NCBI GenBank assembly: GCA_964472675.1
Contig: CAYYLO010000001.1
Span: 21,704 to 85,703, forward strand
Reading direction: 5' to 3'
DNA from: an uncultured Gammaproteobacteria bacterium
Lineage (GTDB): Bacteria; Patescibacteriota; Microgenomatia; UBA8517; UBA10165
Length of the DNA stretch: 64,000 nucleotides
The notes under the pieces are model-generated. The model saw nothing but the letters and a program-made list of their open reading frames with translations, had not been told where the DNA came from and did not search any database. The translations under genes were made by a program, and so were the position numbers. This document shows, in pieces, positions 1-64,000 of the stretch. Positions within the stretch are counted from its first letter, which is position 1. Each line of letters begins with the position of its first letter.

Positions 1-814
1 TGAGTGGTCTGGAGCTTTGGATGCGCTGCGCGTTTCTGACTTTGGAGTTATTTTAAAAATAAAATATCTCCTCATTTTTAATACTGTAGTTAGATACCTT
101 ACTTGGCTTGAGGGAATACTTCTTAAAAGAGCTGATATTGTTATAACAAATTATAAGTCAACAGAAGAGATAATTAAGAAACAATTTGGGATCAATCATT
201 CTAGATTTAAGAGAGCAGCTTTTACAGTTGGAGTTTATGCAAGAAATGCTGCAAAAGAAGAAAAAAACAACCTGAAACTTCCCAAAAAATATATGCTTTT
301 TTTCTCAAGACACGATCCTAGAAAAGGAGTTAATTTTATGCTTCATGCAATGAAAATATTAGAAGATCAAGGATTCAAGGTTCCACTGCTTATTGGGGGA
401 ACCGGAGATGTGTTTGAAGCAAACAAAAGACTTGCTGAAAAATTAGAACTTAAACATGTTGAGTTTTTAGGATTCGTTGCTGACACAAAACCTTTACTTA
501 AAAATACGAGTGCCTTTGTTTTTCCAACTATGGAGGAAGGGGCCGGAGCTCTTACTATCAACGAAGCGATGTCTCTTGGAGCACCAATTGTTTCAACGGC
601 TTGTGACGGGATTGTTGAAGATATTGATAATGAGAAGTCTGGGCTACTTGTTCCTATGGGAGATGCTGTAGCTTTAGCTAAGGGAATGAGTAGGTTAATA
701 GGAAATCCAACGTTCGCAAAAACTCTTGGAAAAAACGCAAAAGTCGAATATCAAAAAAGATTTAATTTTGAGAGAATGGAGAGAGATATTAAAAATATTC
801 TTACGAGAACTTAA
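1..814 (+). CDS. GT4-family glycosyltransferase, 5'-truncated by window edge (C-terminal Glycos_transf_1 domain)
   Basis: Frame is open to the window start (track begins at a TTG at 17). C-terminal motifs FPTMEEGAGALTINEAMSLGAPIVST and LLVPMGD are typical of GT4 retaining glycosyltransferases. Confidence 0.8.
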   Translation, partial: EWSGALDALRVSDFGVILKIKYLLIFNTVVRYLTWLEGILLKRADIVITNYKSTEEIIKKQFGINHSRFKRAAFTVGVYARNAAKEEKNNLKLPKKYMLFFSRHDPRKGVNFMLHAMKILEDQGFKVPLLIGGTGDVFEANKRLAEKLELKHVEFLGFVADTKPLLKNTSAFVFPTMEEGAGALTINEAMSLGAPIVSTACDGIVEDIDNEKSGLLVPMGDAVALAKGMSRLIGNPTFAKTLGKNAKVEYQKRFNFERMERDIKNILTRT

Positions 815-1561
815 GTGAATACCTCTTACTCAACGTCGCACAGCCATATTCTTCAAAAGAAAGACCGCATGCGGGTAGCAGAACAGCTACTTGCAATCCT
901 CAGGGATAGATATACGCTCAGGGCATTGAAAAATTTAAATGTGCTAGATTATGGATGTTCGAGCGGGGTTATTACTAGATATCTATCTAGGTACTTTGCG
1001 AAAACAACAGGATATGATGTAGACAGAGAAGCCATAGAACAAGCAAAGCGGGACTGCAAGAAATCCAATCTCTCCTTTTACCTGGGACAGGGTATTCAAT
1101 TACCTTACGAAGATTCTACTTTTGATCTGGTAATTTGCAATCAGGTTTATTCATATCTTGATGACCCCCGCTTCATGATGAAGGAAATTCACCGCGTTCT
1201 GAAAAGTAACGGGTTTTGCCTTTTCACTGGAGATAACTTACTCAGACTTGTCGAACCTCTCTACGGAATACCCTTCATAAGATGGATACCTAGAAGTTGG
1301 ACTTCTTTAATATTAAAATTTATTGGACACAAAAATATATACCTTGGTAAATACAAAAGTTACTGGGGCATGAAAGAACTTTTCAAAGGATTTACTATTA
1401 ACGACTACACATTGAAGGTATTAAGAAACCCTAGGCAATTTAAATATTCTAAACTATATCGTTATGAGAGTTTTATACAAGCTGTTCCGTTCTTTTTCTT
1501 TGTAATACTAAAGCCGTTTTCCCCTAGCTTCATTTATATTCTTAAAAAAGATTCTAATTAG
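815..1561 (+). CDS. Class I SAM-dependent methyltransferase
   Basis: Motif I VLDYGCSSG and downstream DLVICNQV / RVLKSNGFCLF (Methyltransf_11-like). GTG start at 815 directly after the upstream stop; an alternative ATG (MRVAEQ) lies near 869. Confidence 0.75.
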   Translation: MNTSYSTSHSHILQKKDRMRVAEQLLAILRDRYTLRALKNLNVLDYGCSSGVITRYLSRYFAKTTGYDVDREAIEQAKRDCKKSNLSFYLGQGIQLPYEDSTFDLVICNQVYSYLDDPRFMMKEIHRVLKSNGFCLFTGDNLLRLVEPLYGIPFIRWIPRSWTSLILKFIGHKNIYLGKYKSYWGMKELFKGFTINDYTLKVLRNPRQFKYSKLYRYESFIQAVPFFFFVILKPFSPSFIYILKKDSN

Positions 1562-2480
1562 CTTGGTTTCTTTTTTGGATCGAGAGTGAGGTGAGTGCAA
1601 TCAGGAGTTCACTCGCAACAAGTGATAACCGAAAAATGATTGCAACAAGAACTCCAATATGAAGTGGTACAAATTTAGAAATTAACCCTGCCATAGAAAT
1701 CTCTTGGACACCTAGTCCGCCTGGTGCGAAGAGAGATATATAACCCAGTATCCAAGATGAAGCAAAGATTGCAACAAAACTTGGAATTAACTGAAATGAT
1801 AAGCTCTGGACTAAGTTGCTAATAAAAAATACTGTTAATCCTGCAAAGATGTATTGGAGAAAATACACTGCACAAATGATTGGGGTGTAGTTTTTGTTAA
1901 AAACAAAATCTGAAGTTTCAATGTTTCTTTTAAAGAGTCTATTGATGATTTGTGCGATCAAAGAGAGCAGGCCTTGGTTAAACAGTATTACCATGAGCAA
2001 AAACGGGGGGGCTGCTAGCAACACTAAACTTGCAAACTTGGGAAGATTTATTAAGTCGTTTCTTATGTACAACATAGTTCCAATCAACATAAGACCCGTA
2101 AATAGGTTAAATACGATCTCCAAAAGGACAGTTGCAGAGGACTGCATCACTGAGGAGTTTGTTTCCTTACTTGTTAGATAGGAGCGGCCAACGTACTGCC
2201 AAACAGATCCCGGAAGAAAGCGGCTAAGACTTGAAAAGATCCATATTCGTAAGTTTTGAAGGTAGGTCACTTTAAGCCCGGTAGATTTGGTAATTAGATG
2301 CCACGACAGAACATTGAGAAAGTGTATAGGTATTAACGCAAGAAGTACGAGCGAAACAGAAACGATATTTATTTTCCAATCCACAGCTTTAATTTCTTTG
2401 AGATTTGGGAAAAGCGTGGCAATAACAAAAATTGTTGTAGCTGCTACCACCAAGAAGTAGAGCAGGGACTTGAAACGCAT
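1554..2480 (-). CDS. Flippase-like / lysylphosphatidylglycerol-synthase TM-region family integral membrane protein
   Basis: About 8 predicted TM helices and the C-terminal PGGLGVQE motif characteristic of the UPF0104 / LPG_synthase_TM family, which is commonly co-encoded with GT2 enzymes. Confidence 0.5.
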   Translation of the reverse strand: MRFKSLLYFLVVAATTIFVIATLFPNLKEIKAVDWKINIVSVSLVLLALIPIHFLNVLSWHLITKSTGLKVTYLQNLRIWIFSSLSRFLPGSVWQYVGRSYLTSKETNSSVMQSSATVLLEIVFNLFTGLMLIGTMLYIRNDLINLPKFASLVLLAAPPFLLMVILFNQGLLSLIAQIINRLFKRNIETSDFVFNKNYTPIICAVYFLQYIFAGLTVFFISNLVQSLSFQLIPSFVAIFASSWILGYISLFAPGGLGVQEISMAGLISKFVPLHIGVLVAIIFRLSLVASELLIALTSLSIQKRNQAN

Positions 2481-2482
2481 CT

Positions 2483-3559
2483 TTATGAGAGATTGACTAG
2501 TGACTCTTCTTTTTCCTCGCCTGTTGTAATTTTGAAGGTTTTGGAGTTTACTCTAAGACTAATGCCTGCATTCTTTAGCTCTGCGTTAAGCATTATAGCA
2601 ACCAATTCCTCAAACTTTACTTTTGGTTTCCAGCCTAGTTTCCTCTCTGCTTTGCTTGCGTCACCGAGCAATATATCGACCTCTGCAGGTCTGTAATATT
2701 GCGGATCAATTCTAACATAAGACTTCCAATTTAGTCCCGCCAGTTCAAAGGCATACTCCACAAATTCACGTACCGTATGTGTTTCCCCTGTTGCTATAAC
2801 ATAATCTTCAGGTTCGTCTTGCTGAAGCATCGTCCACATCGCCTGTACGTACTCCTTTGCGAAGCCCCAATCTCTTTTAGCATCCAGATTTCCAAGGAAG
2901 AGTTTATCTTGTTTTTTTGCTAAAATATTTACTATGCCAGTAGTAATTTTTCTTGTGACAAAATTTTCCCCACGTCGCGGCGATTCATGGTTAAAAAGTA
3001 TTCCACTACAGGCAAAAATGCCATAAGCTTCGCGATAATTTACTGTCAGGTGGTGTGCCAACACCTTTGCTGCCCCATATGGGCTTCGTGGCATAAACGG
3101 AGTACTCTCGTTTTGAGGAGCAGGTGCCGAACCAAACATCTCACTGCTTGAGGCCTGATAGAATTTAGACTTTAGACCTAAATCTCTGATAGCTTCCAGT
3201 ATTCTCAGGGCGCCTAAACCCACTGTATTGACAGTATATTCTGGAATGTCAAAGCTAATTCTCACGTGACTTTGAGCAGCAAGGTTATAAACTTCATCAG
3301 GTTGTATTTTTTCGAGTAACTTATAGACACTATTTGTATCTGTTAGATCGCCGTAATCAAGATCAAAATTGGGGTTACGCACATGGGAATTAAGATAAAG
3401 GTGATTGATACGGGAAGTATTCATTGAGCTTGATCTTCTAACAATGCCATGTACGCGATAGCCTTTGCGTAGAAGCAGCTCAGAAAGATATGAACCATCT
3501 TGTCCTGTTATGCCTGTAATTAAAGCCGTCTTTTGTCTTGCTTCACCATTCTTTAACAT
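2483..3559 (-). CDS. gmd: GDP-mannose 4,6-dehydratase
   Basis: N-terminal [19 protein letters not shown]ossmann motif, YxxxK SDR-extended signature (SPYGAAK) and NHESPRRG; the whole 358 aa protein is colinear with Gmd. Confidence 0.93.
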
Positions 3560-4146
3560 TACAATAAGGATTGTATTTCGCTTACTTTATTTAATATAGA
3601 ATCAATCTTATTCTGAACATCTTTACTTGCTTCTAATCTCAAATACGGAAGAAAAACTTTTAAGTTTTCTAGCTGATTTTTTATATTGATTTCAGCATTA
3701 GCATTTATCATGCCTCTTGGGTTGCTTTCTTTTATCTTTTTTGCAGCTATAGACAAAGAATTCTCCATTTTGTTTAAGGTTTTTTGAAGAGCATCTTCCT
3801 TGTTCGCCTTATAAAGCTTTTCAGCTTCTACTACTCTTTTCGTTGCAAGTTGAACTTCGTAATCTGCTCTTTTTGAGCCTTTAAATATCAAAAACCCCCT
3901 AGCTCTCTCTTTTAGTTCTTTGACAAAATATAACTTATCGTCTGCAGTCCTACCTGCTACAACCGGCCAAAAAAGAGTATATGAATCAACTAATGTTGGT
4001 GTGGGTGTAGGTGTAGGGGACGGGAAAATAGTAGTCGGTGCTATCTTTTTATATGCTGTCTTAGCCAAAAGTGGCGATATGTTTGAAAAAGCAAGGATAA
4101 AAGAAATGAATGAAGCGCAAAGTAAGATTAATGTTTTCCCTCTCAT
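3559..4146 (-). CDS. Hypothetical secreted protein with a signal peptide and PTPTPTPT linker
   Basis: Probable start at internal ATG ([19 protein letters not shown] signal peptide; track ORF begins at a TTG at 4182). SPTPTPTPT low-complexity linker followed by a coiled-coil-rich C-terminus; no recognisable catalytic domain. Confidence 0.4.
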
Positions 4147-4178
4147 AATGAGAATCGTATAACAACAGAAAGATAAAC

Positions 4179-5297
4179 TCAAGAGCTAACTTTTAGAATT
4201 AACCTTTTACTTAAACTTAACGATTTTTCCCAAGAAAAATTATTGCTCCACTCAACGGCTCCTTTTGAAAGCATCTTATCCAGAGCTTGATTTGTCAATA
4301 TCTTAAATGTATTCTCCGCGAGCTCTTGGGGAAAGTTCTCCTTGCACAAAATACCACTTTGACCGTCTCTCACAGAATCTACAAGGCCGGCAGTTTTGTA
4401 GGCGACTACAGGCGTTCCCATCCTGTTAGCCTCAATATTAACAAGTCCCCATCCTTCTCGAACTGAAGGATTAATCAGGACATGGGAGCGAGCAAGAAAA
4501 TTAAATTTTTCCTTTTCGCTTACAAAACCAAAAAATTTTATGTTTTTTTCAACTTTTAAGGATGCAGCTAACATTTTTAAATATGCAACGTACTTCGGAG
4601 CTCCACTTCCTAATACCCAAAACCGGAATCTTCCCTTCCTATTTAATAGAGCAAAAGCCTTAATGGCATCCTCAATTCCCTTGTCGCGTGCCAGAGCTCC
4701 CAAAAAAGTAACAGTTTTTATTCTCTCCTTCTGTGGCAATTTTGTTGAGGCATTAATTATCACCCCGTGTGGAATTACTGTAATATTATTCGCAGGTATA
4801 CCCATCTTCACAAGATCATACTTAGCAGATCGGGAGCCAGTCATGAATGGTATTCGTTTATAAAACCAAAAAAACACAGGCTCTGTTAGGTAACCAAACC
4901 AACCCACAATCCAGTTAAAGGGTTTAGGGAGATGGTTAAGAAGCCAAACTTCTCTTGCCACTTCCTGTAAAACGGCAAGCTTTGGTACATGTATGTAAAG
5001 CGGAGTGAAGAACGGCAATCCGTGAAACTGGTCAACCACTAAGTTATATCTTGGGTGGTCACCGAATAAATACCAAAAGAAAGCCATGATTTGAACCCCC
5101 AGAAGCTGATAACCTTTCCTTACAATTTTTACACCATCTACATATTCTTCCTTTGAACTGCTGGAGAACGCTGAAGAAAACAGAGTTACATTATGCCCTG
5201 CTTGTATCCATCCCTTTATATGCTCGTGCATCACCTGCTCTGCCCCACCAGACATAGGATGTCTTGGATCACGCCATGATAGTACTAATATGTTCAT
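4179..5297 (-). CDS. GT4-family glycosyltransferase
   Basis: MNILVLSWRDPRHPMSGGAEQ N-terminus and C-terminal INPSVREGWGLVNIEANRMGTPVVAYKTAGLVDSV (the E-x7-E GT4 region). Confidence 0.85.
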   Translation of the reverse strand: MNILVLSWRDPRHPMSGGAEQVMHEHIKGWIQAGHNVTLFSSAFSSSSKEEYVDGVKIVRKGYQLLGVQIMAFFWYLFGDHPRYNLVVDQFHGLPFFTPLYIHVPKLAVLQEVAREVWLLNHLPKPFNWIVGWFGYLTEPVFFWFYKRIPFMTGSRSAKYDLVKMGIPANNITVIPHGVIINASTKLPQKERIKTVTFLGALARDKGIEDAIKAFALLNRKGRFRFWVLGSGAPKYVAYLKMLAASLKVEKNIKFFGFVSEKEKFNFLARSHVLINPSVREGWGLVNIEANRMGTPVVAYKTAGLVDSVRDGQSGILCKENFPQELAENTFKILTNQALDKMLSKGAVEWSNNFSWEKSLSLSKRLILKVSS

Positions 5298-5315
5298 ATC
5301 TCCAGGGAACTGACT

Positions 5316-6116
5316 TCAAGAGAGTGTTTTAGCCAGCAGAATCTTCAAATCAGGGTCTATTAACCATTTGCTTTTATTTTTATTATCGTAATAATGGAGT
5401 ATCTTCAGACGATAATATACTGCTAAAGTGTCCCACAGCATGTTAAAAACTACTCGTCTTGAAATTCCACTATTAGTGCTATCAAAAGTTACCTCAATAG
5501 GGGCCTCATAGATTCTTTTAAATCCCAGATAATTGGCAACTGCTAAAAGCTCTATATCCATAGCGTACCTCTTGACGAGAAGACGAGGAAGTATTACTTG
5601 CACTACATTTCGTTTAAAGAGCTTTATCCCACTTTGTGTATCTGTTAAGTGTAGGCCGAATAAAAGTTTCACAATCGCATGGTAACCAACACTCAGCAAG
5701 CGACGAATCAGTGGATAGTTAACACGCGAAGCTGAGTGTCGTTTTGAGCCTACTACTATGTCAGCGTTATACCATTCCATGTGAGCGATTAGCATCATTA
5801 TCCCCTTTGGGCTAATATCCATGCCCGCATCTAAAAACGAAACCAGCTCTCCTTTGGAATGAGCGAATCCGTATCTGACTGCATAACCTTTACCCCTGTT
5901 TGTGTCATAACCGATTACCTTTATTTTTCTTGATCCGGCTTTTTCCGCTTCTTTCCATGTATTGTCTAACTTGCCGTCAATAACACAAATAATTTCATAA
6001 TCGTAGTCTTTAAGCCCTTGGGAAAGCGTTCGGTCGATATTTTCTAAGTCCCTTTTAATTGTCTTTTCTTGCTTATAGGCCGGAACAATAATGGATAAAC
6101 GTTTTTCTATTCTCAT
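5316..6116 (-). CDS. GT2 polyprenyl-phosphate sugar synthase (Dpm1/GtrB-like)
   Basis: SIIVPAYKQE ... DGKLDNT ... TDTQSGIKLFKRNVV, typical of dolichyl/undecaprenyl-phosphate mannose or glucose synthases that supply GT-C enzymes. Confidence 0.85.
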   Translation of the reverse strand: MRIEKRLSIIVPAYKQEKTIKRDLENIDRTLSQGLKDYDYEIICVIDGKLDNTWKEAEKAGSRKIKVIGYDTNRGKGYAVRYGFAHSKGELVSFLDAGMDISPKGIMMLIAHMEWYNADIVVGSKRHSASRVNYPLIRRLLSVGYHAIVKLLFGLHLTDTQSGIKLFKRNVVQVILPRLLVKRYAMDIELLAVANYLGFKRIYEAPIEVTFDSTNSGISRRVVFNMLWDTLAVYYRLKILHYYDNKNKSKWLIDPDLKILLAKTLS

Positions 6117-7367
6117 TTATCGAGTTTTATCGTGATATGGAAAGTATATGGAAAGACTTACAACTAGTAAAGCTGCCACAATAATAGATACCTGAATAAC
6201 ATTAATAAGTGTTGTGTGGAATAGTAAAATAAGCACAATTTGCAAGCAAGCAGCACTAGCAAATAACCACACTATTCTGGTCTTGCCAATAGATAAGTAA
6301 AATTGGGTAAATAATATTGCTGCCCCCAAGAGTAGCATGTATAAGCCAAACCACCACAAAAGGTATGATTCCTGCAGATATTTGGGAGCTAACACCTGAG
6401 TAATCATTGACCCAAACACCACATATAGTAAAACTATTACGGAAGATAAACCCACAATAAAAAATAGACTTAAGTAAAAAATTTTGTGGTACTTTTCACC
6501 TCCAGCATGTTTCTTTGCAACCAAGGGGAACATCGCATGTGTTACAGGGGCTGCTGCAAACATAGCAATTGTGCCAAACTTTGCCAAAGCAGCATACGCC
6601 CCTGCTATCTCAGGAAGAAAAAAATGCTTAACAAGTAGTATGTCTGAAGAGTACATGGAAGTAACTGCAATACTTTGTACAAGAACTGGAATGGAATATT
6701 TAGCCAAAGGTTTTATGTCAGGCATAGGTTTTCTATTGCCGGATATTTTGTTTTTAAGAGAAAACCAAACGACCACAACGCCCGCTACAACAGCAATAAA
6801 CAGCGCTGCCATCGCTCCAAAGAGCTCGTACCCCAAGTAAATAAAGGTAAACGTTAGAACAATTTTTATCACTACTTCCACGATCATACTTACAGCAAGG
6901 TGAGCAAACTTAATAAATCCTTGCAAAAGAGCTCGTCCTGTATTTGAGATAAAAGCAACAAACACAACAGGTGCAAACAAATAAATTGCACGAGCTTGTG
7001 TTATTTGCAAAAACTCGGAGAGAAAAGGGGTCAGTACGAATATAAAAATAGCTGTTCCTCCTGCAATCCAGAAACTCCAAAAGAAAACCCACTTTGCCAG
7101 GTTATTAGCTGCTTTGTCGTCTTTTTCTGACGCTATAAATTTCACTATAGCTAATCCTAGAGATTGCTGAACAATTGCAAGCAAGCCAAATATAGAAATT
7201 ATGGCAGCCAGGTCACCATAATGAGATTTACTAAGAAGATTAATTGCTAAATAATGGTATATCAATTGCCCCACATTATGGATATTTGTTCCAATAAACA
7301 TGATTAGACTCCCCATGATAAAGGGATTTTTAAAAGAACTCCTGGTGCGGTCAATTATTTTTTTCAT
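6117..7367 (-). CDS. Wzx-like oligosaccharide flippase (MOP superfamily polysaccharide biosynthesis protein)
   Basis: About 12-14 TM helices and a Wzx-like N-terminus (KNPFIMGSLIMFIGTNIHNVGQLIYHYLAINLLSKSHYGDLAAI). Start placed at the ATG forming an ATGA overlap with the upstream stop (7364-7367); track ORF extends to 7442. Confidence 0.7.
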   Translation of the reverse strand: MKKIIDRTRSSFKNPFIMGSLIMFIGTNIHNVGQLIYHYLAINLLSKSHYGDLAAIISIFGLLAIVQQSLGLAIVKFIASEKDDKAANNLAKWVFFWSFWIAGGTAIFIFVLTPFLSEFLQITQARAIYLFAPVVFVAFISNTGRALLQGFIKFAHLAVSMIVEVVIKIVLTFTFIYLGYELFGAMAALFIAVVAGVVVVWFSLKNKISGNRKPMPDIKPLAKYSIPVLVQSIAVTSMYSSDILLVKHFFLPEIAGAYAALAKFGTIAMFAAAPVTHAMFPLVAKKHAGGEKYHKIFYLSLFFIVGLSSVIVLLYVVFGSMITQVLAPKYLQESYLLWWFGLYMLLLGAAILFTQFYLSIGKTRIVWLFASAACLQIVLILLFHTTLINVIQVSIIVAALLVVSLSIYFPYHDKTR

Positions 7368-8533
7368 CCTACCCAATAGCCTCGAACAAAAAGAGCTGTT
7401 TCTGTTGCCAAAATAACCACAAACATAAGTACTAGACCCCACCTATCACTCCTTTTGGGCTCAGCCAGCATTCTGCCGAATAAAATAAAAAGAGGGAACA
7501 AAACAATTATGTAGCGTGGCAAAGAGCTAAAACTACCTGTTATTGTAGCGAGAAAGAAGCCCAAAACACAGTAGATCAAATATGACAGTCTAAGTTTCTT
7601 TATAAACCCATACACAATCAATGCCAATGCACCTAGAGCAGATAGAAACTCAACCCATATTGTAATATAAATAGGACTGCTTTTATCTACAGTGACAATC
7701 ATCTTAATATATCTCCAAAAGACTTGTGGGAACAAAACAATTTTACCCAACTGCCTTTGCTCGCCATAAGGAGACAGTTCACTATAAAAAGTGAACGGGC
7801 TGCCTGTTGTTTTGTACAGGTAAAACATATATACAAAAAGTCCTGATAAGCTAAAAAATGCTACTGCTGTCGCCAGGAGTATTTTGGCATAAGAAAATCT
7901 TTGAGATCTAAACTGTAACCACCATTCAACCTGTAAAGCAGGCGCTAAAGCAACTCCAAAAACTCTAGTAGCTGAGGCCAATCCTCCCGCTAAACCACTG
8001 CATATCCATTTACCGTTCCTTGCCAATAGAAAACTAAACAGTGCTAAAAATAGAAAAAGCGACCCTGTGTATGTGGAAGCAAAAAAAAATGATGCAGGGA
8101 AAGAAACTAAAGAAACTAAAGACCACCAGGCAACTTTTTCAGAGTAATCAAGCCTTACCAACTTCCAAAGCAAAAAGAGGTCTGCTAAAAAAAATATATT
8201 CGAGACTAACAAACCCGCCCACGCGATTTTTTCAATTCCTCGTGGGGCAATAAAATGCAAAACCAGCGGAAAGAAAGGGAAAAAGGAGTGCTCTAACGCT
8301 TTATAGCCGTTTTGAGCAATTGAAATATAATGTTCCCCATCAAAATTGCTCCACCCCCAAAATAAAGGGTTATCTAAATAATTGTCAATGCTGCCGCCTA
8401 AAAAGTTTTTACTTGCTAGCGGTAAATAAATTACTCCTATAAGGGCAAACACAGTAATCCAAACCCGCCAGGCGAGAAAAAGAAGAAGGATGGAAACAGT
8501 ATTCTTACTTACCCAAGACTTTTTTATATACAT
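7364..8533 (-). CDS. GT-C fold integral membrane glycosyltransferase, PIG-V(GT76)/mannosyltransferase-like
   Basis: Multi-TM protein with first-loop motif FDGEHYISIAQNGY and FPFFPL, reminiscent of PIG-V-type mannosyltransferases; paralogous to the 61637..62839 protein (YDGPYYIVVAKTLY, YPLFPLL). Confidence 0.5.
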   Translation of the reverse strand: MYIKKSWVSKNTVSILLLFLAWRVWITVFALIGVIYLPLASKNFLGGSIDNYLDNPLFWGWSNFDGEHYISIAQNGYKALEHSFFPFFPLVLHFIAPRGIEKIAWAGLLVSNIFFLADLFLLWKLVRLDYSEKVAWWSLVSLVSFPASFFFASTYTGSLFLFLALFSFLLARNGKWICSGLAGGLASATRVFGVALAPALQVEWWLQFRSQRFSYAKILLATAVAFFSLSGLFVYMFYLYKTTGSPFTFYSELSPYGEQRQLGKIVLFPQVFWRYIKMIVTVDKSSPIYITIWVEFLSALGALALIVYGFIKKLRLSYLIYCVLGFFLATITGSFSSLPRYIIVLFPLFILFGRMLAEPKRSDRWGLVLMFVVILATETALFVRGYWVG

Positions 8534-9635
8534 TGATTGTGTCAGAAGCGGTTTTGCTCCAGGAAAACTCTCTTACTTTCTCAAAACCAGCTTGAATCAG
8601 TTCTTTTTTCAGATTAGTATCACTTATAACTTTTTCTAGACCTGCTGCCAACGCTTGCACATTTTTTGGATTCACAAATAGTGCTGCTCCCTCACCTATC
8701 TCAGTCAACGCCTGAGTTTCTCCTGCAACAACGGGAGTACCACAGGCCATCGCCTCCAATACCGGAAATCCAAAACCTTCGTAAAACGAGGGCTGGCAGT
8801 AAACCTCTGCTAAATTATAAATCTTTACCAAGTCTTCATCCGACACAAAGCCCAACATGTGCACCTTGTCTTCCATCTGAAATTCCCCAATCAACCGACG
8901 TATTTCTCTGGCCTCGTCGGTTTCACCTTCGAAGGCTTTACCCACCAGAACAAGATGAGTGGTGAGTGGTAAGTGGTGAGCAACTAGAGAAAATGCACGT
9001 ATAAGTCCTGGAATATTTTTGTTGTAATTGATATCTCCAACGTACAACGCAAAACGCTCCGGTAAACCGTAGCGTTTTATAATTTCCAATTTCCAATTTC
9101 GCGCCGCCGGCAAAGCCTTTGGCGACGCACGGCCAATTTCCAATTTTCGGAGCAGAGGATTGGGGGCAAAGTGCGTGACAAAAATTTTGCCTGCAGGAAT
9201 ATCCAAAAAGCGCACCACATCTTTTTTTGTAGTTTCGGTATTTACAATAACTGCATCCGCCTTTTGCAGCCTTTTCTTTTGACCAGAAAACCTTAATCTT
9301 CCGCGAACCCCTGCAGGAAAATGCTCGGGATAAATCAGAGGGTGAGTATCATGAACCGTAACTACTATTGGAACGTTATTCCTATCAGGCAATGTATTAA
9401 AGAAAAAATCAAAGTACGGATAGTGAATGATATCATGGTGATCTTTCTCCTCCACTAGTTCAACACCCTTTTGTTCTTTTAGCGCCCGCAATAGTTGAAT
9501 GGCGTAGCGGCCCATGCCGCGTACAGCATGACCTGGGATAGTGGGGTTCGAGTCGAGAAAGACTCGAACCAGTGGCGAGTGGTTAGTGGTTGGTGGTTGG
9601 TGTTGCTTTGTATTATCCATAAATGCAATTCCCAT
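8505..9635 (-). CDS. GT4-family glycosyltransferase
   Basis: GMGRYAIQLL (GT4 GIGRY-type N-terminus), LYVGDINYNKNIPGLIRAF, EGFGFPVLEAMACGTPVVAGETQALTEIG. The N-terminal ~40 aa is low-complexity and overlaps a hairpin plus heptamer repeats, so the true start is uncertain. Confidence 0.85.
   Translation of the reverse strand: MGIAFMDNTKQHQPPTTNHSPLVRVFLDSNPTIPGHAVRGMGRYAIQLLRALKEQKGVELVEEKDHHDIIHYPYFDFFFNTLPDRNNVPIVVTVHDTHPLIYPEHFPAGVRGRLRFSGQKKRLQKADAVIVNTETTKKDVVRFLDIPAGKIFVTHFAPNPLLRKLEIGRASPKALPAARNWKLEIIKRYGLPERFALYVGDINYNKNIPGLIRAFSLVAHHLPLTTHLVLVGKAFEGETDEAREIRRLIGEFQMEDKVHMLGFVSDEDLVKIYNLAEVYCQPSFYEGFGFPVLEAMACGTPVVAGETQALTEIGEGAALFVNPKNVQALAAGLEKVISDTNLKKELIQAGFEKVREFSWSKTASDTINVYKKVLGK
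9081..9147. repeat. Two copies of aatttccaattt(c/t) (complement of GGAAATTGGAAATT) flanking a 32-nt GC-rich segment inside the GT4 gene
   Basis: 9081-9100 aatttccaatttccaatttc; 9133-9147 ccaatttccaatttt; between them gcgccgccggcaaagcctttggcgacgcacgg. The protein reads RKLEIGRASPKALPAARNWKLEI. Confidence 0.7.
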
Positions 9636-9648
9636 CGCTCATCACCCT

Positions 9649-10539
9649 TCACTTATCACTAGTGATGTATCTCCAATATGCCCTAGGGAATCTCAAAGCA
9701 GAGAAAAGAGAGAAAATAATTCCCTGATATCCATCTAAAATTCCTTTGTGGCGAATCTGTGTTGTCAAAAACCAACTGGCAGGTTTAACCATCACATAAT
9801 CTACAAACGTAAGCACATCTTTTCCCAAATGTTCTTTCACCATTTGTGCTTTGATCAATTCTATATACCGATTGTTTCTTGAAAGATATCGAGCAAAAGT
9901 AGGGGAATCAACATGATATAGCGGACTTTGTAGCCAACCTACACGCCCGGCGACTTTCATCTGCTCATGAACATCTTTGGCCGGTAAATATGCTTTACCA
10001 TTTTTAATTAGCCTTATTACACCGTCGGGATACACCCCTCCGTATCGAAGGTACTTACCCAAGAAATAATTCAGGCGGGGCAAGAAATATGCAACATATT
10101 CCCCTTTATCAGTCCCTATCTGTCCATCCCTTTTCTCCAAAATTCTCTGGTGCCTTAAGAATAATTTTCTTTCCCGTAAATTCTCTTGATACTTCTCAGC
10201 CTTATCTGAACCCAAACCAATTACATGCTTGATTTCTTTGGCCAAATCCGGGCTGACACGCTCGTCTGCATCCATCTGCAAAATCCACTCACCGCCTGCT
10301 GCCTCAATTGCTTTTTGTTTATTGATATGAAAGTTGGGGTGGTTTTGCGTTTTTATAATTTTTGCTCCAAAACCTTCTGCAATCTCGCGGGTTCTGTCGG
10401 TTGAACTGCCATCCATTATCACAAATTCTCCCGCGATGTCTTTGCAAGACTCAAGACATGCGCCAATGTTTTCTTCCTCATTATATGTTGCCAAAACAAC
10501 TGACAGTTTTATCTTTTGCATATACCTAATTTGCGACAA
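9649..10539 (-). CDS. GT2-family glycosyltransferase
   Basis: KLSVVLATYNEEENI ... MDGSSTDRT ... QMDADE (DXD) with a C-terminal helical extension as in LPS-core GT2 enzymes. Confidence 0.85.
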   Translation of the reverse strand: MSQIRYMQKIKLSVVLATYNEEENIGACLESCKDIAGEFVIMDGSSTDRTREIAEGFGAKIIKTQNHPNFHINKQKAIEAAGGEWILQMDADERVSPDLAKEIKHVIGLGSDKAEKYQENLRERKLFLRHQRILEKRDGQIGTDKGEYVAYFLPRLNYFLGKYLRYGGVYPDGVIRLIKNGKAYLPAKDVHEQMKVAGRVGWLQSPLYHVDSPTFARYLSRNNRYIELIKAQMVKEHLGKDVLTFVDYVMVKPASWFLTTQIRHKGILDGYQGIIFSLFSALRFPRAYWRYITSDK

Positions 10540-12145
10540 CTTTGAAAGCTATACCCCCGCTTGGAAAGTATATCGTTTTTATTGTGTTAGTGCCGTCCGG
10601 CATTTCATTTGAACTTCCCGCAATTAAACCATTGGGGTATTTTGTTCGTGTCTGGTCCCATGGAGAAACCTCCTGAAAATAATACTTGTCAAAATGTTCA
10701 ACTGTCGAAAATCCGAATATGTCCCGGGGAGTTAACGTGTGTTCTTTTTGGAATTTTGCGGGAGGATATTTGGAATAAAAAAGGAAAAGTATATATGGCT
10801 GATCGTAACGGTTTGTAACGACAACATTTTGATATTTACCTTCATTTTGTTTTACAAAACTTACCAGTTCTTTTACCCCATACTGAGAAGAATAGTCGTA
10901 TGTTTTTGCCATATGCAGGTAATACTCATGGAGATATCGGGAAAAATCCCATAGCATAAATAGTACGATCGCAAACACCCCCAATTTCCCTAACTTTCCC
11001 CATTTCCCCAACACCCCGAAAACCTTTACCGCACCATATCCGCTAATTATCACCAACGGAACAATCATATTCTCCGCCCGCAAAGCATGTGGCGATTGAA
11101 AAGTTAAGGCCGCAGCAACCGGCGCAACTACTAGCCACAGGAGAACAGGCAGCCACCCTTTTGGACTTTTAAAAATTACCCCCATGCCTACAACGAGAAA
11201 GACCAGATCCAACAAATACATCTGACCGAATTCCGGTACTTTATTCCTTTGGATTTCGTCCCCGTTAACAAATAAGAAGTCTCCTGAGAAGTGTTTGCCG
11301 TAATTTTGAGCAAAGGCTAAGCCGTAATTCACGACTTTGTTGTGCAGCAACTTCCCGACTAAACTTTCAGTAACGCCGTGCTCCCCTCTTTGTTGATTCA
11401 CCTTATTGTACGGGCCAACGTCTGCAAACACCCCCACACCCGATGCCCTGGAAATTCCCGCTGGCCCAGCGAGGTCTTTGGCTAGTGGTACTAATAATAG
11501 TAGTCCTACTATTCCAACAGCCAACGAATTTCTCAATTTAGCTCTCCCTAGTAATTCCCTGCGGTAGTAAATAAGTAATCCGCAAACCAATAGAGGCACC
11601 ACAATTCGTGCCGCGTGATATGTATAAAGCGAAGCTACAAGCGCCAACACTGAAACCCAAAGATATTTAGAATTTCTAGTTCCTTTTACAAATGACCAAA
11701 CACCAAGAGTAATAAAGAATGTCGCCGCGTTTACTTCCCAACCGCCGCGCGAAAAGTGTATATGCCAAGGAGAGATGGCTAGCATCAAAGATACTAGAAC
11801 CCCCATTTTTTTGTCTCTGAACAATTCTAAACACAACAAATACACAACAAACACAGTTGCCACACCCAAAGCAGCACCTGGAATTCTCACCGCCCATTCA
11901 TTTAAACCAATAGTTGCCACAAATGGCGCAACGATATAAAAATAAAGTCCTGGTTTGTAATCGTTAAACGATTGAAAATGAATTGGCCAAAAGTTACCAT
12001 GCTCGTCTTTCCCTGTTTGCAACAAAGAATAAGCGTTATAACCAATGGCCGCTTCGTCAGCGTTTAACGCAGGCAAATTGTTCAGTTGATTGAAGCGCAA
12101 AAAAGTCGCCAGAATTATGATAAGAACTATTAAGTATTTACCCAT
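10526..12145 (-). CDS. PMT/GT39-family phospholipid-carrier-dependent glycosyltransferase (GT-C)
   Basis: Loop-1 motif LNADEAAIGYNAYSLLQTGKDEHGNFWPIHFQSFNDYKPGLYFY, about 11 TM helices and a C-terminal soluble domain. Start chosen at MGKYLIV, 1 nt after the upstream stop. Confidence 0.85.
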   Translation of the reverse strand: MGKYLIVLIIILATFLRFNQLNNLPALNADEAAIGYNAYSLLQTGKDEHGNFWPIHFQSFNDYKPGLYFYIVAPFVATIGLNEWAVRIPGAALGVATVFVVYLLCLELFRDKKMGVLVSLMLAISPWHIHFSRGGWEVNAATFFITLGVWSFVKGTRNSKYLWVSVLALVASLYTYHAARIVVPLLVCGLLIYYRRELLGRAKLRNSLAVGIVGLLLLVPLAKDLAGPAGISRASGVGVFADVGPYNKVNQQRGEHGVTESLVGKLLHNKVVNYGLAFAQNYGKHFSGDFLFVNGDEIQRNKVPEFGQMYLLDLVFLVVGMGVIFKSPKGWLPVLLWLVVAPVAAALTFQSPHALRAENMIVPLVIISGYGAVKVFGVLGKWGKLGKLGVFAIVLFMLWDFSRYLHEYYLHMAKTYDYSSQYGVKELVSFVKQNEGKYQNVVVTNRYDQPYILFLFYSKYPPAKFQKEHTLTPRDIFGFSTVEHFDKYYFQEVSPWDQTRTKYPNGLIAGSSNEMPDGTNTIKTIYFPSGGIAFKVVAN

Positions 12146-12146
12146 T

Positions 12147-13820
12147 TTACTTCCAGGAAAGTAGTTCAAAAGCCACACTGTCGTCCGGTCTAGTTATTTC
12201 CTTGTAAATTCCATCCGGTTGTTTTTGGGAAAGTTCGGCAAAAGGAGGATGTTCAGGATCAAAAACTATCAACGTGCCTTTATTGTGTAAGTCCCCTGCG
12301 GTGGCATCCCTAAAGGTAATATTATCTAGCCCGGAAACCAACCCTACATCACCAAATTGCCCTTCCTGGTAGGTTTTTTTGGAAACTTGCTGATATTTTG
12401 CTGGATCATATTTTTGGAAAAAGAGGAAGAAAATGTACGGCTGGTTATAACTTTGTTGAAAAACAATCTGCTTGTAATCATTTTGTTCTTTAGAAGTCTT
12501 CATAATTGTTTGTTTATACCCGTATTGCCAACCTTTAGCACTGCGCAAAGGATAATGTACCCAATATTGATCAAGAAAATACACGTAATTAATTGCGTAA
12601 ATAGCAAGGTAACAAAGCAGCAAGATTGCAAATTTGCGGCCACGAATTGCTTCAAATACAAATGCCACTCCGCATCCACTAAGTAAAGTTAGTGGAATGA
12701 CAAGATTCAGACTTCGCACACCTTGTATAGTATCTCGAGATAAAGCAGCAGGCAGCGGAGCCAGCAAAAGCCAGAGAAGTACAAACCACTTTGCATTTCT
12801 GTTTTGACTTCTTGCCAAATATAATAATCCTAAAATCAGCAACGGCAAGTCCGCCAATAACAAAACGCCAACGTCAGGCGCTCCGTGTCTAGCATTGGCC
12901 CAATCTCCTTCGAAGAACAAGAATCTTGCCGAGTAGTAATTCGTCCACCGGTACAAAACCCCTCGTAAATTGTTCAATGGCTCAGAATGGTAGAGGATAT
13001 ATTGCCAAGAATTTATACCAACTCCTTCCTGGTTTAAAATGCCAGCCACATATTCAACAGGCCTTCTATAGGAAAAAAAACTAAAGACTGCTAACCTTCC
13101 TGCTTGTCCTTGAAAAACGCTTAAGATTATTGGCAATACCAACACAAACCCCAGAATTAAAACTTGTGCTATCTGTTTTCTGGTAAATCTGCCAAGTCGT
13201 TTGCGATACGCCAACAAGAGAGCTGCCACAACCAACGCAGTACTCAATTTGGCCCCCTGATATGTCCAAAGAGTGAGTGCAAAGAAAATAACTGACAGGT
13301 AAATACTTCTGCCCCCGTCTTTAACAAACCGCAAAAATAAATAGATTCCTGCTAAAGTTAACGTCAAAGAAAGATTGGCTTCCCATGCACCTCTGGAAAA
13401 ATGAACATGCCAAGGAGATATTGCAAGCATCAAGCTTGCTAAAATTTTCAATTTTTCGTTCTTGAATAATTCGCCTACTGAACAATAAACAAGTCCTACA
13501 GCGGCAATACCTGCAATAGCACTGGGAAGTCGCACGGACCACTCTGCCAAGCCCAATATAGCTACGAATGGTACTGTTAGGTAGACATAAAGTCCCGGTT
13601 TCCAATCTCCGAATGACTTAAAAATCAGTGGCAGAAGTTCGCCATACTCATCTCTGCCTGTCTTCAAAATTGAATATGCGTTATACCCCAAAGCCGCCTC
13701 GTCACTGGTTAAATGTGGCGGATTAATATCCAGTTGCCAAAAACGCAACAAGGCAGCAACCAACAAGATTGTGACGAGTAACAGGTGATGAGTTATTGGT
13801 GTAACGAGTTTTCTAATCAT
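12147..13820 (-). CDS. PMT/GT39-family glycosyltransferase (GT-C)
   Basis: LTSDEAALGYNAYSILKTGRDEYGELLPLIFKSFGDWKPGLYVY. ATGA start/stop overlap with the upstream gene at 13817-13820. Confidence 0.85.
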   Translation of the reverse strand: MIRKLVTPITHHLLLVTILLVAALLRFWQLDINPPHLTSDEAALGYNAYSILKTGRDEYGELLPLIFKSFGDWKPGLYVYLTVPFVAILGLAEWSVRLPSAIAGIAAVGLVYCSVGELFKNEKLKILASLMLAISPWHVHFSRGAWEANLSLTLTLAGIYLFLRFVKDGGRSIYLSVIFFALTLWTYQGAKLSTALVVAALLLAYRKRLGRFTRKQIAQVLILGFVLVLPIILSVFQGQAGRLAVFSFFSYRRPVEYVAGILNQEGVGINSWQYILYHSEPLNNLRGVLYRWTNYYSARFLFFEGDWANARHGAPDVGVLLLADLPLLILGLLYLARSQNRNAKWFVLLWLLLAPLPAALSRDTIQGVRSLNLVIPLTLLSGCGVAFVFEAIRGRKFAILLLCYLAIYAINYVYFLDQYWVHYPLRSAKGWQYGYKQTIMKTSKEQNDYKQIVFQQSYNQPYIFFLFFQKYDPAKYQQVSKKTYQEGQFGDVGLVSGLDNITFRDATAGDLHNKGTLIVFDPEHPPFAELSQKQPDGIYKEITRPDDSVAFELLSWK

Positions 13821-16800
13821 TGCTTCTCAAGAATGATAAAAGCCGGATCTCCATTCAAGAAGCGGATAGTTTTCAGTTGCTTAAAATCGGGAGGAAAATT
13901 CCCTGGACTGGTGACGAGAAGAGTTTTACCATCTATCGGTATTTTTAGCCCACTCTCCACCCGCCACTCTCCACCCGCCACTTTTGGCATATCCCAATCG
14001 TTAACAAAATAGAACTTATCAAACCGGTCTATCCAAAACCAATCAGACTGGGCAAACCGCACAAGGTTGGTGTCTTTTTGGTAAGCGGCTGGATCCCAGG
14101 GCCAGTAGAAAAGCAAAAACTCATGCGGTTCGCCATATTTTTTAGTAATAATAAATCGGTCATATTCTCCATAACAAGCTTTTATGTAATCCGCGATATT
14201 TTGATATCCATATTGCCAAGACCAAGAGTAGTTTCTGCTGTAAACAAAGAAGTATTCATACATGTACTTACCCATATTGACAAATAACAATGTGGCGTAA
14301 GCTGTTAATGCGAATGCTTTCCACCTGCGGCTAATTTTTGTTGCTAGCCATATTACCCCAATTGCCGAAATAAGTTGAGGAATAGGCAACATAGAAGCAG
14401 AACGCAAAACTGCAAATTTTTCGTTAGTAATACTTGCAGGAATCGGTGCCAAGAGCAACCACAACAAAACTAACTGATACGCCTTCTCTTTTTTAGTCGC
14501 CCTCCATGCAACCAGTATCAGGCCAATGTAGAAAAAGGGTAAGTTAACCGGATAAAGGAGTCCCCAACCCGGAACGCTAAATTGATATTGCGTACCGCCT
14601 TTAAAAAATAAAAACTGCGGTGAAAAGTAATCCGCATAGTTTTTGGTAAACTTCTCAACAAAGTAAACAGGACGATTGTAGAAAAGACGAGCTAACCCTG
14701 GAGGTAATTTACTTTCCTCGCGCGCATTCACAATGCGGTTTATTGCACCCTGGTCAACCAAAAAAACCCAATTGGCACGTGCCCTTGCCTCAGAATTAGA
14801 CAAGATAAACGGAAGCGGCACAAAAAAAACAGCTAAAATGACAAGGGAAATGATCCCAAGTAAACGTTTGTGTTTGAAAAAATTAAAAAGTTCACGCCGG
14901 TAGATTATAAAAAGGGCAAGCAAAAAAAATGGAGTGAAGATTCTGGTTGTGTGGTAAGAAAAAAGAGTTAGCCCAAAAGCCAAAAACGAAAGCGGAAATT
15001 TGCCATTTACAAAAAGAGCAGCCGCTGTAGTTAAGAAAAACACCGATAAATTTGATTGTAAAACAAACCGCGAAGGGAAAAAGAGCCATGGGTCAATTGC
15101 CACAAAAAATGTGCCAAACAGACTTATGTCTTTCCTTTTAGTAACTCCAAAAAAAACAAAGTAGGATGAAATTATCGTTAAAGTTCCCAAGAGAACATGC
15201 GGCAAGCGGATGGCAAACGCATTAAGACCAAGAAACTTGATAAAAGGTATGGTCAAATAGAGGTTGAGAGGAAGGGGGTAGTCTCCATAGGCTCTAAAAT
15301 TTGTGATCGGAAAGAATTCCCCCCACTCGTCCTGGCCGGTTTTTAAAATAGAGTAAGCATTCCATCCATGACTTACTTCATCCCAGTTTAGACTTGGCGG
15401 TATTTGAGTAATCCCTGCAAACCTTAAAACAAACCCCAACAAGACAATAACTATTAATAACCAATATTTCTTATACACAGTTGAAGAGATCTTTGATCTT
15501 TTATGCCACATATTTTTCTTTACGAAAAACAATAATCCGATCGCTGCCGCAACACTAATAGCATTACCCCAAGTTCTTGCTGGAGTATCAGTAAATCTTA
15601 ATATTGCTTCTTTTTCACCGCTCAGAGCGGGAAGTTGTGCTGTTATTAATCCCAAATCTCCCGAAGGAACAACCGAGTACTCTTTTGATTCTGTAAACAA
15701 ATGCCAACCAGGAAAATAAACTATCGGAAACTGAACTGTGGCAGGTGAAGTAAGTGTTAACTTGTATTTTACCTCATTGCTCTTCTTTAAGACTTGTGCA
15801 CCAAAAAACCTGCCGTCTGCCGAAGGTTGCGAAGGAGCCGGACTTGCCGGAAGTTGGGAAGCTGTTGCAGGCCAATAATCTCCTAAAGATGACGCGGTCT
15901 GTTCTTCCCATTTTTTCCCTGCAAACTGGTCTTTATCTGTAATGTTGTACCACATATCCTCCTTAAAAAAAGAAAAGTTCACAAGGATCACGATGACAAT
16001 AGCAGTTGCACTAATCCACAGAGGAAATCGCCTGGAAACGAACACTATAGCTCCAGAAGCCAGCGCAAAACTGAAGGTTGCGATAGAAAGCCAACGCCAC
16101 GGAAATTGAAAATATGACGTAAATTTGAGGCTTTCCCAAATAGGTGTCGACTTATTGTGTGTTAGAAACAAAGCCAGCCAACCAATTAAAACTAACACCA
16201 AAATGTCTTTAAGTTTTTCTTTTTGGCGAGTTATTAACAGGCATACCAGTGCTATCAAAGGCAATACCCACTGCACTTGCCCCACAGATAAACTTAAATC
16301 ATCTTGAGGACCAAAAAGTGAAGCGCCATACCCCCAAAATCTTGAAATTAAAAGTTGGTTCAATGTGGCAAAATGTGCCCTAAAATCAAAATAACCAATG
16401 GTGATCGATTCCAAGTTTACATATTTGGACTCCGACACCACAGGTAGTAGATAAAATGCACTAAGTGCTAACGCCAAAACCCCTCCACCAACTAGCCAAG
16501 GAATCTTACTGTAGTTTTTCCTTTCCACAATTTTACATCCCAACCATACTCCCAAGAAAAGCCCAAACATTAGAAGCGACAGGTTGTGTGTCAGCAACAG
16601 CAGAGCAAGGCTGACACTAAACCACAAAAGACTTTTGATCTTGCCCCCATGAAGAAAGTTATAAGCAAAGAGCGCAATAAAAGGGAAAAGTGCAAAAGCA
16701 AAAGCTTCGGGCAAAGCTGCCCGAACCCAAACATCAAGAGCTCGATATGGCGCGTATACATAAACCATGCTGCTCACCAATGCCGCATATTTATACGAAG

Positions 16801-17173
16801 TTGAAGAGGAATTCTGATTCTTCTGATTTCCCCAAACCCTTAAAGAGAGCAAATACATACCTAAAGCAGATCCAATAATCGAGAGAATAAACACTACCTT
16901 GGTGGAATCAATAATTTGCATTCCCAGCAAGTGGAATACTTCGCCTACTGCGTAAGGTATTTGCGTGTAAAAGTTAAACAAAGGTTCACCATACCCAAAA
17001 CCAGCGTCGGGAGCCCAGCGACAAGGGATTTGGAAGTCCTTTATACAGCGATCAAACTCAAACAAACGGAATAAATGCGGGTCCTGCATGGAATATATCC
17101 CTGGCCGGAGCATCCTAAAAAAAGCGGGGATTGTGAGAACAACAACAAACAACAAAAAGAAATATTTTCTCAT
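13817..17173 (-). CDS. Fusion protein: N-terminal YfhO-like/PTPS-related GT-C module (about aa 1-554) plus C-terminal PMT/GT39 module (about aa 555-1118)
   Basis: N-half is colinear with the stand-alone 52578..54464 protein (DFQIPCRW...PLFNFY...; C-terminal FPGWHLF ~ FPGWKVF). C-half from MWHKRSK (ATG at 15511) carries LNWDEVSHGWNAYSILKTGQDEWGEFFPI and the full PMT architecture. One uninterrupted 3357-nt ORF. Confidence 0.8.
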   Translation of the reverse strand: MRKYFFLLFVVVLTIPAFFRMLRPGIYSMQDPHLFRLFEFDRCIKDFQIPCRWAPDAGFGYGEPLFNFYTQIPYAVGEVFHLLGMQIIDSTKVVFILSIIGSALGMYLLSLRVWGNQKNQNSSSTSYKYAALVSSMVYVYAPYRALDVWVRAALPEAFAFALFPFIALFAYNFLHGGKIKSLLWFSVSLALLLLTHNLSLLMFGLFLGVWLGCKIVERKNYSKIPWLVGGGVLALALSAFYLLPVVSESKYVNLESITIGYFDFRAHFATLNQLLISRFWGYGASLFGPQDDLSLSVGQVQWVLPLIALVCLLITRQKEKLKDILVLVLIGWLALFLTHNKSTPIWESLKFTSYFQFPWRWLSIATFSFALASGAIVFVSRRFPLWISATAIVIVILVNFSFFKEDMWYNITDKDQFAGKKWEEQTASSLGDYWPATASQLPASPAPSQPSADGRFFGAQVLKKSNEVKYKLTLTSPATVQFPIVYFPGWHLFTESKEYSVVPSGDLGLITAQLPALSGEKEAILRFTDTPARTWGNAISVAAAIGLLFFVKKNMWHKRSKISSTVYKKYWLLIVIVLLGFVLRFAGITQIPPSLNWDEVSHGWNAYSILKTGQDEWGEFFPITNFRAYGDYPLPLNLYLTIPFIKFLGLNAFAIRLPHVLLGTLTIISSYFVFFGVTKRKDISLFGTFFVAIDPWLFFPSRFVLQSNLSVFFLTTAAALFVNGKFPLSFLAFGLTLFSYHTTRIFTPFFLLALFIIYRRELFNFFKHKRLLGIISLVILAVFFVPLPFILSNSEARARANWVFLVDQGAINRIVNAREESKLPPGLARLFYNRPVYFVEKFTKNYADYFSPQFLFFKGGTQYQFSVPGWGLLYPVNLPFFYIGLILVAWRATKKEKAYQLVLLWLLLAPIPASITNEKFAVLRSASMLPIPQLISAIGVIWLATKISRRWKAFALTAYATLLFVNMGKYMYEYFFVYSRNYSWSWQYGYQNIADYIKACYGEYDRFIITKKYGEPHEFLLFYWPWDPAAYQKDTNLVRFAQSDWFWIDRFDKFYFVNDWDMPKVAGGEWRVESGLKIPIDGKTLLVTSPGNFPPDFKQLKTIRFLNGDPAFIILEKQ
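13937..13980. repeat. Tandem 14-mer (cactctccacccgc x2 plus a partial unit) within the PMT-module coding sequence
   Basis: ccactctccacccgccactctccacccgccact; encodes AGGEWRVESG. Confidence 0.6.
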
Positions 17174-18840
17174 TGTGTACTAACTAACCAAATAGCGTCC
17201 TGGCCATTGGGAAATTTGATCTTCTCGACAACATTTGCATTTGAAGAAAACTCGTTAGATTTTCCTATCAAAAGCGTATCTTTTTTGCCAAAAGCCTTAG
17301 AGTCAATACTTGTAAAATTATACTTACCCAAACTGTAATCTCCCAATTGGTCTACAAAGGAACGCCCCTCTGTTTTGTATCTCAGCCAATCTTGAGCTTG
17401 TTTTTGGTAATCTGCCGGATCCCATTTCTTGTAAAAGGCCATATAGATTTGCGGCTCTGATAAAGAGCGGCTAAAGACAACTTGGGAATATCTACTGTCA
17501 ATTGCTGAAGTTAGTTCAACGGCTTGTTTTCTACCATAAAGCATGGCCTGGGCCTGATCCCGCGGCGCGTGGTAATAATAGTCTTCCAAAAAGAATCCTA
17601 AACTCACCAACAATATAGCAATATAACTATATAGCAGTAATTTTTTTGATACTCGCCATTTCTGAGAAATTAAATCCAGCAAAACTAAGGCACCATACGC
17701 AGATAATATTTGTAAGGCCGGCATCATTACCGCCACTCGATTCCCCGCATACCCTGGGCCCTTTGTTAAAGCAGCGGGTATTGGCGCAATCAAAATCCAA
17801 ATTATTAACAATTTAAGGGGTCCCCTTGCCGAGCCTGCAAGGGGACCCCTTGCAAAGATCGACCACAATGAAACAAGTATAAAAGGCAGTTCAACCAGGT
17901 AAAGAACTCCTCTGCCGGGAATCATGCCGTAAGTCCACTCGCCTGCCCCTTGAGTAAACAAAAACTGGGGCGAAAAATAGGAGAGATATCTTTGAGAAAA
18001 TTCCTTAAACACATAAACTAGTTTGTTCGAGAAAATTCTTTCTATAACGTCTGGCACTCCGGCCAAAACTGCCTCATACCGCCTGTCGGCAAGGTTCGCC
18101 CAGTTGTCTGTAGGATTAAAAATTGCAATATCCGATCCGCGGCCTCCCGCCCCAGAAAAAAGCATCGTATAAGCGGCAACGGCAATAAAGACAGCCAACA
18201 CAGCAATAGCTATTCCATACTTCCTTCCCGCCTTAAAGTGCAATAGCAAAGTGCGGCGATCCCACAATAATAAAAGGATAATAAGTGGAGTAAATAATCT
18301 TGCAGAGTGGTAACTAAAGAGATTCAAGCCAAAAGCCAAGGCAGCTACTGCCATCCAACGGGGTTTTTCCAAACCTTTGTAAAACGCCCATACTCCAAGC
18401 GGCATAAAAAATGTCGTCAGGTTTGCCTCGAAAGCGCCGCGGGAAAGTGAAATGTGCCATGGCGATACAGCCAGCAGCCAAGCTGCTAAAATTTCCAATT
18501 TCGATCCGCCGAAGAGCCCTTTAACCATCAAATAAGTGGCGAGTATAGCTAGTGTTCCAAAAACAGCACTAGGGAGTCTCACAGCAAATTCATTAAGTCC
18601 AAATATTGCTACCGAGGGAATTGCTAGATAGGTATATAGCGGAAGTTTATAATCCCCAAAAGACTGCAAAGTTAGAGGAAGAAAGCTACCCCACTGATCT
18701 TTGCCGGTTTTCAAGATTGAGTACGCGTCATAACCAAAAGAGGCCTCATCAGGGGTAAAACCTGCAGGGTGGGAGACAAGGCCAATAAAACGCAAAACAA
18801 AAGCCATCAAAATTATTCCAACCAAGACCACACGGCGCAT
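17170..18840 (-). CDS. PMT/GT39-family glycosyltransferase (GT-C)
   Basis: FTPDEASFGYDAYSILKTGKDQWGSFLPLTLQSFGDYKLPLYTY. ATGA overlap with the downstream gene start at 17170-17173. Contains the palindromic in-frame insert ARGPLAGSARGPL. Confidence 0.85.
   Translation of the reverse strand: MRRVVLVGIILMAFVLRFIGLVSHPAGFTPDEASFGYDAYSILKTGKDQWGSFLPLTLQSFGDYKLPLYTYLAIPSVAIFGLNEFAVRLPSAVFGTLAILATYLMVKGLFGGSKLEILAAWLLAVSPWHISLSRGAFEANLTTFFMPLGVWAFYKGLEKPRWMAVAALAFGLNLFSYHSARLFTPLIILLLLWDRRTLLLHFKAGRKYGIAIAVLAVFIAVAAYTMLFSGAGGRGSDIAIFNPTDNWANLADRRYEAVLAGVPDVIERIFSNKLVYVFKEFSQRYLSYFSPQFLFTQGAGEWTYGMIPGRGVLYLVELPFILVSLWSIFARGPLAGSARGPLKLLIIWILIAPIPAALTKGPGYAGNRVAVMMPALQILSAYGALVLLDLISQKWRVSKKLLLYSYIAILLVSLGFFLEDYYYHAPRDQAQAMLYGRKQAVELTSAIDSRYSQVVFSRSLSEPQIYMAFYKKWDPADYQKQAQDWLRYKTEGRSFVDQLGDYSLGKYNFTSIDSKAFGKKDTLLIGKSNEFSSNANVVEKIKFPNGQDAIWLVSTQ
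17815..17851. repeat. Perfect 15-bp inverted repeat with 7-nt spacer inside a PMT coding sequence
   Basis: aaggggtccccttgc-cgagcct-gcaaggggacccctt; encodes ARGPLAGSARGPL, an ~10-aa insertion relative to the paralogs (e.g. KSPKGW in 10526..12145). Confidence 0.8.
18488..18503. repeat. Additional copy of the GGAAATTGGAAATT motif (complement strand) inside PMT gene 17170..18840
   Basis: aaaatttccaatttcg, encoding SKLEIL; the same 14-mer as at 9081, 9133 and 55974. Confidence 0.65.
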
Positions 18841-18843
18841 AAA

Positions 18844-20106
18844 TTAATTGTAGCCCTTTTTACGTTTAATCCCAAGCAATAGAACACTAAACACCAAGAG
18901 ATTTACAACAGCTATAAAATTAGGCAGCCATGAAACTTTGTAAATAATTTCCAGTGGTGCAAAAGACGCGGCATTGAACAAGTGATAAATATTCAAAAGA
19001 TTTGAAACAGATAAAACTGCAACAGCCAAAGTTGTCAGCGGAACCAGGCCGGATAGTAATGTGGCTATCGGGAAAAATGGATAAAGGTATCTTTCGTGAA
19101 TTCTGGTCATAAACAAGAATGTAACTAATGCAGACAGAGCCAGGCCATAGAGAACATTTCTGTTTGATAAATTGTGTTTCAACCACAAACATAATCCGCC
19201 TATTACAACTGAGGAAACCAAAAAGCCCAATAATCTTGCGCTTGTTGAAAAATAAATTGTGCTATCTAAAGTTTTACCATTATCAATCAACCACCAAAAG
19301 TTAAATGCGTTTGCACTCAAAGAGCCTATTTCGCCTGACAAGATTCTGTTCTTGTATAAGTTTAAAAACCATATCGGAAAATCAACCTGGGGATGAAACC
19401 AAATTGAAATAAAGATTGTGGTTAAAACCGCGGCTAAAATGCTTTTTAACCACTGGCTACGATTAAATTTTTTAGTCAGCGCAACTACAAGCAGTATGGG
19501 AATAAAAATTGCCAACGACCCTTTAAAGAGTAAAGAAAGTATAAATAAAAATGAGAAGACTGTTAATTGACTACTCAAAAGTGCCACTATTGCACTTAGT
19601 CCTAAAAGATTAACTATACTATCTGTCTGACCCCAAATACTTGAGTTAAACCACACAACGGGATTCAAAACCCAAAATGTAGACATTAACAGCGCAGTTT
19701 TTGGCTTCTTCAACCTAATGAAGTATTGATATAAAACAGTCGCTATTCCCAAATCTGCAAAAATACTTGGAAGTTTTATCAACAACTTAAGTCCGCGGTC
19801 TTCCCAAAACCAAACAAAGGCCGAAGGAAAAGCGGGGATATGGTTGTTAAACCACCAAGCGAGTCGCTCGACTGTATTCCATATAATTTGTAAGCCAGCA
19901 AAAAGCAAAATGGTTAAAGGAGGTTGGTTTGGGGCAGAGTATGGCCAATTTTTGAGGTCATAAAAACCACTTAGTCCATGAGAAACAGCAATTTGCCCCC
20001 ACGAAATGTTGTTGTTCAAATCGCCATGATACGCGCTAAAAACAAAATAAAGCCGGAGAATTAAGCCCGTTAAAAGCAGAAAATAGAATTTATGTAAAAA
20101 CTTCAC
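18844..20106 (-). CDS. Integral membrane GT-C-like protein (DUF2029/GT87-like), family uncertain
   Basis: 420 aa, about 11 TM helices, loop motifs YHGDLNNNISWG and SSIWGQTDSIVN. GTG start overlapping the upstream stop (GTGA). Confidence 0.4.
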   Translation of the reverse strand: MKFLHKFYFLLLTGLILRLYFVFSAYHGDLNNNISWGQIAVSHGLSGFYDLKNWPYSAPNQPPLTILLFAGLQIIWNTVERLAWWFNNHIPAFPSAFVWFWEDRGLKLLIKLPSIFADLGIATVLYQYFIRLKKPKTALLMSTFWVLNPVVWFNSSIWGQTDSIVNLLGLSAIVALLSSQLTVFSFLFILSLLFKGSLAIFIPILLVVALTKKFNRSQWLKSILAAVLTTIFISIWFHPQVDFPIWFLNLYKNRILSGEIGSLSANAFNFWWLIDNGKTLDSTIYFSTSARLLGFLVSSVVIGGLCLWLKHNLSNRNVLYGLALSALVTFLFMTRIHERYLYPFFPIATLLSGLVPLTTLAVAVLSVSNLLNIYHLFNAASFAPLEIIYKVSWLPNFIAVVNLLVFSVLLLGIKRKKGYN

Positions 20107-21839
20107 TTTGTATTTTTGGTTAACAGGAAGAAAGCCGGTTCGCCTGATGGATATGCGACCGCTTTAACCATTTTTAGATCTTTTGGTAAACGCTCCGGTT
20201 CTTGTATTAAATTCACATTTACTTCCTTGGCAGTGGCTACATACAAAGTTTTGTCCGGTAAAACCTGGCCTAATGTATAAAGGTCAACATTGGGGGAGCC
20301 AAAGTAATATTTATCCAGCTTAGAAATCGCGCCAAAATTAGGTAGAGTTTCCCGTGGTAAATCTAAACCCCCCGTACCTCTTGGCTGGTAGAGTTCATGG
20401 AATCTTTGGGGGGAAAATTGAGACCAGCCTAGGAAAAAGATCATTGCCGGTTCTCCAGCATTACTAACAATTACACGATCATAAGTATTACTTTCTTCTA
20501 CCGCTGACCCAACAGCATCTTCAAATCCTGCATGCCACCACCGTTCCGAATCCCATGGGTAATGGATCCAATATAGATGTTGGAAAAATACGAAACTTGC
20601 CAATAATGCCAACACATACGAACACACAAACAGGCTGCGCACACGAGCTGAGAGCGAATTAAATGTGCTCCACACGCCATATCCCACCAAAAAGATTAAA
20701 GGTGGAAGAAGAAGAAAGAGACGTGTGGCGTGATTCCCGCCGTCACGAGTCAAAGCCGCTGGGATTGGCGCCACAATGACCCAGAAGAACACAAAAATTT
20801 TTATCTTCCTGTCTACCTTGGAAAAAATGAAGTATGCAAACCCCAACACCAGGAAAATGGCTTCAAATTTGTAAAACTCGCCAATTCTATTTGGTGAGTG
20901 GCGAGGATTCGGATCACCTTGGATAAAAAGAAAATCTGTTGAAAACGCACGTAAATAATTCTGGCCTACAAAGGTGGCAAGCCATGTCGCCTTATTGTGG
21001 AACAACTTGTCAACTATAGTCGGAGCTATCCCTACTTGAGCTACAGGATTGCGCATTTTGGCATCCCTTAACCGTGCAAATCCAATTTCAGGAGACATTG
21101 TGGGATCTGAAAAGACGGAAATGTAGTTAAAACGCTGGGCGCCTCCACCAAAAACCGTACTAAAAGTAATCGGTGCGGCAACTATCGCAAAACACAAAGC
21201 GGCAATCGCAAGCTGTTTCCGCGGCAGTTTAAGAAGATCACGCCACCAAATCAAAATTAATGCACTCATGGTCAGAGGTAAAAAGAGTTTGGCTGTGCTA
21301 TATACCCAAGGAGTAAGCGCAAGCGATACGCCAGCCAAATAAAGCCATCTAGGATTTTTCAAACCACGCAGGAAGAAATAAATTCCTGAAACATAAAAGA
21401 AGAAGAGCTGAGTTACTTCAAAGCCCGCACGGGAATATTGTATGTGCCATGGAGAAATGGAAAGGAGGAAGGCAGCCAAAAGGGCAAACCCTTGCTTGCC
21501 GGTAATTTGCCGCACTAAAAGGTAAAATACCCACACCCCCAAAATCCCAAAAATTGCTGCAGGGAGTCTGACTCCCCAAGGCGAGACTCCAAAGATTGCC
21601 ACAGTTGGTACAGCAGAATATAAATATAGCGGTGTTCTCCATTCAGCCAAAGACTGAAAATGGATAGGTAAAAAGTTGCCGGAGTAATCACGGCCAGTTT
21701 TCAAGATAGAATAGGCATGATAACCCACATCCAGCTCATCTCCAAATAAAGAAACCGGCACGCGGTCAAGCTGCCACAGGCGCAATAAGCTAGCTATTGC
21801 TAAAATACCTGCCAATAACAACTTTGAATGTTTATGCAT
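20103..21839 (-). CDS. PMT/GT39-family glycosyltransferase (GT-C)
   Basis: LFGDELDVGYHAYSILKTGRDYSGNFLPIHFQSLAEWRTPLYLY plus the conserved IVAPIPAALT-type helix. Confidence 0.85.
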   Translation of the reverse strand: MHKHSKLLLAGILAIASLLRLWQLDRVPVSLFGDELDVGYHAYSILKTGRDYSGNFLPIHFQSLAEWRTPLYLYSAVPTVAIFGVSPWGVRLPAAIFGILGVWVFYLLVRQITGKQGFALLAAFLLSISPWHIQYSRAGFEVTQLFFFYVSGIYFFLRGLKNPRWLYLAGVSLALTPWVYSTAKLFLPLTMSALILIWWRDLLKLPRKQLAIAALCFAIVAAPITFSTVFGGGAQRFNYISVFSDPTMSPEIGFARLRDAKMRNPVAQVGIAPTIVDKLFHNKATWLATFVGQNYLRAFSTDFLFIQGDPNPRHSPNRIGEFYKFEAIFLVLGFAYFIFSKVDRKIKIFVFFWVIVAPIPAALTRDGGNHATRLFLLLPPLIFLVGYGVWSTFNSLSARVRSLFVCSYVLALLASFVFFQHLYWIHYPWDSERWWHAGFEDAVGSAVEESNTYDRVIVSNAGEPAMIFFLGWSQFSPQRFHELYQPRGTGGLDLPRETLPNFGAISKLDKYYFGSPNVDLYTLGQVLPDKTLYVATAKEVNVNLIQEPERLPKDLKMVKAVAYPSGEPAFFLLTKNTK

Positions 21840-21841
21840 AG

Positions 21842-23473
21842 TTACTCGATCGCAACAATCTTTGCCTGAATATCTCCTCTACTATTTTTAACTATTTCAA
21901 GAACTTTTGCACCTTTTTGGTTGTCGATATCTTTTTGAGGTAAATTTTCTTCACTTCCTACAAACAATGTGTTCTTTAAATTTCTATCGTTAGGCCAATA
22001 TATTTTTCTAAAAGTAAATTTGCCAAAATCAAATGACTTGCGCGGTTTCCCTATTTTTTGCAGATCTAACTCTTTTAAATAACGCCCGGGCGGATACTTC
22101 CCATAAAAAAGATAGAAAATATACGGCTGGCCATGTCCGGTTTCGATAATAACTTGTGAGTATTTGCTTTCATACTTCATCACAACAGGGACAGTCTCGC
22201 GAAACCCAGGCTGCCAATTGCCAGAATCACGGAGAGGCAAGTAGACATGTAGCGAATCGAACAAATAAAAGGCTGCTAATAATCCCCATATACCAAAGAT
22301 AAAAAAACCGAGCTTCTTAGTAATTTTAGAGTAAGCATTAATTATGACCACCACACCAACCCCTATAAGCATGGAAAAAACCGCAAAAAGCGCCATTGTT
22401 CTACCTGGCTGGAACCAATTCCAAGTCAGCATCGCCGGAACAGGAGCTACAATAACAATAAAGATTAGTTCTTTGTACTTTTGAATGTTTTTAAATAAAT
22501 AAGCTAGTCCTACAACCCAAGGAATAAATTCGAAGGAGTGAAAAATAGAATTGCCGGCCAAAATTGTCGCCGGCTCTTGCGGTTCTCTCAAAAAAAGATT
22601 TGGGGGAGAAAAGTAAGCAAGATACCTCCCGCCAACCTCCCCAAGGAAGTAAAAGAGTTTATTGTGTAAAAAAATACTCCAGATGCTATTTGCCGAATGT
22701 TGCTCAATTAAAGAATTCAAAAAGGGAGTTACAGGCCAAAATATAAAGATATTAGTAGAGCCCACTCGAGCTAAAGCCTCACCTTTTAGGGCAAGAAAAA
22801 GAAACGCGCTGGTAAATATGGCCAAAATGCATGCGGATAAGGATAGTGGCACCTTGGGATATTTGGTCAGGTCTTTCTTATGCTTAAAAAATAAACCGGC
22901 CAGAATTAATGGCACTAAAACTTTATTAGCGTTATATGTGTACATGGAAATCATAAAAGATAAAACGGCTACTATTAGCAAATATGGCTTGCTTTTGGAA
23001 TACAAAAAGAGCAACAAACCAAGAAGCAAAAAGAAGAGGGCTTCATTGGCGTCGTGGTAAACACGCGACAGGTGAACAGACCAGGGCTCGATAGCGAAAA
23101 CAAATGCTGAAACTAGAGCTATTGAATTCTTTTTAAAAATCTGCGAAGTCAGGGAAAATATCAAAAAAATGGAAAGTGTTCCCAATAAAGCAGAAGGCAA
23201 CCTAACACTTAGTTCATTGAGACCAAAGACCTTGATGTTGGGGATCATTAAGTAAAGAGGCAACGTTGATTTGTACTCATCAAAAGAACGCGTAAAAATA
23301 GGCAAAAATTTACCATACTCATCTCTGCCCAATTGAGAAATGGAATAAGCATTATATCCCCAAGCTGCCTCATCCCAATTTAAAGAGGCGGGAGACCTAG
23401 AAAGACCATATAACCTTAAAAATCCTCCTAGTAAAATGACCAGTGCCAAAAAGCTGTATTGAATTTTTCTCAT
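21842..23473 (-). CDS. PMT/GT39-family glycosyltransferase (GT-C)
   Basis: LNWDEAAWGYNAYSISQLGRDEYGKFLPIFTRSFDEYKSTLPLY; ATGA overlap with the upstream gene at 23470-23473. Confidence 0.85.
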   Translation of the reverse strand: MRKIQYSFLALVILLGGFLRLYGLSRSPASLNWDEAAWGYNAYSISQLGRDEYGKFLPIFTRSFDEYKSTLPLYLMIPNIKVFGLNELSVRLPSALLGTLSIFLIFSLTSQIFKKNSIALVSAFVFAIEPWSVHLSRVYHDANEALFFLLLGLLLFLYSKSKPYLLIVAVLSFMISMYTYNANKVLVPLILAGLFFKHKKDLTKYPKVPLSLSACILAIFTSAFLFLALKGEALARVGSTNIFIFWPVTPFLNSLIEQHSANSIWSIFLHNKLFYFLGEVGGRYLAYFSPPNLFLREPQEPATILAGNSIFHSFEFIPWVVGLAYLFKNIQKYKELIFIVIVAPVPAMLTWNWFQPGRTMALFAVFSMLIGVGVVVIINAYSKITKKLGFFIFGIWGLLAAFYLFDSLHVYLPLRDSGNWQPGFRETVPVVMKYESKYSQVIIETGHGQPYIFYLFYGKYPPGRYLKELDLQKIGKPRKSFDFGKFTFRKIYWPNDRNLKNTLFVGSEENLPQKDIDNQKGAKVLEIVKNSRGDIQAKIVAIE

Positions 23474-25137
23474 TGTAGAGTCGTTTTTACAAACCAGAGC
23501 TGGTCGCCTAAAAATTTATTTGCTTGACTGACTCCTAAAATCTTTTGAAATACCACCCCATCTGTAACATTTGAAACATCTTCAAATTTTTGATTTTCGC
23601 CCAAAAACTCGCCTCCCAGGCCTACCCAAACTTCGTCTTTGCCCCTAGGGGATTCAAAATATTTGAAAGATTTGAATTCTACACCCCCTACTTGATTAAT
23701 ACGTTGAATTCCTGAGGAAGAATTTGTACTTAGTGTCTTTCCCTCCCGAAACGCATTTGGATCTACCTTTTTATAATACAGGTAATAATAAGCGGGCTCT
23801 CCTAACCTGTCTGTAACTATAACTTTTTTTTCATTTATATCCTGGTTTGTAATCGTGTTCCATATTTGATATTGTCGAAAATCATTCTCTGGAAGCCATT
23901 TTTCTTGATGGTAATTTAGCAAATCATAAAAAGATGCGTAAGTAATAACAAGAAATAGTAATCCCAGACTTATCAAAGCGGGACGCAAAGAAAATCTTAT
24001 TTGCCATAGGTAAGTAAGCAGTATTGTATAACCCAAAGCAAGAAAAGGAAGGAGGTAGACATAGGTTTCTTTAGAAAAAATTACGACTGTGGAGAGAGCG
24101 CTTACTGCAAGCAATTTATGCTGCTTGGGCAGTCGTTTGCCAAGAACAATCATTGCCAGCAAAATGAATGGTACTTCCCAGAAAAAGAATCGTGGAAGAC
24201 TTTTGGGGTCAACTGCTTCTCTGGACAAAATTGTACCAGCCTGGAAAGAAGAGGTCAGTTTCTCGTAGTTGAAATTTTCTATCAATGATCGGGAAAGGGC
24301 ATTGGCTCCATAAAATACTTTATTGTGAGCAATGCGATTAAAATTGAATTTTTCAGTTATTAAAGGTGAACCGTAAAGCTGACCAAAAGATAACCTTTGA
24401 TCAATTAAATAAGTAAAGTTTTGTGGCTGAATTTCCCTATATACCGTGTTCCTCTTAAAAAAACTGATTAGTTGGGGACTGGCTAGAAGGAACACAACTA
24501 TCGCCATTAAAGAGACCACCAACACGGAAAGGCTAACCTTTTTCCCCTTTCGGATATAGGACTCTCCCACAAACAAACATGCCAGAAAGGGTATGGAAGA
24601 AAAGTCTGAAAGTACACCCAGAAAAGACAGGAAAACTGCAGAATACCACTTTTGCGTAAATAACATGTAACTTGCAAATAGGCTAAATGCTAGAGCTCCA
24701 GTTAACCCCAAGTTAAATAGGCTTAATTGAATAAAGAAAGGGGATAAAGAGAAAACTAAAGAGGCAATTGCTGCTTGTAACCTACTTTTAAGAATTAGCA
24801 GTGACGATAAGAAAACAGCATAAACAGCCAAACCCCCCAAGACAATGGTCGGGATTCTAACAGCTGCCGTATTTAATCCGAATAACCAAATTGTTGGTAT
24901 CCGTAGATAAACCCCCAAAGTAGACAAATAGTTATTGTCTCCCCGAAACAGTATTCCAGGCAAATTGCCATTAGTATCTCTCCCCGTGTGTATTATTGAA
25001 TATGCAGTGTAACTTTCTTTTGCCTCCGCAAAATTTATTGGAAAGTTCGTATGGATTCTAAAAGTTAAAAAAAGGGCAATTATTAACACCCATACTGACA
25101 ACAATTGTTTCCGCTGAGATTTAGAAGTATTGGCCAC
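23470..25137 (-). CDS. Divergent PMT/GT39-like membrane protein (DE motif degenerate: Asp replaced)
   Basis: Same architecture and length as its neighbours, but the loop-1 motif reads AEAKESYTAYSIIHTGRDTNGNLPGILF. When aligned to D-E-x-x-x-G-Y-N-A-Y-S, the catalytic Asp position is Ala. Confidence 0.65.
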   Translation of the reverse strand: MANTSKSQRKQLLSVWVLIIALFLTFRIHTNFPINFAEAKESYTAYSIIHTGRDTNGNLPGILFRGDNNYLSTLGVYLRIPTIWLFGLNTAAVRIPTIVLGGLAVYAVFLSSLLILKSRLQAAIASLVFSLSPFFIQLSLFNLGLTGALAFSLFASYMLFTQKWYSAVFLSFLGVLSDFSSIPFLACLFVGESYIRKGKKVSLSVLVVSLMAIVVFLLASPQLISFFKRNTVYREIQPQNFTYLIDQRLSFGQLYGSPLITEKFNFNRIAHNKVFYGANALSRSLIENFNYEKLTSSFQAGTILSREAVDPKSLPRFFFWEVPFILLAMIVLGKRLPKQHKLLAVSALSTVVIFSKETYVYLLPFLALGYTILLTYLWQIRFSLRPALISLGLLFLVITYASFYDLLNYHQEKWLPENDFRQYQIWNTITNQDINEKKVIVTDRLGEPAYYYLYYKKVDPNAFREGKTLSTNSSSGIQRINQVGGVEFKSFKYFESPRGKDEVWVGLGGEFLGENQKFEDVSNVTDGVVFQKILGVSQANKFLGDQLWFVKTTLQ

Positions 25138-25176
25138 TTGCTTTTTAAAACCAACTAACGTAGGTATGTTTGTCTC

Positions 25177-26589
25177 TTATGTCGCAAAAAACCACCTATC
25201 GTAATTGTAATATATAATTTCTTCAGCAGACAGCAATAAAACGAATAAGAATATTACCAGCATGCTGCCCTGGGTAAGTTTTTTGAGCCAAAAAAACTCT
25301 TTATAAATAGAAAGTAAAAAGCCTGCGATAATTATGATTATAAAAAGGCGAAAATCGCTTACATAAGCCTGAAATCCTTCAACCCCAATTAACCGGTGAA
25401 CAGTTGTACCAAAAGGGAGAAGGATCAGCCCGAAAAACAAGGGTAAATTTGCAGACTGGAAAAGTCTTTCAATTAACCTTCCCAAGCTAATTGCCAAAAA
25501 AGGAAGAAAGGGGAATTTATACCATCCGTACGACTCGCTTCCAAACAACAGAAAGACAACAAAGTACGAAAACACAGCTAAAGCAAGAACTGTCCCTCCT
25601 TTTTTTACTTTCCACTCCATGGTAATAACCCAAAATAAAGAAATCCATCCGGCAGTAAGCCAGCCATCACTTAAACTTCTAAATGTGGTTATTTTGAATG
25701 AGTTTACTGCCTGAAAAAATATCTCACTCCCTGCCCCGTAAAAGCGCGAGGTATTTAGTATTTGAACATCTACAAAAGTTTTCCAGCCAAAATAAGCCCC
25801 ATACAATAAGAAAATAGTTAAGGCAACGCCTGCCCCCAACAGGGTTACAAGACAAAGTTCTTTTCTATTTTGCTTACCAAAAACTACCCCCACGCTTAAG
25901 AGAAAGAACGCAATTGATACTGAAGATAATTTCATCAATAAAGCTAATCCGGCAAACGAACTTGCGACTATCCAGTAAGTTATCTTTCTTTTATCTAAAT
26001 AATAAATTGCCGCCAAGATGGAAGCGAGGAATAATGGAATAAATGCATTTTCTGCTAATGCAAGCCTTGAAGAAATAACCATGAAAGGAGAAACTGAATA
26101 AACCAATGATGCCACAATACCAACAGTGGGATTATATAGTTTGCGGCCCAACAAAAAGATTAATATTGTCGTCACTATACCAATCCTCAACATCGGTCTT
26201 CTAAGGATTGCTACTGACGCATCTTCAAAATTCCTGATGCCTTTTGTATACGCATATCCTCCCGTAATCAAACCAAATAGTGGCGGGTGGTCAAACCAAG
26301 GTTTATCTAGAGAAAACAAGGGCCTGTGGGGATCTTTATCAAAAAGCTGATCTACATTTATTTTCTCAAAATCATGCGCTTTATATGCTGGCAAACCAGA
26401 CCACCCTATTGGGACACTATCACGAAGCAGACTTATTCCAACCCAACCAAAACTATACTCATCGGACGTTTCCCCTGGATGGGGAACTGTCGCATAGGAA
26501 AAGTATCTTAAGTAATTTCCTAAATATACTATTGCTAAGAGTGCAAAGATAATAGGCAGTCCTAGAAGCTTTTTGTGGTATTTCTCCAT
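25177..26589 (-). CDS. GT-C membrane glycosyltransferase, ArnT/PMT-like
   Basis: PHPGETSDEYSFGWVGISLL after TM1 (DE motif) and a multi-TM core. Start placed at internal ATG (MEKYHKKLLGLPIIFALLAIV); the track ORF extends to 26784 with a non-hydrophobic leader. Confidence 0.55.
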   Translation of the reverse strand: MEKYHKKLLGLPIIFALLAIVYLGNYLRYFSYATVPHPGETSDEYSFGWVGISLLRDSVPIGWSGLPAYKAHDFEKINVDQLFDKDPHRPLFSLDKPWFDHPPLFGLITGGYAYTKGIRNFEDASVAILRRPMLRIGIVTTILIFLLGRKLYNPTVGIVASLVYSVSPFMVISSRLALAENAFIPLFLASILAAIYYLDKRKITYWIVASSFAGLALLMKLSSVSIAFFLLSVGVVFGKQNRKELCLVTLLGAGVALTIFLLYGAYFGWKTFVDVQILNTSRFYGAGSEIFFQAVNSFKITTFRSLSDGWLTAGWISLFWVITMEWKVKKGGTVLALAVFSYFVVFLLFGSESYGWYKFPFLPFLAISLGRLIERLFQSANLPLFFGLILLPFGTTVHRLIGVEGFQAYVSDFRLFIIIIIAGFLLSIYKEFFWLKKLTQGSMLVIFLFVLLLSAEEIIYYNYDRWFFAT

Positions 26590-27452
26590 TTTTGTCCTGA
26601 CCAAATAACGAAATTGATAAGATAATGCATCAACATTCCGTGATAGGTTTTGCTTGAAGGGATAAGACGCCGCCACTGGTTTTCTTGTGTTGCCAAATTC
26701 TTTCCGCTCACTCCATGGTAGTGAACTACCTCCGCCTCCGGTAAGTAGTAAACTTTCAAACCAGCTTTCTTCAGTGCACGACAATAATCCAAGTCTTCAA
26801 AATATATGAAGTATTTCTCATTTAGAAAACCCACTTTCCCAAGGGCTTGGGGAGTTATCAAAAATGCAGCCATAACAAGCGCTTCCACCGAAACCAAAGA
26901 TTCCACCGGCCCTCTTTTGGGAATGTATTTAGAGTAGATGCCCTTTTGACCCAACCAAAATTCTTTTACGGCTCCCCACAACGTGGGGAGACGAAAAGCG
27001 GAAGGTTGGGTTGTGCCGTCTGGATTTAGCAACTTTGGCCCTACAGCCCCGGCATCTGGACAAGCTTTGGCAAAATCCAACAACTTTTGGATGGCATCTT
27101 TTATAACTACCGTATCGGGATTAAGAAGAAGCACATACTCGCCTTTAGCTTCCCTGATCCCACGATTATAACCTCTTGCAAATCCTAAATTGCTTCCGTT
27201 TTGAATCCCAATAACCCTTTCTTTTTTGGGAACCTTAAAAGAGTCATCAGTTGAAGCGTTGTCTAAAAGAATAAGCTCTGAACATGGTTTGCAAAGATTT
27301 TTAGTGGTCCGCAATATCGAATCAACACATTTGGAGAAAATACCCCCAGTGTTGTAGTTTAGGATTATTATCGAAAGTTCAATGCTGGAATTGTGAGAAG
27401 ATTTCTTCATCTGTAACTTTAACCTCCTTTGCTTCACGAGTCCGTCGCACAA
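26562..27452 (-). CDS. GT2-family glycosyltransferase
   Basis: SIIILNYNTGG ... LLDNASTDDS ... LLNPDTVV (DXD). A likely true start MKKSSHN lies at 27410. Confidence 0.85.
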   Translation of the reverse strand: MCDGLVKQRRLKLQMKKSSHNSSIELSIIILNYNTGGIFSKCVDSILRTTKNLCKPCSELILLDNASTDDSFKVPKKERVIGIQNGSNLGFARGYNRGIREAKGEYVLLLNPDTVVIKDAIQKLLDFAKACPDAGAVGPKLLNPDGTTQPSAFRLPTLWGAVKEFWLGQKGIYSKYIPKRGPVESLVSVEALVMAAFLITPQALGKVGFLNEKYFIYFEDLDYCRALKKAGLKVYYLPEAEVVHYHGVSGKNLATQENQWRRLIPSSKTYHGMLMHYLINFVIWSGQKWRNTTKSF

Positions 27453-28251
27453 TAACTTGGGGCAATTTCGACAAAGCCCAAAGAACCGGCATTACATAGC
27501 CCAGGTGACGCAATCTCCACAATAATCCAGGGATGTGTTTGCTTACTATCCACCCTAAGTTTAAGTTCTTCCAACAAAACAAAAGTTGGTTTCTCTCTTT
27601 TATATAGTTTAGGTATCTTGTTGAGAAATACTTCCTGTTTATTGTTGATTCATGCTTGTGCGCGACTAGCGCTTCAGGCTCCCAAATCAGTTTCCATCCT
27701 CTTTTTAGCGCGCGATATGATAAGTCGACATCTTCCCAGTAAAACGGGTTTAGTAGAGCATCTAGCCCACCGAGATTAGCCCAAATAGATCGGCGGAAAG
27801 CGCCCGAACCTCCGCTGATCCAAAAGGTATTGTGAGGTTTATCCGACTCCGGTCCCATTTGGTGCCCTATGAAACCTTGCTCAATTTTTGGAATTGCATA
27901 TGAGTAACCCTTTTCTCTCAAAGAGACACCAAAAACTTGCCTGTCTTCAAAGTGCTTCAATACAAAGCACAAAATATTTTTTTCCGGAACGACATCAGAG
28001 TTGAGGAGAAAAACAATGTCGGCAGAAGTTGCGGCAACACCATCGTTAACGGTAGAAGAAAAACCCTGATTCTTTTTGTGTCGCACAATCTTTACAGTAG
28101 GAAAGTGCTCTGTCAAAAAAGCGGCACTACTATCCGTTGAAGCATCGTCCACAACAATAACCTCGTCAAATCCCACCCTCAGAACAGAGGGCAAATTTTT
28201 CTCAAGCAATTTCCTTCCCTGCCAATTAGGAATCACAACAGCCGTCGTCAT
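27379..28251 (-). CDS. GT2-family glycosyltransferase
   Basis: TTAVVIPNWQG ... VVDDASTDSS ... LLNSDVVP, canonical GT-A signature. Confidence 0.85.
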   Translation of the reverse strand: MTTAVVIPNWQGRKLLEKNLPSVLRVGFDEVIVVDDASTDSSAAFLTEHFPTVKIVRHKKNQGFSSTVNDGVAATSADIVFLLNSDVVPEKNILCFVLKHFEDRQVFGVSLREKGYSYAIPKIEQGFIGHQMGPESDKPHNTFWISGGSGAFRRSIWANLGGLDALLNPFYWEDVDLSYRALKRGWKLIWEPEALVAHKHESTINRKYFSTRYLNYIKERNQLLFCWKNLNLGWIVSKHIPGLLWRLRHLGYVMPVLWALSKLPQVIVRRTREAKEVKVTDEEIFSQFQH

Positions 28252-28258
28252 ATGAGTA

Positions 28259-28912
28259 TTATTCTTTAACCGCTTTAACTGCCTGCAACATACCCCACAT
28301 AAATTTCTTTACCTCCTTGATTTTGAAACCCCCTTTTTTAATGGTTGTAAGAATCTCTTCTGCCGATAAGTCCTGGACATGTGTTCCCTTCCATATCTTG
28401 CCAGGACCTAATAACCATATCTGCCAGCCTACTTTAAACAAAAAATTTTCGTTTGGCACCAGAACTACTGCATATCCGCCCTTTTTCAAAACCCTAAACA
28501 TCTCGCAAGCTGCTTTTTCCGGATCCTCAACGTGTTCCAGGGTTTCTAGGCAAAATACAGCATCAAAACTATTGTCTGGGAAAGGAAGTTCGTGTGCATC
28601 GGCCACTCTAAAAGAGACCACTTTGCTGCGCGCAAACCTTCTTTTAGCATAAGACACGGAACCTGGCAACACATCAATGCCAACTACTTTATCGGCTTTA
28701 GATTTCTCTATAATAACTTTAGTGAAAGTTCCGTCTGCCGAACCAATATCTAAAATCTTTCCTCCTAATGGCTCTATTATTTTACCAATCTCTTCAAATC
28801 TGCGTGTATGCCAAAACCGCTGGAAAATATTTTCTTTGATAGACCGCGCGTACCAATCGGCCGGAACTTTTGAGTGAAGTTCGGCAGCTCGATTCAAACT
28901 ACTGGAACTCAT
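28259..28912 (-). CDS. Class I SAM-dependent methyltransferase
   Basis: KILDIGSADGTFT (motif I), VVGIDVLPGS, DAVFCLETLEHV, RVLKKGGYAVV. Confidence 0.85.
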   Translation of the reverse strand: MSSSSLNRAAELHSKVPADWYARSIKENIFQRFWHTRRFEEIGKIIEPLGGKILDIGSADGTFTKVIIEKSKADKVVGIDVLPGSVSYAKRRFARSKVVSFRVADAHELPFPDNSFDAVFCLETLEHVEDPEKAACEMFRVLKKGGYAVVLVPNENFLFKVGWQIWLLGPGKIWKGTHVQDLSAEEILTTIKKGGFKIKEVKKFMWGMLQAVKAVKE

Positions 28913-30446
28913 TGATGTACCTTTCCGTTAATGTCCTTTTTTGAACAACTACTTGTCCAAAATGCTTTTCTTCCGCTATCGTTGATCTTGAATCTTCCTC
29001 ACCGATAGTTTCTTCGAAGTATCGCCCCGGTATTCCTTGGGCAGGTTCTAAAATCAGAAAAAAGGTTTTTGTTGGGTGTTTAATATAGTGAAGTGTTGCC
29101 AGCTGTCCAAACTGTTCTTGGCCGTGCCACCGGGGAACATAGCCATATTTGTTTTGCCCATACCACTGATATAAGTATGTCCACACAATATTTATCCACA
29201 AAGGACTTGTTACCGAGTTGATGCTAAACACCTTGTCTGGAGACGACATATACGTATAATCCATCGCCGGAAGCTGATTCGAAAGAGTCATTCCTTTTTG
29301 AATTGAAAAAATTGTTTGTCCTTTCCAATTCTCGGAAAATATCTTTAAAGTGTTGGCCCCTACTATTAATAGCAGTATGACAATGGCCAGAACCCCACTT
29401 CTGTTAAACAACTTCCACAAAAGTATTCCCACCGAAACTGCCATTCCAGCGCCAATCCCCACAGCCACAAACGGCGTGCTGGAACCGCCAAAAGGTACTG
29501 CAACAATGTGTGCAACTATATATGTTGATAAAAACAACTGCCAGGAAAAAACCTTTCGTTTTTTCTCCTTATACCAGTCAAAGATGACCACGACTAAAAT
29601 TCCAATTAAAATGTATTTGCCCCAACTTGGATGGTTTGGGAGAAACGAATTGCCGGTTACTATTCCCAGCTGTTCCCAAAAAATGCGGACAAAGTCATGT
29701 CCTGCTTTTGAACTTATGAGCCTATCTTCTCTAAAGAGCAGATTGGATATCCCCCCAATCGCAGGAAATCCATATTTTACCTCCGCGACAATCATGCTGG
29801 AAATACCAAAAATAAGACTTGCAAAGAATTTTAGAATGTCCTTAATTTTGACTTGACGGCGGGAAACCACAATCCACAAAACCACAGGCCAAATGTGATA
29901 GCCTAAAAAAATGTCCGACTGAATACTAAACCCCAATGCAAGTCCAGCCAAAAGCGCGCCCCACGATTTGTTTTCTTTTAACCAAAGCCAAACACCCAGG
30001 TAAATTGCAGGGACAAACCAAATCCCCATTGTTGGATTTGATAGCCATACCGCGTACTGCGACGCTTCAAATGAAACAGCGAACAATACTGCCGACATAA
30101 GGGCCGGGAAAACTTTTTTGGTAATAACCCAAGTCAAATAAAAAAGAATAAAGATCGCAGCGGCGTTAAAAAAAGCCAGCCAATAAGCGGCAATAAGCGG
30201 GCTTCCGTGTCCAATTAAATATGCCGGTGCAAGGAAGTAATAATACAAAACACCGTGACTTAAGCCGGGAGTTGACGCGGGAGGCCCCTGGATTTTCAAG
30301 TGACCGTTAAGAATTTGCTCTGCAGAATAAGCATCCCGCGCCTGGTCATATCCAAACGTTAACGCTTTTTGGGGAAGATATAAAACGCGCAAAAAATAAG
30401 CGGCGGCAAAAACCACCAAAAGCAGAGCAAGCACAGGTTTTTTCAT
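28899..30446 (-). CDS. ArnT/GT83-like (PMT_2) GT-C membrane glycosyltransferase
   Basis: TFGYDQARDAYSAEQIL loop motif (D-x-x-R-D as in ArnT DExRY) shared with the 56788 and 59300 paralogs, plus conserved IGP.TS..G...GP.YYYF. Start at MKKPVLALLLVVFAAAY with a GAGGAA RBS; track ORF extends to 30548. Confidence 0.65.
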   Translation of the reverse strand: MKKPVLALLLVVFAAAYFLRVLYLPQKALTFGYDQARDAYSAEQILNGHLKIQGPPASTPGLSHGVLYYYFLAPAYLIGHGSPLIAAYWLAFFNAAAIFILFYLTWVITKKVFPALMSAVLFAVSFEASQYAVWLSNPTMGIWFVPAIYLGVWLWLKENKSWGALLAGLALGFSIQSDIFLGYHIWPVVLWIVVSRRQVKIKDILKFFASLIFGISSMIVAEVKYGFPAIGGISNLLFREDRLISSKAGHDFVRIFWEQLGIVTGNSFLPNHPSWGKYILIGILVVVIFDWYKEKKRKVFSWQLFLSTYIVAHIVAVPFGGSSTPFVAVGIGAGMAVSVGILLWKLFNRSGVLAIVILLLIVGANTLKIFSENWKGQTIFSIQKGMTLSNQLPAMDYTYMSSPDKVFSINSVTSPLWINIVWTYLYQWYGQNKYGYVPRWHGQEQFGQLATLHYIKHPTKTFFLILEPAQGIPGRYFEETIGEEDSRSTIAEEKHFGQVVVQKRTLTERYINEFQ

Positions 30447-30469
30447 TAGTTCCTCAAGCCTAAGTATAT

Positions 30470-32977
30470 CTACTCCTTGGGTTGGTTGCCAAGGCAATTG
30501 ATACCCAACCATAAGACCAATATAAAAAAAGATGCTCCAGCTACCCACAGCCCAAGAAAGAAAGATTCCGGCTCATAGCTAAACTTCACTTCATGCGTTC
30601 CCTTGGGAACTTCTACTGCCCGGAAAGCGTAATTTGCCCGCAGTATCTTCTTTTCTGCGCCATCAACATATGCCTTCCATCCTGGGAAGAATGTATCAGA
30701 TATGAACAGTAGGCCATTTTGGCTGGTACTTACACCTAACTCACTTTCAGTTTCTTTATAATCCAGATAATTGACTTCGCTACTCCCTCCAGCCTGCATA
30801 TCAAAATCAGGTATTTTCTCTAAGATAATCCTTTTCTCCAGCGGAAAGTTTGGCGCAAGAATTTTATCCAATGTGCTTGTGCCTTGGTTTATTTCAAACT
30901 CATATACCATAAAAGCCCGAGGTAATGCGTTTTTGTTCTCTATAATTGCGACCGACTTATCTTCAAAAACAATCGGGAACTGTTTTGGGGAAAACTCTGC
31001 TGAGATTTTTCCAGTCGGATCCGGCTGATTTTTTGAATTTCTTTTAATAACCAAATCATACTTTACATTCACCAAATCTAAAACTCGCTCAGTTTCGTCG
31101 CCTATAGTTCCATATCTTCCAACGGGATCTGTTCCGCTTTTTTTGCTAGTTATAGCGGCAATGAATTGAGAAATACGCAAGGGATAAACAGCATCATACC
31201 CCTCAATCGTCTCAATTTTATACGGCATGCGCATGTTAATTGGAATGACTTTTGACCCAGTTGTACGGAAAGGTTTCTCCTGGCTTTGCAAATAATCCAA
31301 AACGGGAGTTGTAGGGAAAGCTATATTGCGGGGGGAAAACGGTGTAAATTTCCAACCGAAGCGGAAAAGATCAAGAATTGATAAAATCAACAAAACAGAA
31401 AACGTCGAGTTTCTAACCAATCCCCCTATCTTTTGTCTATTTCCAAACCACACTAAAACACAGGATGATATCAAAATCCCAGCCGGCCAAACAAGATTCC
31501 TTAAACCAACTTTGTATTTTTCAAATCCATGTTCCAGCGGACTGTAAACATTTGGGTTAACAGTACTTAAGTAGAGCATCACAATTGTAAACGCACCAAA
31601 CCCTGCAGTAACAAGGAAAGGGAACATGTAGACCTTTAACGCAAATACTCTTTCTCTCAAGAACTTCTCAGCCCCTATGCCCGCAAGTAAGCTCACACTT
31701 AAATTAAAAAGGACCAATGATCTGTGAGCCGATGCGGCGTTCAAACCAAACCAGCCGCTTTTCCAAAAGAATATTGACAGTGGCGTTGGAAAGGCAAGCA
31801 AAAGTGAAACAACCATTAACACAAAGCAATATTTTATTTCTTTGTGCTTTCTTAAAAAGAACAACGCGATTGTCATAAACACAAAAGAAATCGTCCCGAC
31901 AAACCCAGTGTTTGATGTATAATCCTGTGGTCCCCAATAATTCTGAGTCGAGTGATTGCCAAAATAATCCGGTGCAAAAAAAGTAATTACTTTTCGGAAG
32001 GGAAGAAAAGCCCATTCAAAAGGGTGCGGTTCAACCTCTCTTTGAGATAATTTCAATAGTTGGGCGCCCGGCAGAATTTGAAAAGCTGCAAGTCCTAACC
32101 CTAAAGCTCCATATATTCCCAACCCAATAATATTTTTATTGAAACGGAAAAGTGCGAACAGTCCTAAGGCAATACCAGTGTAAAAAACAACCTGTGGGTA
32201 ACCGGAAAGCACTTGAGTGGCAACACCCAAAGAAAAAAGTACTCCCACCCACCACCTTGGCTTTTTAACCCACATATCAACAAGCAGTAATAGAAGTGGA
32301 ATAAACGCCGCAGACAAAGTATGTCCGTTCCATTGCGACCAAATGAGATTAAATCCTGAAAAGGCATAAATTGTTCCTGCAAAAACCGATCCTAGTTTGG
32401 AAATTTTCCAACTTCTCAGCAAAAGGTAAGTGAAAAATGCCGCCAAAAAATGCTGTAGCATAATTTGGATGCTCCAGGCGGTCAAACGGTCGAATAGCCA
32501 GTAAACAAGGTTGGTAGGAGAGAATGGAGCAGACTGAAAATTGGCCAAAAGCGGAGTTCCCGCCAAGATGTAAGGGTTCCATAGCGGCCATTGTCCACTT
32601 TTGAGCATATCAATTGCCAGCATTTGCATTGGATAGATAAACGAAACGACGTCTGTAGTCATAGGATTTTTAACCGGAACACCGGTAGGATAACCCCACT
32701 TATAATCCAACCAAGGGTAATAAACACCAACTACAAAATCTGAAGGAAGTGGAATTTTACCCGAGAAAACCGGATAGAAGAACACACAAATAAAGAAGAT
32801 AATAACACCAACAGGCCAGTTGAAGCTCCAAATACTCAGAAGCTTCGTCCGAATTGTTTCGGCGGAAATCCGCCGAAGCTTCTGCGAAGGCGAACTAGCC
32901 CTGAAAAACTTTAAGAATATTTTTTTGGAATTCGGCGATCGAGAACTTTTTACTTGTTTTTTGCGCTTCTTTGGCAA
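30470..32977 (-). CDS. YfhO-family GT-C membrane glycosyltransferase
   Basis: 835 aa; N-terminal YPVFSGKIPLPSDFVVGVYYPWLDYKW...WPLWNPYILAGTPLLANFQSAPFSP and C-terminal FFPGWKAYVDG...GTHEVKFSYEP beta-sandwich typical of YfhO. The first ~45 codons overlap the upstream GT4 and a palindrome, so the true start is uncertain. Confidence 0.75.
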   Translation of the reverse strand: MPKKRKKQVKSSRSPNSKKIFLKFFRASSPSQKLRRISAETIRTKLLSIWSFNWPVGVIIFFICVFFYPVFSGKIPLPSDFVVGVYYPWLDYKWGYPTGVPVKNPMTTDVVSFIYPMQMLAIDMLKSGQWPLWNPYILAGTPLLANFQSAPFSPTNLVYWLFDRLTAWSIQIMLQHFLAAFFTYLLLRSWKISKLGSVFAGTIYAFSGFNLIWSQWNGHTLSAAFIPLLLLLVDMWVKKPRWWVGVLFSLGVATQVLSGYPQVVFYTGIALGLFALFRFNKNIIGLGIYGALGLGLAAFQILPGAQLLKLSQREVEPHPFEWAFLPFRKVITFFAPDYFGNHSTQNYWGPQDYTSNTGFVGTISFVFMTIALFFLRKHKEIKYCFVLMVVSLLLAFPTPLSIFFWKSGWFGLNAASAHRSLVLFNLSVSLLAGIGAEKFLRERVFALKVYMFPFLVTAGFGAFTIVMLYLSTVNPNVYSPLEHGFEKYKVGLRNLVWPAGILISSCVLVWFGNRQKIGGLVRNSTFSVLLILSILDLFRFGWKFTPFSPRNIAFPTTPVLDYLQSQEKPFRTTGSKVIPINMRMPYKIETIEGYDAVYPLRISQFIAAITSKKSGTDPVGRYGTIGDETERVLDLVNVKYDLVIKRNSKNQPDPTGKISAEFSPKQFPIVFEDKSVAIIENKNALPRAFMVYEFEINQGTSTLDKILAPNFPLEKRIILEKIPDFDMQAGGSSEVNYLDYKETESELGVSTSQNGLLFISDTFFPGWKAYVDGAEKKILRANYAFRAVEVPKGTHEVKFSYEPESFFLGLWVAGASFFILVLWLGINCLGNQPKE

Positions 32978-33944
32978 GTTTGATCCTCCTCCTTTCGTCT
33001 TTTATCAATTCCATTGTCAGTTTTTGCAAAGTCGCAGTTGTATCCCACAACAAACCATTTTTGTTGTTTTGAATAATTTCTTTATGCCCCCCCCGATCAG
33101 CCACAACTGGCACACATTGCGCACTCATTGCCTCAACTACACTCATCCCAAAATGCTCCACCTGTTGAGGGTCGCGCTGACTATCCACTCCAAGACCGGA
33201 AGCCGACCAAAAGATTTTGGCTTTACCATAAGCTTTCTGAACTTCATCCAAGGGCAGGTTCTCCAAAATATCGACAGGATACCCTTGAGCCATATTCTTC
33301 AAAGTCTGGACATATTCCCGACCTCCTATTTCACTTCCGCCTATCAACATTAATCGCCACCCTTTCAAGCCTTGCTCGCACATCTTGCAAAAGGCTTCTA
33401 TTAATATGTCCTGCCTTTTATGTTGTTGCAATTGTGAGTAGCGCCCCACATATAAAATAATATTTTCCTTTTTACGGGAAAGAAAAATATCCGTATTAAC
33501 AGGTGGATAAACAACTTGTGAGTTTACATTAAATTCCTGATCAATCACATTTTTTGTAAAGTTAGAGTTACAAACAAATTCATCAATCTTTGTCTTCTTT
33601 AATCTATTAACTAACGCCTTCCCGTTAACATCTTTAAATGGAGTTTGAAAATGAACTACGTTTTTTCCACCTAAAAGGAAAGGTACGCTACCATCAGAGA
33701 GCCAAAAAACCAGGTCGTAGCCCAGCCCGTGGTTAAGGGAGTTGACAAACGAAATGCCTGAAAAATTTATGCCCAGGCGCTCTGTCAGCCACTGGGAAAT
33801 TTTGGCGTCTTTCCACCACACATCAACCTTGTAACCTTTATCCGCCAAAATCCGAGCAGTTGTAAGCATATATCGCTCTCCGCCACCGGCAGTATCTAAG
33901 TAAGGATCGAAAATAAGTGCTCTCATATAAGTATTAAAAATCAA
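32895..33944 (-). CDS. GT4-family glycosyltransferase
   Basis: MRALIFDPYLDTAGGGERYMLTTARIL N-terminus and FGMSVVEAMSAQCVPVVADRGGHKEII C-terminal domain. Confidence 0.85.
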   Translation of the reverse strand: MIFNTYMRALIFDPYLDTAGGGERYMLTTARILADKGYKVDVWWKDAKISQWLTERLGINFSGISFVNSLNHGLGYDLVFWLSDGSVPFLLGGKNVVHFQTPFKDVNGKALVNRLKKTKIDEFVCNSNFTKNVIDQEFNVNSQVVYPPVNTDIFLSRKKENIILYVGRYSQLQQHKRQDILIEAFCKMCEQGLKGWRLMLIGGSEIGGREYVQTLKNMAQGYPVDILENLPLDEVQKAYGKAKIFWSASGLGVDSQRDPQQVEHFGMSVVEAMSAQCVPVVADRGGHKEIIQNNKNGLLWDTTATLQKLTMELIKDERRRIKLAKEAQKTSKKFSIAEFQKNILKVFQG

Positions 33945-33975
33945 ATATTAAATATCAAAAACACATATAAAAAAT

Positions 33976-34356
33976 TTAAATATTCCTTTTCCCTTTAAGC
34001 GTGAGAACACTAGAACCAAAGGTATTGGAAATTTCTGCAAGCTCTTTCAAAAACCAATTGGCTTCTTCAATATCGCATTTGCCTGCGTCTTTTAGGACAG
34101 AAAGCCACACCTTGCTTTCGTTAGCAGATTTAAGGCACCTCTCGAAGTAAACTATTAATTCCCGTTTGGAGCTTGAAGCCAACCCTTCAATATAATTGGA
34201 TAAGATGCTTGTTCCACTGCGAGTAAGCTGGTCAGCAATTATGCGACACACTACATCTTTCATATTAAGCGTGCCAAGGAACTTAATGAGCCTGAGGATA
34301 AATTTATACAATCTTTCTTTAAATTCTTTTTGTCTTTTTACTTTGTCTATTTGCAT
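33976..34356 (-). CDS. Four-helix-bundle protein (TIGR02436; 23S rRNA intervening-sequence protein family)
   Basis: SGTSILSNYIEGLASSSKRELIVYFERCLKSANESKVWLSVL matches the family hallmark ANESKYWL region. About 126 aa from the ATG immediately after the upstream stop; track ORF extends to 34404. Confidence 0.8.
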   Translation of the reverse strand: MQIDKVKRQKEFKERLYKFILRLIKFLGTLNMKDVVCRIIADQLTRSGTSILSNYIEGLASSSKRELIVYFERCLKSANESKVWLSVLKDAGKCDIEEANWFLKELAEISNTFGSSVLTLKGKRNI

Positions 34357-34357
34357 T

Positions 34358-35233
34358 TTAATTTTTGATATTTGAGTTTCTTTGAAGCTCATAGAGCTTC
34401 GCATAAGTTACAAACCTGCTCCACATTTGATAAACGCCATACAAAATCCCTTCCGTGCCATCCAAAATACCACCCATAACGACCAAACGGTACCACAACT
34501 CTTGTGACATGATTCTTGCAAATCTCCACCACGCCATTGGAGGGTGATTGGCCTTAAAAAGAAGTTTTGCCTCAAAAACTGAATACCTGTTTGTTTTTTC
34601 TATCATGTCCGAAAGAGAATCTTCTTTGTGGTGAATTAGCGCGTTTGTAAGTGTTCCTACTTCCCCATTAATAACCGGTTGTTCATGGAGCTCGCCTTCC
34701 CAGCAAACAAGCGCCTCTTTTTTCATCAGCCGCAAAACATAGTCCGGCCAAAACCCACCATGCTTTAACCACCTTCCAAACACGTGATTTTTGCGGGGTA
34801 TCTTATAAGCGTACAAGGAACTATCAAGTGCACGGGTGGCGGGAGCGGAGGGAGTCCCACCGAGTGACCGCAGGGAGCCTGCGACCGAGGACGTCGGGTG
34901 GGACGAGCTCCCGACAGGACCCGAAGCAGGTGGTTTGACAGAACCTACAATATACTGAATTTCTTTAGCTAACTCTTGGGTCACTTCCTCGTCATAATCA
35001 ATATAAAACAACCAGTCGCCCTGAGCATGTTTTGCCGCTTCGCCGCGCCATACTGCAAAGTTGTTTCCTTTGCTGTTAACAATTTTTGCCCCGTATGTTT
35101 TGGCGATTTTTATTGTGTCGTCCATTGAGCCGGTATCTAAAATCACTATTTCGTCGGCTAGCTTTTTAACAGAGTCTAAACACTGTTCTATTTTGCTTTG
35201 GGCATTTTTGGTAATAACAAGAACGGATAACAT
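34358..35233 (-). CDS. GT2-family glycosyltransferase carrying an in-frame GC-rich low-complexity insertion
   Basis: MLSVLVITKNAQ...ILDTGSMDDT...IDYDEE GT-A core; paralog of 36156..37115 (shared SVKKLADEI). Contains a ~38-aa Ser/Gly/Pro-rich insert (PASGPVGSSSHPTSSVAGSLRSLGGTPSAPA) absent from the paralog. Confidence 0.8.
   Translation of the reverse strand: MLSVLVITKNAQSKIEQCLDSVKKLADEIVILDTGSMDDTIKIAKTYGAKIVNSKGNNFAVWRGEAAKHAQGDWLFYIDYDEEVTQELAKEIQYIVGSVKPPASGPVGSSSHPTSSVAGSLRSLGGTPSAPATRALDSSLYAYKIPRKNHVFGRWLKHGGFWPDYVLRLMKKEALVCWEGELHEQPVINGEVGTLTNALIHHKEDSLSDMIEKTNRYSVFEAKLLFKANHPPMAWWRFARIMSQELWYRLVVMGGILDGTEGILYGVYQMWSRFVTYAKLYELQRNSNIKN
34831..34933. repeat. GC-rich (~70% GC) imperfect-palindromic element, copy A, inserted in-frame in a GT2 gene
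   Basis: About 80% identical to 53829-53952. Arms gggagtcccac (34850-34860) and gtgggacgagctccc (34898-34912) are inverted complements; it encodes the extra peptide that is absent from the paralog. Confidence 0.75.
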
Positions 35234-35236
35234 TTT

Positions 35237-36145
35237 TTACTTTGAAAAACTCCCCTTCCCAAAATTTGCTTTGTAGAAATCAAACACACCTCGTCTTTGC
35301 CATTTTCGCCCTGATACCATAAGCTTGACGCTCTCCCGTATCAAAGCAATCTTAGAGCGGGGAGGGGCATATCTTAAACCAAAGAGTAATCTGTTTCTCG
35401 TGATGTAGTAATCGTTTAAGTCACTCCCTATCCCTGAGCTTTGGGAAACTTTATGCCAAAGAAATGCATTAGGCACTAAGATAACTGCCCACCCGGCTTT
35501 CCTGGCTCTTACAGAAAAGTCCGCATCCTCTAAATATAGAAAATATTTCTCATCAAAATATCCAACTTTTTCAAACACTTCGCGCCTGATAAACATGCAG
35601 GCGCCTGTCGCAAAGTCAATTTGGGTAACATTTTGATACTGGCCGATATCGACATCGTCAACTCCGTAATTTGAGCCCATCACATTTTTCCAGTCCATAA
35701 TTCCTCCTGCGTACCAGATAACTTTCCCAAGTTCGTTTTCTTTATACCAGTCTTTGTGGTACTCAAAACCTTTCGAAAAATAAATTTTTGGAGATAAAAT
35801 TCCAGCTTTTTTGTTCTTCTCCGCCGCGTCCACCAGATCAACTATTAAATTTTCTTCGACAACTGTGTCATTATTTAAAATTAAAACAAAATCTGCGCCA
35901 CCTTGAACTGCATACTTTGCGCCAACATTGTTGCCTCCTGCAAATCCTAAGTTTTCTCTGTTCTCTAAAAGAACAATTCCTTTTTGTTTTTTGAGTTGTT
36001 TTACTGAATCATCTGTAGAATTGTTATCAACAACTATAGTCTGCAGGTTGCAATCGGCAGACTGCAAACTTTTAACACTTTTCAAGCATTCAAGCGTATC
36101 TTTAATTCTGTTCCAATTAAGGATTACTATAGATACTTGGTACAT
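35237..36145 (-). CDS. GT2-family glycosyltransferase (rhamnosyltransferase-like)
   Basis: VSIVILNWNRIKDTLECL ... VVDNNSTDDS ... ILNNDTVV ... YLEDADFSVR. Confidence 0.85.
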   Translation of the reverse strand: MYQVSIVILNWNRIKDTLECLKSVKSLQSADCNLQTIVVDNNSTDDSVKQLKKQKGIVLLENRENLGFAGGNNVGAKYAVQGGADFVLILNNDTVVEENLIVDLVDAAEKNKKAGILSPKIYFSKGFEYHKDWYKENELGKVIWYAGGIMDWKNVMGSNYGVDDVDIGQYQNVTQIDFATGACMFIRREVFEKVGYFDEKYFLYLEDADFSVRARKAGWAVILVPNAFLWHKVSQSSGIGSDLNDYYITRNRLLFGLRYAPPRSKIALIRESVKLMVSGRKWQRRGVFDFYKANFGKGSFSK

Positions 36146-36155
36146 TGCGTGTATG

Positions 36156-37115
36156 TCATCGCGAGCCGGAAGAGCAGCGATCTCTCAAGATAAGCTTTCT
36201 TAGAAACCTTTGTGACAAGCCATATTTTCGGATCCCAGACTGCTGCATCCAATAATCCATCTCATATTCAGCCTTTGCAAAAGCTTGATCAAGTTCAGTT
36301 TTTCCTAAGCCCTCGTTTTTAAATCCCTGCACCTCCCAGACTTTAATAACTACAACCATTTCAGAAAGAGCCTGCAAAAGCGCTAAAGCTAACCCGTGTA
36401 CTCCATCTTTGTACCCTTCACCCGCGAAGAAGCGACTCAAAAACTCCCCCATGGGTTTTTGTATTAAATCAATCCAGGAAAATTTGTACCCTTTTTTTGC
36501 CAAATCTTTTGCCTGAACTTCTGTATAGCGAAGCATACGTGTTAAATAATCAGAAACGCCACTGTAGTTGTAATGGATTATTGCCAGCTTTTCCTCGGGC
36601 GGGATATCTGCTCCCTCTCCTTCTGTTTGTGGAACTGAATGAATTGTGTCCAACCAGACGACTGCACCCTTTTTGAAAAACCTTATATTGTAGTCCGGCC
36701 ACCAGCGGGAATGCTGAAGCCATTTGTCAAAAACGATATTTTTCCGTGGCAACCTGTAAAAATCAGCGAGGTCTCGCCTTAGAGGCATCTCCCTAAGTTC
36801 CCGGGAAAGAGCTAAGGGAACCTCTTCGTCGGCATCTAAGATTAAAATCCAGTCACCGGTAGCCTTACTAATAGCAAAGTTGCGCGCGGGTTCAACGTAT
36901 CCAGTGGGTTTGTGTGTGTAAACTTTAGCCCCCGTCTTCTTGGCAATCTCACGTGTTTTATCCGTCGATTCCATGTCGACAACAATAATTTCGTCGGCTA
37001 GCTTTTTAACAGAGTTTAATGTTCGAGGTAAATTCTTCTCTTCGTTTAAAGTGTTGATAACAACGGAAATCTTTGCCACGCTTAAATTGTACACGAACTG
37101 CGAGAGCCGTGTCAT
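36156..37115 (-). CDS. GT2-family glycosyltransferase
   Basis: ISVVINTLNEEKNL ... VVDMESTDKT ... ILDADEE; paralog of 34358..35233 without the insert. Confidence 0.85.
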   Translation of the reverse strand: MTRLSQFVYNLSVAKISVVINTLNEEKNLPRTLNSVKKLADEIIVVDMESTDKTREIAKKTGAKVYTHKPTGYVEPARNFAISKATGDWILILDADEEVPLALSRELREMPLRRDLADFYRLPRKNIVFDKWLQHSRWWPDYNIRFFKKGAVVWLDTIHSVPQTEGEGADIPPEEKLAIIHYNYSGVSDYLTRMLRYTEVQAKDLAKKGYKFSWIDLIQKPMGEFLSRFFAGEGYKDGVHGLALALLQALSEMVVVIKVWEVQGFKNEGLGKTELDQAFAKAEYEMDYWMQQSGIRKYGLSQRFLRKLILRDRCSSGSR

Positions 37116-37135
37116 CCTGAGCGTTCAGAATGACG

Positions 37136-38842
37136 CTAGTCTACCTTGTACACGTCTACCACTTTATTCTCAAAAATATGTGAAATGCCCAGTTGTGTCT
37201 CTCCCAATTTCGCCCGCTGGGGCTTGACCCAGTAAATATACTTTATATTGTTGTCTCGCAAAAACTGATATGCCTGCCTTTGATTTAGCGCTCTTAGCCA
37301 GTCTTCTACGCTTTTGCGGCGCGTTTTCCAATCGTAATCAGTAATATTTAAGTTAACTTCATCTTCCAAAAAAACAGGTTTATTAGAATAAGCAGAAACG
37401 TAAGCTGTTGACTCATAGAGATACAACGGTCGGGGTGGATTGCTAACCGCCTGATCTGCAGCATACTGGTCAAAAGGATAAGTAAGTACTACCCCTAATG
37501 GTTGAACAGCCAAAAAATTTAAAGCCTGCACTTCTTCACCAGAAAGCTTGGCCGGCGGACGCGAGGGAAGATAATTTTGCAAAGTTGCATAAACCGTAGG
37601 TAAGGTAAATAACAAAATAACGCTTGCCAAAATTACGTTTTTGGTATGCACGTACACAGTCATTCTGTCAAACCATTCTGCTATGGTAATTCCTGAGAAA
37701 ATGCTCATGGCAAAAATTGTGTAGTAAAAAAATTGAATAGTATTCCATGGCGTACCTTTCTGCAAAAATAACATCGGCAGGATAGTGCCAAAAACAGCTA
37801 TTACCCACACGAATAATCCGATTGGCTCTTGCTTTTTTAAAATCTTCCATGTTTGAAAGTGCCCTATTGCCCGAATACCTAAGTTGCCAAACCAAAAAAT
37901 CAAAAATGCAACTGTGTATGCGAGAATTAATTTCCACCAAACTTGGCCTGATTTATAATTCATAATCGCTTCAAAAAAGCGCGGCCAGTTGACGCGGTCG
38001 GAAACTGCCATCATCGTTTCTAAAAACCAGAAGGGTTGGAAAACAACTAAGGAGGTGGAATTACGATTTAGAGGAATAAAAAGCGCAAGAAACAGGGCAA
38101 GAGACAGTGCCCATAAAATTAATACACGAAAACTTCGTACTTTAGTCAAATAAAGTACCCCCACGATAAATAGTGCACCCAAAGACAACACTCCAGCATA
38201 GACTTTTATTTGTCCCACCAATCCAAATAGCAACGTAGCAATTAACAAGTTAGCAAGCGAGGGTTTGCGGAGATACCTGCTGAGCACTATTGCACCTGCC
38301 AATAATAATACAAGTGATAATGCAAATGGAGGATTGATTAAAGTTGAAACTGACTGTTGCGCCCAAAACATTGACTCATTACCAACCGTGTCATACCTGA
38401 CTAAAGAAACGATCGGCCCCCAGCTTCCCCCAAAGTAAACTAAAAAAGTCGACCACCAGGCGGCTACTTTAGAGTTAGTCCACTCATTGACAAATTTATA
38501 TGTTAGCCACCCGATAAAAAACGCCAAAATCGGCGGCAGGATCTGAAAGTAAAGGAGCGATACCGGAAGAAAAGTAATTTTGTGCAAAGCTGCCAACATT
38601 AGGTCAAAACCGATGTGGTAATTTTTCAACTGCTCTCCGGCAAACACAGGCATCTCCAAAGAACCGCCAGCCAGGCTGTTAGCCAAAGCAATGTGCCAAA
38701 TTCCATCATGTCCGTTTGGGCCCCAAAAGCCTAAGCCAAATGCATACATCCAACCGCTTTTGACCATTGTTATACTCCAAGTCAAAGTCCCCATTAGTAA
38801 TAGTATAAATAAAGGTTTGTTTTTCACTTTTTCACTCTCCAA
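37136..38842 (-). CDS. Integral membrane protein with a C-terminal soluble domain (GT-C-like topology), function unknown
   Basis: About 12 TM helices, loop motif FWGPNGHDGIWHIALANSL. The C-terminal ~150-aa domain is homologous to the C-terminal domain of the adjacent 38824..40887 protein. Confidence 0.4.
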   Translation of the reverse strand: MESEKVKNKPLFILLLMGTLTWSITMVKSGWMYAFGLGFWGPNGHDGIWHIALANSLAGGSLEMPVFAGEQLKNYHIGFDLMLAALHKITFLPVSLLYFQILPPILAFFIGWLTYKFVNEWTNSKVAAWWSTFLVYFGGSWGPIVSLVRYDTVGNESMFWAQQSVSTLINPPFALSLVLLLAGAIVLSRYLRKPSLANLLIATLLFGLVGQIKVYAGVLSLGALFIVGVLYLTKVRSFRVLILWALSLALFLALFIPLNRNSTSLVVFQPFWFLETMMAVSDRVNWPRFFEAIMNYKSGQVWWKLILAYTVAFLIFWFGNLGIRAIGHFQTWKILKKQEPIGLFVWVIAVFGTILPMLFLQKGTPWNTIQFFYYTIFAMSIFSGITIAEWFDRMTVYVHTKNVILASVILLFTLPTVYATLQNYLPSRPPAKLSGEEVQALNFLAVQPLGVVLTYPFDQYAADQAVSNPPRPLYLYESTAYVSAYSNKPVFLEDEVNLNITDYDWKTRRKSVEDWLRALNQRQAYQFLRDNNIKYIYWVKPQRAKLGETQLGISHIFENKVVDVYKVD

Positions 38843-40860
38843 ATCTCAGCATTAGCATCGTCATAAATTTTCTCAACATTAAAATCTCCTGGTGAAAAGG
38901 GTAGTTTCTCTGAGTAATAAGGATATTTGACCAAATAGACATATCTCACGTTTTGTTTGGAAAATTCTCGTTTCCCAACCTTTAAATCTTTCGCTTCAAA
39001 AACTGAAGAGTTGTAGACGAGAGGATGTTTGCCCCATTTTTGAACATAAGAACGGTTATTTGAGAATACAGCAGGTTTTAGAGAAGTAATATAGACGCAT
39101 TGCAGACACTCATGGTCATAAACAAGAACCTTGCCAGGAGGCTGTAAGGCAAGTTTAGACAAAGCATAAATCTCATTTTGGCTTATCCAATAATCCTGGG
39201 AATAACTTTTTTGCCACCGTTGTCCATATGTAAAACTTCCAGCCAGACCTGCAACAATCACCGCTAACAAAAGTATTCTTATCTTCAAAAATCGAATACA
39301 CAAAACAACCAACACTATAAAAGTAATACCCCACAACAAGAGTGCTAGTTTAATTTTCTTTTGATCCAAGAAGTGCCACGCCTCAGAAGTAAGTGCACGT
39401 AGAGTTTCACCTTTTGCGGATGTAATAATGTTAACACTCGGCTGAACTGCTACCCCACCGGATCTTTGAATATTAACTAATGGACTTTTCGTCAAGTAAC
39501 TTGGAATATCTATACTTGGTGAAAAAGAAAACTTGTCCGGCAAAAAAACTAATTCTCTGTCTTTTGCAAATGAAATTGCCAATCTCTCATTTTCCTGTTT
39601 AATTGCTTTTATACCTCCCCACTTTAAATCCCAAACAGTCTGGGGATCGGTTGAATGGTCAATAACCGAAGGGATATAAATTGTTAAATCCTTGTTGGTA
39701 TTAGGCAAAGAAAAATATGGTTCCTGAAAATCAGGTTGGTAAATTCTTAAGTCTACAATTTCTGTTTTTTGGGAAGTCGCATCGTAGCGTATTCCCGCCC
39801 GGTAATTGGGAGAGTTATACCAGATAAGTTTCTCATTTGTACCCAAAAGATCATCAGTCTTTATTACCTGCACGGGAGAAACGCCAGGGAATTGCTTTCT
39901 GTACCAGGAAGAAAAATCTTTCATATTGGTAATTGTGTCATCTCCCTCATCTGCCAATTTGCGCACCAACCCCATCTGCTTTGCAAACTCACTAGTTTCC
40001 GAATAGGACTCTGCCGGAAAATCTCCTTCCAACCCCAAAGTAATTTGGCCAAACTGGTTGTCGTGCTGACCAGCAAATAAACGCACTAACCTTTCAAAAT
40101 AATCAAAATTCTGGCCCATCAAGGGGTAGTCCTGAGTACTATATTTACTGTCTTTATAACCGTTCAAAGGATCTCTTGGCGCCCATTCCAATTCCACAAC
40201 ATCAAGTTTTGAGTCATTTGTTGCCGCAGGAATTCCTGTGTGATTTTTGCTTGGGTAAAAGGGCGAAGACCAATACTCGCCCCACACTTCATATCCGTCT
40301 GTAGACAGTTGATCCGCAAGCCCCAAATGCGCAGTTATCCCATACTTTTCTTTTATATATGAAAGAGAATAGGCATCTACCCACCATCCCCCGACTGATG
40401 TTGGATAATAGCCAAAATCAGACTTAAATTTTTCAAATACAGCATCTATTAATTTGACGCGATCGGCAGGAACGTAGCCTGACAAAAACACAGAATTTGC
40501 AAAATGCCAAAAACCTGAGTTATTGTAGGCAATCTTTGACGCTAGGGCAAAAGCAGGAGTAACTTCAAGAAAAATACCCTTCTCCTGCTTGATATCCATC
40601 TCTTTGGCAACTGCTACAGCCTTCGGATTATCCAAAACGTCAAATGTAAAAAGCCATGTAGCAGGAAGTTTATTTTGTTTAATAATTTTGTATTGGGCTT
40701 TTATACTTTCAGCTGAATCAACAGTGTATTTGGAAATACGGACCGGATTAACTAAGGTGATGAATTGATTGCTGGCTGCATTTACACCAGAATCACTTGT
40801 TAAAAAGAAGAAGCCAGATAAAAAAGCCAGAATAAAATGTTTACCTTTTAAGAATTGCAT
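38824..40860 (-). CDS. Signal-peptide protein with a large extracytoplasmic domain, single TM anchor and C-terminal domain; function unknown
   Basis: Start at MQFLKGKHFILAFLSGFFFLTSDSGVNAAS (signal peptide), ~500-aa ectodomain, TM helix LALLLWGITFIVLVVLCI, and a C-terminal domain (NVRYVYLVKY...) shared with 37136..38842. Track ORF extends to 40887. Confidence 0.4.
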   Translation of the reverse strand: MQFLKGKHFILAFLSGFFFLTSDSGVNAASNQFITLVNPVRISKYTVDSAESIKAQYKIIKQNKLPATWLFTFDVLDNPKAVAVAKEMDIKQEKGIFLEVTPAFALASKIAYNNSGFWHFANSVFLSGYVPADRVKLIDAVFEKFKSDFGYYPTSVGGWWVDAYSLSYIKEKYGITAHLGLADQLSTDGYEVWGEYWSSPFYPSKNHTGIPAATNDSKLDVVELEWAPRDPLNGYKDSKYSTQDYPLMGQNFDYFERLVRLFAGQHDNQFGQITLGLEGDFPAESYSETSEFAKQMGLVRKLADEGDDTITNMKDFSSWYRKQFPGVSPVQVIKTDDLLGTNEKLIWYNSPNYRAGIRYDATSQKTEIVDLRIYQPDFQEPYFSLPNTNKDLTIYIPSVIDHSTDPQTVWDLKWGGIKAIKQENERLAISFAKDRELVFLPDKFSFSPSIDIPSYLTKSPLVNIQRSGGVAVQPSVNIITSAKGETLRALTSEAWHFLDQKKIKLALLLWGITFIVLVVLCIRFLKIRILLLAVIVAGLAGSFTYGQRWQKSYSQDYWISQNEIYALSKLALQPPGKVLVYDHECLQCVYITSLKPAVFSNNRSYVQKWGKHPLVYNSSVFEAKDLKVGKREFSKQNVRYVYLVKYPYYSEKLPFSPGDFNVEKIYDDANAEIWRVKK

Positions 40861-42328
40861 TGAAGACTTTCCTTGTGTCTTGAGCAAGCGAGGGACCGAC
40901 TAAAGAAAAGATTAATAGCGCGTAAATCGCAATTCCTGAAGGTACCAATATTAAAACTCCAAGCATATTGTGGGGAACAATCAACGTAGCCAGGCGGACA
41001 AAAATGCCCATGATCATGGCCGCCAGCATCGGCTTTGCGACAGAGTAAAAAAAGTTAAAATGGACTGCCCGATACCCTAGCCATATGGCAACGATTGACA
41101 CCGCTTCCACTAAAAGATAGCCTAAGGCCGCGCCGTTAAAACCAAATCTTGCTCCAAAAAAAGGAACCAAAAGCCAGGTTAAAACTACCCAGGCAATCAT
41201 TAACTTAAAAGTAGTTCTTATTCTACCGGTTGCATTTAACATATTGGTTAAAGGAGTTGCAATAGCGGCAAAGGCCGCATGTGCACCAAAAAGACCCAGG
41301 GCTAAGATTGCCGGCTGCCACTGTTTATATCTTTCAATAATCTGCAAAAGTATTGGCGCTACTAAAGCCAGACCGACAATTGATGGAAAGACCAGAAGAG
41401 AAATAAAGAATATAGACCGCGAAAGTGCGCTTTCCAGCTCTTGCCTGTTGTCCTGCAAACGCGCGTAAGCCGGGAAAGTAACTTTTATCACCTGATCCAT
41501 AAAAAACCGCAAAGGCGCCTCTCCCCACTTTTTTGCCCACAACAGAAGTCCGATTCCGGCAGGTCCTAACAACCCACCCAGGAAAATTGTCAATCCGTCA
41601 TCTTTGACAACTGCCAAAAAAGTATTCAGCTGATATGGGATGCCAAACTTGAAAAGCCCCCGCAAAGATTTGACCGAAAAACTAAATCCGGGAACCCAAG
41701 GCTGTAAGATATACATAGTGATAAGTCCCACGAGGCTCTGCGCTAAAACCGAATAGGCCAAACTTAGAATCCCAAACCCACGCAGAGCAAGAATAATTGT
41801 TAAGCCGTTAAAAACTACAGCTTCTAAGATTTGAGGAATAATAAGCCGCGTAAACTCCAATTTCCGCTCAAGTAAAACAGAAGGAATAGTTTTTAGCGAA
41901 GACAGGAAGAAGGCGATATAAAAAGACCACAATAAATAAACTCCGGGGCCGGTTATTTTTTGCCAGGAAGACAAAAAAGGCGTCGCGGTCAAGCCAATAA
42001 TAACCAAAGAAATTACCAGGAGTTGTTGAACTAAAAAGGTGGTCTTTAACTCCTCGGAAGTTACACTCCCTTTCTTTTGAATCAAGGCTGCAGCCAAACC
42101 GATATCTGAAAAGTAACTCAAAAACCCGCGTATGGCGAGTACGATATAGTAAACACCAAACACTTCTTTAGCAAAGAGCGCGGAGAAAAAAGCTAGAGAA
42201 ACTAAATTTATGCCCTGAAGAATAAAGTTCCGGCTGGTCAAAGCCAAAACTCCAGAAATCGCCCTCTTTTTTACAATGGCGAGGGTCAACCCCTCATCAA
42301 CCACTTCAACCGTTTCAATATTAGTCAC
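40841..42328 (-). CDS. Wzx-like oligosaccharide flippase (polysaccharide biosynthesis protein, MOP superfamily)
   Basis: N-terminal KRAISGVLALTSRNFILQGINLVSLAFFSALFAKEVFGVYYIVLAIRGFLSYFSDIGLAAALIQ, typical of Wzx/RfbX; 12-14 TM helices. Confidence 0.8.
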   Translation of the reverse strand: MTNIETVEVVDEGLTLAIVKKRAISGVLALTSRNFILQGINLVSLAFFSALFAKEVFGVYYIVLAIRGFLSYFSDIGLAAALIQKKGSVTSEELKTTFLVQQLLVISLVIIGLTATPFLSSWQKITGPGVYLLWSFYIAFFLSSLKTIPSVLLERKLEFTRLIIPQILEAVVFNGLTIILALRGFGILSLAYSVLAQSLVGLITMYILQPWVPGFSFSVKSLRGLFKFGIPYQLNTFLAVVKDDGLTIFLGGLLGPAGIGLLLWAKKWGEAPLRFFMDQVIKVTFPAYARLQDNRQELESALSRSIFFISLLVFPSIVGLALVAPILLQIIERYKQWQPAILALGLFGAHAAFAAIATPLTNMLNATGRIRTTFKLMIAWVVLTWLLVPFFGARFGFNGAALGYLLVEAVSIVAIWLGYRAVHFNFFYSVAKPMLAAMIMGIFVRLATLIVPHNMLGVLILVPSGIAIYALLIFSLVGPSLAQDTRKVFNAILKR

Positions 42329-42343
42329 ATTAAAGATTGTATC

Positions 42344-43111
42344 GTGTACAATGTTTTTGTGCCAGCTCGAACTTCAATTTTCCTTCTCATCCTCTTAACA
42401 AATCTTTGGGTGTGGAGACTGCTTGATATATCACTAGTGGTTTTTACATTGACAGTTGTGTCTTGTTCAGTTTTTTTGCTTGCCAATACCCCAAACAAAA
42501 AGACATTATTTGTAATTTGTTTTTCTCTACTGCTTTTGGCTCAGTGGAAAACCACCAAAAGAGTTGAACTTACAAGACTCACAAACGATGAGCAAAGAAT
42601 TCAACAAACAAGAATGATTGATGAATATCCGCCTGTGCACTTTACTTTTTTGGGCAAAACAGTTTGGCTTCCAATTCCCCATTGGTTTGAAGAAAGGAAA
42701 GAGTCAATCGCTTTTTTTAAAATTCAAAAAAACTTAGGAGAGGTTTTAGATTTTAATTTATATTTCTTCGCAAATCATCCCCGCGAAAGAGTAGGCGTTG
42801 CAGAATTTGAAAAACTCCCCTACCTCTTTATACCGCTTTTCCTTCTTGGACTAACAATAGGTCTAAAGAAGACAAGTCCGCTCTGTCTGTTGAGCTTTCT
42901 GGCGCCAATCGCCCTAATATCTCTGGTCGGACAAGACAATCCAATGGGTCCCTTTTCTCTTCTGCCGTTTTTTCTCGCAACAATAACCGTAGGTGCAGAA
43001 AATTCCTTGGAAAAAGTAAAAAAGAAAAAGCACGCAAAAGTTATCGTTATTATTTTTTTGATAGCACTTTTTATGAACGTTATCCAACAATATGCGTATA
43101 CTAAATTTTAA
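42344..43111 (+). CDS. Hypothetical membrane protein (GTG start; start uncertain)
   Basis: ORF with several hydrophobic helices and no recognisable domain. Lies only 15 nt from the divergent flippase start, so the real start may be downstream (first in-frame ATG near 42620). Confidence 0.3.
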   Translation: MYNVFVPARTSIFLLILLTNLWVWRLLDISLVVFTLTVVSCSVFLLANTPNKKTLFVICFSLLLLAQWKTTKRVELTRLTNDEQRIQQTRMIDEYPPVHFTFLGKTVWLPIPHWFEERKESIAFFKIQKNLGEVLDFNLYFFANHPRERVGVAEFEKLPYLFIPLFLLGLTIGLKKTSPLCLLSFLAPIALISLVGQDNPMGPFSLLPFFLATITVGAENSLEKVKKKKHAKVIVIIFLIALFMNVIQQYAYTKF

Positions 43112-44765
43112 AGTCTTCCAAATCTTTGCCTTGATTTTTATTACCTTGTTGGGATGTTACTTATACTCCTACAAGCTGGGAGAGATCCCCTCGGGCTTCT
43201 ACATAGACGAGGCTGTGACCGGGTACAACGCCTATTCAATCCTACAAACCGGCAAAGATGAATACGGGAAAGCCTTCCCTTGGGCAATGAGATTTTTTGG
43301 GTCATACTCACCCCCTTTGTATACCTATCTAACTGCCGCTTCTGTAAAGTTTTTTGGCCTAACCATTACTGCCGTTCGCCTGCCATCTGTGATCTTAGGT
43401 GTGGCATCAATCTTTATTATCTTTATCTTTCTCAAAAACATTCCATTGATCAAATCTCCACTCACACCGTTGTTGGGAGCTTTTTTGTTTACACTCTCTC
43501 CTTGGAACCTTTTTTATGCAAGAACTGGATATGAAGTTTATCTGGGATTTTTTTTATTCTCTTTGGGAATACTATTTTTATGGCTGGGCTTTCAAAAGAA
43601 GAGTTTCCTAAATCTTGGTCTTGTTATTTTATCTTTTTCAACCTATGGCGCTCATACAGAAAGATTCCTGATACCGTTATTTATAGTTATCTTCTGCTTT
43701 ATCTTTAGAAAAATTAGTCTTTGGGGACTGCTGCTGGCCTTAATTGTGCAAATACCCAATATCTTACTTTTTCGAACCTCTGCTTTCTTTACCAAGGGTT
43801 CACTTTTTTATAGTTCGTTGGTTGTCGAACAGGCAAAAAAGATGTCTTTGTTCCCGCTTATTTCAATTCCACTGGCTTTTGTGAGGGAATTTTTATCCCA
43901 GGCTTTTGTTTACCTTTCACCTCGATCATTATTTTTTACACCAGACCCGGATCCTCAGCGCTCTATGCCCGAGCTTTCAACTTTTTATTTTTGGCTGGCA
44001 CCCCTTTATGTACTGGGTTTGTGTGTTCTTTGGAAAAATAAACAAAAAATATTTTCGAAATTTATCAGTGTATTAGTAATCAATATTTTATTGCTGGTTG
44101 CCTTAACAGCAGATCCTTTCTCCACCCAAAGGGCACTTCCTTTGCTATTGCCAATCATTCTAATTATTTGCCTCGGACTCGACAGTGTTTTAAACAAAGC
44201 AAGAGTTGTTGTTTGGGTACCTGCTTTTATATTGTTGACTTGCGTTTCTTTACTTTTTCTTTGGAGATCGTACTTTGTTTTCCTGCCAACAGAACGGGCC
44301 AAAGTTTGGGGCTATGGCTTCCACGAGCTAGCACAGGAAATACAAAAAAGGCCGGACAAACATTTTGTTATAGACCAAACAAGGACCAAGCCGGCCTACA
44401 TTGAGTTGGCGTTTTTTATGAAATATCCTCCCGAAAAATTCCAGGCCGAAACGGAAAGAGGAATAAAGGACAGGTATTATACTGATTTGTCCTTTAACCC
44501 GCATTACAAATTTGCCAATATAGAAACAAGAAACCTAAAATGGGAAGAGGATATTTACCAAGATGAGATAGTTGTCGGGGACGAGCTGACGGTTTCCCAG
44601 GAGCAAGCCAGCGAACACTTCTTAACAAAAGTTTTTGAAATTAAAGACCCTGTAAGCAATATAATTTTTGTCGGCTGGCAAACCAACCCATCAAAAAAAT
44701 GCCGCCAATCTCCTTCTGTTAAGTGTTCGTACTTATTCCCCACTTCGGAGGATAAAAGTATTTAA
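43092..44765 (+). CDS. PMT/GT39-family glycosyltransferase (GT-C)
   Basis: SGFYIDEAVTGYNAYSILQTGKDEYGKAFPWAMRFFGSYSPPLYTY; same architecture as the minus-strand array but encoded on the plus strand. Confidence 0.85.
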   Translation: MRILNFKVFQIFALIFITLLGCYLYSYKLGEIPSGFYIDEAVTGYNAYSILQTGKDEYGKAFPWAMRFFGSYSPPLYTYLTAASVKFFGLTITAVRLPSVILGVASIFIIFIFLKNIPLIKSPLTPLLGAFLFTLSPWNLFYARTGYEVYLGFFLFSLGILFLWLGFQKKSFLNLGLVILSFSTYGAHTERFLIPLFIVIFCFIFRKISLWGLLLALIVQIPNILLFRTSAFFTKGSLFYSSLVVEQAKKMSLFPLISIPLAFVREFLSQAFVYLSPRSLFFTPDPDPQRSMPELSTFYFWLAPLYVLGLCVLWKNKQKIFSKFISVLVINILLLVALTADPFSTQRALPLLLPIILIICLGLDSVLNKARVVVWVPAFILLTCVSLLFLWRSYFVFLPTERAKVWGYGFHELAQEIQKRPDKHFVIDQTRTKPAYIELAFFMKYPPEKFQAETERGIKDRYYTDLSFNPHYKFANIETRNLKWEEDIYQDEIVVGDELTVSQEQASEHFLTKVFEIKDPVSNIIFVGWQTNPSKKCRQSPSVKCSYLFPTSEDKSI

Positions 44766-45105
44766 TTTCTACCTTACCCGGTTTGTATTGTGCTTTTATC
44801 TTCACTCTGTTGCTTTTTAACTCCGGAAAACGAACCCGGGAATATTTATCCAGCTCACAAAACATACCCTGACAATCTATCTCATGCATTTTTCTCCCCC
44901 ATAAACTTTTGAACTTAATACCCAAACGCTCAAACTCTTTATCTTGGTTCTCAATCATAAAGTCACCAATCAGTGGAAGACTATGCAGTCGCTCAAACAA
45001 ACCTTTCAGGGTTGGTGCACTTATCAACTTCTGTGCCACACCATCGGTAACAAAAACTTTCCTTAATAACGCCAATGAGTACTTTTCGGTATTAAAGTTT
45101 GCCAA
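44719..45105 (-). CDS. Hypothetical protein
   Basis: 128-aa ORF convergent with the PMT gene end; no recognisable motifs, and the coding status is uncertain. Confidence 0.25.
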   Translation of the reverse strand: MANFNTEKYSLALLRKVFVTDGVAQKLISAPTLKGLFERLHSLPLIGDFMIENQDKEFERLGIKFKSLWGRKMHEIDCQGMFCELDKYSRVRFPELKSNRVKIKAQYKPGKVEIKYFYPPKWGISTNT

Positions 45106-45548
45106 AGAAAATCTCCTGCCTCTCCGCCGCCAATTTCCAATATGTATCGTAGACTTCTTCCCTTACCTTCATACTAAGTTAGAGTACCACACATAAGAAT
45201 CAGCCTCTCAATAGAGTAAAATTACGAAGTTACTTTTATGCCTACAACACACAGGGCGGAGCATGCATGCATTTTTATGATGGATAAAAATTATCAACAA
45301 GAAAATGGGCAAGATTTGGGACATTTGCAACAAAAAATACTTCACTCGAAGCAATCCGCTTGAACTATCCACTTAAGGAAGTGCGAACTTCGCACGTCTC
45401 ATTAAGCGAACTGCTGTAAGTGAAGTATCCGGTCCTGCCCCTACCCAAACGTATGCTTGGAACGCGCGCCGGACGGCGACAATTCGGAAACGGAATCTTT
45501 GTGTTTATATTATACCTCACATAGCAACATGTCACAATATACCAACAC
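45106..45548. promoter_or_regulatory. Long (~440 nt) non-coding region upstream of the AbrB-like/R-M module
   Basis: No convincing ORF (the minus-strand 45365..45799 ORF lacks any motif). Contains hairpin gtgcgaacttcgcac and -10-like TATATTATAC / TACAAT-like hexamers near 45500-45545. Confidence 0.3.
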
Positions 45549-45752
45549 ATGTTTGATGTAGAATTACGTAATCCCATGGCAAACAGAAAATCTTCCGAGC
45601 GCAATGTCCGAAAACTCACCAAAGTCGGCAAAACCAGCTTTTCCATTACTCTCCCCATCGAACTCATCCGCAAACTCGGCTGGAAAAATAAACAGAAGGT
45701 TTCCGTCTCCGAAAAGCGCAAGAGGCTTGTGGTTAGAGATTGGGAAAAGTAG
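45549..45752 (+). CDS. AbrB/MazE/SpoVT-type swapped-hairpin DNA-binding protein (possible R-M regulator or antitoxin)
   Basis: VRKLTKVGKTSFSITLPIELIRKLGWKNKQKVSVS..KRLVV matches the AbrB/MazE looped-hinge pattern (kvgkkgqvtIPkeiReklglkeGdkv). Co-directional with and immediately upstream of the methyltransferase/endonuclease pair. Confidence 0.5.
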   Translation: MFDVELRNPMANRKSSERNVRKLTKVGKTSFSITLPIELIRKLGWKNKQKVSVSEKRKRLVVRDWEK

Positions 45753-45859
45753 AATTCGCTCACATTAATATCTACTGGCAATCTCCTAAAGCCTTTCAAT
45801 AGTCACCATTTTAAAGAAATCATCGAGTGAAAATTTCCTGATATAATCAGTAAGGACAC

Positions 45860-46654
45860 ATGAATTACCCTGATGACTTCATTAATAAAATTGTTTGCGG
45901 GGACGTGTTGGAGGTTATGGCTGAAATGCCAAACGAGTGTATAGATTTAGTTATCACTTCACCACCTTATAACCTAAAAAATTCTACAGGTAATGGGATG
46001 AAGGATGGTCGTGGCGGAAAGTGGTCAAAAGCAGCACTTATAAGCGGGTATACGGATCACGGAGACAACATGCCGCACAAAGAGTATGTTGGGTGGCAAA
46101 GAAAGTGTTTAGCAGAAATGATGCGTGTCGTAAAAGAGGATGGTGCAATTTTCTATAATCACAAATGGAGAGTGCAAAACGGTTTACTACAAGATAGGCA
46201 CGATATTGTTGAAAGTTTTCCAGTTAGACAAATCATCATATGGAAACGAAAAGGGGGAATAAATTTTAACAAGGGTTACTTCTTGCCTACTTATGAAGTA
46301 ATTTATTTAATAGCAAAACCTAAGTTCAAGCTATCACCCAAGGCAAATGCATTCGGAGATGTGTGGGAACTCACACAAGAAATGAAAAATGCCCATCCCG
46401 CCCCATTTCCGGTTTCTCTTATTAACAGGATTGTTTCTTCCACTAACGCACAGATTATTCTTGATCCATTCATGGGGTCTGGGACTACAGGAGTTGCGGC
46501 TAAAGCTTTAGGTAGAAACTATATAGGAATTGAGATTTCGCCCCAATACTGTAAAATGGCTCGAGACAGAATAGAAGGAGCAAACCCACAAAAAGAATTA
46601 AGACTTAGTAAGCAAATAGAACTTTTTGATAACACAAATGCAGATTTACACTAA
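45860..46654 (+). CDS. Beta-class DNA methyltransferase (N4-cytosine/N6-adenine; SPPY motif suggests m4C)
   Basis: IDLVITSPPYNL (motif IV) preceding DPFMGSGTTGVAAKALGRNYIGIEI (motif I), the beta-class order; N6_N4_Mtase-like. Confidence 0.85.
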   Translation: MNYPDDFINKIVCGDVLEVMAEMPNECIDLVITSPPYNLKNSTGNGMKDGRGGKWSKAALISGYTDHGDNMPHKEYVGWQRKCLAEMMRVVKEDGAIFYNHKWRVQNGLLQDRHDIVESFPVRQIIIWKRKGGINFNKGYFLPTYEVIYLIAKPKFKLSPKANAFGDVWELTQEMKNAHPAPFPVSLINRIVSSTNAQIILDPFMGSGTTGVAAKALGRNYIGIEISPQYCKMARDRIEGANPQKELRLSKQIELFDNTNADLH

Positions 46655-47426
46655 GTCATCTCTAATACAAAAACTGAAGGACATTAGAGATATGGGCTGG
46701 ATAAAATCTAAACGGCCGGGAAACGCCGGAGCAGTTGGTAACACTCTTGAGGATCTCCTTGGAATAAAAGAGAACAACCTACCTATTCCTAACGCAGCTG
46801 AATGGGAACTAAAAGCTCAGCGAAAGAATACAACCTCACTTACTACACTTTTCCACATGGAGCCCTCACCCCAAGGAGCAAATATCGTTTCCTCTGTACT
46901 ATTGCCCCATTACGGCTGGGCCCATAAAGAAGCAGGAACTAGACATAAAGCAGAAGAGAAGAGGTTTAGTTTGACAACCAACGCAGTGACATCTACAGAT
47001 CGCGGATTTAGAGTTGTTGTAAATAGGGAAAAGAAGAAGGTGGAAATTTCATTTGATCTAAGTGCAACAAATATTACAAAACACAGAGACTGGTTGGCTG
47101 AAGTTGAGAAAAACATTGGACTAGGTCAGCTTAACCCGCAACCTTATTGGGGTTTTACAGACCTTATGTATAAAGCCGGGACAAAACTGAAAAATTCTTT
47201 TTATGTGTTAGCTAATAACAAGTGGGAAGGTGATAATGAATATTTTTTCTTTGAAGAAGTCAGCATCCTTACAGAATTTGACTTTGAAGATTTTCTAAAA
47301 TGTATCGAAAAAGGTTTTATATTAGTAGACTTTGATGCACGGAGTGGTCACAATCATGGAACTAAATTTAGAATAAGACAAAACCATTGGCCTGACTTAT
47401 ATAAATCTTGCACCAAAGTTATCTAA
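46638..47426 (+). CDS. Type II restriction endonuclease, MvaI/BcnI-like (PD-(D/E)XK)
   Basis: N-terminal GWIKSKRPGNAGAVGNTLEDLLGI ... AEWELKAQRKNTTSLTTLFHMEPSP resembles the MvaI/BcnI family ELK catalytic region. About 260 aa, and overlaps the methyltransferase 3' end, which is typical R-M operon organisation. MvaI/BcnI partner MTases are m4C enzymes, consistent with the SPPY MTase upstream. Confidence 0.5.
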   Translation: MQIYTKSSLIQKLKDIRDMGWIKSKRPGNAGAVGNTLEDLLGIKENNLPIPNAAEWELKAQRKNTTSLTTLFHMEPSPQGANIVSSVLLPHYGWAHKEAGTRHKAEEKRFSLTTNAVTSTDRGFRVVVNREKKKVEISFDLSATNITKHRDWLAEVEKNIGLGQLNPQPYWGFTDLMYKAGTKLKNSFYVLANNKWEGDNEYFFFEEVSILTEFDFEDFLKCIEKGFILVDFDARSGHNHGTKFRIRQNHWPDLYKSCTKVI

Positions 47427-47612
47427 AAGTCGAAACAGATCCTTCCTGGCGGGAGAAGCTGACCTAAGAGACAACGATAAAAAAGATTTATTGCCGGTAC
47501 GGCATTGCCCCATCGAAGAATGATCCGGTTTTTGGTTCTCTTGCTCTTTTTCGCGGAGCTTGTGGAATCTGCAAAGAGAACTGAAAAATACCTGGGTTTT
47601 GTAGAAGTAATT

Positions 47613-48878
47613 TTAATTTACTACGAGAGAGAGGTTAGGCAAAGAATCTTCGGCTGGAATTTGCCGGATAGTTGAATTTTTAGAAGCAGTTTCTTGCAGC
47701 ATATCGAAAAATATTTCAAACTGTTTTTCGGAAGTGAATGTTTCGGCCACTGTTTTTAAACCATTTTTAATAAACCTCTTACTTAACGATTCGTCATTTA
47801 TAACCCTCTCTATCTTCTGGGCAAGCAAACTTGCGTCATTTGGTGGGACAAGATACCCGTTATATGAATCGCTAATAATCTCCGGAATTCCCCCGACGTT
47901 TGTACCAATAACCGGCAACCCGCACGCCATTGATTCAATAAATACCTGTCCGAATGTCTCATTTTCAGAGGGGAGTACAAACAGATCCGCACCGTTATAG
48001 ACTTTACACATTTGCACCAACCGGAAGTTTCTTAACAAAACCTGATCTTCAATACTATGTAACTTAATGTATCCTGTCAGCATATCAAATGCTTGCGTGT
48101 ATTCTCTATTCAAACTCTCCGGGGGTTTGCCTACCGCGATTAGAAGTTTTAGGTAAGGATAGCGGAGAGCAATCTTGGAAAAAGCTTCAATCAAATTAAT
48201 AACCCCCTTTTTTTGCAGCACATTGCGCGTGCCATGGATAATTCTTGTGGCGGTAAGGATAAGTTTGGTTTCTGAGGGAAGGTTGAGCTCTTTTTTCAGT
48301 TGACTTCTGCTCTGCGTATCTTGGTAAAACTCCTTGGGGTTGATTCCCAAGTAGTTAATTGATAACAAATCGATACCAGCTCCTTTTTGAAAACAGTCAC
48401 CGGCAACGCTTTTGCTCACACAACTTATTCTTTCCCACATCAGTTGGTTGATAAGTTCTACCTGAAGGTCTGTGACAGCAAAAGAATGGAGGCGGGCAAC
48501 TAAGGGAATTTTGTGTAATCCGGCAACCATATTCAGCAAGATACAGTACGCGGCGGGAAGACCGACATGGAAGTTCTCTGCGCAAATAATGTCAATTTTA
48601 TGTTTATTAATAACCTCTGCTACAACAGCAGCAAATTGGTGTGCTCTTTCTGAAATTGCTTTCTGGTCATCTAAACCGTATCTATACAAACTCTTTTCGT
48701 GATAAATAATGACGGATCCCTGGTGCTCAGTTCGGTTCTCTCCTTGCGAAGTTGGCATAAGAATTACTGTCTTCGGAGAAGACGCATGTTTGCAATAATT
48801 GACAAGGTTTACAAGATAACGTTCAACACCGCCAACACTTTCTAATGGCGAATTTTGTGCGATAAAGAGAATATTCAT
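47613..48878 (-). CDS. GT4-family glycosyltransferase
   Basis: MNILFIAQNSPLESVGGVERY N-terminus and LFVLPSENETFGQVFIESMACGLPVIGTNVGGIPEII C-terminal GT4 signature. Confidence 0.85.
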   Translation of the reverse strand: MNILFIAQNSPLESVGGVERYLVNLVNYCKHASSPKTVILMPTSQGENRTEHQGSVIIYHEKSLYRYGLDDQKAISERAHQFAAVVAEVINKHKIDIICAENFHVGLPAAYCILLNMVAGLHKIPLVARLHSFAVTDLQVELINQLMWERISCVSKSVAGDCFQKGAGIDLLSINYLGINPKEFYQDTQSRSQLKKELNLPSETKLILTATRIIHGTRNVLQKKGVINLIEAFSKIALRYPYLKLLIAVGKPPESLNREYTQAFDMLTGYIKLHSIEDQVLLRNFRLVQMCKVYNGADLFVLPSENETFGQVFIESMACGLPVIGTNVGGIPEIISDSYNGYLVPPNDASLLAQKIERVINDESLSKRFIKNGLKTVAETFTSEKQFEIFFDMLQETASKNSTIRQIPAEDSLPNLSLVVN

Positions 48879-49083
48879 TTTTTTAAAGGCAGGTCACGAA
48901 GCGGAAAGTATCTTGCGAATAGGTATTAATCAGTTAGAAAGAGGAGCTTTGAAAAAGAGAAATAATTATTTGGAATCTACCTGCCTATATTATAGACGCT
49001 CGGACATCAAAGGGCAAGGCAATTATAGAGCTGACGAATACACCCCTCTCGCAAAAAACCAGAAGAGAAGCAGACGATAAATA
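48879..49083. promoter_or_regulatory. Divergent intergenic region between GT4 (minus) and the Cas4-like nuclease (plus); likely a bidirectional promoter
   Basis: 205-nt AT-rich non-coding spacer with TTGCGA...TATTAAT-like and TATATTATAGA elements; no ORF. Confidence 0.3.
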
Positions 49084-49962
49084 GTGTACTATGGAATTAT
49101 GGTGCATTTTCCAAAAAATAACCAAACTATTTGGGTTTCGCATTCTTCGATCTCTGATTTTTTGAAGTGTCCGCGGTCATATTACCTTCGCAACGTTTTA
49201 AAAAGCAAAGCTACCAACCGCAAGATGACAATAATGACTCCACCTCTTGCTTTAGGACAGGCCGTTCACGACACTCTAGAATCTTTGTCACTTCTTCCCA
49301 AAGACGAAAGATTCAAAACGCCCCTGATGGATAAATTTGAGGATGCATGGGGAAAAGTTACCGGCAAAAAAGGCGGATTTAAAAATGCCGCCGAAGAAGA
49401 GGAATACAAAGAACGGGGCAGAAAGATGATTTTGAGAGTTTTGGAAAGCCCGGGAATTCTTCTTAATAAAGCCGTCCGCATTAAGCCCCGAAGCGAAAAA
49501 GATCGTCTTTCAAATTTCGATCTTCCTTATTACAAAATCTCCGAAGAAGACAACATCACACTTTGTGGCAAAATTGACTGGCTTGAATATTTGGAAGAGG
49601 AAAACACAGTTCACATTGTCGACTTCAAAACAGGTAAAAATGAAGAGGATCAGGCATCACTTCAGTTGCCTATTTATTATCTTCTGGCAAAAAATTGCCA
49701 AAGCTTTAATATCTCGCGCGCAAGCTACTGGTACATAGACCGGGAAAGCAAACCAAAACAAGTTTCACTCCCGAGCGAAAAAGAGGCAAAAGAGAAAGTT
49801 TTAGAGATTGCTCACAGAATTAAACTTGCACGGCAACTTCAACTTTTTAAATGTGCCAGAAACGGCTGCTTTTCCTGCCTTCCCTACGAGGCAGTTTTGC
49901 GAGGCAGCGGAGAATGTGTGGGTGTCAGTCAAACAAATCAGGATATATACATTTTACTCTAG
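49084..49962 (+). CDS. PD-(D/E)XK nuclease-superfamily protein with a Cas4/AddB-like 4-Cys Fe-S cluster
   Basis: N-terminal Cys (FLKCPRSYY) plus a C-terminal CARNGCFSC cluster as in Cas4/AddB/Dna2 nuclease domains; RecB-motif IVDFKTGK (D-x-K). Confidence 0.65.
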   Translation: MYYGIMVHFPKNNQTIWVSHSSISDFLKCPRSYYLRNVLKSKATNRKMTIMTPPLALGQAVHDTLESLSLLPKDERFKTPLMDKFEDAWGKVTGKKGGFKNAAEEEEYKERGRKMILRVLESPGILLNKAVRIKPRSEKDRLSNFDLPYYKISEEDNITLCGKIDWLEYLEEENTVHIVDFKTGKNEEDQASLQLPIYYLLAKNCQSFNISRASYWYIDRESKPKQVSLPSEKEAKEKVLEIAHRIKLARQLQLFKCARNGCFSCLPYEAVLRGSGECVGVSQTNQDIYILL

Positions 49963-51315
49963 CAAGCCGCGAACAAGGCTAGACAAAGGTGCAAACGCAA
50001 AGGGCACAATCATTTCGTCTTCGGAAAGACCACCGTGAACGCCAAGTTGGCGGTAAGGAACTTCGGGTAAAAATTCATACCAGATGTGATACCCCTGTTT
50101 GGGAATAACCAAAACTGTCCCTACACGTTTGAGAAATCTTTGACGTGGCTTGTTAATGCCAAAAAGTCCTTTATCTATAGCTTCCTGAATTGTAAAAACT
50201 TCGGCGTGTTTTGATAATTCTCCCCGCAGAAAATCCACAACTGCCTCAACCTGTTCAGGGCGGATAAATAAAAATACATCATGCGGGCTACCTGTTGGCA
50301 AGATACGCTGTCCTCTTTTATTCTCCTGAAAATTTTCCTCCAATATTTGGTATTTGTTCAAATTAATAATGTCCTCTCCCCTAATGCTGACCTGTCCATG
50401 ATCTGCCGTAATTAAAAAAAGCGTATCATTTATCTTAGTTTTTTCTAACCTGCCAAGAAACATCTGCATTAAGGAAGATATGTATTCTAAAGAAGTTAAA
50501 TGATCTTGACTATCCGGACCAAAAGCATGGGCTGCTGAGTCAACACCAGCCCAATACAAAAGGTAATAACCTGGGGCGGTGTTGATATTTAAAAGTCCGG
50601 CAACTTTTTCTATAAAGTCTTCTCCTGATAAACAGGGAATTGTTTCCGATCCAAAATGTACCGTTGTTGAATAAACACTTTCACTATACAAAGCGTTAGT
50701 AAATGTGTAGGAAACAATTCCGTATTCTTTCAATTTGCTATAAATAGTTGGCCCCTCATACAACATCTCATGCGAGCCCCCAAAGTTTACCAGCTCATCA
50801 ATATTACTCATTTCTGGAGTTTTAAAAGGAAGGGTCTCTATTATTTGGTCGAATTCTTCGAAGTAAACATTCCATTCGGGAAGCCCGTGTTCCTGTGGGG
50901 TTAGCCCTGTGTGTATTGTTGTTAATGCAGCAGGCGTAGTTGAAGGGAAAACAGAAGTTATCGGGAAAACATCGCCTTTTTTCGATAACAGATCAAAAAA
51001 TTTAAATCTTTGCTGGTATTTGGCGAAGTGGTGAAAAGACAAACCATCAATAACCAATAAAATTACCCTGTTGTATTTTCTACCTTTGACAATCTCGAAA
51101 GGGAATGTTGCTCTTCCCTCGTTAACACCAAAAATCTGTAAAATAGTGGGGACAATTTCGGCAATACTATACTTGCCGTAATAGGGAGCCAATAGTTTAC
51201 CTTTAAGCCTTTCTCTTTTTATGTGATCTAAGAGTTCATAGTGAACCCTATCTCTGGGCAAACGAAAAACATCTTTGAATGCATTTTCCAATTTCCCCAA
51301 CATGTTGCCTGCCAT
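49954..51315 (-). CDS. Alkaline-phosphatase-superfamily nucleotide pyrophosphatase/phosphodiesterase (NPP/ENPP-like)
   Basis: ILLVIDGLSFHHF, SVFPSTTPAALTTIHTGLTPQEHG, ITADHGQ and GVHGG are the metal-ligand motifs of type I phosphodiesterase/NPP (Phosphodiest family). Confidence 0.8.
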   Translation of the reverse strand: MAGNMLGKLENAFKDVFRLPRDRVHYELLDHIKRERLKGKLLAPYYGKYSIAEIVPTILQIFGVNEGRATFPFEIVKGRKYNRVILLVIDGLSFHHFAKYQQRFKFFDLLSKKGDVFPITSVFPSTTPAALTTIHTGLTPQEHGLPEWNVYFEEFDQIIETLPFKTPEMSNIDELVNFGGSHEMLYEGPTIYSKLKEYGIVSYTFTNALYSESVYSTTVHFGSETIPCLSGEDFIEKVAGLLNINTAPGYYLLYWAGVDSAAHAFGPDSQDHLTSLEYISSLMQMFLGRLEKTKINDTLFLITADHGQVSIRGEDIINLNKYQILEENFQENKRGQRILPTGSPHDVFLFIRPEQVEAVVDFLRGELSKHAEVFTIQEAIDKGLFGINKPRQRFLKRVGTVLVIPKQGYHIWYEFLPEVPYRQLGVHGGLSEDEMIVPFAFAPLSSLVRGLLE

Positions 51316-51319
51316 GCCC

Positions 51320-52447
51320 TTACCTGATAAGATGCCTAAATTGTCTGTATACGTACTTCAAGCGGTTTAGTTGCACAAAATCCACAAACTGATCTATGGC
51401 GCCAAGATGATACTTAAGACGCATTATGGGAGCCGTAGCTTTTCTTTTTTTTATATACTGCTCGTAGATTTTCGTATAGACTGCATACCCATGAGGCAGA
51501 CTAAAAGGCCTAACTGAAAAATTTTTAATCCTTGTTTGTATAGGTTTTGTAACCTTGAGTTCGTTGTGTTTTTTAGCTATTATTTCGTAAGCTTTTACCA
51601 GATACTTCTCTCTTTGCTGCCAACTATCCAAATGGACAGTTTTCAAAAAAAGCGGCTTTAGAGATTTGAAAGACTCAAGCCTTGAGAACATTGAGCCAAA
51701 CCATTTGGGATAAGGAATATATTTTTTTTCTATTAAAAAACAAAGCTCTATAAGGTCTTCAACTATTTGCGTAGCTATAATATTTGACCCCAATTCGTCT
51801 CCAACTTCACCAGTTCTAAACATAAACGCTTCCCTGTCACCAATTTTTCCCCATTGCCGGAAATAAATATAAATCCAAACCCGATCCGGATAGTAAGAAA
51901 ACTTTTTCCGCACCCTTTCAATGCCAATCCCGTCATAGTAAATTTCGCCACTTGTTATTTCAAGAAGTGCCTGTTGGGGGAACGTAAGCCAATCACGAAA
52001 AGATGGTTTTTCGTATGGATTAAAATCAAGATAATGCTGGAAAAATGACTTAGCGGTCCAAAAGGAAAAAAGGTGGTTGACTTCGCCTCGAGTCTTGTAT
52101 GCAGGTATATGCTTTAAGTAGCCAGGCTGTTCTTTCGAAAAATTAGTAGAAAAACCGCGGAAAGTTAGGGGGAGCTTTTGGCGAAGCATCTTGTCCACCT
52201 TATCTTTATAACGGTCAAAATCTTTCTCTTTAAAAAATATATGAAGGCGAGGTCCCCAATCGTGGTCTGTTGACCGGACCGTATCAAGCCCTAACACGTC
52301 TGAACCATGCCCCACCAGCCCCGCAGAGTAGGAAAGGTGGGGAAATTCCCGCTTGATTAAAGGACCAACTACTTCCTCATAAAAGAGCCTGTTTAGCCTC
52401 AAGCCGAGAATGAAAGAAGGTTTTTCCAAAACACCGTTCTTAGGCAC
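51320..52447 (-). CDS. Nucleotidyltransferase-domain protein with a DUF4037-like C-terminal domain
   Basis: GLVGHGSDVLGLDTVRSTDHD fits the Pol-beta-type NTase GS...D.D motif, followed by a ~250-aa helical domain. The DUF4037 assignment is from memory of the domain architecture. Confidence 0.45.
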   Translation of the reverse strand: MPKNGVLEKPSFILGLRLNRLFYEEVVGPLIKREFPHLSYSAGLVGHGSDVLGLDTVRSTDHDWGPRLHIFFKEKDFDRYKDKVDKMLRQKLPLTFRGFSTNFSKEQPGYLKHIPAYKTRGEVNHLFSFWTAKSFFQHYLDFNPYEKPSFRDWLTFPQQALLEITSGEIYYDGIGIERVRKKFSYYPDRVWIYIYFRQWGKIGDREAFMFRTGEVGDELGSNIIATQIVEDLIELCFLIEKKYIPYPKWFGSMFSRLESFKSLKPLFLKTVHLDSWQQREKYLVKAYEIIAKKHNELKVTKPIQTRIKNFSVRPFSLPHGYAVYTKIYEQYIKKRKATAPIMRLKYHLGAIDQFVDFVQLNRLKYVYRQFRHLIR

Positions 52448-52577
52448 TTAACAAATGTAACCATTACCTTGAAGATGTGTATAAGCTTTAGGTAAGAAAA
52501 AGAAGGCAACTTAATTACCTCTTGTCTTGTTCTTGCTTTTCTCCTACACTCATTATTACTCCAGCCGTTTAGTCTAT

Positions 52578-54464
52578 TCACATGAAGCGGGTCTTGATAG
52601 TTTTACTAGTTTCTTTTGTTCTTGTTTTGCTAGGACTTTTCGTGGCACGGAAAGGCACAAACGTCACAAGAATTGGGGTAGCAGCAAGCCCTACCCAAGA
52701 AATAAGCGAAATTACATTGCCTACGGTTCTAGCCTCTGTGTTATAAAGACGAGCTGCAACTTCGTGTTCTCCCTTAGACAAGTCAACATGCATCCGCCCC
52801 CACTCGTCCTGGTTTAACAACACAGAGACTTCCTTGCCATCCACAAAAACTTTCCAGCCTGGGAACTTGAAAATGTTTATGCGCACAACGCCATTATCCT
52901 CATCTTGAGCTACTTTGAATTTTGCCCAGTTGGAGCCTTGAGAAGCATCACTAATTTGCCCCTTACCTGAAACTGCCTCGGCAACAGTTTTTTGCGGCGC
53001 TTTGGGAGCAGCTGAAGCATCTTTTGGCAAATAATCGTATATTCCGGCAGTTTGTTGCAAATCCCAGGCAGCACCTGAGAATTTTTCCTGGTCAGTTAAG
53101 GGGCCCATTTTTTCAGGTTTAAAAAACTGCCAGTTCCAACCAATAACCACCGCAATCAAGACAAAAACTACCCACTTGGCTATTTTGGGATACGTCTTGG
53201 TCAATAAAACTGTACTTGTCCCAGCCACAACAGAGAAGGAAAGCACGGCCAAAGTCAGGAAACGCCAGGGAAACTGTACAAAAAGCAGGGGAGGTATTTG
53301 TTGCCAGATAAACGTCGACTTAACATGAGCCATAAAAGTCGCAAACCAACCCGACAAAAAGAAAAACATGGTCACCAGGACCAGTTCATTGTTGATTTTC
53401 CGACGCTTCAGCAACTTCCATCCCAAAAATAAAACTACGACAATTGCCAATATCCAATGAATTTGCCCGACGGGGAAAGCCATCTTGTCATCTGCGTCTG
53501 CCCAGGCGGAGGGGCCATATCCCCAAAAGCGGCTGGTTAAAAGCTGGCGAATATTGGCAAAATGGGCAACATACTCGTAGTAACCTTGTGTTAAAGTCTC
53601 TACATGTACAAGTTTCTGTTCCAAAAAAACCGGCAAAGTAAAAAATGCGCTCAGCCCAAAAGCCCAGGCACCGCTTATTGCCAAATTGGGGACAGACCTC
53701 CAAGCTTTGTATTTTAATATCCAAATTAAAAGCCAGGCTAAAAAGAGGGGAGTGAAAATTAAAACCATAAGATTGTGCGACGTAAGCAACGCGAACCAGG
53801 CTAAGGCCAGAACCAAAAGCCATCTTGACGGGTGGCGTGGGCGGAGGGAGTCCCACTGAGCCCCCGCAGTCTCGCCAAAGGCGGACGAGGAGGTCGAGTG
53901 GGACGAGCCCGCGACAGGACCCGTCATCCCCGTGGCAGGACCCGAAGCAGGCATAGAACTCTTTATTAATCTGTAACCAGACCACAAAATTAGCGGGAAC
54001 CAAACTAGCGACCAGGCCTCATTCATCGCCCCACGCACATAAATATCAACAGAATGATACGGTGCCCAAATATAAAAAGCGGCAGACAAAAGACCGCCAA
54101 GACGCCCAAAGAATTCACGGGCAAAAATATACATGGTTACACCGCTTATTAAGAAAGACAGAAGAAACGTCAGCTTTACAGTCGTTACAAATGAAAATTG
54201 AAAAAGCCTGAATACCTCCCCCACTAAATAGGGGAGAGGCGGATAAAAATTAAAAAGAGGAAAACCGTAACCGTACCCCATATATTGCGTCCAACGGCAG
54301 GGAATTTGAAAGTCAGCAAAACACTTCTCCATCGCCAGTTGCCTCATCATCTGGAGATCATCATGCATTAAAAAATAGCCGGGGCGCAGAAGCCACCAGC
54401 CAGCCAAAAGTCCAAGCCCAAGCACAAGATAAAAATAAGGATCACTACGGCGCAGAAGGTTCAT
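52578..54464 (-). CDS. YfhO-like/PTPS-related GT-C membrane protein carrying an in-frame GC-rich insertion
   Basis: Colinear with the N-half of the 13817..17173 fusion protein (FADFQIPCRW, PLFNFYPPLPY) and with the YfhO C-terminal beta-sandwich (FKFPGWKVFVDG...GEHEVAARLY). Contains a ~45-aa SGPT-rich insert (MPASGPATGMTGPVAGSSHSTSSSAFGETAGAQWDSLRPRHPSRW). Confidence 0.65.
   Translation of the reverse strand: MNLLRRSDPYFYLVLGLGLLAGWWLLRPGYFLMHDDLQMMRQLAMEKCFADFQIPCRWTQYMGYGYGFPLFNFYPPLPYLVGEVFRLFQFSFVTTVKLTFLLSFLISGVTMYIFAREFFGRLGGLLSAAFYIWAPYHSVDIYVRGAMNEAWSLVWFPLILWSGYRLIKSSMPASGPATGMTGPVAGSSHSTSSSAFGETAGAQWDSLRPRHPSRWLLVLALAWFALLTSHNLMVLIFTPLFLAWLLIWILKYKAWRSVPNLAISGAWAFGLSAFFTLPVFLEQKLVHVETLTQGYYEYVAHFANIRQLLTSRFWGYGPSAWADADDKMAFPVGQIHWILAIVVVLFLGWKLLKRRKINNELVLVTMFFFLSGWFATFMAHVKSTFIWQQIPPLLFVQFPWRFLTLAVLSFSVVAGTSTVLLTKTYPKIAKWVVFVLIAVVIGWNWQFFKPEKMGPLTDQEKFSGAAWDLQQTAGIYDYLPKDASAAPKAPQKTVAEAVSGKGQISDASQGSNWAKFKVAQDEDNGVVRINIFKFPGWKVFVDGKEVSVLLNQDEWGRMHVDLSKGEHEVAARLYNTEARTVGNVISLISWVGLAATPILVTFVPFRATKSPSKTRTKETSKTIKTRFM
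53829..53952. repeat. GC-rich imperfect-palindromic element, copy B, inserted in-frame in a YfhO-like GT-C gene
   Basis: Arms gggagtcccac (53846-53856) and gtgggacgagccc (53898-53910); same orientation as copy A; the peptide it encodes is absent from the paralogous module in 13817..17173. Confidence 0.75.
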
Positions 54465-55993
54465 TCTATCAATTCTAACAGCAAGAGAGACTCCTGTGTA
54501 CCATTGGCTCTCTTGGCTTTCGGATAGGAATTAACGAGTTTTAAGCCAACTTCTTCTGGATGTTCAATTTTAAAGCGAGTCGAGTTCACCACTAAAAAAA
54601 CCCTATCACCTGCAACTTTAGCATCAACCAAAGACTTGTCCACTCCAGTTATGGTTATTCCCACACCCTTAACTACGATTCCCGGGATATCAGACAGGTA
54701 AATTTGCAAACCGTCAGGCAAGGTTCCAAAAAATCCCTCCGTTCCGACCAAAACCTTTTGATTTGGATTTTGCGCTTTTTGCGCTTTTACATATTGGGCA
54801 ATTTCGCGAATACCCTTTCCGGCAGTCCACTCCTCCAAATATCCGGCTCGTTCTTCCCGTGGAAGGGGCGCCTGGGCAGGATTAGTAAGTATTTTGTAAT
54901 TTACAAATAAAGACGGTAAGACAATAAAGGCACCGCCCAAAGCCAGGAGATTTTTATTTTTGACTCTTCCTAGCGCATATGCTGCCAATATCAAAATCGG
55001 AGGCAGGGTAAAAAGTATGTAGCGTGCCGTAAAAACCCTGGCAAAGGCCGCCTCAATTACCAGAGGCCCAATACTCCACCCCAATAGCAATAAAAGCTGG
55101 CGCCAATCCTTTTTTAAGGCCAGCACTGCCCCCAAAATGGCAATCAAAAGTACAGTTATCGGCAGCATTTTGGAAAACCAGTCAAAGAGATCATAAAAGT
55201 GCGGGATTGCTGGGTCCAGTGGATGCCGCAAAACTTCTGAAAAACTATAGACATAATCTTTGTTTCGCAAAGCCAGCATGTGGAAACTGGGGCCTAAGCG
55301 CAGAATATTGTACATCCCCAAAGCAATAACCCACGACACCAGCCACAGTGCTCCCAATTTTCCCAACTTCCCCCACTTGCCCTTTCCCCTGAATTCCCCT
55401 AATAGCAGAGTAGAAGGCAGGAGGAGCAGGAAAAATACCCCCGGGGATTTAGTCAGATATGCAAAACCCAAAGCAAAACCGGTTAACATCGCCCAATCAA
55501 GCCTTAACTCCTGCACTGTGAGTACTCCAAAATAGAGGCTCCACACCCCAAAGCAAGCCAATAAGCTATCAACCAACGCCATTCTGTCAAAAAAAACTGT
55601 AAAAGGCGATACAGCATAGATTAGCGCAGCCAAAATTGCCGTCTTTTTGTTCTTGAAGAGCCTTAAAGTGACAAAAAAAATTCCCGTCAAGGTTCCCAAT
55701 CCTGCCAGGACAGACAATGTTCTTCCAGCAACCAAAGGATCGCTTATCACCTTTAAAAAAGGAATGGTTAGCCACATAAACAGCGGCTGCTTGCCGTCCT
55801 CCAAGGGCAGAAAACGCAAAGTTGAAACAGCTCTCATAACTTGAGCCCAACGGATATAAATCGCCTCATCGGCAAAAATAGGAATGGAGAAAATGTTGTA
55901 TGTGCGAAGCAATATTGCCAGGAGTAGTACAACCATTCCCCAAAGTATTACCGCTCGCCACTTTGTATCCTCTGAAAATTGGAAATTGGACAT
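54461..55993 (-). CDS. ArnT/GT83-like (PMT_2) GT-C membrane glycosyltransferase
   Basis: IFADEAIYIRWAQVM loop motif as in ArnT. Start set at internal ATG (MSNFQF, 55993) to avoid a 59-nt overlap with the upstream GT2; the track ORF extends to 56068. The start is embedded in the GAAATTG heptamer array. Confidence 0.7.
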   Translation of the reverse strand: MSNFQFSEDTKWRAVILWGMVVLLLAILLRTYNIFSIPIFADEAIYIRWAQVMRAVSTLRFLPLEDGKQPLFMWLTIPFLKVISDPLVAGRTLSVLAGLGTLTGIFFVTLRLFKNKKTAILAALIYAVSPFTVFFDRMALVDSLLACFGVWSLYFGVLTVQELRLDWAMLTGFALGFAYLTKSPGVFFLLLLPSTLLLGEFRGKGKWGKLGKLGALWLVSWVIALGMYNILRLGPSFHMLALRNKDYVYSFSEVLRHPLDPAIPHFYDLFDWFSKMLPITVLLIAILGAVLALKKDWRQLLLLLGWSIGPLVIEAAFARVFTARYILFTLPPILILAAYALGRVKNKNLLALGGAFIVLPSLFVNYKILTNPAQAPLPREERAGYLEEWTAGKGIREIAQYVKAQKAQNPNQKVLVGTEGFFGTLPDGLQIYLSDIPGIVVKGVGITITGVDKSLVDAKVAGDRVFLVVNSTRFKIEHPEEVGLKLVNSYPKAKRANGTQESLLLLELIE

Positions 55994-56010
55994 TGGAAAT
56001 TGGAAATTTT
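55974..56010. repeat. GAAATTG heptamer tandem array (5 units) at the GT2/ArnT-like gene junction
   Basis: gaaaattg gaaattg gacattg gaaattg gaaattt read directly from the sequence; it spans the probable ArnT-like start codon. Confidence 0.8.
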
Positions 56011-56795
56011 TATTTGTATTTCCCCTGGAGCGCATACCAGCGAATCCGAAGCATGTCGCGCAACCCATCGATGGAATCTTTAATAATATTTACTCGAGTT
56101 GTGCCAGGGTGATGCCATTCCACAGGCATTTCCTTTATTTTATAACCAAGCTTGCGGGCAACAAACAAAATCTCCAGGTCAAATCCTGCTTTAACTGCTG
56201 CACCGGAAATTACCCCACCCTTGCCAAAAATTTTCAAACGGGAGAAAATGTCACGCGCCGCCTCTTGTTTGAAAGCCTTAAATCCTGTTTGTGTATCCTT
56301 GAAAGGCAATCTCAAAATCATAGTTCTTAAAATAACAAATCCATAAGCAGTGATCTTGCGGATAAAAGGCATTCCTGCTCTGCCATGCCTTGATCCGATC
56401 ACCACATCATATCCCTGCTCGAAATGTGGCAAAAACTTTTCTACCTGATTTATTGGAGTTGCCTGATCTGTATCTGTAAAGAGAATAATCGCGCCGCCTG
56501 CTTTACCTACACCCGTAGTTACAGTTGCCGCCTTCCCCTGGTGCGGGTTCCTAATAAGCCTCACCCTTTCGTCCTGCTTTTCGAACTTTTCCAGAAGTGT
56601 AGCAGTGTTATCTGCCGATCCGTCGTCTACAAATATTATCTCCCAGGTGTATTTTTGCTTTTTGAGATATGAAATTAAACTTTCGGGAGCGCCTCTTTTT
56701 ATATTGACTTCCTCGTTATATGCCGGCACTACCACTGACAAAAATGGTGTATTTTTATACGCAGTTGAAGAGAAATTCTGATTTGTTTTACTCAT
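56010..56795 (-). CDS. GT2 polyprenyl-phosphate sugar synthase (Dpm1/GtrB-like)
   Basis: LSVVVPAYNEEVNI ... FVDDGSADNT ... FTDTDQA ... KDTQTGFKAFKQEAARDIF. Confidence 0.85.
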   Translation of the reverse strand: MSKTNQNFSSTAYKNTPFLSVVVPAYNEEVNIKRGAPESLISYLKKQKYTWEIIFVDDGSADNTATLLEKFEKQDERVRLIRNPHQGKAATVTTGVGKAGGAIILFTDTDQATPINQVEKFLPHFEQGYDVVIGSRHGRAGMPFIRKITAYGFVILRTMILRLPFKDTQTGFKAFKQEAARDIFSRLKIFGKGGVISGAAVKAGFDLEILFVARKLGYKIKEMPVEWHHPGTTRVNIIKDSIDGLRDMLRIRWYALQGKYK

Positions 56796-58311
56796 TGATC
56801 CTTTGTCTTCGTTCCACAGTTATCCCTCCAAACCGGGCACTTTTTTCAACCTTGCCAATCCCTTCTTGACGCGCAAGCCATGCATCCAGCCTCTCGGGAT
56901 GTGGAGGGTCAACCTCATATAGAGTATACAGAAGTTTTTCCCTTTGTTCGACAGGAGCGCAAGATTTTACAGCGCCTCCATACCATGTAAACAGATATTT
57001 GTAAGCATGTGGAATCACAGGCGGCACGTACTCGTCGTCGTTAAACTTTCGGCAACCCCCCATATCCTGATAAATCCAATCCAACGCTTGTTTTTGATTG
57101 CCGAAAGCGATAGTGTTCGGCCCATCAACGTTGTTATTAATATAATTTTTTGTAATTGGTAAATTATCGTTCAGAAAAAAATAGATAAAAAGGACTAAAA
57201 CAAGTTTTCCCCACCATGCCCGGGCAGCCAAGCCAAAAACAGAAGCCATAACTAAAACAAAAACAAAGTAGTAACCGGTAAAATAGTAGTCATACACGTT
57301 TCCCTGATTGCCCTGGAAAAATACCATTCCGGCAAGAGGAGATACAAAAACAAGTAAAACTGCCGGAAAGTACCTATTTTTAAAAAGGCGTCTTGCAACT
57401 ATTAAAAATCCAGCTCCCAGGATAAGCGCTGTTTTGTACCTGTATTGCCCTGTGACCGGAAAAAGTTTTGAGCCGAATATGTCCAGATAAAACTTCCCTC
57501 TTGCGCTTACAATATCCCAAAAGGAAAGCTTAAAACTTTGGTCTCCGATTAAAAATTTACCAATAGCCACCCGTAATATTCCTTCGTGTTTAATATCAAA
57601 CCAGATTTGTGGGACAAACGTGACAAAGAGCGCTGCTAAGCTTAACCCAAACACAAACAGCGATGGTAAAGTTTTTCGCTGCCACACGGCAAAAATTAAA
57701 GTTGCCGGGAACAAAAACACTTCTGTCGCACTGCCAAATTGCATAGCCATTCCCAATAAAAACCCAATAGGAATCCAGGCCCATATCCTTTTCTGAATTA
57801 CTAAAAACATGGAATACAGTAAAAGCATGCTTACTAGAAACATGGGCGTAGGATTGGAAAGCCATCGGGCGGCAACTACAAAGAAGAAGGAAAAAGCTCC
57901 AATGATCAAAGCAGTAAACGCTCCGGTTTTACCACTTATTTGGTATGTTAAGTGGAACAATACAAAAAGCGCCAGCACTGTTGTTAGAGCCAAAAACACG
58001 GCGGGCCAAACAGGATCTCCTCTACCCAACCAATAAAAAGGCGTAATCAGCCAATAGTACCAGGGTCCTCTGAAAATCCCCTCAATGCCTGTGGTCGGGC
58101 CAATTAAGAATAGCTTGCCGCGGTGCAGGAAATCCCAAACAACTTGAGCATCTCTGCCCTGATCAAAATAAAAACCCAAAATTTTATCCGTTCTCCAAAC
58201 CCGCACATATGCCGCCAGGATTAAAATCACAAAGAGCACATAATAAGTCATGCGTCCAGGCATTCTTTCCAAAGCCAACTCTTTTTGTAAATTCTTCCAA
58301 ATTTTCTTCAC
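56788..58311 (-). CDS. ArnT/GT83-like GT-C membrane glycosyltransferase
   Basis: GFYFDQGRDAQVVWDFL...LIGPTTGIEGIFRGPWYYWL, paralogous to the 28899 and 59300 proteins. Confidence 0.6.
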   Translation of the reverse strand: MKKIWKNLQKELALERMPGRMTYYVLFVILILAAYVRVWRTDKILGFYFDQGRDAQVVWDFLHRGKLFLIGPTTGIEGIFRGPWYYWLITPFYWLGRGDPVWPAVFLALTTVLALFVLFHLTYQISGKTGAFTALIIGAFSFFFVVAARWLSNPTPMFLVSMLLLYSMFLVIQKRIWAWIPIGFLLGMAMQFGSATEVFLFPATLIFAVWQRKTLPSLFVFGLSLAALFVTFVPQIWFDIKHEGILRVAIGKFLIGDQSFKLSFWDIVSARGKFYLDIFGSKLFPVTGQYRYKTALILGAGFLIVARRLFKNRYFPAVLLVFVSPLAGMVFFQGNQGNVYDYYFTGYYFVFVLVMASVFGLAARAWWGKLVLVLFIYFFLNDNLPITKNYINNNVDGPNTIAFGNQKQALDWIYQDMGGCRKFNDDEYVPPVIPHAYKYLFTWYGGAVKSCAPVEQREKLLYTLYEVDPPHPERLDAWLARQEGIGKVEKSARFGGITVERRQRINE

Positions 58312-59303
58312 AGATTTTTTAAATATTCTTTAACCCGACCGATAATTTCATTGACCTTTTCCTCAAAGATGCCAGAAAATTTAGTTGCGAAACCAGCTGC
58401 AGCAACGTGCCCTCCTCCGCCAAACATGGAAGCAATTTTGGCAACATCAATTTCTGTGCGGCTTCTCAAACTTCCCGTTATCATTCCCTTTTCTTCCTCT
58501 CTTAATATTAACGCGAAATCTACTCCATCAATATTTTTAGCAATATCAGATCCGCCAACGGCAAATTCTGTTCCGCCCAAACTCTCTATTTCGGGCAAAG
58601 ACGTGGCCGCCCAAACGAAGTTATATTTCCCTGAAGTTTCTTGTCTTAACTTTCGAACAACTTCCGCCTGATATTGCACTTCTTTAAGAGGTGTCCGGCT
58701 GTAAAGGTTAAAATTAACTACATCTAAATCCGCACCAGATTTAATTAACTGACTTGCCGCGTCCAAAGTATTTTCAGACGTTACCCACCGGAAAGTCCCC
58801 GTATCGGCGGCTATTGCAGTTAAAAGATCAGTCGCGATTTTAGAATTGACAGATGCACCCCAATCCTGAAATAACCTGCAAAGAATTTCCCCTGTGGAGC
58901 TCGCCTTATCGTCAACCAAATTTATCGAGCCGAATTTTGTATTTGTTTCGTGGTGGTCAATAACAACCACTTTTTGTATTGGAAGTTTCAAGTGTTCATG
59001 CCGTGTTACTCTTTTCTCTTCCGGACTATCCATTAAAACCAGCAAATCAAACTGTTCAAAGTCTGCTTCGCGCGGATCTTTGTTGATAACACTATCAAAC
59101 TGGTGTAAAAAGTTTAAATTTATAGGAGCAGTATCCGCTGCCCAAACTTCAACGGTTTTCCCCAAACTCTTAAGATAAGAAGACAATGCAAGATTTGAGC
59201 CAACGCTATCTCCATCCGGATTAATATGCAAAGCTAAAAATATTTTTGATGAACCTTCCAGCGCTTCCTTAATAGTTGCGGATTCAGAGTAGTTTGCAGT
59301 CAT
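58308..59303 (-). CDS. nrnA: DHH-family phosphoesterase (NrnA-like bifunctional oligoribonuclease/pAp phosphatase)
   Basis: LHINPDGDSVGS (DHH motif I/II), VVIDHHETN (DHH), and C-terminal DHHA1 GGGGHVAAAGF. Confidence 0.8.
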   Translation of the reverse strand: MTANYSESATIKEALEGSSKIFLALHINPDGDSVGSNLALSSYLKSLGKTVEVWAADTAPINLNFLHQFDSVINKDPREADFEQFDLLVLMDSPEEKRVTRHEHLKLPIQKVVVIDHHETNTKFGSINLVDDKASSTGEILCRLFQDWGASVNSKIATDLLTAIAADTGTFRWVTSENTLDAASQLIKSGADLDVVNFNLYSRTPLKEVQYQAEVVRKLRQETSGKYNFVWAATSLPEIESLGGTEFAVGGSDIAKNIDGVDFALILREEEKGMITGSLRSRTEIDVAKIASMFGGGGHVAAAGFATKFSGIFEEKVNEIIGRVKEYLKNL

Positions 59304-60844
59304 GGATTGGAATGGGCAAGTTTATAGATTTTAACACCCTGTACTTCCCAGGAATCGACAATTTTACTCATCCCAAAATGGGCAATTTGGGAACTGGCGT
59401 CTGTCGTTGGACTGCAATCCTGCTTTTCGCATATTACAAACAACTGGTCGGTTACAGTTTCTGTTACGCGTTGCGGATCTGCTTCCTTAGCGGGGGATCT
59501 CCAAAGGTCAAAAAAGTAAAGATATCCTTCGTTGTAATTTCTTTCGGCAATAAGACCAATATTAAATGGCTTTCCCCCGCTTTCCTGAAGTATCTTTCGA
59601 TCAATATTTTCTGTCCTTTTCAACTGGTTTTGCCCAGAATGCTTTAGGGGAGTGTTTGTCAGGTTAAAGAGTGTCAACCCGACAATTCCCGCCAACACCA
59701 ACTGTCTTCCCCACCTTCTCTGGTTCCACACCCTCTCCGCCAAGCCTCCTATCAGTAGAAACGGTGCAGGAAATAAAAAACCAAAATAGTGGTCATAAAC
59801 ATTTTGTTTCAAAGACCCCAAGCCTACAAGTCCAACCCCCAACCACAAAATTAAGATAAACATCGGTCTATCCAATTTGCGTTTCTGCCACCAGTAAAAA
59901 AATATTCCCCCTATTGCTCCTATTCCACCAATTGTTCCTATTACCTTATTCCCCCCACTTAATAAAGAAGTCACTATCTGTTTCCAAAGCGGCCAAAGAA
60001 GCGGAAGCGCCGACCACGGTTTTGCCGAAACGGTTTCCTGTCTGTGGGAAAAAAAGATAAACATAGAGGAGAGATTGTGCCAGCCGTGCTTTGAGTCAAA
60101 AATCACGAGTGGGCTCATAAGCAAAACGAAAAACGCTAAACCGAAAAGCGTATAAAGTAAAAATCGTTTGCCGTCCTGCGTACGCAGCCGTGTGTTCGCC
60201 GTTTGCCGTGCGCCCCACCACGACAATGTCCCAAGAATTAAAATTGCCGGCGCAAGCAGTAAGCCCAAATAGTGAGACTGGAGAACAAAAGCGTATGAAA
60301 TCCCTAAAACCACCAACCACCAGTACTGTTTACCTTTCCAAACTTTCCATATACTCCAAATTGACAGTAATGCAAAAAAGGGCATTATGTTTGGATTCCA
60401 TGAATGCTTAGAAAGACCCACAACTGCCGGAGATACGGCATAAAGCAGAGCCGCAGCAACAGCCCCAATTCTGCCAAACCACTCTCTTGCAACATACCAT
60501 ATAAATGCGACAGTAGCCGTGCCTAAAATTGCAACTGAAACTGCAGGCCCTACCGGTGAAAAACGAAAAAGCAACAGCCACGGGGATATAAAGTAATAAT
60601 AGAGGGGACCCAAATACATATCCCCAATCGAAGTTCTGGGCCCGATAAACATCAAATCAAACTGAGTTAAAAACCGGTAAACCACACGAACATCCCGCCC
60701 CTCATCGCCTAAAAAAGGAAGGTACTGGTCAATTTTCCAAAGCCGGAAAAAGGCGCCCAAAAGAAGAATAACAATTAAAAAGGTGGCTTCGATTTTGTTC
60801 TTCGCCACCCACGTTCGCAATTTGTCAAATTTATCATTTGTCAT
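59300..60844 (-). CDS. ArnT/GT83-like GT-C membrane glycosyltransferase
   Basis: LPFLGDEGRDVRVVYRFL...IGPRTSIGDMYLGPLYYYF. Start set at the ATG forming an ATGA overlap with the upstream GT2 stop (60841-60844); the track ORF extends to 60898. Confidence 0.7.
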   Translation of the reverse strand: MTNDKFDKLRTWVAKNKIEATFLIVILLLGAFFRLWKIDQYLPFLGDEGRDVRVVYRFLTQFDLMFIGPRTSIGDMYLGPLYYYFISPWLLLFRFSPVGPAVSVAILGTATVAFIWYVAREWFGRIGAVAAALLYAVSPAVVGLSKHSWNPNIMPFFALLSIWSIWKVWKGKQYWWLVVLGISYAFVLQSHYLGLLLAPAILILGTLSWWGARQTANTRLRTQDGKRFLLYTLFGLAFFVLLMSPLVIFDSKHGWHNLSSMFIFFSHRQETVSAKPWSALPLLWPLWKQIVTSLLSGGNKVIGTIGGIGAIGGIFFYWWQKRKLDRPMFILILWLGVGLVGLGSLKQNVYDHYFGFLFPAPFLLIGGLAERVWNQRRWGRQLVLAGIVGLTLFNLTNTPLKHSGQNQLKRTENIDRKILQESGGKPFNIGLIAERNYNEGYLYFFDLWRSPAKEADPQRVTETVTDQLFVICEKQDCSPTTDASSQIAHFGMSKIVDSWEVQGVKIYKLAHSNP

Positions 60845-61590
60845 TGGGCATTTGTCATTTTGATTTTTCGCCATGGGCGTACCCACCACATCCTCCACAA
60901 CCCTTTAAGGTCTCCCCAGGCCGTTTTGGCAACTTTTACCGTTGAAGCCGGATCATCCCGCCAAACTATAGGTATCTCACAAATTTTGTAGCCCGACTTT
61001 TCGGCCAAAATTAGAAGTTCAGAATCAAAAAACCAGGCTTTATCAAGGATGTGCGGCAATAGTTTCTGTGCAGCTTCGCGCCTTATGCCTTTAAAGCCGC
61101 ATTGAGCATCATGAAAACTTGTCCAAAAGAATGTCTTTATTAAAATGTTGTAGCCTCTAGACATAACCTCACGAAGAAGCGTTCTCCCATAAACTTGAGC
61201 TCCCCTTTTTAACCTTGAGCCAATTGCAACATCAGCACCACCTTCAAACAATGACTTAACCAGATGGGGAAGAAAGTTTAAGTCAGAAGAAAGGTCAACA
61301 TCCATATAGACAGATACGCCCTCCTTGCTTTTAAGCCACATTTCTTTTAATGCGTTTCCCCTCCCAGGCCTGGGAATCAGCACATATTCAAGTCTTTTAT
61401 ATTTTTTAGCCAAAGCTTTAGAAACTTCTCCTGTCCGGTCTTTAGAAGGGCCATTGTCTAATATGTAGAGCCGCCAATCATAAGATTGGAAATTATCCTG
61501 CAGGTATTTATATAAAACAGGTATGGTTCGGGGAATATCTTTCTCTTCGTTATAAACAGGAACAGAAACACCAAGCGTGGGAGCACTCAT
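60841..61590 (-). CDS. GT2 polyprenyl-phosphate sugar synthase (Dpm1/GtrB-like)
   Basis: VSVPVYNEEKDI ... ILDNGPSKDRT ... MDVDLSSD ... HDAQCGFKGIRREAAQKLL. Confidence 0.85.
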   Translation of the reverse strand: MSAPTLGVSVPVYNEEKDIPRTIPVLYKYLQDNFQSYDWRLYILDNGPSKDRTGEVSKALAKKYKRLEYVLIPRPGRGNALKEMWLKSKEGVSVYMDVDLSSDLNFLPHLVKSLFEGGADVAIGSRLKRGAQVYGRTLLREVMSRGYNILIKTFFWTSFHDAQCGFKGIRREAAQKLLPHILDKAWFFDSELLILAEKSGYKICEIPIVWRDDPASTVKVAKTAWGDLKGLWRMWWVRPWRKIKMTNAQ

Positions 61591-61636
61591 AACTTTACAT
61601 TAAAGATAATATCACAAATTAAGGCAAATCATCCAC

Positions 61637-62839
61637 ATGTCTTGCCCGATTCAAGATAGTTGGTATATCATAACTAAGGTGCAAAACTTGAAAGCTCTCT
61701 TAACACTGGCTGTAGCCTCTTTGGCAACAACATTACTTCTCTGGCTGCCTTTTATCTTGCGCTTGCCTCAAATTTGGGGCATACCACTAAGACAGGATGG
61801 TATGGCAGCTGTCGTTGCCAATTATGACGGTCCTTATTATATTGTGGTTGCCAAAACTCTATACAATCCCCAAGCTATTGAAAATAACTTTTCTTTCCCC
61901 TTATCACCAATTTATTATTCGGCCCACTACCCGCTTTTCCCCCTCCTGATAAGAGCTTTAGCTTTGATTCCTGGGGCAAATTACCCCTATGCGATGATTA
62001 CGGTCACATTAATTACTACAATTTTATCTGCCTGGGTGTTTTATTTATTGCTTAATCAGCTGGGGTTAAAAAGGAGCAGCTTGTGGCTTTCGCTGCTTTT
62101 CCTTATGTTACCAGCACGTTTTTTGGTCACCCGGTCTATTGGCTCACCTGAGCCTCTATTTATACTCTTAATTCTTTCCTCAATTCTCTTTTTTGAAAAG
62201 AAAAACTACTGGCTTGCAGGAATATTCGGTGCGCTTGCCCAGCTCACAAAACCCCCCGCAATTCTGCTTTTTATTGGTTACATTTTAGCTGTCACCATTC
62301 CCTACTGGTCAGAACTTGCCCAGTCAAGCATCGCCAATTGGCTTAAGAAAATTCCCTGGAGAACATATCCTTTGATTTTAATCCCTTTAACTTTAGTCGG
62401 CTTGTGGACTTTTTACGGATACACTTATGGAAGCTTTTTGGCTTATTTTCAATCAGGCGACAACATTCATTTGCAATTCCCACCTTTTCAAATTTTTAAC
62501 CCTGCCCAAGCCTGGGTGGGAACTTTCTGGCTTGAAGAAATTATTTGGATTTACGCCATTGGCGCAATGGGAGTAGTTTATTTGGCTAAACAAAAGCAAA
62601 CAACTTTAACGTCCTTTGCCGCAGTTTTCTTTTTGGCAACGCTATTTGTCTCCCACAGGGACCTGGCACGCTATAGCTTACCTTTGGTGCCCATGATTTT
62701 CGTTGGTTTTAACAAAATACTAACAAGCCGTGAGTTCCGTTGGGTTATGGTAATTTTGATAATCCCCATTTATTTGTTTGCTATTGCCTTTATAACCAAT
62801 AACGTTACCCCTATTTCTGACTGGACCCCTTTACTTTAA
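61637..62839 (+). CDS. GT-C fold integral membrane glycosyltransferase, PIG-V-like (paralog of 7364..8533)
   Basis: ANYDGPYYIVVAKTLY and YPLFPLL loop motifs; the 400-aa multi-TM protein is colinear with 7364..8533. Confidence 0.5.
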   Translation: MSCPIQDSWYIITKVQNLKALLTLAVASLATTLLLWLPFILRLPQIWGIPLRQDGMAAVVANYDGPYYIVVAKTLYNPQAIENNFSFPLSPIYYSAHYPLFPLLIRALALIPGANYPYAMITVTLITTILSAWVFYLLLNQLGLKRSSLWLSLLFLMLPARFLVTRSIGSPEPLFILLILSSILFFEKKNYWLAGIFGALAQLTKPPAILLFIGYILAVTIPYWSELAQSSIANWLKKIPWRTYPLILIPLTLVGLWTFYGYTYGSFLAYFQSGDNIHLQFPPFQIFNPAQAWVGTFWLEEIIWIYAIGAMGVVYLAKQKQTTLTSFAAVFFLATLFVSHRDLARYSLPLVPMIFVGFNKILTSREFRWVMVILIIPIYLFAIAFITNNVTPISDWTPLL

Positions 62840-62949
62840 ACTCCTGTCGCGTGAATATCTTTTGCTTTCTCACAACTTAAAGCTTAATATATCCCAGAGC
62901 CATTTGAAGCTCGCTCGCACCATTAATTTACACAAAGGAGGTCTTGCGC

Positions 62950-63666
62950 ATGGCAAACAGACAAGTCAGGATAGCGGTGGCACTGGATGTGCCATCGCTT
63001 TTGAGCGCCCACCGACTCGTGGCTGAACTCAAGCCACATGTCGACTACTTCAAGGTAGGTCTGCAACTGCTCCACTCAGAAGGAACTCCGAGCGTCCTGC
63101 GTGTTCTACAAGGAGAAGGTGCCCGACTGATGGTGGACTGGAAGCTGCATGACATTCCGGAAACTGTCAAGCTCGCAGCCGAAGCCATCAGACAGTACAA
63201 CGTCGCCTACTTCAACTTGCACGCAACCACCGGACGCGCATCCATTTCTGCCGCCATCACCGCACGGGGTGGAAGCAAGGTCATGGGCGTTACCGTCCTG
63301 ACTTCGCTGGACGATGCGGAATGCACAGAGATCTTCGGGGCAGCAGCAGACATCAAGGTCCCGCAGTTTGCGCGTACTTTCGTGTCGCTCGGCGGCCACG
63401 CCATCATCTGCTCCGCCAAAGAGGCACAGCTTCTGCGCAGCATGCGCGAGCTTGACTCCGCGGAACTCTGGACTCCCGGAATCCGACCCGTCTGGGCTGC
63501 AGCCGGAGACCAGAAGCGAGTGCTCTCGCCCGCCGATGCAGTCCGCGCTGGAGCAGACGTCTTGATCATCGGTCGCCCGATTACTCAACCGCCAGGCGAG
63601 ATCGGAAGCCCCGTCGAGGTCACAAAGCGCATCCGCGCTGAGATCGAGGAAGCGCTAGCCGCTTAG
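62950..63666 (+). CDS. pyrF: Orotidine-5'-phosphate decarboxylase
   Basis: IAVALDVPS and the catalytic VDWKLHDIPETV (DxKxxDIP) motif; strong AAAGGAGG SD 8 nt upstream of ATG 62950 (track shows a TTG at 62944). GC about 60%, versus ~39% for the rest of the window. Confidence 0.85.
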   Translation: MANRQVRIAVALDVPSLLSAHRLVAELKPHVDYFKVGLQLLHSEGTPSVLRVLQGEGARLMVDWKLHDIPETVKLAAEAIRQYNVAYFNLHATTGRASISAAITARGGSKVMGVTVLTSLDDAECTEIFGAAADIKVPQFARTFVSLGGHAIICSAKEAQLLRSMRELDSAELWTPGIRPVWAAAGDQKRVLSPADAVRAGADVLIIGRPITQPPGEIGSPVEVTKRIRAEIEEALAA

Positions 63667-63678
63667 GGAGGAAGTGTC

Positions 63679-64000
63679 ATGGTTATTGCGGCAACAGACA
63701 GATGCTTGCCAGAGAAGGCAGTACTTTTACACCTGAGACAAGCTGGCGCAGTCCTGACAGACGATCACTTCGTCTACACGTCAGGAAGGCACGGCAGCGC
63801 CTACGTCAACAAGGACGCTGTATATCCTGATGCGGGACTTGCCAACGGCCTCTGTATCGACATCGCTCGCCACTTCCAAGATGCAGAAGTGCAAACAGTG
63901 GTGGGAACCGAGCACGGCGGCATCATCCTGCAATTCGCCACTACCTGGAACTTGCGGATGCAGACTGGTCGCCAGATCAGCGGTGTATACGCAGAAAACG
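63679..64000 (+). CDS. pyrE: Orotate phosphoribosyltransferase-like (type I PRTase), 3'-truncated by window end
   Basis: HFVYTSGRHGSAYVNKD parallels PyrE's FTLKSGRKSPYFFN hood region. GGAGGA SD precedes the ATG; GC-rich like pyrF; runs off the window. Confidence 0.55.
   Translation, partial: MVIAATDRCLPEKAVLLHLRQAGAVLTDDHFVYTSGRHGSAYVNKDAVYPDAGLANGLCIDIARHFQDAEVQTVVGTEHGGIILQFATTWNLRMQTGRQISGVYAEN

What the first reader, a model, noticed from the sequence alone, without database searches (positions are those of the whole stretch)
10526..25137. Seven tandem, translationally coupled PMT/GT39 paralogs (plus one more at 43092): an extreme GT-C expansion
Seven consecutive minus-strand genes each carry the PMT loop-1 signature (D-E-x-x-x-G-Y-N/D-A-Y-S...G-x-D-E-x-G). 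Several are linked by 4-nt ATGA start/stop overlaps (13817-13820, 17170-17173, 23470-23473) or gaps of 1-3 nt, which implies one polycistron. Together with about 5 ArnT-like proteins, 3 YfhO-like proteins, three Dpm1-like lipid-sugar synthases and two Wzx flippases in the same 64 kb, this is a glycosylation super-island. It far exceeds the single PMT found in actinobacteria. The paralog diversification suggests many distinct acceptor substrates (S-layer, pili or other surface proteins/polymers).
Basis: partly seen in the sequence, partly recalled or inferred. Interest (0 to 1): 0.7.

Follow-up and report, generated by a model that had tools for sequence, protein, structure and literature searches.

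The report
Conserved Microgenomates operon of GT-C glycosyltransferase paralogs
A tiny-genome groundwater bacterium (a Blackburnbacteria relative) carries a back-to-back row of seven distantly related membrane sugar-transferases, and the same row is found across the whole Microgenomates group, so it is an old, shared and still uncharacterised surface-sugar pathway rather than an oddity of this one genome.

Summary
10526-25137 holds eight ORFs. Seven carry the family domain. One interloper (18844-20106) is a PIG-M/PIG-U-like GT-C. One member is the C-terminal half of an 1118-aa ORF, fused to a YfhO/PTPS-like domain by a 1-nt difference in an A-run. One member (23470-25137) has lost the catalytic Asp and about eight other family-invariant residues.

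The paralogs are ancient (18-35% identity). Five (A-E) have 1:1 orthologues in the fixed order E-D-C-B-A in 36 of 50 fully flanked loci from Woese-, Ames-, Shapiro-, Collier- and Blackburnbacteria. Arrays of 4-8 are the norm.

The most likely function is stepwise extracytoplasmic decoration or extension of one surface glycan from polyprenyl-phosphate sugars. I found no published description. I rate it a new variant of a known kind, of moderate interest.

The parts
10526..12178 (-). Paralog A (550 aa; probably starts at the ATG at 12145). GT-C family member with D-E intact.
   Evidence: Pfam PMT 38.9 bits and PMT_2 31.5 bits. Family profile 739 bits. Clear orthologues in 58 loci, 80% identical in L006.
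12147..13820 (-). Paralog B (557 aa). GT-C family member with D-E intact. ATGA overlap with C.
   Evidence: Pfam PMT_2 43.1 bits and PMT 28.0 bits. Orthologues in 32 loci. dN/dS 0.11 against L006.
13817..15508 (-). Paralog C (residues ~556-1118 of the 1118-aa ORF). It has its own ATG at 15506-15508. D-E is intact, and E138 is Q here and in the L006 orthologue.
   Evidence: Pfam PMT 27.2 bits on residues 575-791. Orthologues in 59 loci, all as separate ~560-aa genes.
15509..17173 (-). N domain: a PTPS_related/YfhO-like polytopic GT-C-type protein (residues 1-555), fused in frame to paralog C in this assembly only.
   Evidence: Pfam PTPS_related 26.5 bits, YfhO weak. It is a separate 542-559-aa gene directly upstream of C in L006, L007, L008, L051 and L065. 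The junction reads AAGAAAAATATG here against AAGAAAAAACATG in L006. It is the only family ORF longer than 750 aa among 448, and the fused protein is present on a single NCBI contig.
17170..18840 (-). Paralog D (556 aa), the member that was modelled. ATGA overlap with the 1118-aa ORF.
18844..20106 (-). Interloper 'p' (420 aa): a PIG-M/PIG-U/GT87-like GT-C membrane protein, not a member of the paralog family. GTGA overlap with E.
   Evidence: The window protein has no Pfam hit. The profile of its orthologues hits GPI mannosyltransferase 1 at E=1.7e-8. One orthologue hits PIG-U and one GT87. It is conserved between E and D in most loci. It is only 36% identical to the L006 counterpart.
20103..21839 (-). 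Paralog E (578 aa). GT-C family member with D-E intact.
   Evidence: Pfam PMT_2 55.0 bits and PMT 39.9 bits. Orthologues in 48 loci. 87% identical in L006, dN/dS 0.07.
21842..23473 (-). Paralog F (543 aa), an accessory member with D-E intact. ATGA overlap with G.
   Evidence: Pfam PMT_2 40.7 bits and PMT 31.9 bits. Clear orthologues in only 4 loci. 94% identical to L006 with dS 0.23.
23470..25137 (-). Paralog G (555 aa), a degenerate member that is probably non-catalytic. A-E replaces D-E, and W128, R134, E138, R368 and others are lost.
   Evidence: No Pfam hit, but 548 bits to the family profile. About 30 orthologous clusters at 31-49% identity, in which the first Asp varies (D/A/Q/N/S/G/E/W/R) and the R134/E138/R368 equivalents are absent throughout. 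dN/dS 0.33 against L006.
43092..44765 (+). Paralog H (557 aa), a family member with D-E intact, displaced 18 kb onto the other strand.
   Evidence: 588 bits to the family profile. In other genomes its orthologues (45-54% identity) lie inside the array, just upstream of the PIG-M-like gene, for example at L010 4152-5888 and L051 6435-8117.
5316..10539 (-). Conserved downstream partners of the array: GT2 (9649-10539), GT4 (8505-9635), PIG-V-like GT-C (7364-8533), Wzx flippase (6117-7442), and a Dpm1/PgfS-like GT2 (5316-6116).
   Evidence: Pfam and NCBIfam. The same genes occur in the same order after paralog A in L002-L005. The PIG-V-like gene is 50% identical to L002 18491-19651.
25177..32977 (-). 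Conserved upstream partners: PMT_2 protein (25177-26784, absent from L006), two GT2 (26562-27452, 27379-28251), a methyltransferase (28259-28912), a PMT_2-like protein 'r' (28899-30548) and YfhO (30470-32977).
   Evidence: Pfam. Same order in L002/L005. 'r' orthologues are 44-50% identical in many loci.

Best explanation
The array encodes members of one large GT-C subfamily that, in my sample, occurs in the Microgenomates group. The enzymes sit in the cytoplasmic membrane with about 11 transmembrane helices. The D-E catalytic loop and a ~125-residue C-terminal alpha/beta domain face outward.

Each catalytically intact paralog (A-F, H) most likely takes a sugar from a polyprenyl-phosphate-sugar donor and transfers it to an acceptor on the outer face. 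The donor would be made on the cytoplasmic face by the short Dpm1/PgfS-like GT2 enzymes of the island and then flipped.

The core five (A-E) are non-redundant. They are co-inherited in a fixed order, together with a PIG-M-like, a PIG-V-like and YfhO-like GT-Cs, cytoplasmic GT2/GT4 enzymes and a Wzx flippase. I therefore infer that they act as successive or parallel steps on one cell-surface glycoconjugate, either a lipid-linked oligosaccharide or a wall or lipid-anchored polymer. Each would install a different sugar or linkage. This resembles ALG3/9/12/6/8/10 in the ER lumen, or the Emb/Aft/Mpt enzymes of mycobacteria.

Accessory members (F, G, H and others) and whole-gene swaps between close relatives vary the product. 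Paralog G has lost the catalytic residues and probably serves as a non-catalytic partner.

Shown: fold, motifs, topology, synteny, orthology, purifying selection. Inferred: donor type, glycan rather than protein acceptor, stepwise action, role of G.
For: Fold and motifs
- AF2 model pLDDT 91.5.
- D-E is present in nearly all of the ~445 members outside G (three lack it; a few are gapped), and 27 positions are conserved across orthogroups.

Architecture
- The model has helices 2-18, 84-110 ... 399-429, followed by an alpha/beta domain.

Ancient, non-redundant paralogs
- 18-35% pairwise identity.
- Clear orthologues of A-E in 32-59 loci.
- Order E..D..C..B..A in 36 of 50 fully flanked loci.
- dN/dS 0.07-0.18.

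Pathway context conserved in L002-L005: YfhO, methyltransferase, GT2 x2, PIG-U-like, GT2, GT4, PIG-V-like, Wzx.

Donor synthase candidates: 5316 and 56010 are most similar to PgfS, PpgS and dolichyl-phosphate hexose transferase.

Precedent: PMT_2-domain GT-Cs of monoderm bacteria (GtlB, GttB, YkcB, CsdD/F, GtsC, GacL) glycosylate LTA, WTA, rhamnan and SCWP from C55-P-sugars (PMC8035078; also PMC5836110, PMC11127046).

Mosaic structure typical of surface-glycan loci.

G: invariant residues are lost across ~30 orthologous clusters, yet dN/dS is 0.33.
Against: - There is no biochemical or glycan-structure evidence for any member or for any Microgenomates organism.
- No priming phosphoglycosyltransferase, GtrA-type flippase or ligase was recognised in the window. 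The only polymerase-like hit is a weak O_anti_polymase match on 42344-43111. The acceptor pathway is therefore incomplete here.
- The GT2 'donor synthase' assignments score far below NCBIfam cut-offs.
- Pfam PMT passes its threshold in five members. Eukaryotic PMT and TMTC families show that paralog sets can serve different protein substrates.
- Fixed gene order would also be expected for subunits of a complex.
Confidence: 0.5

Rival explanations
1. One reading: each paralog is a protein O-glycosyl(mannosyl)transferase of the PMT kind. Diversification reflects different protein acceptors, such as S-layer proteins, pilins and other surface proteins.
For: - Pfam PMT (PF02366) is above its gathering score in five members, and the D-E loop-1 motif is present.
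- The outer loop EL4 and the C-terminal domain are the regions where orthogroup consensus sequences agree least (0.54-0.55 against 0.63-0.76 elsewhere). That pattern is expected if acceptor recognition diverged.
- Bacterial GT39 enzymes that glycosylate proteins exist (PMC11727336, PMC6151902).
Against: - No PMT_4TMC or MIR domain.
- No sequence-level match to solved PMTs.
- ArnT, ALG12 and ALG9, which act on lipid-linked glycans, rank above the PMTs. The C-terminal domain resembles that of ALG12.
- The genes are embedded in a Wzx/GT2/GT4 polysaccharide-type locus and strictly co-inherited.
- Characterised PMT_2 enzymes in monoderms act on polymers (PMC8035078).
Confidence: 0.22
2. The paralogs are subunits of one hetero-oligomeric membrane machine, comparable to Pmt1-Pmt2 heterodimers or EmbA-EmbB. 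The catalytically dead G, and perhaps others, would act as scaffolds or acceptor-binding subunits rather than performing independent steps.
For: - Fixed order and overlapping start/stop codons favour stoichiometric co-expression.
- G keeps the fold but not the catalytic residues and is under purifying selection.
- Solved GT-C relatives work as dimers (Pmt1-Pmt2, Pmt4, EmbA-EmbB among the hits).
- PMC8035078 speculates that small GT-Cs may need a second protein for acceptor binding.
Against: - G occurs in only a minority of arrays: one of 84 sampled loci and about 30 clusters overall. It therefore cannot be an obligatory core subunit.
- Six or seven members keep a full catalytic set, which a scaffold role does not require.
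- No interaction prediction could be run.
Confidence: 0.15
3. The paralogs are alternative 'serotype' cassettes. They would be interchangeable decorating enzymes that diversify one surface glycan for phage or host-recognition evasion, rather than obligatory sequential steps.
For: - The locus is a mosaic between close relatives. The 25177 gene is present only here. The PIG-M-like gene has been replaced (36% identity). L006 has three extra genes.
- A 2.7-kb tract (G plus most of F) is 88-99% identical, against 72-86% for its neighbours.
- Accessory members F, G and H are patchy.
Against: The core A-E are not variable. They are 1:1 orthologues in fixed order in 36 of 50 loci across several candidate phyla, with dN/dS near 0.1. 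This reading fits the accessory members only.
Confidence: 0.13

Closest known systems
ArnT / RgtA-D-type lipid-A and LPS-core glycosyltransferases (Pfam PMT_2; CAZy GT83, from memory)
   Same: - Same plan: a polytopic GT-C core plus a small C-terminal outer alpha/beta domain.
- PMT_2 HMM is above threshold in five members.
- UniProt names the L006 orthologue of F 'Glycosyltransferase RgtA/B/C/D-like domain-containing protein'.
   Different: - Only 12-14% identity.
- Profile-to-sequence E-value is only 0.15-0.22.
- About 11 rather than 13 helices in the model.
- There is no lipid A in a monoderm CPR cell.
- No ArnT equivalog hit in NCBIfam.
- ArnT is a single gene, not a five-to-eight-member array.
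Protein O-mannosyltransferases (PMT, GT39), including the single actinobacterial Pmt
   Same: - D-E motif in the first outer loop.
- Pfam PMT is above its gathering score in five members.
- Eukaryotic PMTs also occur as paralog sets that pair up.
   Different: - No PMT_4TMC and no MIR domain. A C-terminal soluble domain is present instead.
- The PMT HMM match covers only part of the model (for example positions 2-173 of 245).
- PMTs are not the nearest structures.
- The genomic context is a polysaccharide-type locus.
ER-lumenal ALG mannosyl/glucosyltransferases (ALG9/ALG12, GT22; ALG3; ALG6/8/10) and GPI mannosyltransferases (PIG-M, PIG-V)
   Same: - The concept matches: several GT-C paralogs act in series on one lipid-linked glycan after a flippase step.
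- PIG-M-like and PIG-V-like genes sit in the same operon.
   Different: - No Pfam Glyco_transf_22 hit, and 11-12% identity.
- Bacterial rather than eukaryotic, and encoded as one operon.
- The acceptor is unknown.
Multi-component transmembrane glycosylation systems of Gram-positive bacteria (CsbB/GtcA/YfhO, GtlA/GtlB, GacI/GacK/GacL, CsdAB/CD/EF)
   Same: - A GT-A C55-P-sugar synthase, a flippase (GtrA- or Wzx-type) and a PMT_2- or YfhO-type GT-C acting outside a monoderm membrane (PMC8035078, PMC5836110).
- The window contains candidates for all three roles.
   Different: - Known systems pair one GT-A with one GT-C. Here 5-8 paralogous GT-Cs are chained, together with other GT-C types.
- No GtrA-type flippase was detected.
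- The GT2 assignments are weak.
Mycobacterial arabinan/mannan GT-C set (EmbC-EmbA-EmbB tandem, AftA-D, PimE, MptA-C)
   Same: - Several GT-C paralogs, some in tandem, each making one linkage of a wall or lipid-anchored glycan from polyprenyl-phosphate sugars.
   Different: - More distant structurally than ArnT, ALG and PMT.
- Much larger proteins with carbohydrate-binding modules.
- A different phylum and envelope.

Membership tests
GT-C fold glycosyltransferase superfamily | Polytopic membrane protein whose fold matches solved GT-C enzymes | tested here: met
   [not shown]
GT-C fold glycosyltransferase superfamily | Acidic (DxD/DE-type) motif in the first extracytoplasmic loop | tested here: met
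   D-E is present in seven of eight window members and in nearly all of the ~445 members outside G. It is not met in paralog G, which has A-E here and a variable first residue in its orthologues.
GT-C fold glycosyltransferase superfamily | Uses a polyprenyl-phosphate-linked sugar donor | not testable with these tools
   Inferred from the fold and from conserved R/K positions (R88, R134, R368).
PMT / GT39 protein O-mannosyltransferase | Pfam PMT (PF02366) at or above the gathering score of 22.7 | tested here: inconclusive
   Above threshold in A 38.9, B 28.0, C 27.2, E 39.9 and F 31.9. Below in D (18.8). Absent in G and H. The matches are partial, for example positions 2-173 of 245.
PMT / GT39 protein O-mannosyltransferase | C-terminal PMT_4TMC four-helix module (plus MIR domain in eukaryotes) | tested here: not met
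   Neither family was reported at E<=0.01 or E<=1. The model ends in a soluble alpha/beta domain instead.
PMT / GT39 protein O-mannosyltransferase | Nearest solved relatives are PMTs | tested here: not met
   ArnT and ALG12 score 19.9 and ALG9 18.1, above Pmt4 at 17.6 and Pmt2 at 16.7. Sequence profiles find no PMT in the PDB at E<=10.
PMT / GT39 protein O-mannosyltransferase | Transfers mannose to Ser/Thr of proteins | not testable with these tools
PMT_2 (PF13231) / ArnT-like GT-C | Pfam PMT_2 at or above the gathering score of 26.1 | tested here: met
   A 31.5, B 43.1, D 52.6, E 55.0 and F 40.7. Not reported for C, G or H, which nevertheless score 548-684 bits to the family profile.
PMT_2 (PF13231) / ArnT-like GT-C | TM core followed by a C-terminal periplasmic/outer soluble domain; ArnT as structural neighbour | tested here: met
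   [not shown]
GT22 (ALG9/ALG12/PIG-B) | Sequence membership (Pfam Glyco_transf_22) | tested here: not met
   No such hit. The similarity is structural only.
Multi-component transmembrane glycosylation system (GT-A + flippase + GT-C) | Polyprenyl-phosphate-sugar synthase (GT-A/GT2) encoded alongside | tested here: inconclusive
   5316-6116 and 56010-56795 are most similar to PgfS, PpgS and dolichyl-phosphate hexose transferase, but at 53-86 bits against cut-offs of 370-500.
Multi-component transmembrane glycosylation system (GT-A + flippase + GT-C) | Flippase encoded alongside | tested here: inconclusive
   Two Wzx-type proteins are present (6117-7442 and 40841-42328). No GtrA-type protein was detected. 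An LPG_synthase_TM protein lies at 1554-2480.
NCBIfam TIGR03663 (archaeal Agl23, flippase activity-associated protein) | Score at or above the cut-off of 126.25 | tested here: not met
   This is the best NCBIfam hit for six members, but at only 22-55 bits and over the N-terminal ~200 residues.

The most novel reading that the evidence does not exclude
Microgenomates bacteria, despite genomes of about 1 Mb, maintain an ER-lumen-like extracytoplasmic glycan assembly line. After a Wzx flip, five or more dedicated GT-C paralogs, plus PIG-M-, PIG-V- and YfhO-like enzymes, build a complex lineage-defining surface glycan sugar by sugar from polyprenyl-phosphate donors. A conserved catalytically dead GT-C paralog (G) would act as a non-enzymatic partner, analogous to PIG-U in the GPI transamidase. 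This would be the largest operon-encoded GT-C pathway known in bacteria, and a handle on the unknown envelope chemistry that mediates CPR-host attachment.
Probability: 0.35. Interest if true: 0.7.

Novelty: new variant of a known kind. Interest (0 to 1): 0.5.

Why it matters
CPR/Patescibacteria are ultrasmall bacteria, thought to be largely host-dependent, whose envelope chemistry is essentially unknown. This window devotes nearly half of its 64 kb to at least 18 GT-C-type membrane glycosyltransferase domains. The core five-paralog operon is kept in order across several Microgenomates candidate phyla.

That argues that a complex extracytoplasmically built glycan is a central, selected feature of these cells. 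Plausible roles are attachment, phage defence or envelope integrity.

The family is large: 6,345 clusters at 50% identity with E<=1e-30. Databases label it 'glycosyltransferase family 39', which invites the wrong inference that it performs protein O-mannosylation.

Defining the orthogroups, the conserved order and the dead paralog gives concrete targets. These include heterologous reconstitution, glycan analysis of enrichments, and a possible marker operon for Microgenomates.

Tried and rejected
- **Recent tandem duplication:** rejected. The paralogs are 18-35% identical, and each of A-E has closer orthologues in other candidate phyla than paralogs at home.
- **G as a decaying pseudogene:** rejected. 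It has an intact ORF, dN/dS of 0.33, and about 30 orthologous clusters with their own conserved signature.
- **Sequence-profile link to a solved GT-C:** led nowhere. The best E-values were 0.017-0.22.
- **Internal promoters or terminators that would split the operon:** the counts equal the shuffled expectation (41 against 40.9, and 21 against 22.2), so this is uninformative.
- **Literature:** five full-text searches combined CPR, Patescibacteria or Microgenomates with GT39, GT-C, PMT_2, ArnT, YfhO or mannosyltransferase. None found a description of these arrays. Méheust et al. (PMC6744442) mention Microgenomates-enriched membrane families only generically.
- **The 1118-aa protein as an established fusion architecture:** not supported. 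It is unique among 448 members, and a 1-nt A-run difference explains it.
- **Phylogeny against actinobacterial Pmt:** not done. No reliable reference sequence could be obtained.
- **Agl23 literature check:** nothing useful.

Full report
**What is in the sequence**

The interval 10526-25137 holds eight minus-strand ORFs: 10526-12178 (A, 550 aa), 12147-13820 (B, 557), 13817-17173 (1118), 17170-18840 (D, 556), 18844-20106 (420), 20103-21839 (E, 578), 21842-23473 (F, 543) and 23470-25137 (G, 555).

- ATGA overlaps at 13817-13820, 17170-17173 and 23470-23473.
- A GTGA overlap at 20103-20106.
- Gaps of 3 nt and 2 nt.
- A 1-nt gap if A starts at the ATG at 12145.

Seven of the ORFs, plus 43092-44765 (H, + strand), align end to end at 18-35% pairwise identity. 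They share the motif xDExxxGY(N/D)AYS...TGxDxxG near the N terminus.

Three corrections apply:
- ORF 18844-20106 is not a member of the family.
- Only residues ~556-1118 of the 1118-aa ORF (C) are a paralog. Residues 1-555 are a PTPS_related/YfhO-like membrane domain.
- G reads A-E instead of D-E.

**Family assignment**

Pfam PMT (PF02366) is above its gathering score in A, B, C, E and F. PMT_2 (PF13231) is above its score in A, B, D, E and F. G and H have no Pfam hit, but they score 548 and 588 bits against a profile of the eight paralogs. No PMT_4TMC or MIR domain was reported.

The best NCBIfam match is archaeal Agl23 (TIGR03663), at 22-55 bits against a cut-off of 126.

An AlphaFold2 model of D built from 44 sequences is confident (pLDDT 91.5, pTM 0.91). 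It shows:
- about 11 transmembrane helices;
- a first outer loop carrying D31-E32;
- a long outer loop at residues ~231-312;
- a C-terminal alpha/beta domain from residue ~430.

The proteins are therefore GT-C enzymes of the PMT_2/ArnT-like kind. The label 'PMT/GT39' rests on a partial HMM match, and neither domain content nor structural ranking backs it.

**Origin and distribution**

Homologues are named 'glycosyltransferase family 39 protein' or 'ArnT-like'. They come from Blackburnbacteria, Woesebacteria, Microgenomates and Patescibacteria MAGs. The closest genome is Ca. Blackburnbacteria RIFCSPHIGHO2_01_FULL_43_15b (L006), which belongs to the Microgenomates group of Patescibacteria.

The family comprises 6,345 clusters at 50% identity with E<=1e-30.

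I examined 84 related loci from one-genome-per-species and metagenome collections. Tandem arrays of 4-8 members within ~21 kb are the norm. Where the locus titles are informative, they name Woese-, Ames-, Shapiro-, Collier-, Curtiss-, Davies-, Gottesman- and Blackburnbacteria. Many TPA MAGs are titled 'uncultured Gammaproteobacteria', which I regard as unreliable.

**Orthology and order**

Best-hit analysis gives clear orthologues as follows:

| Paralog | Loci with clear orthologues |
|---|---|
| A | 58 |
| B | 32 |
| C | 59 |
| D | 58 |
| E | 48 |
| H | 14 |
| F | 4 |
| G | 1 |

The sequence-based labels fall in the same positional order, E..D..C..B..A, in 36 of 50 loci with full flanks. The PIG-M-like gene ('p') usually lies after E. 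The YfhO/PTPS-like gene ('n') often lies before C. A PIG-V-like gene ('v') lies downstream.

The wider context is also conserved in L002-L005: YfhO, PMT_2, methyltransferase, two GT2, then the array, then GT2, GT4, PIG-V-like, Wzx and GT2. In other genomes H lies inside the array.

The array is thus an ancient operon, not a recent expansion in this genome.

**Conservation and the odd members**

D-E is present in nearly all of the ~445 members outside G. Twenty-seven positions are conserved across orthogroups, including D31, E32, D48, R88, W128, R134, E138 and R368. Orthogroup consensus sequences agree least in the long outer loop and the C-terminal domain (0.54-0.55).

G lacks D31, W128, R134, E138, Y177, R368 and others. 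Its ~30 orthologous clusters (31-49% identity) share a signature of their own. In them the first Asp is variable and the R134/E138/R368 equivalents are missing. dN/dS against L006 is 0.33, compared with 0.07-0.18 for A-E. G is best read as a conserved, probably non-catalytic paralog.

The 1118-aa fusion is unique among 448 family ORFs, and the fused protein is found on one NCBI contig only. In L006 and four other loci the two halves are separate, adjacent genes. The window differs by one base in an A-run at the junction. The fusion may be real, or it may be a homopolymer error.

**Mosaic structure**

Compared with L006, the window shows the following:
- It has an extra PMT_2 gene (25177-26784).
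- It lacks three L006 genes.
- It carries a PIG-M-like gene that is only 36% identical.
- It has a tract from 25047 to about 22350 (G and most of F) that is 88-99% identical at the nucleotide level. The neighbouring genes are 72-86% identical, and dS is 0.22 in the tract against 0.9-1.6 outside it.

This looks like cassette exchange and recent recombination, as seen in surface-polysaccharide loci.

**Mechanism**

The fold, the outward-facing D-E loop and C-terminal domain, and the co-directional, overlapping genes are shown directly.

The remaining steps are inferred from GT-C biology and from multi-component transmembrane glycosylation systems (PMC8035078, PMC5836110, PMC11127046):
1. Short GT2 enzymes make polyprenyl-phosphate sugars. 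The best candidates are 5316-6116 and 56010-56795, although their scores are far below family cut-offs.
2. These donors are flipped across the membrane.
3. Each intact paralog transfers one sugar on the outer face.

Three observations make successive or parallel steps on one surface glycoconjugate the best reading (confidence 0.5):
- A-E are non-redundant and co-inherited in order inside a Wzx/GT2/GT4 locus.
- The nearest structures act on lipid-linked glycans.
- PMT_2 enzymes of monoderm bacteria act on wall polymers.

The rival readings are distinct protein acceptors (0.22), a hetero-oligomeric machine (0.15) and interchangeable serotype cassettes (0.13, plausible for the accessory members only).

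**Novelty**

The genes are present in public MAGs and are auto-annotated. I found no paper describing the array, its orthogroups or the dead paralog. The enzyme class is known. The conserved multi-paralog operon in a reduced genome is a new variant of it. A scan for promoters and terminators was uninformative.

Noticed in passing
window 22350-25047 compared with L006 2257-~4950: A ~2.7-kb tract covering paralog G and the 5' three-quarters of F is 88-99% nucleotide-identical to Ca. Blackburnbacteria 43_15b. The adjoining genes are 72-86% identical, and dS is 0.22 in the tract against 0.9-1.6 outside it. This suggests recent recombination or transfer within the locus.
   Followed up: partly
window 15509-15520: The in-frame fusion of the YfhO/PTPS-like gene to paralog C results from one base fewer in an A-run than in L006 (AAGAAAAATATG against AAGAAAAAACATG). 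It could be a genuine frameshift fusion or a homopolymer assembly error.
   Followed up: partly
window 45860-47426: A type II restriction-modification pair, an N4/N6 DNA methylase plus an MvaI/BcnI-family endonuclease, sits on the + strand in the middle of the glycosylation island.
   Followed up: no
window 44719-45105: A 128-aa ORF matches only the C-terminal ~50 positions of the 5-hmdU DNA kinase helical domain (HMUDK_hel, 63.7 bits). It is possibly a remnant of a phage-type DNA hypermodification gene.
   Followed up: no
window 1554-42328: All substantial ORFs over ~41 kb are on the minus strand with no intergenic gap above ~40 nt. They comprise about 33 genes, nearly all glycosyltransferases, flippases or methyltransferases. 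This is a single co-directional super-cluster.
   Followed up: partly
window 33976-34404: A 23S_rRNA_IVP-family protein (142 aa) is embedded between glycosyltransferase genes.
   Followed up: no
window 25177-26784: The listed ORF starts at a TTG, giving a 65-residue non-membrane leader that overlaps the upstream GT2. An ATG at 26589 (MEKYHKK...) immediately precedes the first TM helix and is the likelier start. This PMT_2 gene has no counterpart in L006.
   Followed up: partly
window 37136-40887: Two large ORFs of unclear nature lie in the cluster. One is 568 aa with no Pfam or NCBIfam hit. The other is 687 aa with a sub-threshold DUF3863 match plus a hydrophobic C-terminal region.
   Followed up: no
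window 49084-52447: A Cas4-like PD-(D/E)XK nuclease, a type I phosphodiesterase/nucleotide pyrophosphatase and a DUF4037 protein separate the main island from a second GT-C/GT2 group at 52578-61590.
   Followed up: no
loci L007-L009, L014-L016 and others: Many TPA MAG records that carry the Microgenomates operon are titled 'uncultured Gammaproteobacteria' or 'Pseudomonadales'. One example is OZ246419.1, an 810-kb 'chromosome'. One record is titled 'Clostridia bacterium'. These look like placeholder or wrong taxonomic labels.
   Followed up: no

What the first reader, a model, noticed from the sequence alone, without database searches (positions are those of the whole stretch)
13817..17173. Single 1118-aa ORF fusing a complete YfhO-like GT-C module to a complete PMT/GT39 module
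Residues ~1-554 are colinear end-to-end with the stand-alone YfhO-like protein at 52578..54464, including its C-terminal FPGW...beta-sandwich. Residues 555-1118 (from MWHKRSK, ATG at 15511) form a full PMT-family protein with the DE loop motif. Two different lipid-linked-sugar-dependent glycosyltransferase catalytic cores in one polypeptide is unusual. It could couple two successive glycosyl transfers onto one substrate. Alternatively it is a recent gene fusion by loss of a stop/start in the tightly coupled array, since neighbours are joined by ATGA overlaps.
Basis: partly seen in the sequence, partly recalled or inferred. Interest (0 to 1): 0.7.

Follow-up and report, generated by a model that had tools for sequence, protein, structure and literature searches.

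The report
Two membrane glycosyltransferase genes fused
One 1118-residue gene in a Patescibacteria sugar-coating gene island joins two different membrane glycosyltransferases that are separate, overlapping genes in every close relative; a one-base frame change explains the join, so it is a young fusion or a sequencing slip, not a new enzyme type.

Summary
On the minus strand, 17173 to 13817 is one uninterrupted 1118-aa ORF. Residues 1-554 are a complete YfhO/PTPS_related-like GT-C module. Residues 555-1118 are a complete PMT/ArnT-like GT-C module. Both keep their conserved residues, both show dN/dS of about 0.11, and the AlphaFold2 model is confident (pLDDT 88.8).

The fusion is not conserved among close relatives. 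The nearest relative is Ca. Blackburnbacteria RIFCSPHIGHO2_01_FULL_43_15b (75-80% aa identity, syntenic). There, as in 30 metagenome loci, the two halves are separate genes, nearly always overlapping out of frame by 4-37 nt.

The window differs at the junction by one base fewer in an A-run (A5 vs A6). That puts the downstream ATG in frame. The old stop codon is still present out of frame at the same place.

A distant lineage (P0002, L040; 51% identical to each other) carries a stable fusion of the same gene pair, with no internal ATG. The pair therefore fused at least twice, and fusion is tolerated.

Best reading: a real, lineage-specific fusion of a conserved, translationally coupled GT-C pair (about 0.7). 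A homopolymer miscall cannot be excluded without reads (about 0.17). Interest is modest.

The parts
13817..17173 (-). Fused ORF of 1118 aa. ATG at 17173 overlaps the stop of the upstream gene (ATGA). The stop at 13817..13819 overlaps the start of the downstream gene.
   Evidence: an identical protein, P0001, is in the NCBI-derived collection
15512..17173 (-). N module, residues 1-554: YfhO/PTPS_related-like GT-C glycosyltransferase. It has a multi-pass TM core, an extracytoplasmic beta-sandwich and a terminal TM helix.
   Evidence: 34% id, E 4e-96 to 52578..54464. 74% id to the stand-alone L002 7947..9599. 49 of 50 columns conserved at >=90% are retained. AF2 pLDDT is mostly >90.
17081..17083 (-). 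Codon of D31, in the first extracytoplasmic loop (SMQD31PH). It is the candidate catalytic acid of the N module.
   Evidence: conserved in >=90% of 32 N-type homologues; its role is inferred by analogy with other GT-C enzymes
15593..15808 (-). Beta-sandwich domain of the N module (residues 456-527, includes FPGW 487-490).
   Evidence: AF2 strands E456-527; aligned with the paralogue's YfhO C-terminal match
15494..15583 (-). Last TM helix of the N module (residues 531-560). It returns the chain to the cytoplasm.
   Evidence: AF2 helix H531-560; followed by a K/R-rich segment (positive-inside rule, inference)
15464..15520 (-). Junction/linker K552-Y570 (KKNMWHKRSKISSTVYKKY): 8 K/R, no acidic residue, predicted cytoplasmic. 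It is the only long low-confidence stretch at the module boundary.
   Evidence: pLDDT <50 at residues 559-568
15513..15517 (-). A5 run immediately before the internal ATG. The split relative L002 has A6 here. One extra A would restore two genes (N ending ...VKKKYVA*).
15509..15511 (-). Internal ATG (M555), homologous to the start codon of the stand-alone C gene in relatives.
15501..15503 (-). Out-of-frame TAA, at the same position as the stop codon of the stand-alone N gene in L002/L007.
   Evidence: window frame f1 reads ...KYVA*; L002 reads ...KHVA*
15470..15499 (-). 30-nt insertion relative to L002 (RSKISSTVYK). It lengthens the cytoplasmic tail before TM1 of the C module.
13820..15511 (-). 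C module, residues 555-1118: PMT/ArnT-like (GT39/GT83-like) GT-C glycosyltransferase with a C-terminal alpha/beta domain.
   Evidence: Pfam PMT 27.2 bits > 22.7. 80% id to the stand-alone L002 9589..11271. The 120 best hits listed in the 5.8-billion-protein collection are stand-alone proteins at 52-79% id. Conserved residues are retained.
15377..15382 (-). Codons of D598-E599 (NWDEVSHG), the loop-1 DE motif of the PMT-like module.
   Evidence: conserved in >=93% of 15 C-type homologues
52578..54464 (-). Stand-alone paralogue of the N module (628 aa) elsewhere in the same island.
17170..18840 (-). Upstream neighbour: stand-alone PMT_2 GT-C (556 aa). It is the closest in-window paralogue of the C module and has a 4-nt overlap with the fused ORF.
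12147..13820 (-). Downstream neighbour: stand-alone PMT_2 GT-C (557 aa), with a 4-nt overlap with the fused ORF.

Best explanation
The ORF is a real, lineage-specific fusion of a conserved two-gene cassette. The cassette is a YfhO/PTPS_related-like GT-C gene followed directly by a PMT/ArnT-like GT-C gene.

In relatives, the stop of the first gene and the start of the second overlap out of frame by a few bases, which implies translational coupling. The overlap lies in A-rich sequence that encodes Lys-rich cytoplasmic tails. In this genome a net one-base loss in that A-run (A6 to A5) moved the downstream ATG into the upstream frame. Translation therefore reads through into the second gene.

The N module ends with a TM helix that returns the chain to the cytoplasm, and the C module begins in the cytoplasm. 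The join is thus only a 19-residue, strongly basic cytoplasmic loop, and neither module's topology changes.

The product is a two-module, multi-pass membrane protein. Both active-site loops (D31; D598-E599) face outside. Each module most likely still does what the separate enzymes did: transfer a sugar from a polyprenyl-phosphate-sugar donor to an extracytoplasmic acceptor in the surface-glycan or glycoprotein pathway encoded by the surrounding island. The two modules are now made in fixed 1:1 ratio and held together.

Shown: the ORF, the completeness and conservation of both modules, the split state of relatives, the one-base difference, and the existence of an independent stable fusion.

Inferred: topology, donor type, retained activity, and that the sequence is error-free at the A-run.
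For: The ORF is uninterrupted.

Both halves are colinear with stand-alone proteins.

L002/L007 (Ca. Blackburnbacteria, 74-80% id, syntenic over 11 genes) and L008 have two genes overlapping by 11 and 8 nt. The window has A5 where L002 has A6, and keeps the TAA out of frame.

30 of 62 informative metagenome loci have a separate N-like ORF directly upstream of the C orthologue. 29 of 32 examined junctions overlap by 4-37 nt. 20 of 30 carry an A-run of 5 or more bases nearby.

In NJ trees of both modules the window is sister to the split L002, then to the split L008 and L011.

dN/dS against L002 is 0.11 (N) and 0.12 (C), like the neighbouring genes at 0.09-0.19.

49 of 50 highly conserved N-module columns and all but five highly conserved C-module columns (four conservative changes plus F1097 where the consensus is W) are retained, including D31 and D598-E599.

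The AF2 model has pLDDT 88.8, and at the module boundary only residues 559-568 are disordered. All significant PDB fold matches are GT-C enzymes.

Fusion of this same pair is viable. P0002 (L001) and L040/P0254 are 51% identical full-length fusions with no internal ATG, in a syntenic array.

All 11 genes shared with L002 are colinear, with no other frame break, which argues against an error-prone assembly.
Against: The fused allele is seen once only (P0001: 1 member, 1 contig). No independent assembly of this organism was found.

The whole difference from the split state is the length of a homopolymer. That is the classic site of sequencing and assembly error. Adding one A would reproduce the relatives' arrangement exactly.

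No reads or coverage are available. No experiment shows that either module is active, and the donors and acceptors are unknown.
Confidence: 0.7

Rival explanations
1. Assembly or sequencing artefact. The true genome has A6 at 15513..15517 and two overlapping genes, exactly as in Ca. Blackburnbacteria L002. The 1118-aa ORF comes from a homopolymer length miscall, or from a consensus picked from a minor variant.
For: One added A gives N ending ...VKKKYVA* with the TAA at the same position as L002's ...VKKKHVA*, and the C gene starting at the same ATG. All close relatives are split. The fused protein is a singleton.
Against: The 64-kb window shows no other broken gene. All 11 genes shared with L002 are colinear end to end, so the assembly is not generally indel-prone. 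A5/A6 is a short homopolymer for short-read data. Real fusions of this very pair exist elsewhere, so the fused state is biologically plausible.
Confidence: 0.17
2. Selected, functionally meaningful fusion. The two GT-C enzymes form an obligate complex that carries out two successive extracytoplasmic glycosyl transfers on one acceptor. The fusion was fixed because it improves channelling or assembly. It overlaps with the best explanation and differs only in claiming adaptive value.
For: The N-then-C adjacency is conserved, with translational coupling, in 30 of 62 loci. The N and C trees are congruent. There are two independent fusions, one maintained to 51% divergence. GT-C enzymes are known to work as hetero-dimers (Pmt1-Pmt2 6p25 and EmbA-EmbB 7bvc appear among the fold hits). 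Two YfhO-type GT-Cs act in one pathway in the S. mutans Pgf system (PMC12041528).
Against: Nearly all lineages keep the genes separate, so fusion is not required. In 31 of 62 loci the C orthologue has a different upstream neighbour. No inter-module confidence measure (PAE) was available, and pTM is only 0.69. No biochemical data exist.
Confidence: 0.25
3. Gene decay. The frame change is a recent deleterious lesion, and the fused product is misfolded or one module is inactive. On this view it is a pseudogene in the making within a highly redundant family of at least 17 GT-C genes.
For: There is large paralogue redundancy in the window. The change is a frameshift-type event.
Against: No stop codon and no loss of conserved residues in either half. 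dN/dS is about 0.11, though this mostly reflects history before the fusion. The topology is compatible. Stable fusions exist in another lineage.
Confidence: 0.05

Closest known systems
YfhO-family GT-C glycosyltransferases of the three-component systems (CsbB/GtcA/YfhO in B. subtilis and S. aureus; GtlA/GtlB in Listeria; PgtC2, PgfM1/PgfM2 in streptococci)
   Same: The N module shares their layout: a multi-pass GT-C core, an extracytoplasmic beta-sandwich and a terminal TM helix. The paralogue and orthologue carry weak or precomputed PF09586 matches. The island also encodes small GT2 enzymes that best resemble PgfS and polyprenyl-phosphate-sugar synthases, all below cut-off, and Wzx-type flippases. 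Function of the family is taken from PMC7389260 and PMC12041528.
   Different: The N module itself has no YfhO Pfam hit. Its best hit is PF10131 PTPS_related, below cut-off. There is no NCBIfam match. The organism is a Patescibacterium, its acceptor is unknown, and here the module is covalently joined to a second GT-C.
PMT / ArnT-type GT-C enzymes (GT39 protein O-mannosyltransferases; GT83 ArnT)
   Same: The C module passes the Pfam PMT cut-off, has the loop-1 DE motif (D598-E599) and a predicted GT-C fold. ArnT 5f15 and Pmt4 9i5k are among the fold hits. Database names for its orthologues are 'glycosyltransferase family 39' and 'phospholipid carrier-dependent glycosyltransferase'.
   Different: No MIR domain was detected. 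There is no sequence-level match to any solved structure. It has a distinct C-terminal alpha/beta domain (residues ~1006-1117). Sugar and acceptor are unknown.
Hetero-oligomeric GT-C complexes (yeast Pmt1-Pmt2, PDB 6p25; mycobacterial EmbA-EmbB, PDB 7bvc)
   Same: Two GT-C catalytic cores sit side by side in one membrane assembly. The fused protein would mimic such a dimer covalently.
   Different: Those are separate polypeptides of the same family. Here two different GT-C families are in one chain, and physical contact between the modules is not shown.
Other multi-module relatives found here: GT2+N (about 800 aa, e.g. P0007, P0015, L002 4308..6722), N+N (P0004, P0005 = MCL5785031.1, P0253, P0307), GT2+N+N (P0003), and the stable N+C fusion (P0002, L040/P0254)
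   Same: They share the same N-type module and come from the same Patescibacteria gene arrays. Fusion to neighbouring glycosyltransferase genes is recurrent.
   Different: Only P0002 and L040/P0254 share the N+PMT-like hetero-architecture. Those have a short linker with no internal ATG and are only 39-40% identical to the window protein.

Membership tests
GT-C superfamily (Pfam clan CL0111), both modules | Predicted GT-C fold: multi-pass TM core resembling solved GT-C enzymes | tested here: met
   AF2 pLDDT 88.8. All 26 Foldseek PDB matches with E<=0.001 are GT-C enzymes (AglB, ArnT, STT3, PglB, Emb, Pmt4, ALG9/12). The tool does not report which half aligned, so the assignment per module also relies.
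GT-C superfamily, both modules | Conserved acidic residue(s) in the first extracytoplasmic loop | tested here: met
   D31 is conserved in >=90% of 32 N-type homologues. D598-E599 is conserved in >=93% of 15 C-type homologues. A catalytic role is inferred, not shown.
GT-C superfamily, both modules | Uses a polyprenyl-phosphate-linked sugar donor on the outer face of the membrane | not testable with these tools
   Context only: small GT2 genes resembling PgfS, ArnC and dolichyl-P-hexose transferases, all far below NCBIfam cut-offs, and flippase genes.
PTPS_related (PF10131) / YfhO (PF09586), N module | Score at or above the Pfam gathering threshold | tested here: not met
   PF10131 scores 21.4 bits against a cut-off of 26.4, and there is no PF09586 hit. 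Homologues do pass: P0004 has 96 bits for PF10131, and the L002 orthologue P0393 carries a precomputed PF09586 hit. The module is therefore a divergent relative, not a threshold-level member.
PTPS_related / YfhO, N module | Family architecture: TM core, then extracytoplasmic beta-sandwich (FPGW region), then C-terminal TM helix | tested here: met
   AF2 strands 456-527 and helix 531-560. Colinear with the paralogue, whose residues 504-570 match YfhO profile positions 756-820.
PMT (PF02366, GT39-type), C module | Score at or above the Pfam gathering threshold | tested here: met
   27.2 bits against a cut-off of 22.7, residues 575-791.
PMT (GT39), C module | Luminal MIR domains of eukaryotic Pmt1/2/4-type enzymes | tested here: not met
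   No MIR family among the Pfam hits. The C module is therefore filed as PMT/ArnT-like bacterial GT-C, not as a canonical PMT.
PMT (GT39), C module | Protein O-mannosyltransferase activity | not testable with these tools
   No biochemical data.
Stable bifunctional N+PMT-like fusion protein (the P0002/L040 type) | Fusion conserved among relatives of the same lineage | tested here: not met
   The nearest relatives L002/L007, L008, L011, L013 and L019 are split. In the trees the window is nested among split sequences.
Stable bifunctional N+PMT-like fusion protein (the P0002/L040 type) | Seamless junction: no retained internal start codon and no relic stop | tested here: not met
   The window keeps the ATG (M555) and the out-of-frame TAA. 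P0002 and L040 have neither.

The most novel reading that the evidence does not exclude
The YfhO-like and PMT-like GT-C genes form a conserved, co-inherited, translationally coupled cassette across Microgenomates. Its products would work as an obligate hetero-complex with two different lipid-linked-sugar active sites. The two independent fusions (this window; P0002/L040) would then be 'Rosetta stone' evidence for a hetero-family GT-C dimer, a type not yet described, that performs two consecutive extracytoplasmic glycosyl transfers.
Probability: 0.3. Interest if true: 0.55.

Novelty: new variant of a known kind. Interest (0 to 1): 0.3.

Why it matters
As a single event it matters little. It is a one-base frame change at an overlapping stop/start, seen in one contig.

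It is useful for what it points to. A YfhO-like gene directly followed by a PMT-like gene is a widespread, co-evolving cassette in Microgenomates. That cassette has been welded into one polypeptide at least twice, once stably. This gives a testable prediction that two different GT-C families cooperate physically in building the cell surface of these uncultivated, reduced-genome bacteria.

It also shows how poly-A tracts that encode Lys-rich cytoplasmic tails make such junctions prone to fusion and fission.

For annotation, it is a reminder to check homopolymer-dependent fusions against reads before calling them novel architectures.

Tried and rejected
1. Alignment A2 placed the N-type homologues on the C half. 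It was discarded. A3, with fewer C homologues, was checked and used.

2. The ~1050-aa Chloroflexi hits carrying both PF10131 and PF13231 looked like double GT-C proteins. They are not: the PMT_2 hit overlaps the PTPS_related region.

3. The look-up of encoding contigs found no record for P0001. The source genome, sequencing platform and coverage therefore stay unknown.

4. Sequence searches of PDB with each half gave only chance-level hits.

5. NCBIfam gave no match for the fused protein.

6. The afdb50 fold library was unavailable.

8. Literature searches for CPR/Patescibacteria with GT39 or GT-C found nothing, and none of the papers listed for tandem or two-GT-C proteins concerned such a fusion; only the titles and abstract starts were looked at, and of 148 papers only 12 were listed. 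PF10131 appears in one paper, as a GT-C clan member of unknown function.

9. Two of the homologous-protein searches failed a positive control. The C-half and junction queries did not return P0001 itself. They cannot exclude other long fused proteins. The rarity claim rests on the exhaustive HMMER search and the DNA-level scans.

10. I considered reading the GT2 domain fused to N homologues as a CsbB-like polyprenyl-phosphate-sugar synthase. NCBIfam shows only generic GT2 similarity, far below cut-offs, so this is not claimed.

11. A simple hydropathy scan missed the terminal TM helix of the N module. The AF2 helices were used instead.

12. No Shine-Dalgarno-like motif precedes the internal ATG or any gene start in the array. 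Internal initiation can be neither supported nor excluded.
Full report
**Observation**

The window holds one uninterrupted ORF on the minus strand, from ATG at 17173 to the stop at 13819..13817. It encodes 1118 aa. The finding gave no strand.

Residues 23-547 align colinearly with residues 27-593 of the stand-alone 628-aa protein at 52578..54464(-), at 34% identity and E 4e-96.

Residues 555-1118 begin at MWHKRSK (ATG 15511..15509). They are colinear over their full length with six stand-alone paralogues in the window. The best matches are 17170..18840 at 298 bits and 10526..12178 at 258 bits.

Pfam places the C half in PMT (27.2 bits, cut-off 22.7). The N half scores only weakly for PTPS_related (21.4 bits, cut-off 26.4). 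The paralogue adds a weak YfhO C-terminal match. 'YfhO-like' is a resemblance, not a threshold-level membership.

**Context**

The 64-kb window (41% G+C) is one large glycosylation island:
- at least 17 GT-C-type genes
- many GT2 and GT4 genes
- two Wzx-type flippases
- a GDP-mannose 4,6-dehydratase

Genes in the array are joined by 4-nt overlaps or gaps of 2-3 nt. No Shine-Dalgarno-like motif precedes any of them.

**Are both modules intact?**

A checked alignment (A3) shows that the window protein keeps 49 of 50 columns conserved at >=90% among 32 N-type homologues. These include D31 in the first outside loop and the QFPWR and FPGW motifs. It also keeps all but five of the columns conserved at >=93% among 15 C-type homologues, including D598-E599. 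Four of the five are conservative changes; the fifth is F1097 where the consensus is W.

Against the nearest relative, dN/dS is 0.11 (N) and 0.12 (C). Neighbouring genes give 0.09-0.19, and dS is about 0.9-1.6.

AlphaFold2 on A3 gives mean pLDDT 88.8 and pTM 0.69. At the module boundary only residues 559-568 fall below pLDDT 50. The N module ends with a beta-sandwich (456-527) and a TM helix (531-560). The C module starts with a TM helix (565-585).

All Foldseek PDB matches with E<=0.001 are GT-C enzymes.

The linker KKNMWHKRSKISSTVYKKY has 8 K/R and no acidic residue. It fits a cytoplasmic loop, so the fusion needs no change of topology in either module. This is an inference from the positive-inside rule.

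**Is the fusion shared by relatives?**

It is not shared by any close relative. The only close genome in the species-representative collection is Ca. Blackburnbacteria RIFCSPHIGHO2_01_FULL_43_15b (L002). It is syntenic over 11 genes at 70-86% aa identity.

In L002 the two halves are separate genes. 7947..9599 encodes 550 aa, 74% identical to window residues 7-554. 9589..11271 encodes 560 aa, 80% identical to residues 568-1117. In NCBI these are adjacent locus tags A2782_02890 and A2782_02895. L007/L010 from JGI are the same sequence. L008 (69% identical C orthologue) is also split.

A metagenome scan with a junction-spanning query returned 80 loci. Of the 62 with enough upstream DNA:
- 30 have a separate N-like ORF directly upstream of the C orthologue
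- 1 is fused (L040)
- 17 have a PMT-like gene upstream
- 14 have something else upstream

In 29 of 32 split junctions examined, the genes overlap by 4-37 nt out of frame.

**The junction**

L002 reads GTG AAG AAA AAA CAT GTG GCT TAA (...VKKKHVA*). The C gene's ATG lies 11 nt before the end, in another frame.

The window reads GTA AAG AAA AAT ATG TGG CAT AAA. It has one base fewer in the A-run (A5 vs A6), which puts the ATG in frame. The TAA is still there, out of frame, at the same place. One extra A would give ...VKKKYVA*.

The window also has a 30-nt insertion (RSKISSTVYK) after MWHK.

20 of 30 split junctions carry an A-run of 5 or more bases within 30 nt of the C start. The junction is therefore generally prone to slippage.

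**A second, independent fusion**

P0002 (1060 aa, Logan SRR11050433, locus L001) and L040/P0254 (JGI Ga0172379) are full-length N+C fusions. They are 51% identical to each other and 39-40% identical to the window protein. Their linkers are short, with no internal ATG and no relic stop. L001 is syntenic: fusion, then PMT_2, PMT, GT2, GT4.

NJ trees of the two modules agree with each other. The window is sister to the split L002, then to the split L008 and L011. The L001/L040 fusions form a separate basal clade together with L080. In L080 the two ORFs are in the same frame, separated only by TAA plus one codon.

The same gene pair has therefore fused at least twice, once stably.

**How rare is the architecture?**

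An exhaustive HMMER search of 1.84 billion representative proteins found junction-spanning matches only in P0002 and P0254. P0253 and P0307 are N+N tandems.

Other fusions of the N-type module are common among its closest homologues. GT2+N proteins of about 800 aa account for roughly 25 of the best 35 hits. N+N occurs in P0004 and P0005, and GT2+N+N in P0003, whose 90% cluster also holds split members.

**Interpretation**

The most likely account is a real, lineage-specific fusion. It arose by a one-base frame change inside the overlapping stop/start of a conserved, translationally coupled GT-C gene pair. The product is a two-module membrane protein in which both modules keep working as before.

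The donor type (polyprenyl-phosphate-sugar) and the outside-facing activity follow from what is established for YfhO-type and PMT/ArnT-type GT-C enzymes (PMC7389260, PMC12041528). PF10131 belongs to the GT-C clan (PMC7801869). None of this was tested here.

The main rival is a homopolymer miscall. It cannot be excluded, because the fused allele is a singleton and no reads are available. It is made less likely by two points. There is no other frame break in 64 kb, including 11 genes colinear with L002. The same fusion is demonstrably viable elsewhere.

**Limits**

- Two protein-database searches failed to return the query's own entry. They are not used as evidence of absence.
- The fold search does not say which half matched which structure.
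- NJ trees carry no support values.
- The metagenome scan used peptide patterns from both sides of the junction. This may enrich for loci that contain both genes.

**Verdict**

The first, coupled successive transfers, remains a reasonable but untested hypothesis.

This is a new variant of a known kind and of modest interest. Its value lies in flagging a conserved YfhO-like/PMT-like cassette whose recurrent fusion predicts physical cooperation between two GT-C families.

Noticed in passing
L080 1809..5102 (Ga0164311_10005959): The N-like and C-like ORFs are in the same frame, separated only by TAA plus one codon before the ATG. L080 is sister to the stably fused L001/L040 clade in both module trees. 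It is either a pre-fusion state or a fusion re-split by a nonsense change.
   Followed up: partly
P0003 cluster: A 1387-aa GT2+N+N triple fusion shares its 90%-identity cluster with 565- and 574-aa members on one 7881-nt contig. Fusion/fission polymorphism therefore also occurs between tandem N-type genes.
   Followed up: no
P0368 (JGI, 346 aa, contig 1096 nt): An MFS-transporter-like N-terminus (PF07690/PF00083) is joined to a segment 81% identical to window residues 567-732. On such a short contig it may be a chimeric assembly.
   Followed up: no
window 45860..47426 (+) and 49084..49962 (+): A DNA methylase (N6_N4_Mtase) plus an MvaI/BcnI-family restriction endonuclease, and a nearby PD-(D/E)XK/Cas4-like nuclease, lie on the opposite strand. 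They interrupt the otherwise uniform minus-strand glycosylation array. The flanking ~1.1 kb (44766..45859) has no ORF of 150 aa or more and no tRNA.
   Followed up: partly
window 1..64000: There is an extreme paralogue expansion in 64 kb: at least 17 GT-C-type genes (PMT, PMT_2, YfhO, PTPS_related, PIG-V-like) with many GT2/GT4 genes, two flippases and a GDP-mannose dehydratase. L002 carries an extra GT2+N gene (804 aa) and a 412-aa gene between the orthologues of 17170..18840 and the N gene. Both are absent at that position in the window.
   Followed up: partly
window 15470..15499 (-): The 30-nt insertion relative to L002 (AGATCAAAGATCTCTTCAACTGTGTATAAG) starts with a near-repeat, AGATC-AA-AGATC. 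It gives the longest cytoplasmic N-tail among the C orthologues examined. Whether it arose after the fusion is unknown.
   Followed up: no
The search for homologous proteins: The query's own database entry (P0001, 1118 aa) was returned by the full-length search. It was not returned by the C-half or junction-spanning searches. This suggests candidate retrieval can miss long multi-module proteins.
   Followed up: partly

What the first reader, a model, noticed from the sequence alone, without database searches (positions are those of the whole stretch)
17815..17851. Perfect inverted repeat inserted in-frame inside a PMT gene, encoding a duplicated ARGPL peptide
aaggggtccccttgc / gcaaggggacccctt are perfect reverse complements separated by 7 nt; each arm is itself nearly self-complementary, giving cruciform potential. 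The 37-39 nt replace the short KSPKGW-type segment of the paralogs with FARGPLAGSARGPLK. It is GC-rich against an AT-rich background and shares the gggg(a/t)cccc core style with the larger GC-rich element. It may be a minimal member of the same insertion family or a footprint left by one.
Basis: seen in the sequence. Interest (0 to 1): 0.5.

Follow-up and report, generated by a model that had tools for sequence, protein, structure and literature searches.

The report
Tiny palindromic repeat inside a gene
The perfect hairpin-forming repeat inside this membrane glycosyltransferase gene is real, and it is one copy of an apparently undescribed family of very short GC-rich palindromes that sit, translated and in frame, inside many unrelated genes of ultra-small (CPR/Patescibacteria) bacteria, much as Rickettsia palindromic elements do.

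Summary
Window 17815-17829 and 17837-17851 are perfectly complementary 15-nt arms around a 7-nt loop. They lie in frame in the minus-strand PMT_2/GT-C gene 17170..18840 and encode F-ARGPL-AGS-ARGPL-K. An independent assembly carries the identical sequence.

It is not a private oddity and not a relative of the larger GC-rich elements at 34831 and 53829. The same arms, (GC)AAGGGGWCCCCTT(GC), recur as hairpin dimers with 3-17-nt loops at 20 distinct, unrelated sites. Most are in CPR genomes. Many lie in frame inside real genes (LepA, RecJ, a SufS-like desulfurase, MiaA, a P-type ATPase, a tyrosyl/tryptophanyl-tRNA synthetase-like gene and others).

In the PMT gene only 3 of about 120 orthologs carry it, and they do not form a clade. 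One of them keeps the stem through a compensatory G-C to C-G swap that changes two amino acids. Another has a decayed 3' arm.

Best reading: a REP/REPIN-like or RPE-like passenger palindrome, tolerated in a short inter-helix loop that I infer to be cytoplasmic. The conserved feature is nucleotide pairing, not the peptide. How it spreads is unknown.

Verdict: a new variant of a known kind, of moderate interest.

The parts
17815..17829 (.). Left arm of the hairpin on the + strand, AAGGGGTCCCCTTGC. It is itself a 13-nt palindrome, AAGGGG-T-CCCCTT. On the coding (-) strand it is the 3' arm and encodes the second (A)RGPL.
17830..17836 (.). 7-nt loop, CGAGCCT (AGGCTCG on the coding strand). It encodes part of A-G-S.
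   Evidence: The loop length is the same (7 nt) in the two orthologous copies, and 5/7 positions are identical to L002.
17837..17851 (.). Right arm, GCAAGGGGACCCCTT, perfectly complementary to 17815-17829. On the coding strand it is the 5' arm and encodes the first ARGPL.
17836..17854 (.). Extended 19-nt palindrome TGCAAGGGGACCCCTTGCA, containing the family's 17-nt core GCAAGGGGWCCCCTTGC.
   Evidence: The core was found at 77 loci of the genome collection, 44 of them in DNA below 48% GC where chance predicts almost none.
17812..17853 (-). Codons for residues A330-K343 (ARGPLAGSARGPLK) of the 556-aa protein. In the model these are the last residue of helix 315-330, the loop 331-338, and the first residues of helix 339-351.
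   Evidence: AlphaFold model: mean pLDDT 90.3, with its lowest 10-residue block (67) at residues 331-340.
17170..18840 (-). Host gene: a GT39/PMT_2-family GT-C-fold membrane glycosyltransferase (P0001). It is one of a tandem array of paralogs. Near relatives are named Candidatus Blackburnbacteria.

Best explanation
The repeat is one copy of a dispersed family of very short, GC-rich, nested palindromes.

The unit is (GC)AAGGGGWCCCCTT(GC). Two units in inverted orientation, separated by 3-17 nt, form a 33-47-nt perfect hairpin dimer. The family is concentrated in CPR/Patescibacteria genomes. It occurs between genes and, because the unit has no stop codon in any of the six frames (RGPL, KG[ST]P or xG[DV]PL), also in frame inside genes.

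Here the dimer sits in a short loop between two transmembrane helices of a GT-C glycosyltransferase, which I infer to be cytoplasmic. It is simply translated as ARGPL-AGS-ARGPL. Its two Arg and one Lys fit a positively charged loop of this kind. I regard it as a passenger, that is, selfish or neutral REP/REPIN-like or RPE-like DNA, with no role in the enzyme.

What is maintained is arm-to-arm complementarity at the nucleotide level. I infer this is either because the hairpin is the substrate of whatever copies the element, or because intrastrand template switching (quasipalindrome correction) keeps the arms matched.

Shown: the anatomy, the family, the in-frame occupancy of many genes, the patchy orthologous distribution, the compensatory change and the decay.
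Inferred: mobility, the absence of a function for the host, and the membrane side of the loop.
Unknown: the copying machinery.
For: 1. Same arms at unrelated sites.
- The 17-mer scan of 596 Gb of genomes gave 77 loci. Of these, 44 lie in DNA below 48% GC, where chance predicts 0.013-0.03 hits per Gb.
- An all-against-all blastn of +-200 nt shows similarity confined to the element.

2. Dimers.
- There are 20 distinct dimers (genome scan, metagenome scan and the window).
- All 20 have opposite centre bases (A..T or T..A), so they are true inverted copies and not tandem copies.
- In the one-arm scan, which did not require a partner arm, 10 of 11 distinct dimers had a perfect partner and 1 (L053) had one mismatch.

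3. In frame inside real genes.
- By Pfam: LepA, RecJ, a class I (Trp/Tyr) tRNA-synthetase-like gene, a P-type ATPase, a SufS-like desulfurase, MiaA, a Wzy_C ligase and a GT2 glycosyltransferase.
- Single units lie in Prs, MurT, LeuRS and a flippase.
- Alignments to solved structures show extra residues exactly there: about 10 aa in LepA, 6 aa in RecJ, and a 32-aa gap in SufS.

4. The PMT gene itself.
- Loop-region lengths among 120 orthologs are 24-27 residues. Only P0001, P0003 and P0004 have 30-31.
- These three are not a clade. P0001 is nearest to the element-less P0002 (77.6% identity) and P0003 to the element-less P0008 (74.6%).

5. Nucleotides are conserved, not the peptide.
- Gene-wide nucleotide identity is 0.64-0.65 and third-position identity is 0.43, yet the arms are 27/30 identical.
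- L001 shares 20/20 nt with the window (TTTGCAAGGGGTCCCCTTGC) with no synonymous change.
- L002 has G-C to C-G at one stem pair, changing Gly to Arg and Pro to Arg while keeping 14 base pairs (-28.6 kcal/mol, z = -4.2). This variant is identical in 5 assemblies.

6. Decay. L001 has 3 mismatches, all in one arm, and the fold is lost (z = -1.2). That is what a dispensable passenger should do.

7. Permissive site. The peptide spans the lowest-confidence stretch of an otherwise confident GT-C model, between helices 315-330 and 339-351.
Against: - No transposase, target-site duplication or empty/filled polymorphism was found, so mobility is inferred only from distribution.
- Only one locus occurs in this 64-kb window. 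Copy number in this genome is unknown and may be very low.
- The net length gain in host genes (0-10 aa, apart from the 32-aa SufS gap) is smaller than the element. This fits replacement or conversion better than simple insertion.
- The three orthologous copies share loop length and 5/7 loop bases (WIN vs L002). That argues for one origin, yet the gene tree would then need several losses or lateral patch transfer.
- Exact conservation of a 13-17-nt core across CPR classes is unusual for REP-type repeats, which are normally species-specific. It could instead point to a conserved protein-binding site.
- Retrieval by exact pattern biases the sample toward perfect copies.
Confidence: 0.6

Rival explanations
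1. The palindrome is a binding site for a conserved CPR protein (operator, nucleoid or replication factor, or an uptake or defence signal). Copies inside genes are sites that arose or were fixed because binding is useful or is driven.
For: - The 13-17-nt core is identical across CPR classes (Microgenomates, Paceibacteria and others).
- In Paceibacterota SMAG_U3062 the units lie between operons and after tRNA genes, next to TTATCCACA boxes.
- Six related viral contigs carry an array of GGGGWCCCC palindromes spaced by GTTTTTG, which looks like iterons or operators.
Against: - The density is far too low for an uptake signal: one locus in 64 kb.
- Sites inside LepA, RecJ, SufS and MiaA loops have no obvious regulatory logic.
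- Dimers are always perfect hairpins with variable short loops, which a dimeric DNA-binding protein does not need.
- L001 is decaying.
- This rival is not exclusive of the best explanation, because REPs also bind proteins.
Confidence: 0.15
2. The hairpin is a selected cis-acting RNA or DNA structure for this gene or operon, for example an mRNA stabiliser, an RNase processing site, or a translational pause that helps membrane insertion of the next helix.
For: - A strong fold (-31.6 kcal/mol, z = -4.5) is preserved in L002 through a compensatory double change that costs two amino-acid replacements.
- The arms are more conserved than the rest of the gene.
Against: - About 117 of 120 orthologs, including the closest one (P0002), lack it and show no structure there.
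- L001 has lost the fold.
- There is no U-tract and the terminator scan does not call it. No Rfam family matches.
- The same sequence sits in unrelated genes and in intergenic DNA.
Confidence: 0.12
3. It arose locally: a 24-nt tandem duplication of an ARGPL-coding segment, or correction of a quasi-palindrome by template switching within this gene, unrelated to sequences elsewhere.
For: - The two cores are 24 nt (8 codons) apart, giving ARGPL twice.
- Orthologs with 27-residue loop regions have xRxxL...TRxxP[IV] and the DNA xCAAGG...ACCCT, which resembles one arm.
- Template switching would also explain the compensatory change in L002.
Against: - The arms are identical to a 15-17-mer found at dozens of unrelated loci. 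Chance convergence on a 15-mer is about 1e-9.
- The centre bases are complementary (T..A). That means inverted copies; a tandem duplication would give T..T.
- The three carriers are not a clade.
Confidence: 0.05
4. It is a minimal member, or an excision footprint, of the larger GC-rich hairpin elements at 34831 and 53829.
For: - Both kinds are GC-rich hairpins that lie in frame in glycosylation-cluster genes of the same window.
- They share one 8-mer, GAGCCTGC.
Against: - The large elements contain no GGGGWCCCC.
- The alignment score is reached by 127/500 and 32/500 shuffles.
Confidence: 0.03
5. It is an assembly or sequencing artefact.
For: Perfect short palindromes can arise from chimeric reads.
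Against: - An identical gene and element is in an independent assembly (L097).
- Diverged but homologous copies are present in other samples, and the L002 variant is in 5 assemblies.
- The element is in frame.
- The family is seen in data from many projects.
Confidence: 0.01

Closest known systems
Rickettsia palindromic elements (RPE; Ogata et al. 2000, as summarised in PMC10969869)
   Same: Both are palindromic repeats that insert in frame into unrelated, often essential, protein-coding genes. They are translated as extra peptide in permissive surface regions, and they occur in small genomes of host-dependent bacteria.
   Different: RPEs are about 100-150 bp and belong to Rickettsia. This element is 33-47 nt, built from a 13-17-nt self-palindromic unit, and found in CPR. 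No sequence relationship was tested. The net length gain here is often smaller than the element.
REP / BIME / REPIN repeats, including intragenic REPs (Di Nocera et al. 2013, PMC3733652; Bertels and Rainey's REPIN concept, from my own knowledge)
   Same: Both have short GC-rich palindromic units, which often occur as head-to-head dimers that fold into a larger hairpin (a nested palindrome). Both are found downstream of genes and occasionally inside ORFs, and abundance varies between genomes.
   Different: There is no GTAG or CGTC tag. No RAYT was seen nearby in the intervals inspected. The core is conserved across classes rather than being species-specific. Spacers are much shorter (3-17 nt), and many of the dimers recovered lie inside genes.
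[quoted passage not shown]
   Same: Both have perfect terminal inverted repeats, are non-coding by themselves, and have dispersed copies. One genome carries a ~47-nt version with a conserved 16-17-nt loop in multiple copies.
   Different: This element is far below the usual MITE size. No consistent target-site duplication was seen, and no parent IS with these ends is known.
GC clusters of yeast mitochondrial DNA (from my own knowledge; not checked here)
   Same: Both are short GC-rich palindromic elements in AT-rich genomes that are optional between strains. A GC cluster can sit in frame inside a coding gene (var1).
   Different: The host is an organelle of a eukaryote, the sequences are different, and the mechanism is equally unknown.
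Quasipalindrome correction by intrastrand template switching (from my own knowledge)
   Same: It would explain how a change in one arm is copied to the other arm (L002), and why the centre base flips between orthologs.
   Different: It is a maintenance mechanism, not an origin. It cannot explain identical arms at unrelated loci.

Membership tests
REP / REPIN (GTAG- or CGTC-tagged palindromic repeats) | Short (about 20-40 nt) GC-rich palindromic unit | tested here: met
   The unit is a 13-19-nt palindrome, and in about half of the copies pairing extends 3-6 nt further.
REP / REPIN (GTAG- or CGTC-tagged palindromic repeats) | Units commonly paired in inverted orientation to form a larger hairpin | tested here: met
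   There are 20 distinct dimers, all with complementary centre bases and loops of 3-17 nt.
REP / REPIN (GTAG- or CGTC-tagged palindromic repeats) | Conserved GTAG or CGTC tetranucleotide at one end | tested here: not met
   Among 262 flanks, GTAG/CTAC occurs 9 times and CGTC/GACG 6 times, with no positional conservation.
REP / REPIN (GTAG- or CGTC-tagged palindromic repeats) | Many copies per genome, mainly extragenic | tested here: inconclusive
   There is one locus in this 64-kb window. More than 25 cores occur in nine 8-kb loci of Paceibacterota SMAG_U3062, mostly intergenic. No whole genome could be counted.
REP / REPIN (GTAG- or CGTC-tagged palindromic repeats) | Associated RAYT (Y1 transposase) gene | tested here: inconclusive
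   ORFs between neighbouring copies in L008, L011 and L062 are ordinary genes (ABC transporter, L11, NusG and so on). Genomes were not searched for PF01797.
Rickettsia palindromic elements (RPE) | In-frame occupancy of unrelated protein-coding genes without stop codons | tested here: met
   PMT_2, LepA, RecJ, an aminoacyl-tRNA-synthetase-like gene, a P-type ATPase, a SufS-like gene, MiaA, Wzy_C and GT2.
Rickettsia palindromic elements (RPE) | Length about 100-150 bp encoding a conserved 30-50-aa peptide | tested here: not met
   Length is 33-47 nt. The peptide depends on frame: RGPL, KG[ST]P or xG[DV]PL.
Rickettsia palindromic elements (RPE) | Sequence homology to RPE families | not tested
MITE | Terminal inverted repeats | tested here: met
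   Perfect 15-nt arms.
MITE | Target-site duplication flanking the element | tested here: inconclusive
   Flanks of the 20 dimers show no consistent direct repeat. Several extend the palindrome instead (TTT...AAA, GC...GC). No empty sites were available for comparison.
MITE | Autonomous IS with the same ends | not tested
None was seen in the fetched loci.
Larger GC-rich hairpin element of this window (34831 / 53829) | Sequence similarity or a shared core | tested here: not met
   The large elements contain no GGGGWCCCC. The local alignment is not better than shuffles. The two kinds do not co-occur in other loci.
Intrinsic terminator | GC-rich stem followed by a U-tract | tested here: not met
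   The scan does not call it. The stem is followed by AAAUUGUUAAUAA.
DNA uptake sequence (DUS/USS type) | Very high genomic density (about 1 per kb) | tested here: not met
   Two cores, both at this locus, in 64 kb.

The most novel reading that the evidence does not exclude
CPR/Patescibacteria carry a previously undescribed, lineage-wide family of ultra-short nested-palindrome elements. The 13-17-nt core is conserved across classes, which implies a conserved trans-acting recognition or copying machinery. The elements have colonised essential genes (LepA, RecJ, aminoacyl-tRNA synthetases, MiaA, SufS) in frame. This would be a miniature counterpart of the Rickettsia palindromic elements, and possibly the smallest mobile unit known to be tolerated inside proteins.
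Probability: 0.35. Interest if true: 0.7.

Novelty: new variant of a known kind. Interest (0 to 1): 0.55.

Why it matters
If the family is confirmed, it shows that the streamlined genomes of CPR bacteria still host selfish palindromic DNA, and that this DNA can live inside essential proteins.

- It offers a natural marker of recent DNA turnover and of recombination between co-occurring CPR populations.
- It gives a handle for finding the enzyme or binding protein that recognises a core conserved across CPR classes.
- It warns annotators and structural biologists that short G/P/R-rich loop insertions in CPR proteins can be DNA-level passengers rather than adaptations.
- The compensatory change in the orthologous copy is a clean example of selection, or conversion, acting on DNA/RNA pairing at the expense of protein sequence.

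Tried and rejected
- A peptide-profile search with the 45-aa loop region (A2) returned nothing scorable and cost one protein search.
- A second protein search seeded with P0004 found no closer relatives and no further element-bearing orthologs.
- Literature searches found nothing on CPR, whether by the sequence itself or by topic. They returned only the RPE, REP and MITE literature.
- Rfam gave no family at gathering threshold. The weak E-value hits (miRNA precursors and the like) are generic hairpin matches.
- Terminator reading: rejected, because there is no U-tract.
- DNA uptake signal: rejected on density.
- Tandem-duplication reading: rejected because the centre bases are complementary in all 20 dimers.
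- Kinship with the larger GC-rich elements: rejected.
- Search for a transposase between neighbouring copies in the high-copy Paceibacterota genome: only housekeeping genes.
- Sequence search of P0001 against the PDB found nothing. A structure prediction and Foldseek were used instead.
- Viral contigs: no hairpin dimers, only one phage group with a different array of GGGGWCCCC sites.
- The 'uncultured Gammaproteobacteria' labels on many hit MAGs were taken at face value at first and then rejected. Their Prs is 82-84% identical to that of a Patescibacteria MAG. The L005 LepA scores higher against Thermus and Aquifex EF4 than against E. coli EF4.
Full report
**1. What is in the window**

At 17815-17851 the + strand reads AAGGGGTCCCCTTGC-CGAGCCT-GCAAGGGGACCCCTT.
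- The repeat finder reports two 15-nt arms, 100% complementary and 7 nt apart. This is the only perfect pair among the ten inverted repeats it lists for the 64-kb window.
- Each arm is itself a palindrome around a central T or A. The right-hand one extends to a 19-nt palindrome (17836-17854).
- GGGGWCCCC occurs twice in the window, both times here, against 0.23 expected. Looser versions of the 13-mer appear only at chance level elsewhere.
- The element is 68% GC in a region of about 42% GC.

It lies in frame inside the minus-strand ORF 17170..18840, whose coding strand reads TTT GCA AGG GGT CCC CTT GCA GGC TCG GCA AGG GGA CCC CTT AAA = F-ARGPL-AGS-ARGPL-K. As RNA it forms a 15-bp stem at -31.6 kcal/mol, z = -4.5 against shuffles.

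**2. The host gene and the site**

The ORF is a PMT_2 (GT39-like) protein. It is one of a tandem array of paralogs.
- Its AlphaFold model is confident (mean pLDDT 90.3, pTM 0.90).
- The model matches GT-C enzymes such as STT3/AglB/PglB, ArnT and Pmt.
- Near relatives are named Candidatus Blackburnbacteria, so the window comes from a CPR bacterium of the Microgenomates group.

Residues 330-343 (ARGPLAGSARGPLK) cover the end of helix 315-330, the loop 331-338, and the start of helix 339-351. The 10-residue block 331-340 has the lowest confidence in the model (67).

I infer that this is a short cytoplasmic loop. I counted helices back from the C-terminal soluble domain, which is extracytoplasmic in the solved GT-C enzymes (established knowledge). 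This places the loop on the opposite side from the catalytic face. I did not compute it from coordinates. Orthologs and paralogs have a short K/R-rich segment at this position.

**3. Orthologs**

Among the best 120 homologs, the segment between the two helices (a fixed alignment window) is 24-27 residues long. Only P0001 (the window), P0003 and P0004 have 30-31. A second search seeded with P0004 found no further carriers.

The three carriers are not a clade:
- P0001 is closest to P0002 (77.6% identity), which has FVRRPNKF.
- P0003 is closest to P0008 (74.6% identity), which has VRGKLTRMNPIS.

| Copy | Coding-strand DNA at the site |
|---|---|
| WIN | TTT GCA AGG GGT CCC CTT GCA GGC TCG GCA AGG GGA CCC CTT AAA |
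| L001 (P0003) | TTT GCA AGG GGT CCC CTT GCT GAT TCT GCA AGT AGA CCA CTT AAA |
| L002 (P0004) | TTT GCA AGG CGT CCC CTT GCA GGA TTG TCA AGG GGA CGC CTT ATT AAG |

Gene-wide these sequences are only 64-65% identical, and 43% identical at third codon positions. Even so, L001 shares 20 consecutive nucleotides with the window, without one synonymous change.

L002 differs from the window by G to C in one arm and C to G at the pairing position of the other.
- This keeps a 14-bp stem (-28.6 kcal/mol, z = -4.2).
- It changes Gly to Arg and Pro to Arg.
- The variant is identical in five assemblies from different runs.

L001 has three changes, all in one arm, and no longer folds better than shuffles (z = -1.2). 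Orthologs without the element have no structure there.

So nucleotide pairing, not the peptide, is what is conserved, and it can also be lost. The three copies share the 7-nt loop length, and the WIN and L002 loops share 5/7 bases. This favours a common origin of the copies. With the gene tree, that implies either several losses or lateral transfer of a short patch; repeated gain at one codon is the alternative. I could not resolve this.

**4. The same arms elsewhere**

*Genome scan.* An exact scan of one genome per species (596 Gb) for GCAAGGGGTCCCCTTGC gave 77 loci.
- Thirty-three lie in high-GC DNA, where tens of chance hits are expected.
- Forty-four lie in DNA below 48% GC, where the expectation is only 0.013-0.03 per Gb.

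*Taxonomy of the low-GC hits.* Most of the low-GC loci are labelled Patescibacteria, Paceibacterota, or Curtiss-, Gottesman-, Levyi-, Blackburn-, Kaiser- or Saccharibacteria. Most of the remainder are labelled 'uncultured Gammaproteobacteria', a label I consider unreliable for two reasons:
- Their Prs is 82-84% identical to that of a Patescibacteria MAG.
- The L005 LepA is closer to Thermus and Aquifex EF4 than to E. coli EF4.

A Chloroflexi MAG (4 loci) and a few Dehalococcoidia also carry the core within a longer palindrome, AGCTTYGCAAGGGGTCCCCTTGCRAAGCT.

*Flanks.* An all-against-all blastn of +-200 nt shows that similarity is confined to the element. The sites are not homologous to one another.

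*Dimers.* Many hits have a second arm nearby. A metagenome scan that required both arms added seven more distinct cases.
- In all 20 distinct dimers the two centre bases are complementary (A..T or T..A). These are true inverted copies, never tandem ones.
- Loops are 3-17 nt and unrelated in sequence.
- In the one-arm scan, which placed no requirement on a partner, 10 of 11 distinct dimers had a perfect partner and one had a single mismatch.

**5. Inside genes**

The unit has no stop codon in any frame. It reads RGPL, KG[ST]P or xG[DV]PL.

Dimers lie inside ORFs that Pfam identifies as:
- LepA
- RecJ
- a class I (Trp/Tyr) tRNA-synthetase-like protein
- a heavy-metal P-type ATPase
- a SufS-like cysteine desulfurase
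- MiaA
- a Wzy_C ligase
- a GT2 glycosyltransferase

Single units lie in Prs, MurT, LeuRS and a polysaccharide flippase.

Alignment to solved structures shows unmatched residues exactly at the element: about 10 aa in LepA, 6 aa in RecJ, and a 32-aa gap in SufS. In Prs there is no obvious length change. In most cases the net gain is smaller than the element, so gain may involve replacement rather than pure insertion.

In the one high-copy genome seen (Paceibacterota SMAG_U3062), the units are intergenic. They sit after tRNA genes and between operons, combined with TTATCCACA boxes and a second palindrome type, GGTGTAAGGGGWCCCCTTACACC. No transposase lies between neighbouring copies.

**6. Interpretation**

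The anatomy and distribution are those of REP/REPIN-type or RPE-type palindromic repeats. The unit is short and self-palindromic. Inverted dimers form a larger hairpin. Copy number varies between genomes. Copies are occasionally, and here often, translated within permissive loops of unrelated proteins.

I therefore read the window's element as a passenger copy of such a family. It is tolerated because it is stop-free, keeps the reading frame, supplies Arg and Lys to a loop I infer to be cytoplasmic, and lies away from what I infer to be the catalytic face.

Maintenance of complementarity (L002) can come from selection on the hairpin as the substrate for copying, or from intrastrand template switching. 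The flip of the centre base between orthologs points the same way (L012/L056 have A and L030 has T; L037 has T and L044 has A). The means of spread is not shown. I found no RAYT, no GTAG or CGTC tag, no target duplication and no empty-site polymorphism.

**7. Rivals**

- *Conserved protein-binding site.* This is the strongest alternative, or complement. It would explain the identical core across CPR classes, the intergenic modules next to DnaA-box-like sequences, and an iteron-like array of GGGGWCCCC sites in one phage group.
- *Gene-specific RNA hairpin function.* This is unlikely, because nearly all orthologs lack the element, one copy is decaying, and the same sequence occurs in unrelated contexts. 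It is not terminator-like and matches no Rfam family.
- *Purely local origin.* Excluded by the family.
- *Kinship with the larger GC-rich elements.* Not supported.
- *Artefact.* Excluded.

**8. Comparison with known systems and novelty**

It works like RPEs (in-frame selfish palindromes; PMC10969869) and like REP dimers or REPINs, including intragenic REPs (PMC3733652). It fails defining features of both:
- REP: it lacks the tag.
- RPE: it lacks the size and the conserved peptide.

It also differs in being extremely short and in having a core shared across CPR classes. Full-text searches for the sequence and for the topic found no description in CPR. That library is incomplete, so prior description cannot be excluded.

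I classify it as a new variant of a known kind and of moderate interest. The PMT copy itself is ordinary passenger DNA. The family behind it deserves a proper census.

**9. Caveats**

- Exact-pattern retrieval favours perfect copies.
- Only fragments of genomes (at most 8-20 kb per locus) could be read, so copy numbers per genome are unknown.
- The gene tree is a neighbour-joining tree without support values.
- The membrane side of the loop is inferred.
- MAG taxonomy labels are partly unreliable.

Noticed in passing
window 34831-34935 and 53828-53950: Two copies of a larger GC-rich element, 79% identical over 96 nt. Each lies in frame on the minus strand, one in a GT2 gene (34358..35233, interrupting the Pfam GT2 match) and one in a PTPS_related membrane-protein gene (52578..54464). 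They encode PASGP...GSS(S)H(P/S)TSS-type peptides. Both fold as long hairpins (-52 and -63 kcal/mol), apparently with paired differences between the copies. The element is absent from every other locus fetched. It looks like a separate RPE-like family.
   Followed up: partly
window 45427-45497 (-): An Rfam match above the gathering threshold to DUF3800-IX RNA (41 bits, threshold 36.8).
   Followed up: no
window 62950-64000: GC content jumps to about 58%, from about 41% in the rest of the window. This stretch holds an OMP decarboxylase (pyrF, Pfam E = 1.8e-40) followed by what looks like a phosphoribosyltransferase. It may be horizontally acquired DNA or a chimeric contig end.
   Followed up: partly
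window 10526-30548 (-): A long tandem array of PMT_2/GT-C glycosyltransferase paralogs, 18-35% identical to one another. It includes an 1118-aa fusion with a PTPS_related domain (13817..17173). The arrangement is syntenic with L001, L002 and L093.
   Followed up: partly
L008, L011, L028, L038, L041, L050, L061, L062, L075 (Paceibacterota SMAG_U3062, DASTLQ01): A composite intergenic repeat: CATGCAAGGGGWCCCCTTGCATG, then TTATCCACA (a DnaA-box-like sequence), then GGTGTAAGGGGWCCCCTTACACC. It is found after tRNA genes and between operons, and some copies form 41-nt perfect palindromes.
   Followed up: partly
L038 6190-6230 and L075 6895-6935: A different hairpin repeat, TAAGGGTCCRCCTTCGCC...GGCGAAGGYGGACCCTTA. 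Between the two copies one stem pair has changed on both sides (G-C in one, A-T in the other).
   Followed up: no
L098-L103 (IMG/VR contigs): Six related viral contigs carry an array of GGGGWCCCC-centred palindromes separated by GTTTTTG-type spacers, next to GGGTTCTTGTTCTT repeats. The arrangement looks like iterons or operators.
   Followed up: no
L004, L005, L010, L012-L014, L017, L031, L043, L045, L053, L056, L066, L068, L071, L074, L077: TPA MAGs labelled 'uncultured Gammaproteobacteria' look mislabelled. The Prs of L012 and L056 is 82-84% identical to that of a Patescibacteria MAG (L030). The L005 LepA scores higher against Thermus and Aquifex EF4 than against E. coli EF4.
   Followed up: partly
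L012/L056 vs L030 (Prs gene); L037 vs L044 (LeuRS gene): At orthologous single palindromes the centre base is flipped (A vs T) while everything around it is kept. This is the signature expected if the palindrome inverts, or of a W-constrained centre.
   Followed up: no
L056 and L074 (same MAG, CAYHQC01): The single unit inside Prs and an intergenic dimer directly upstream of an ATG share 31 nt (TCTCTGCAAGGGGTCCCCTTGCAGAAGCTAA), which extends beyond the palindrome. This suggests that copying carries flanking bases along. In the intergenic copy, AAGGGG lies 7 nt before the start codon, where it could act as a ribosome-binding site.
   Followed up: no
L097 and L002 (both from run SRR12113424): The window organism and the organism carrying the compensated variant of the element co-occur in the same sample.
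   Followed up: no
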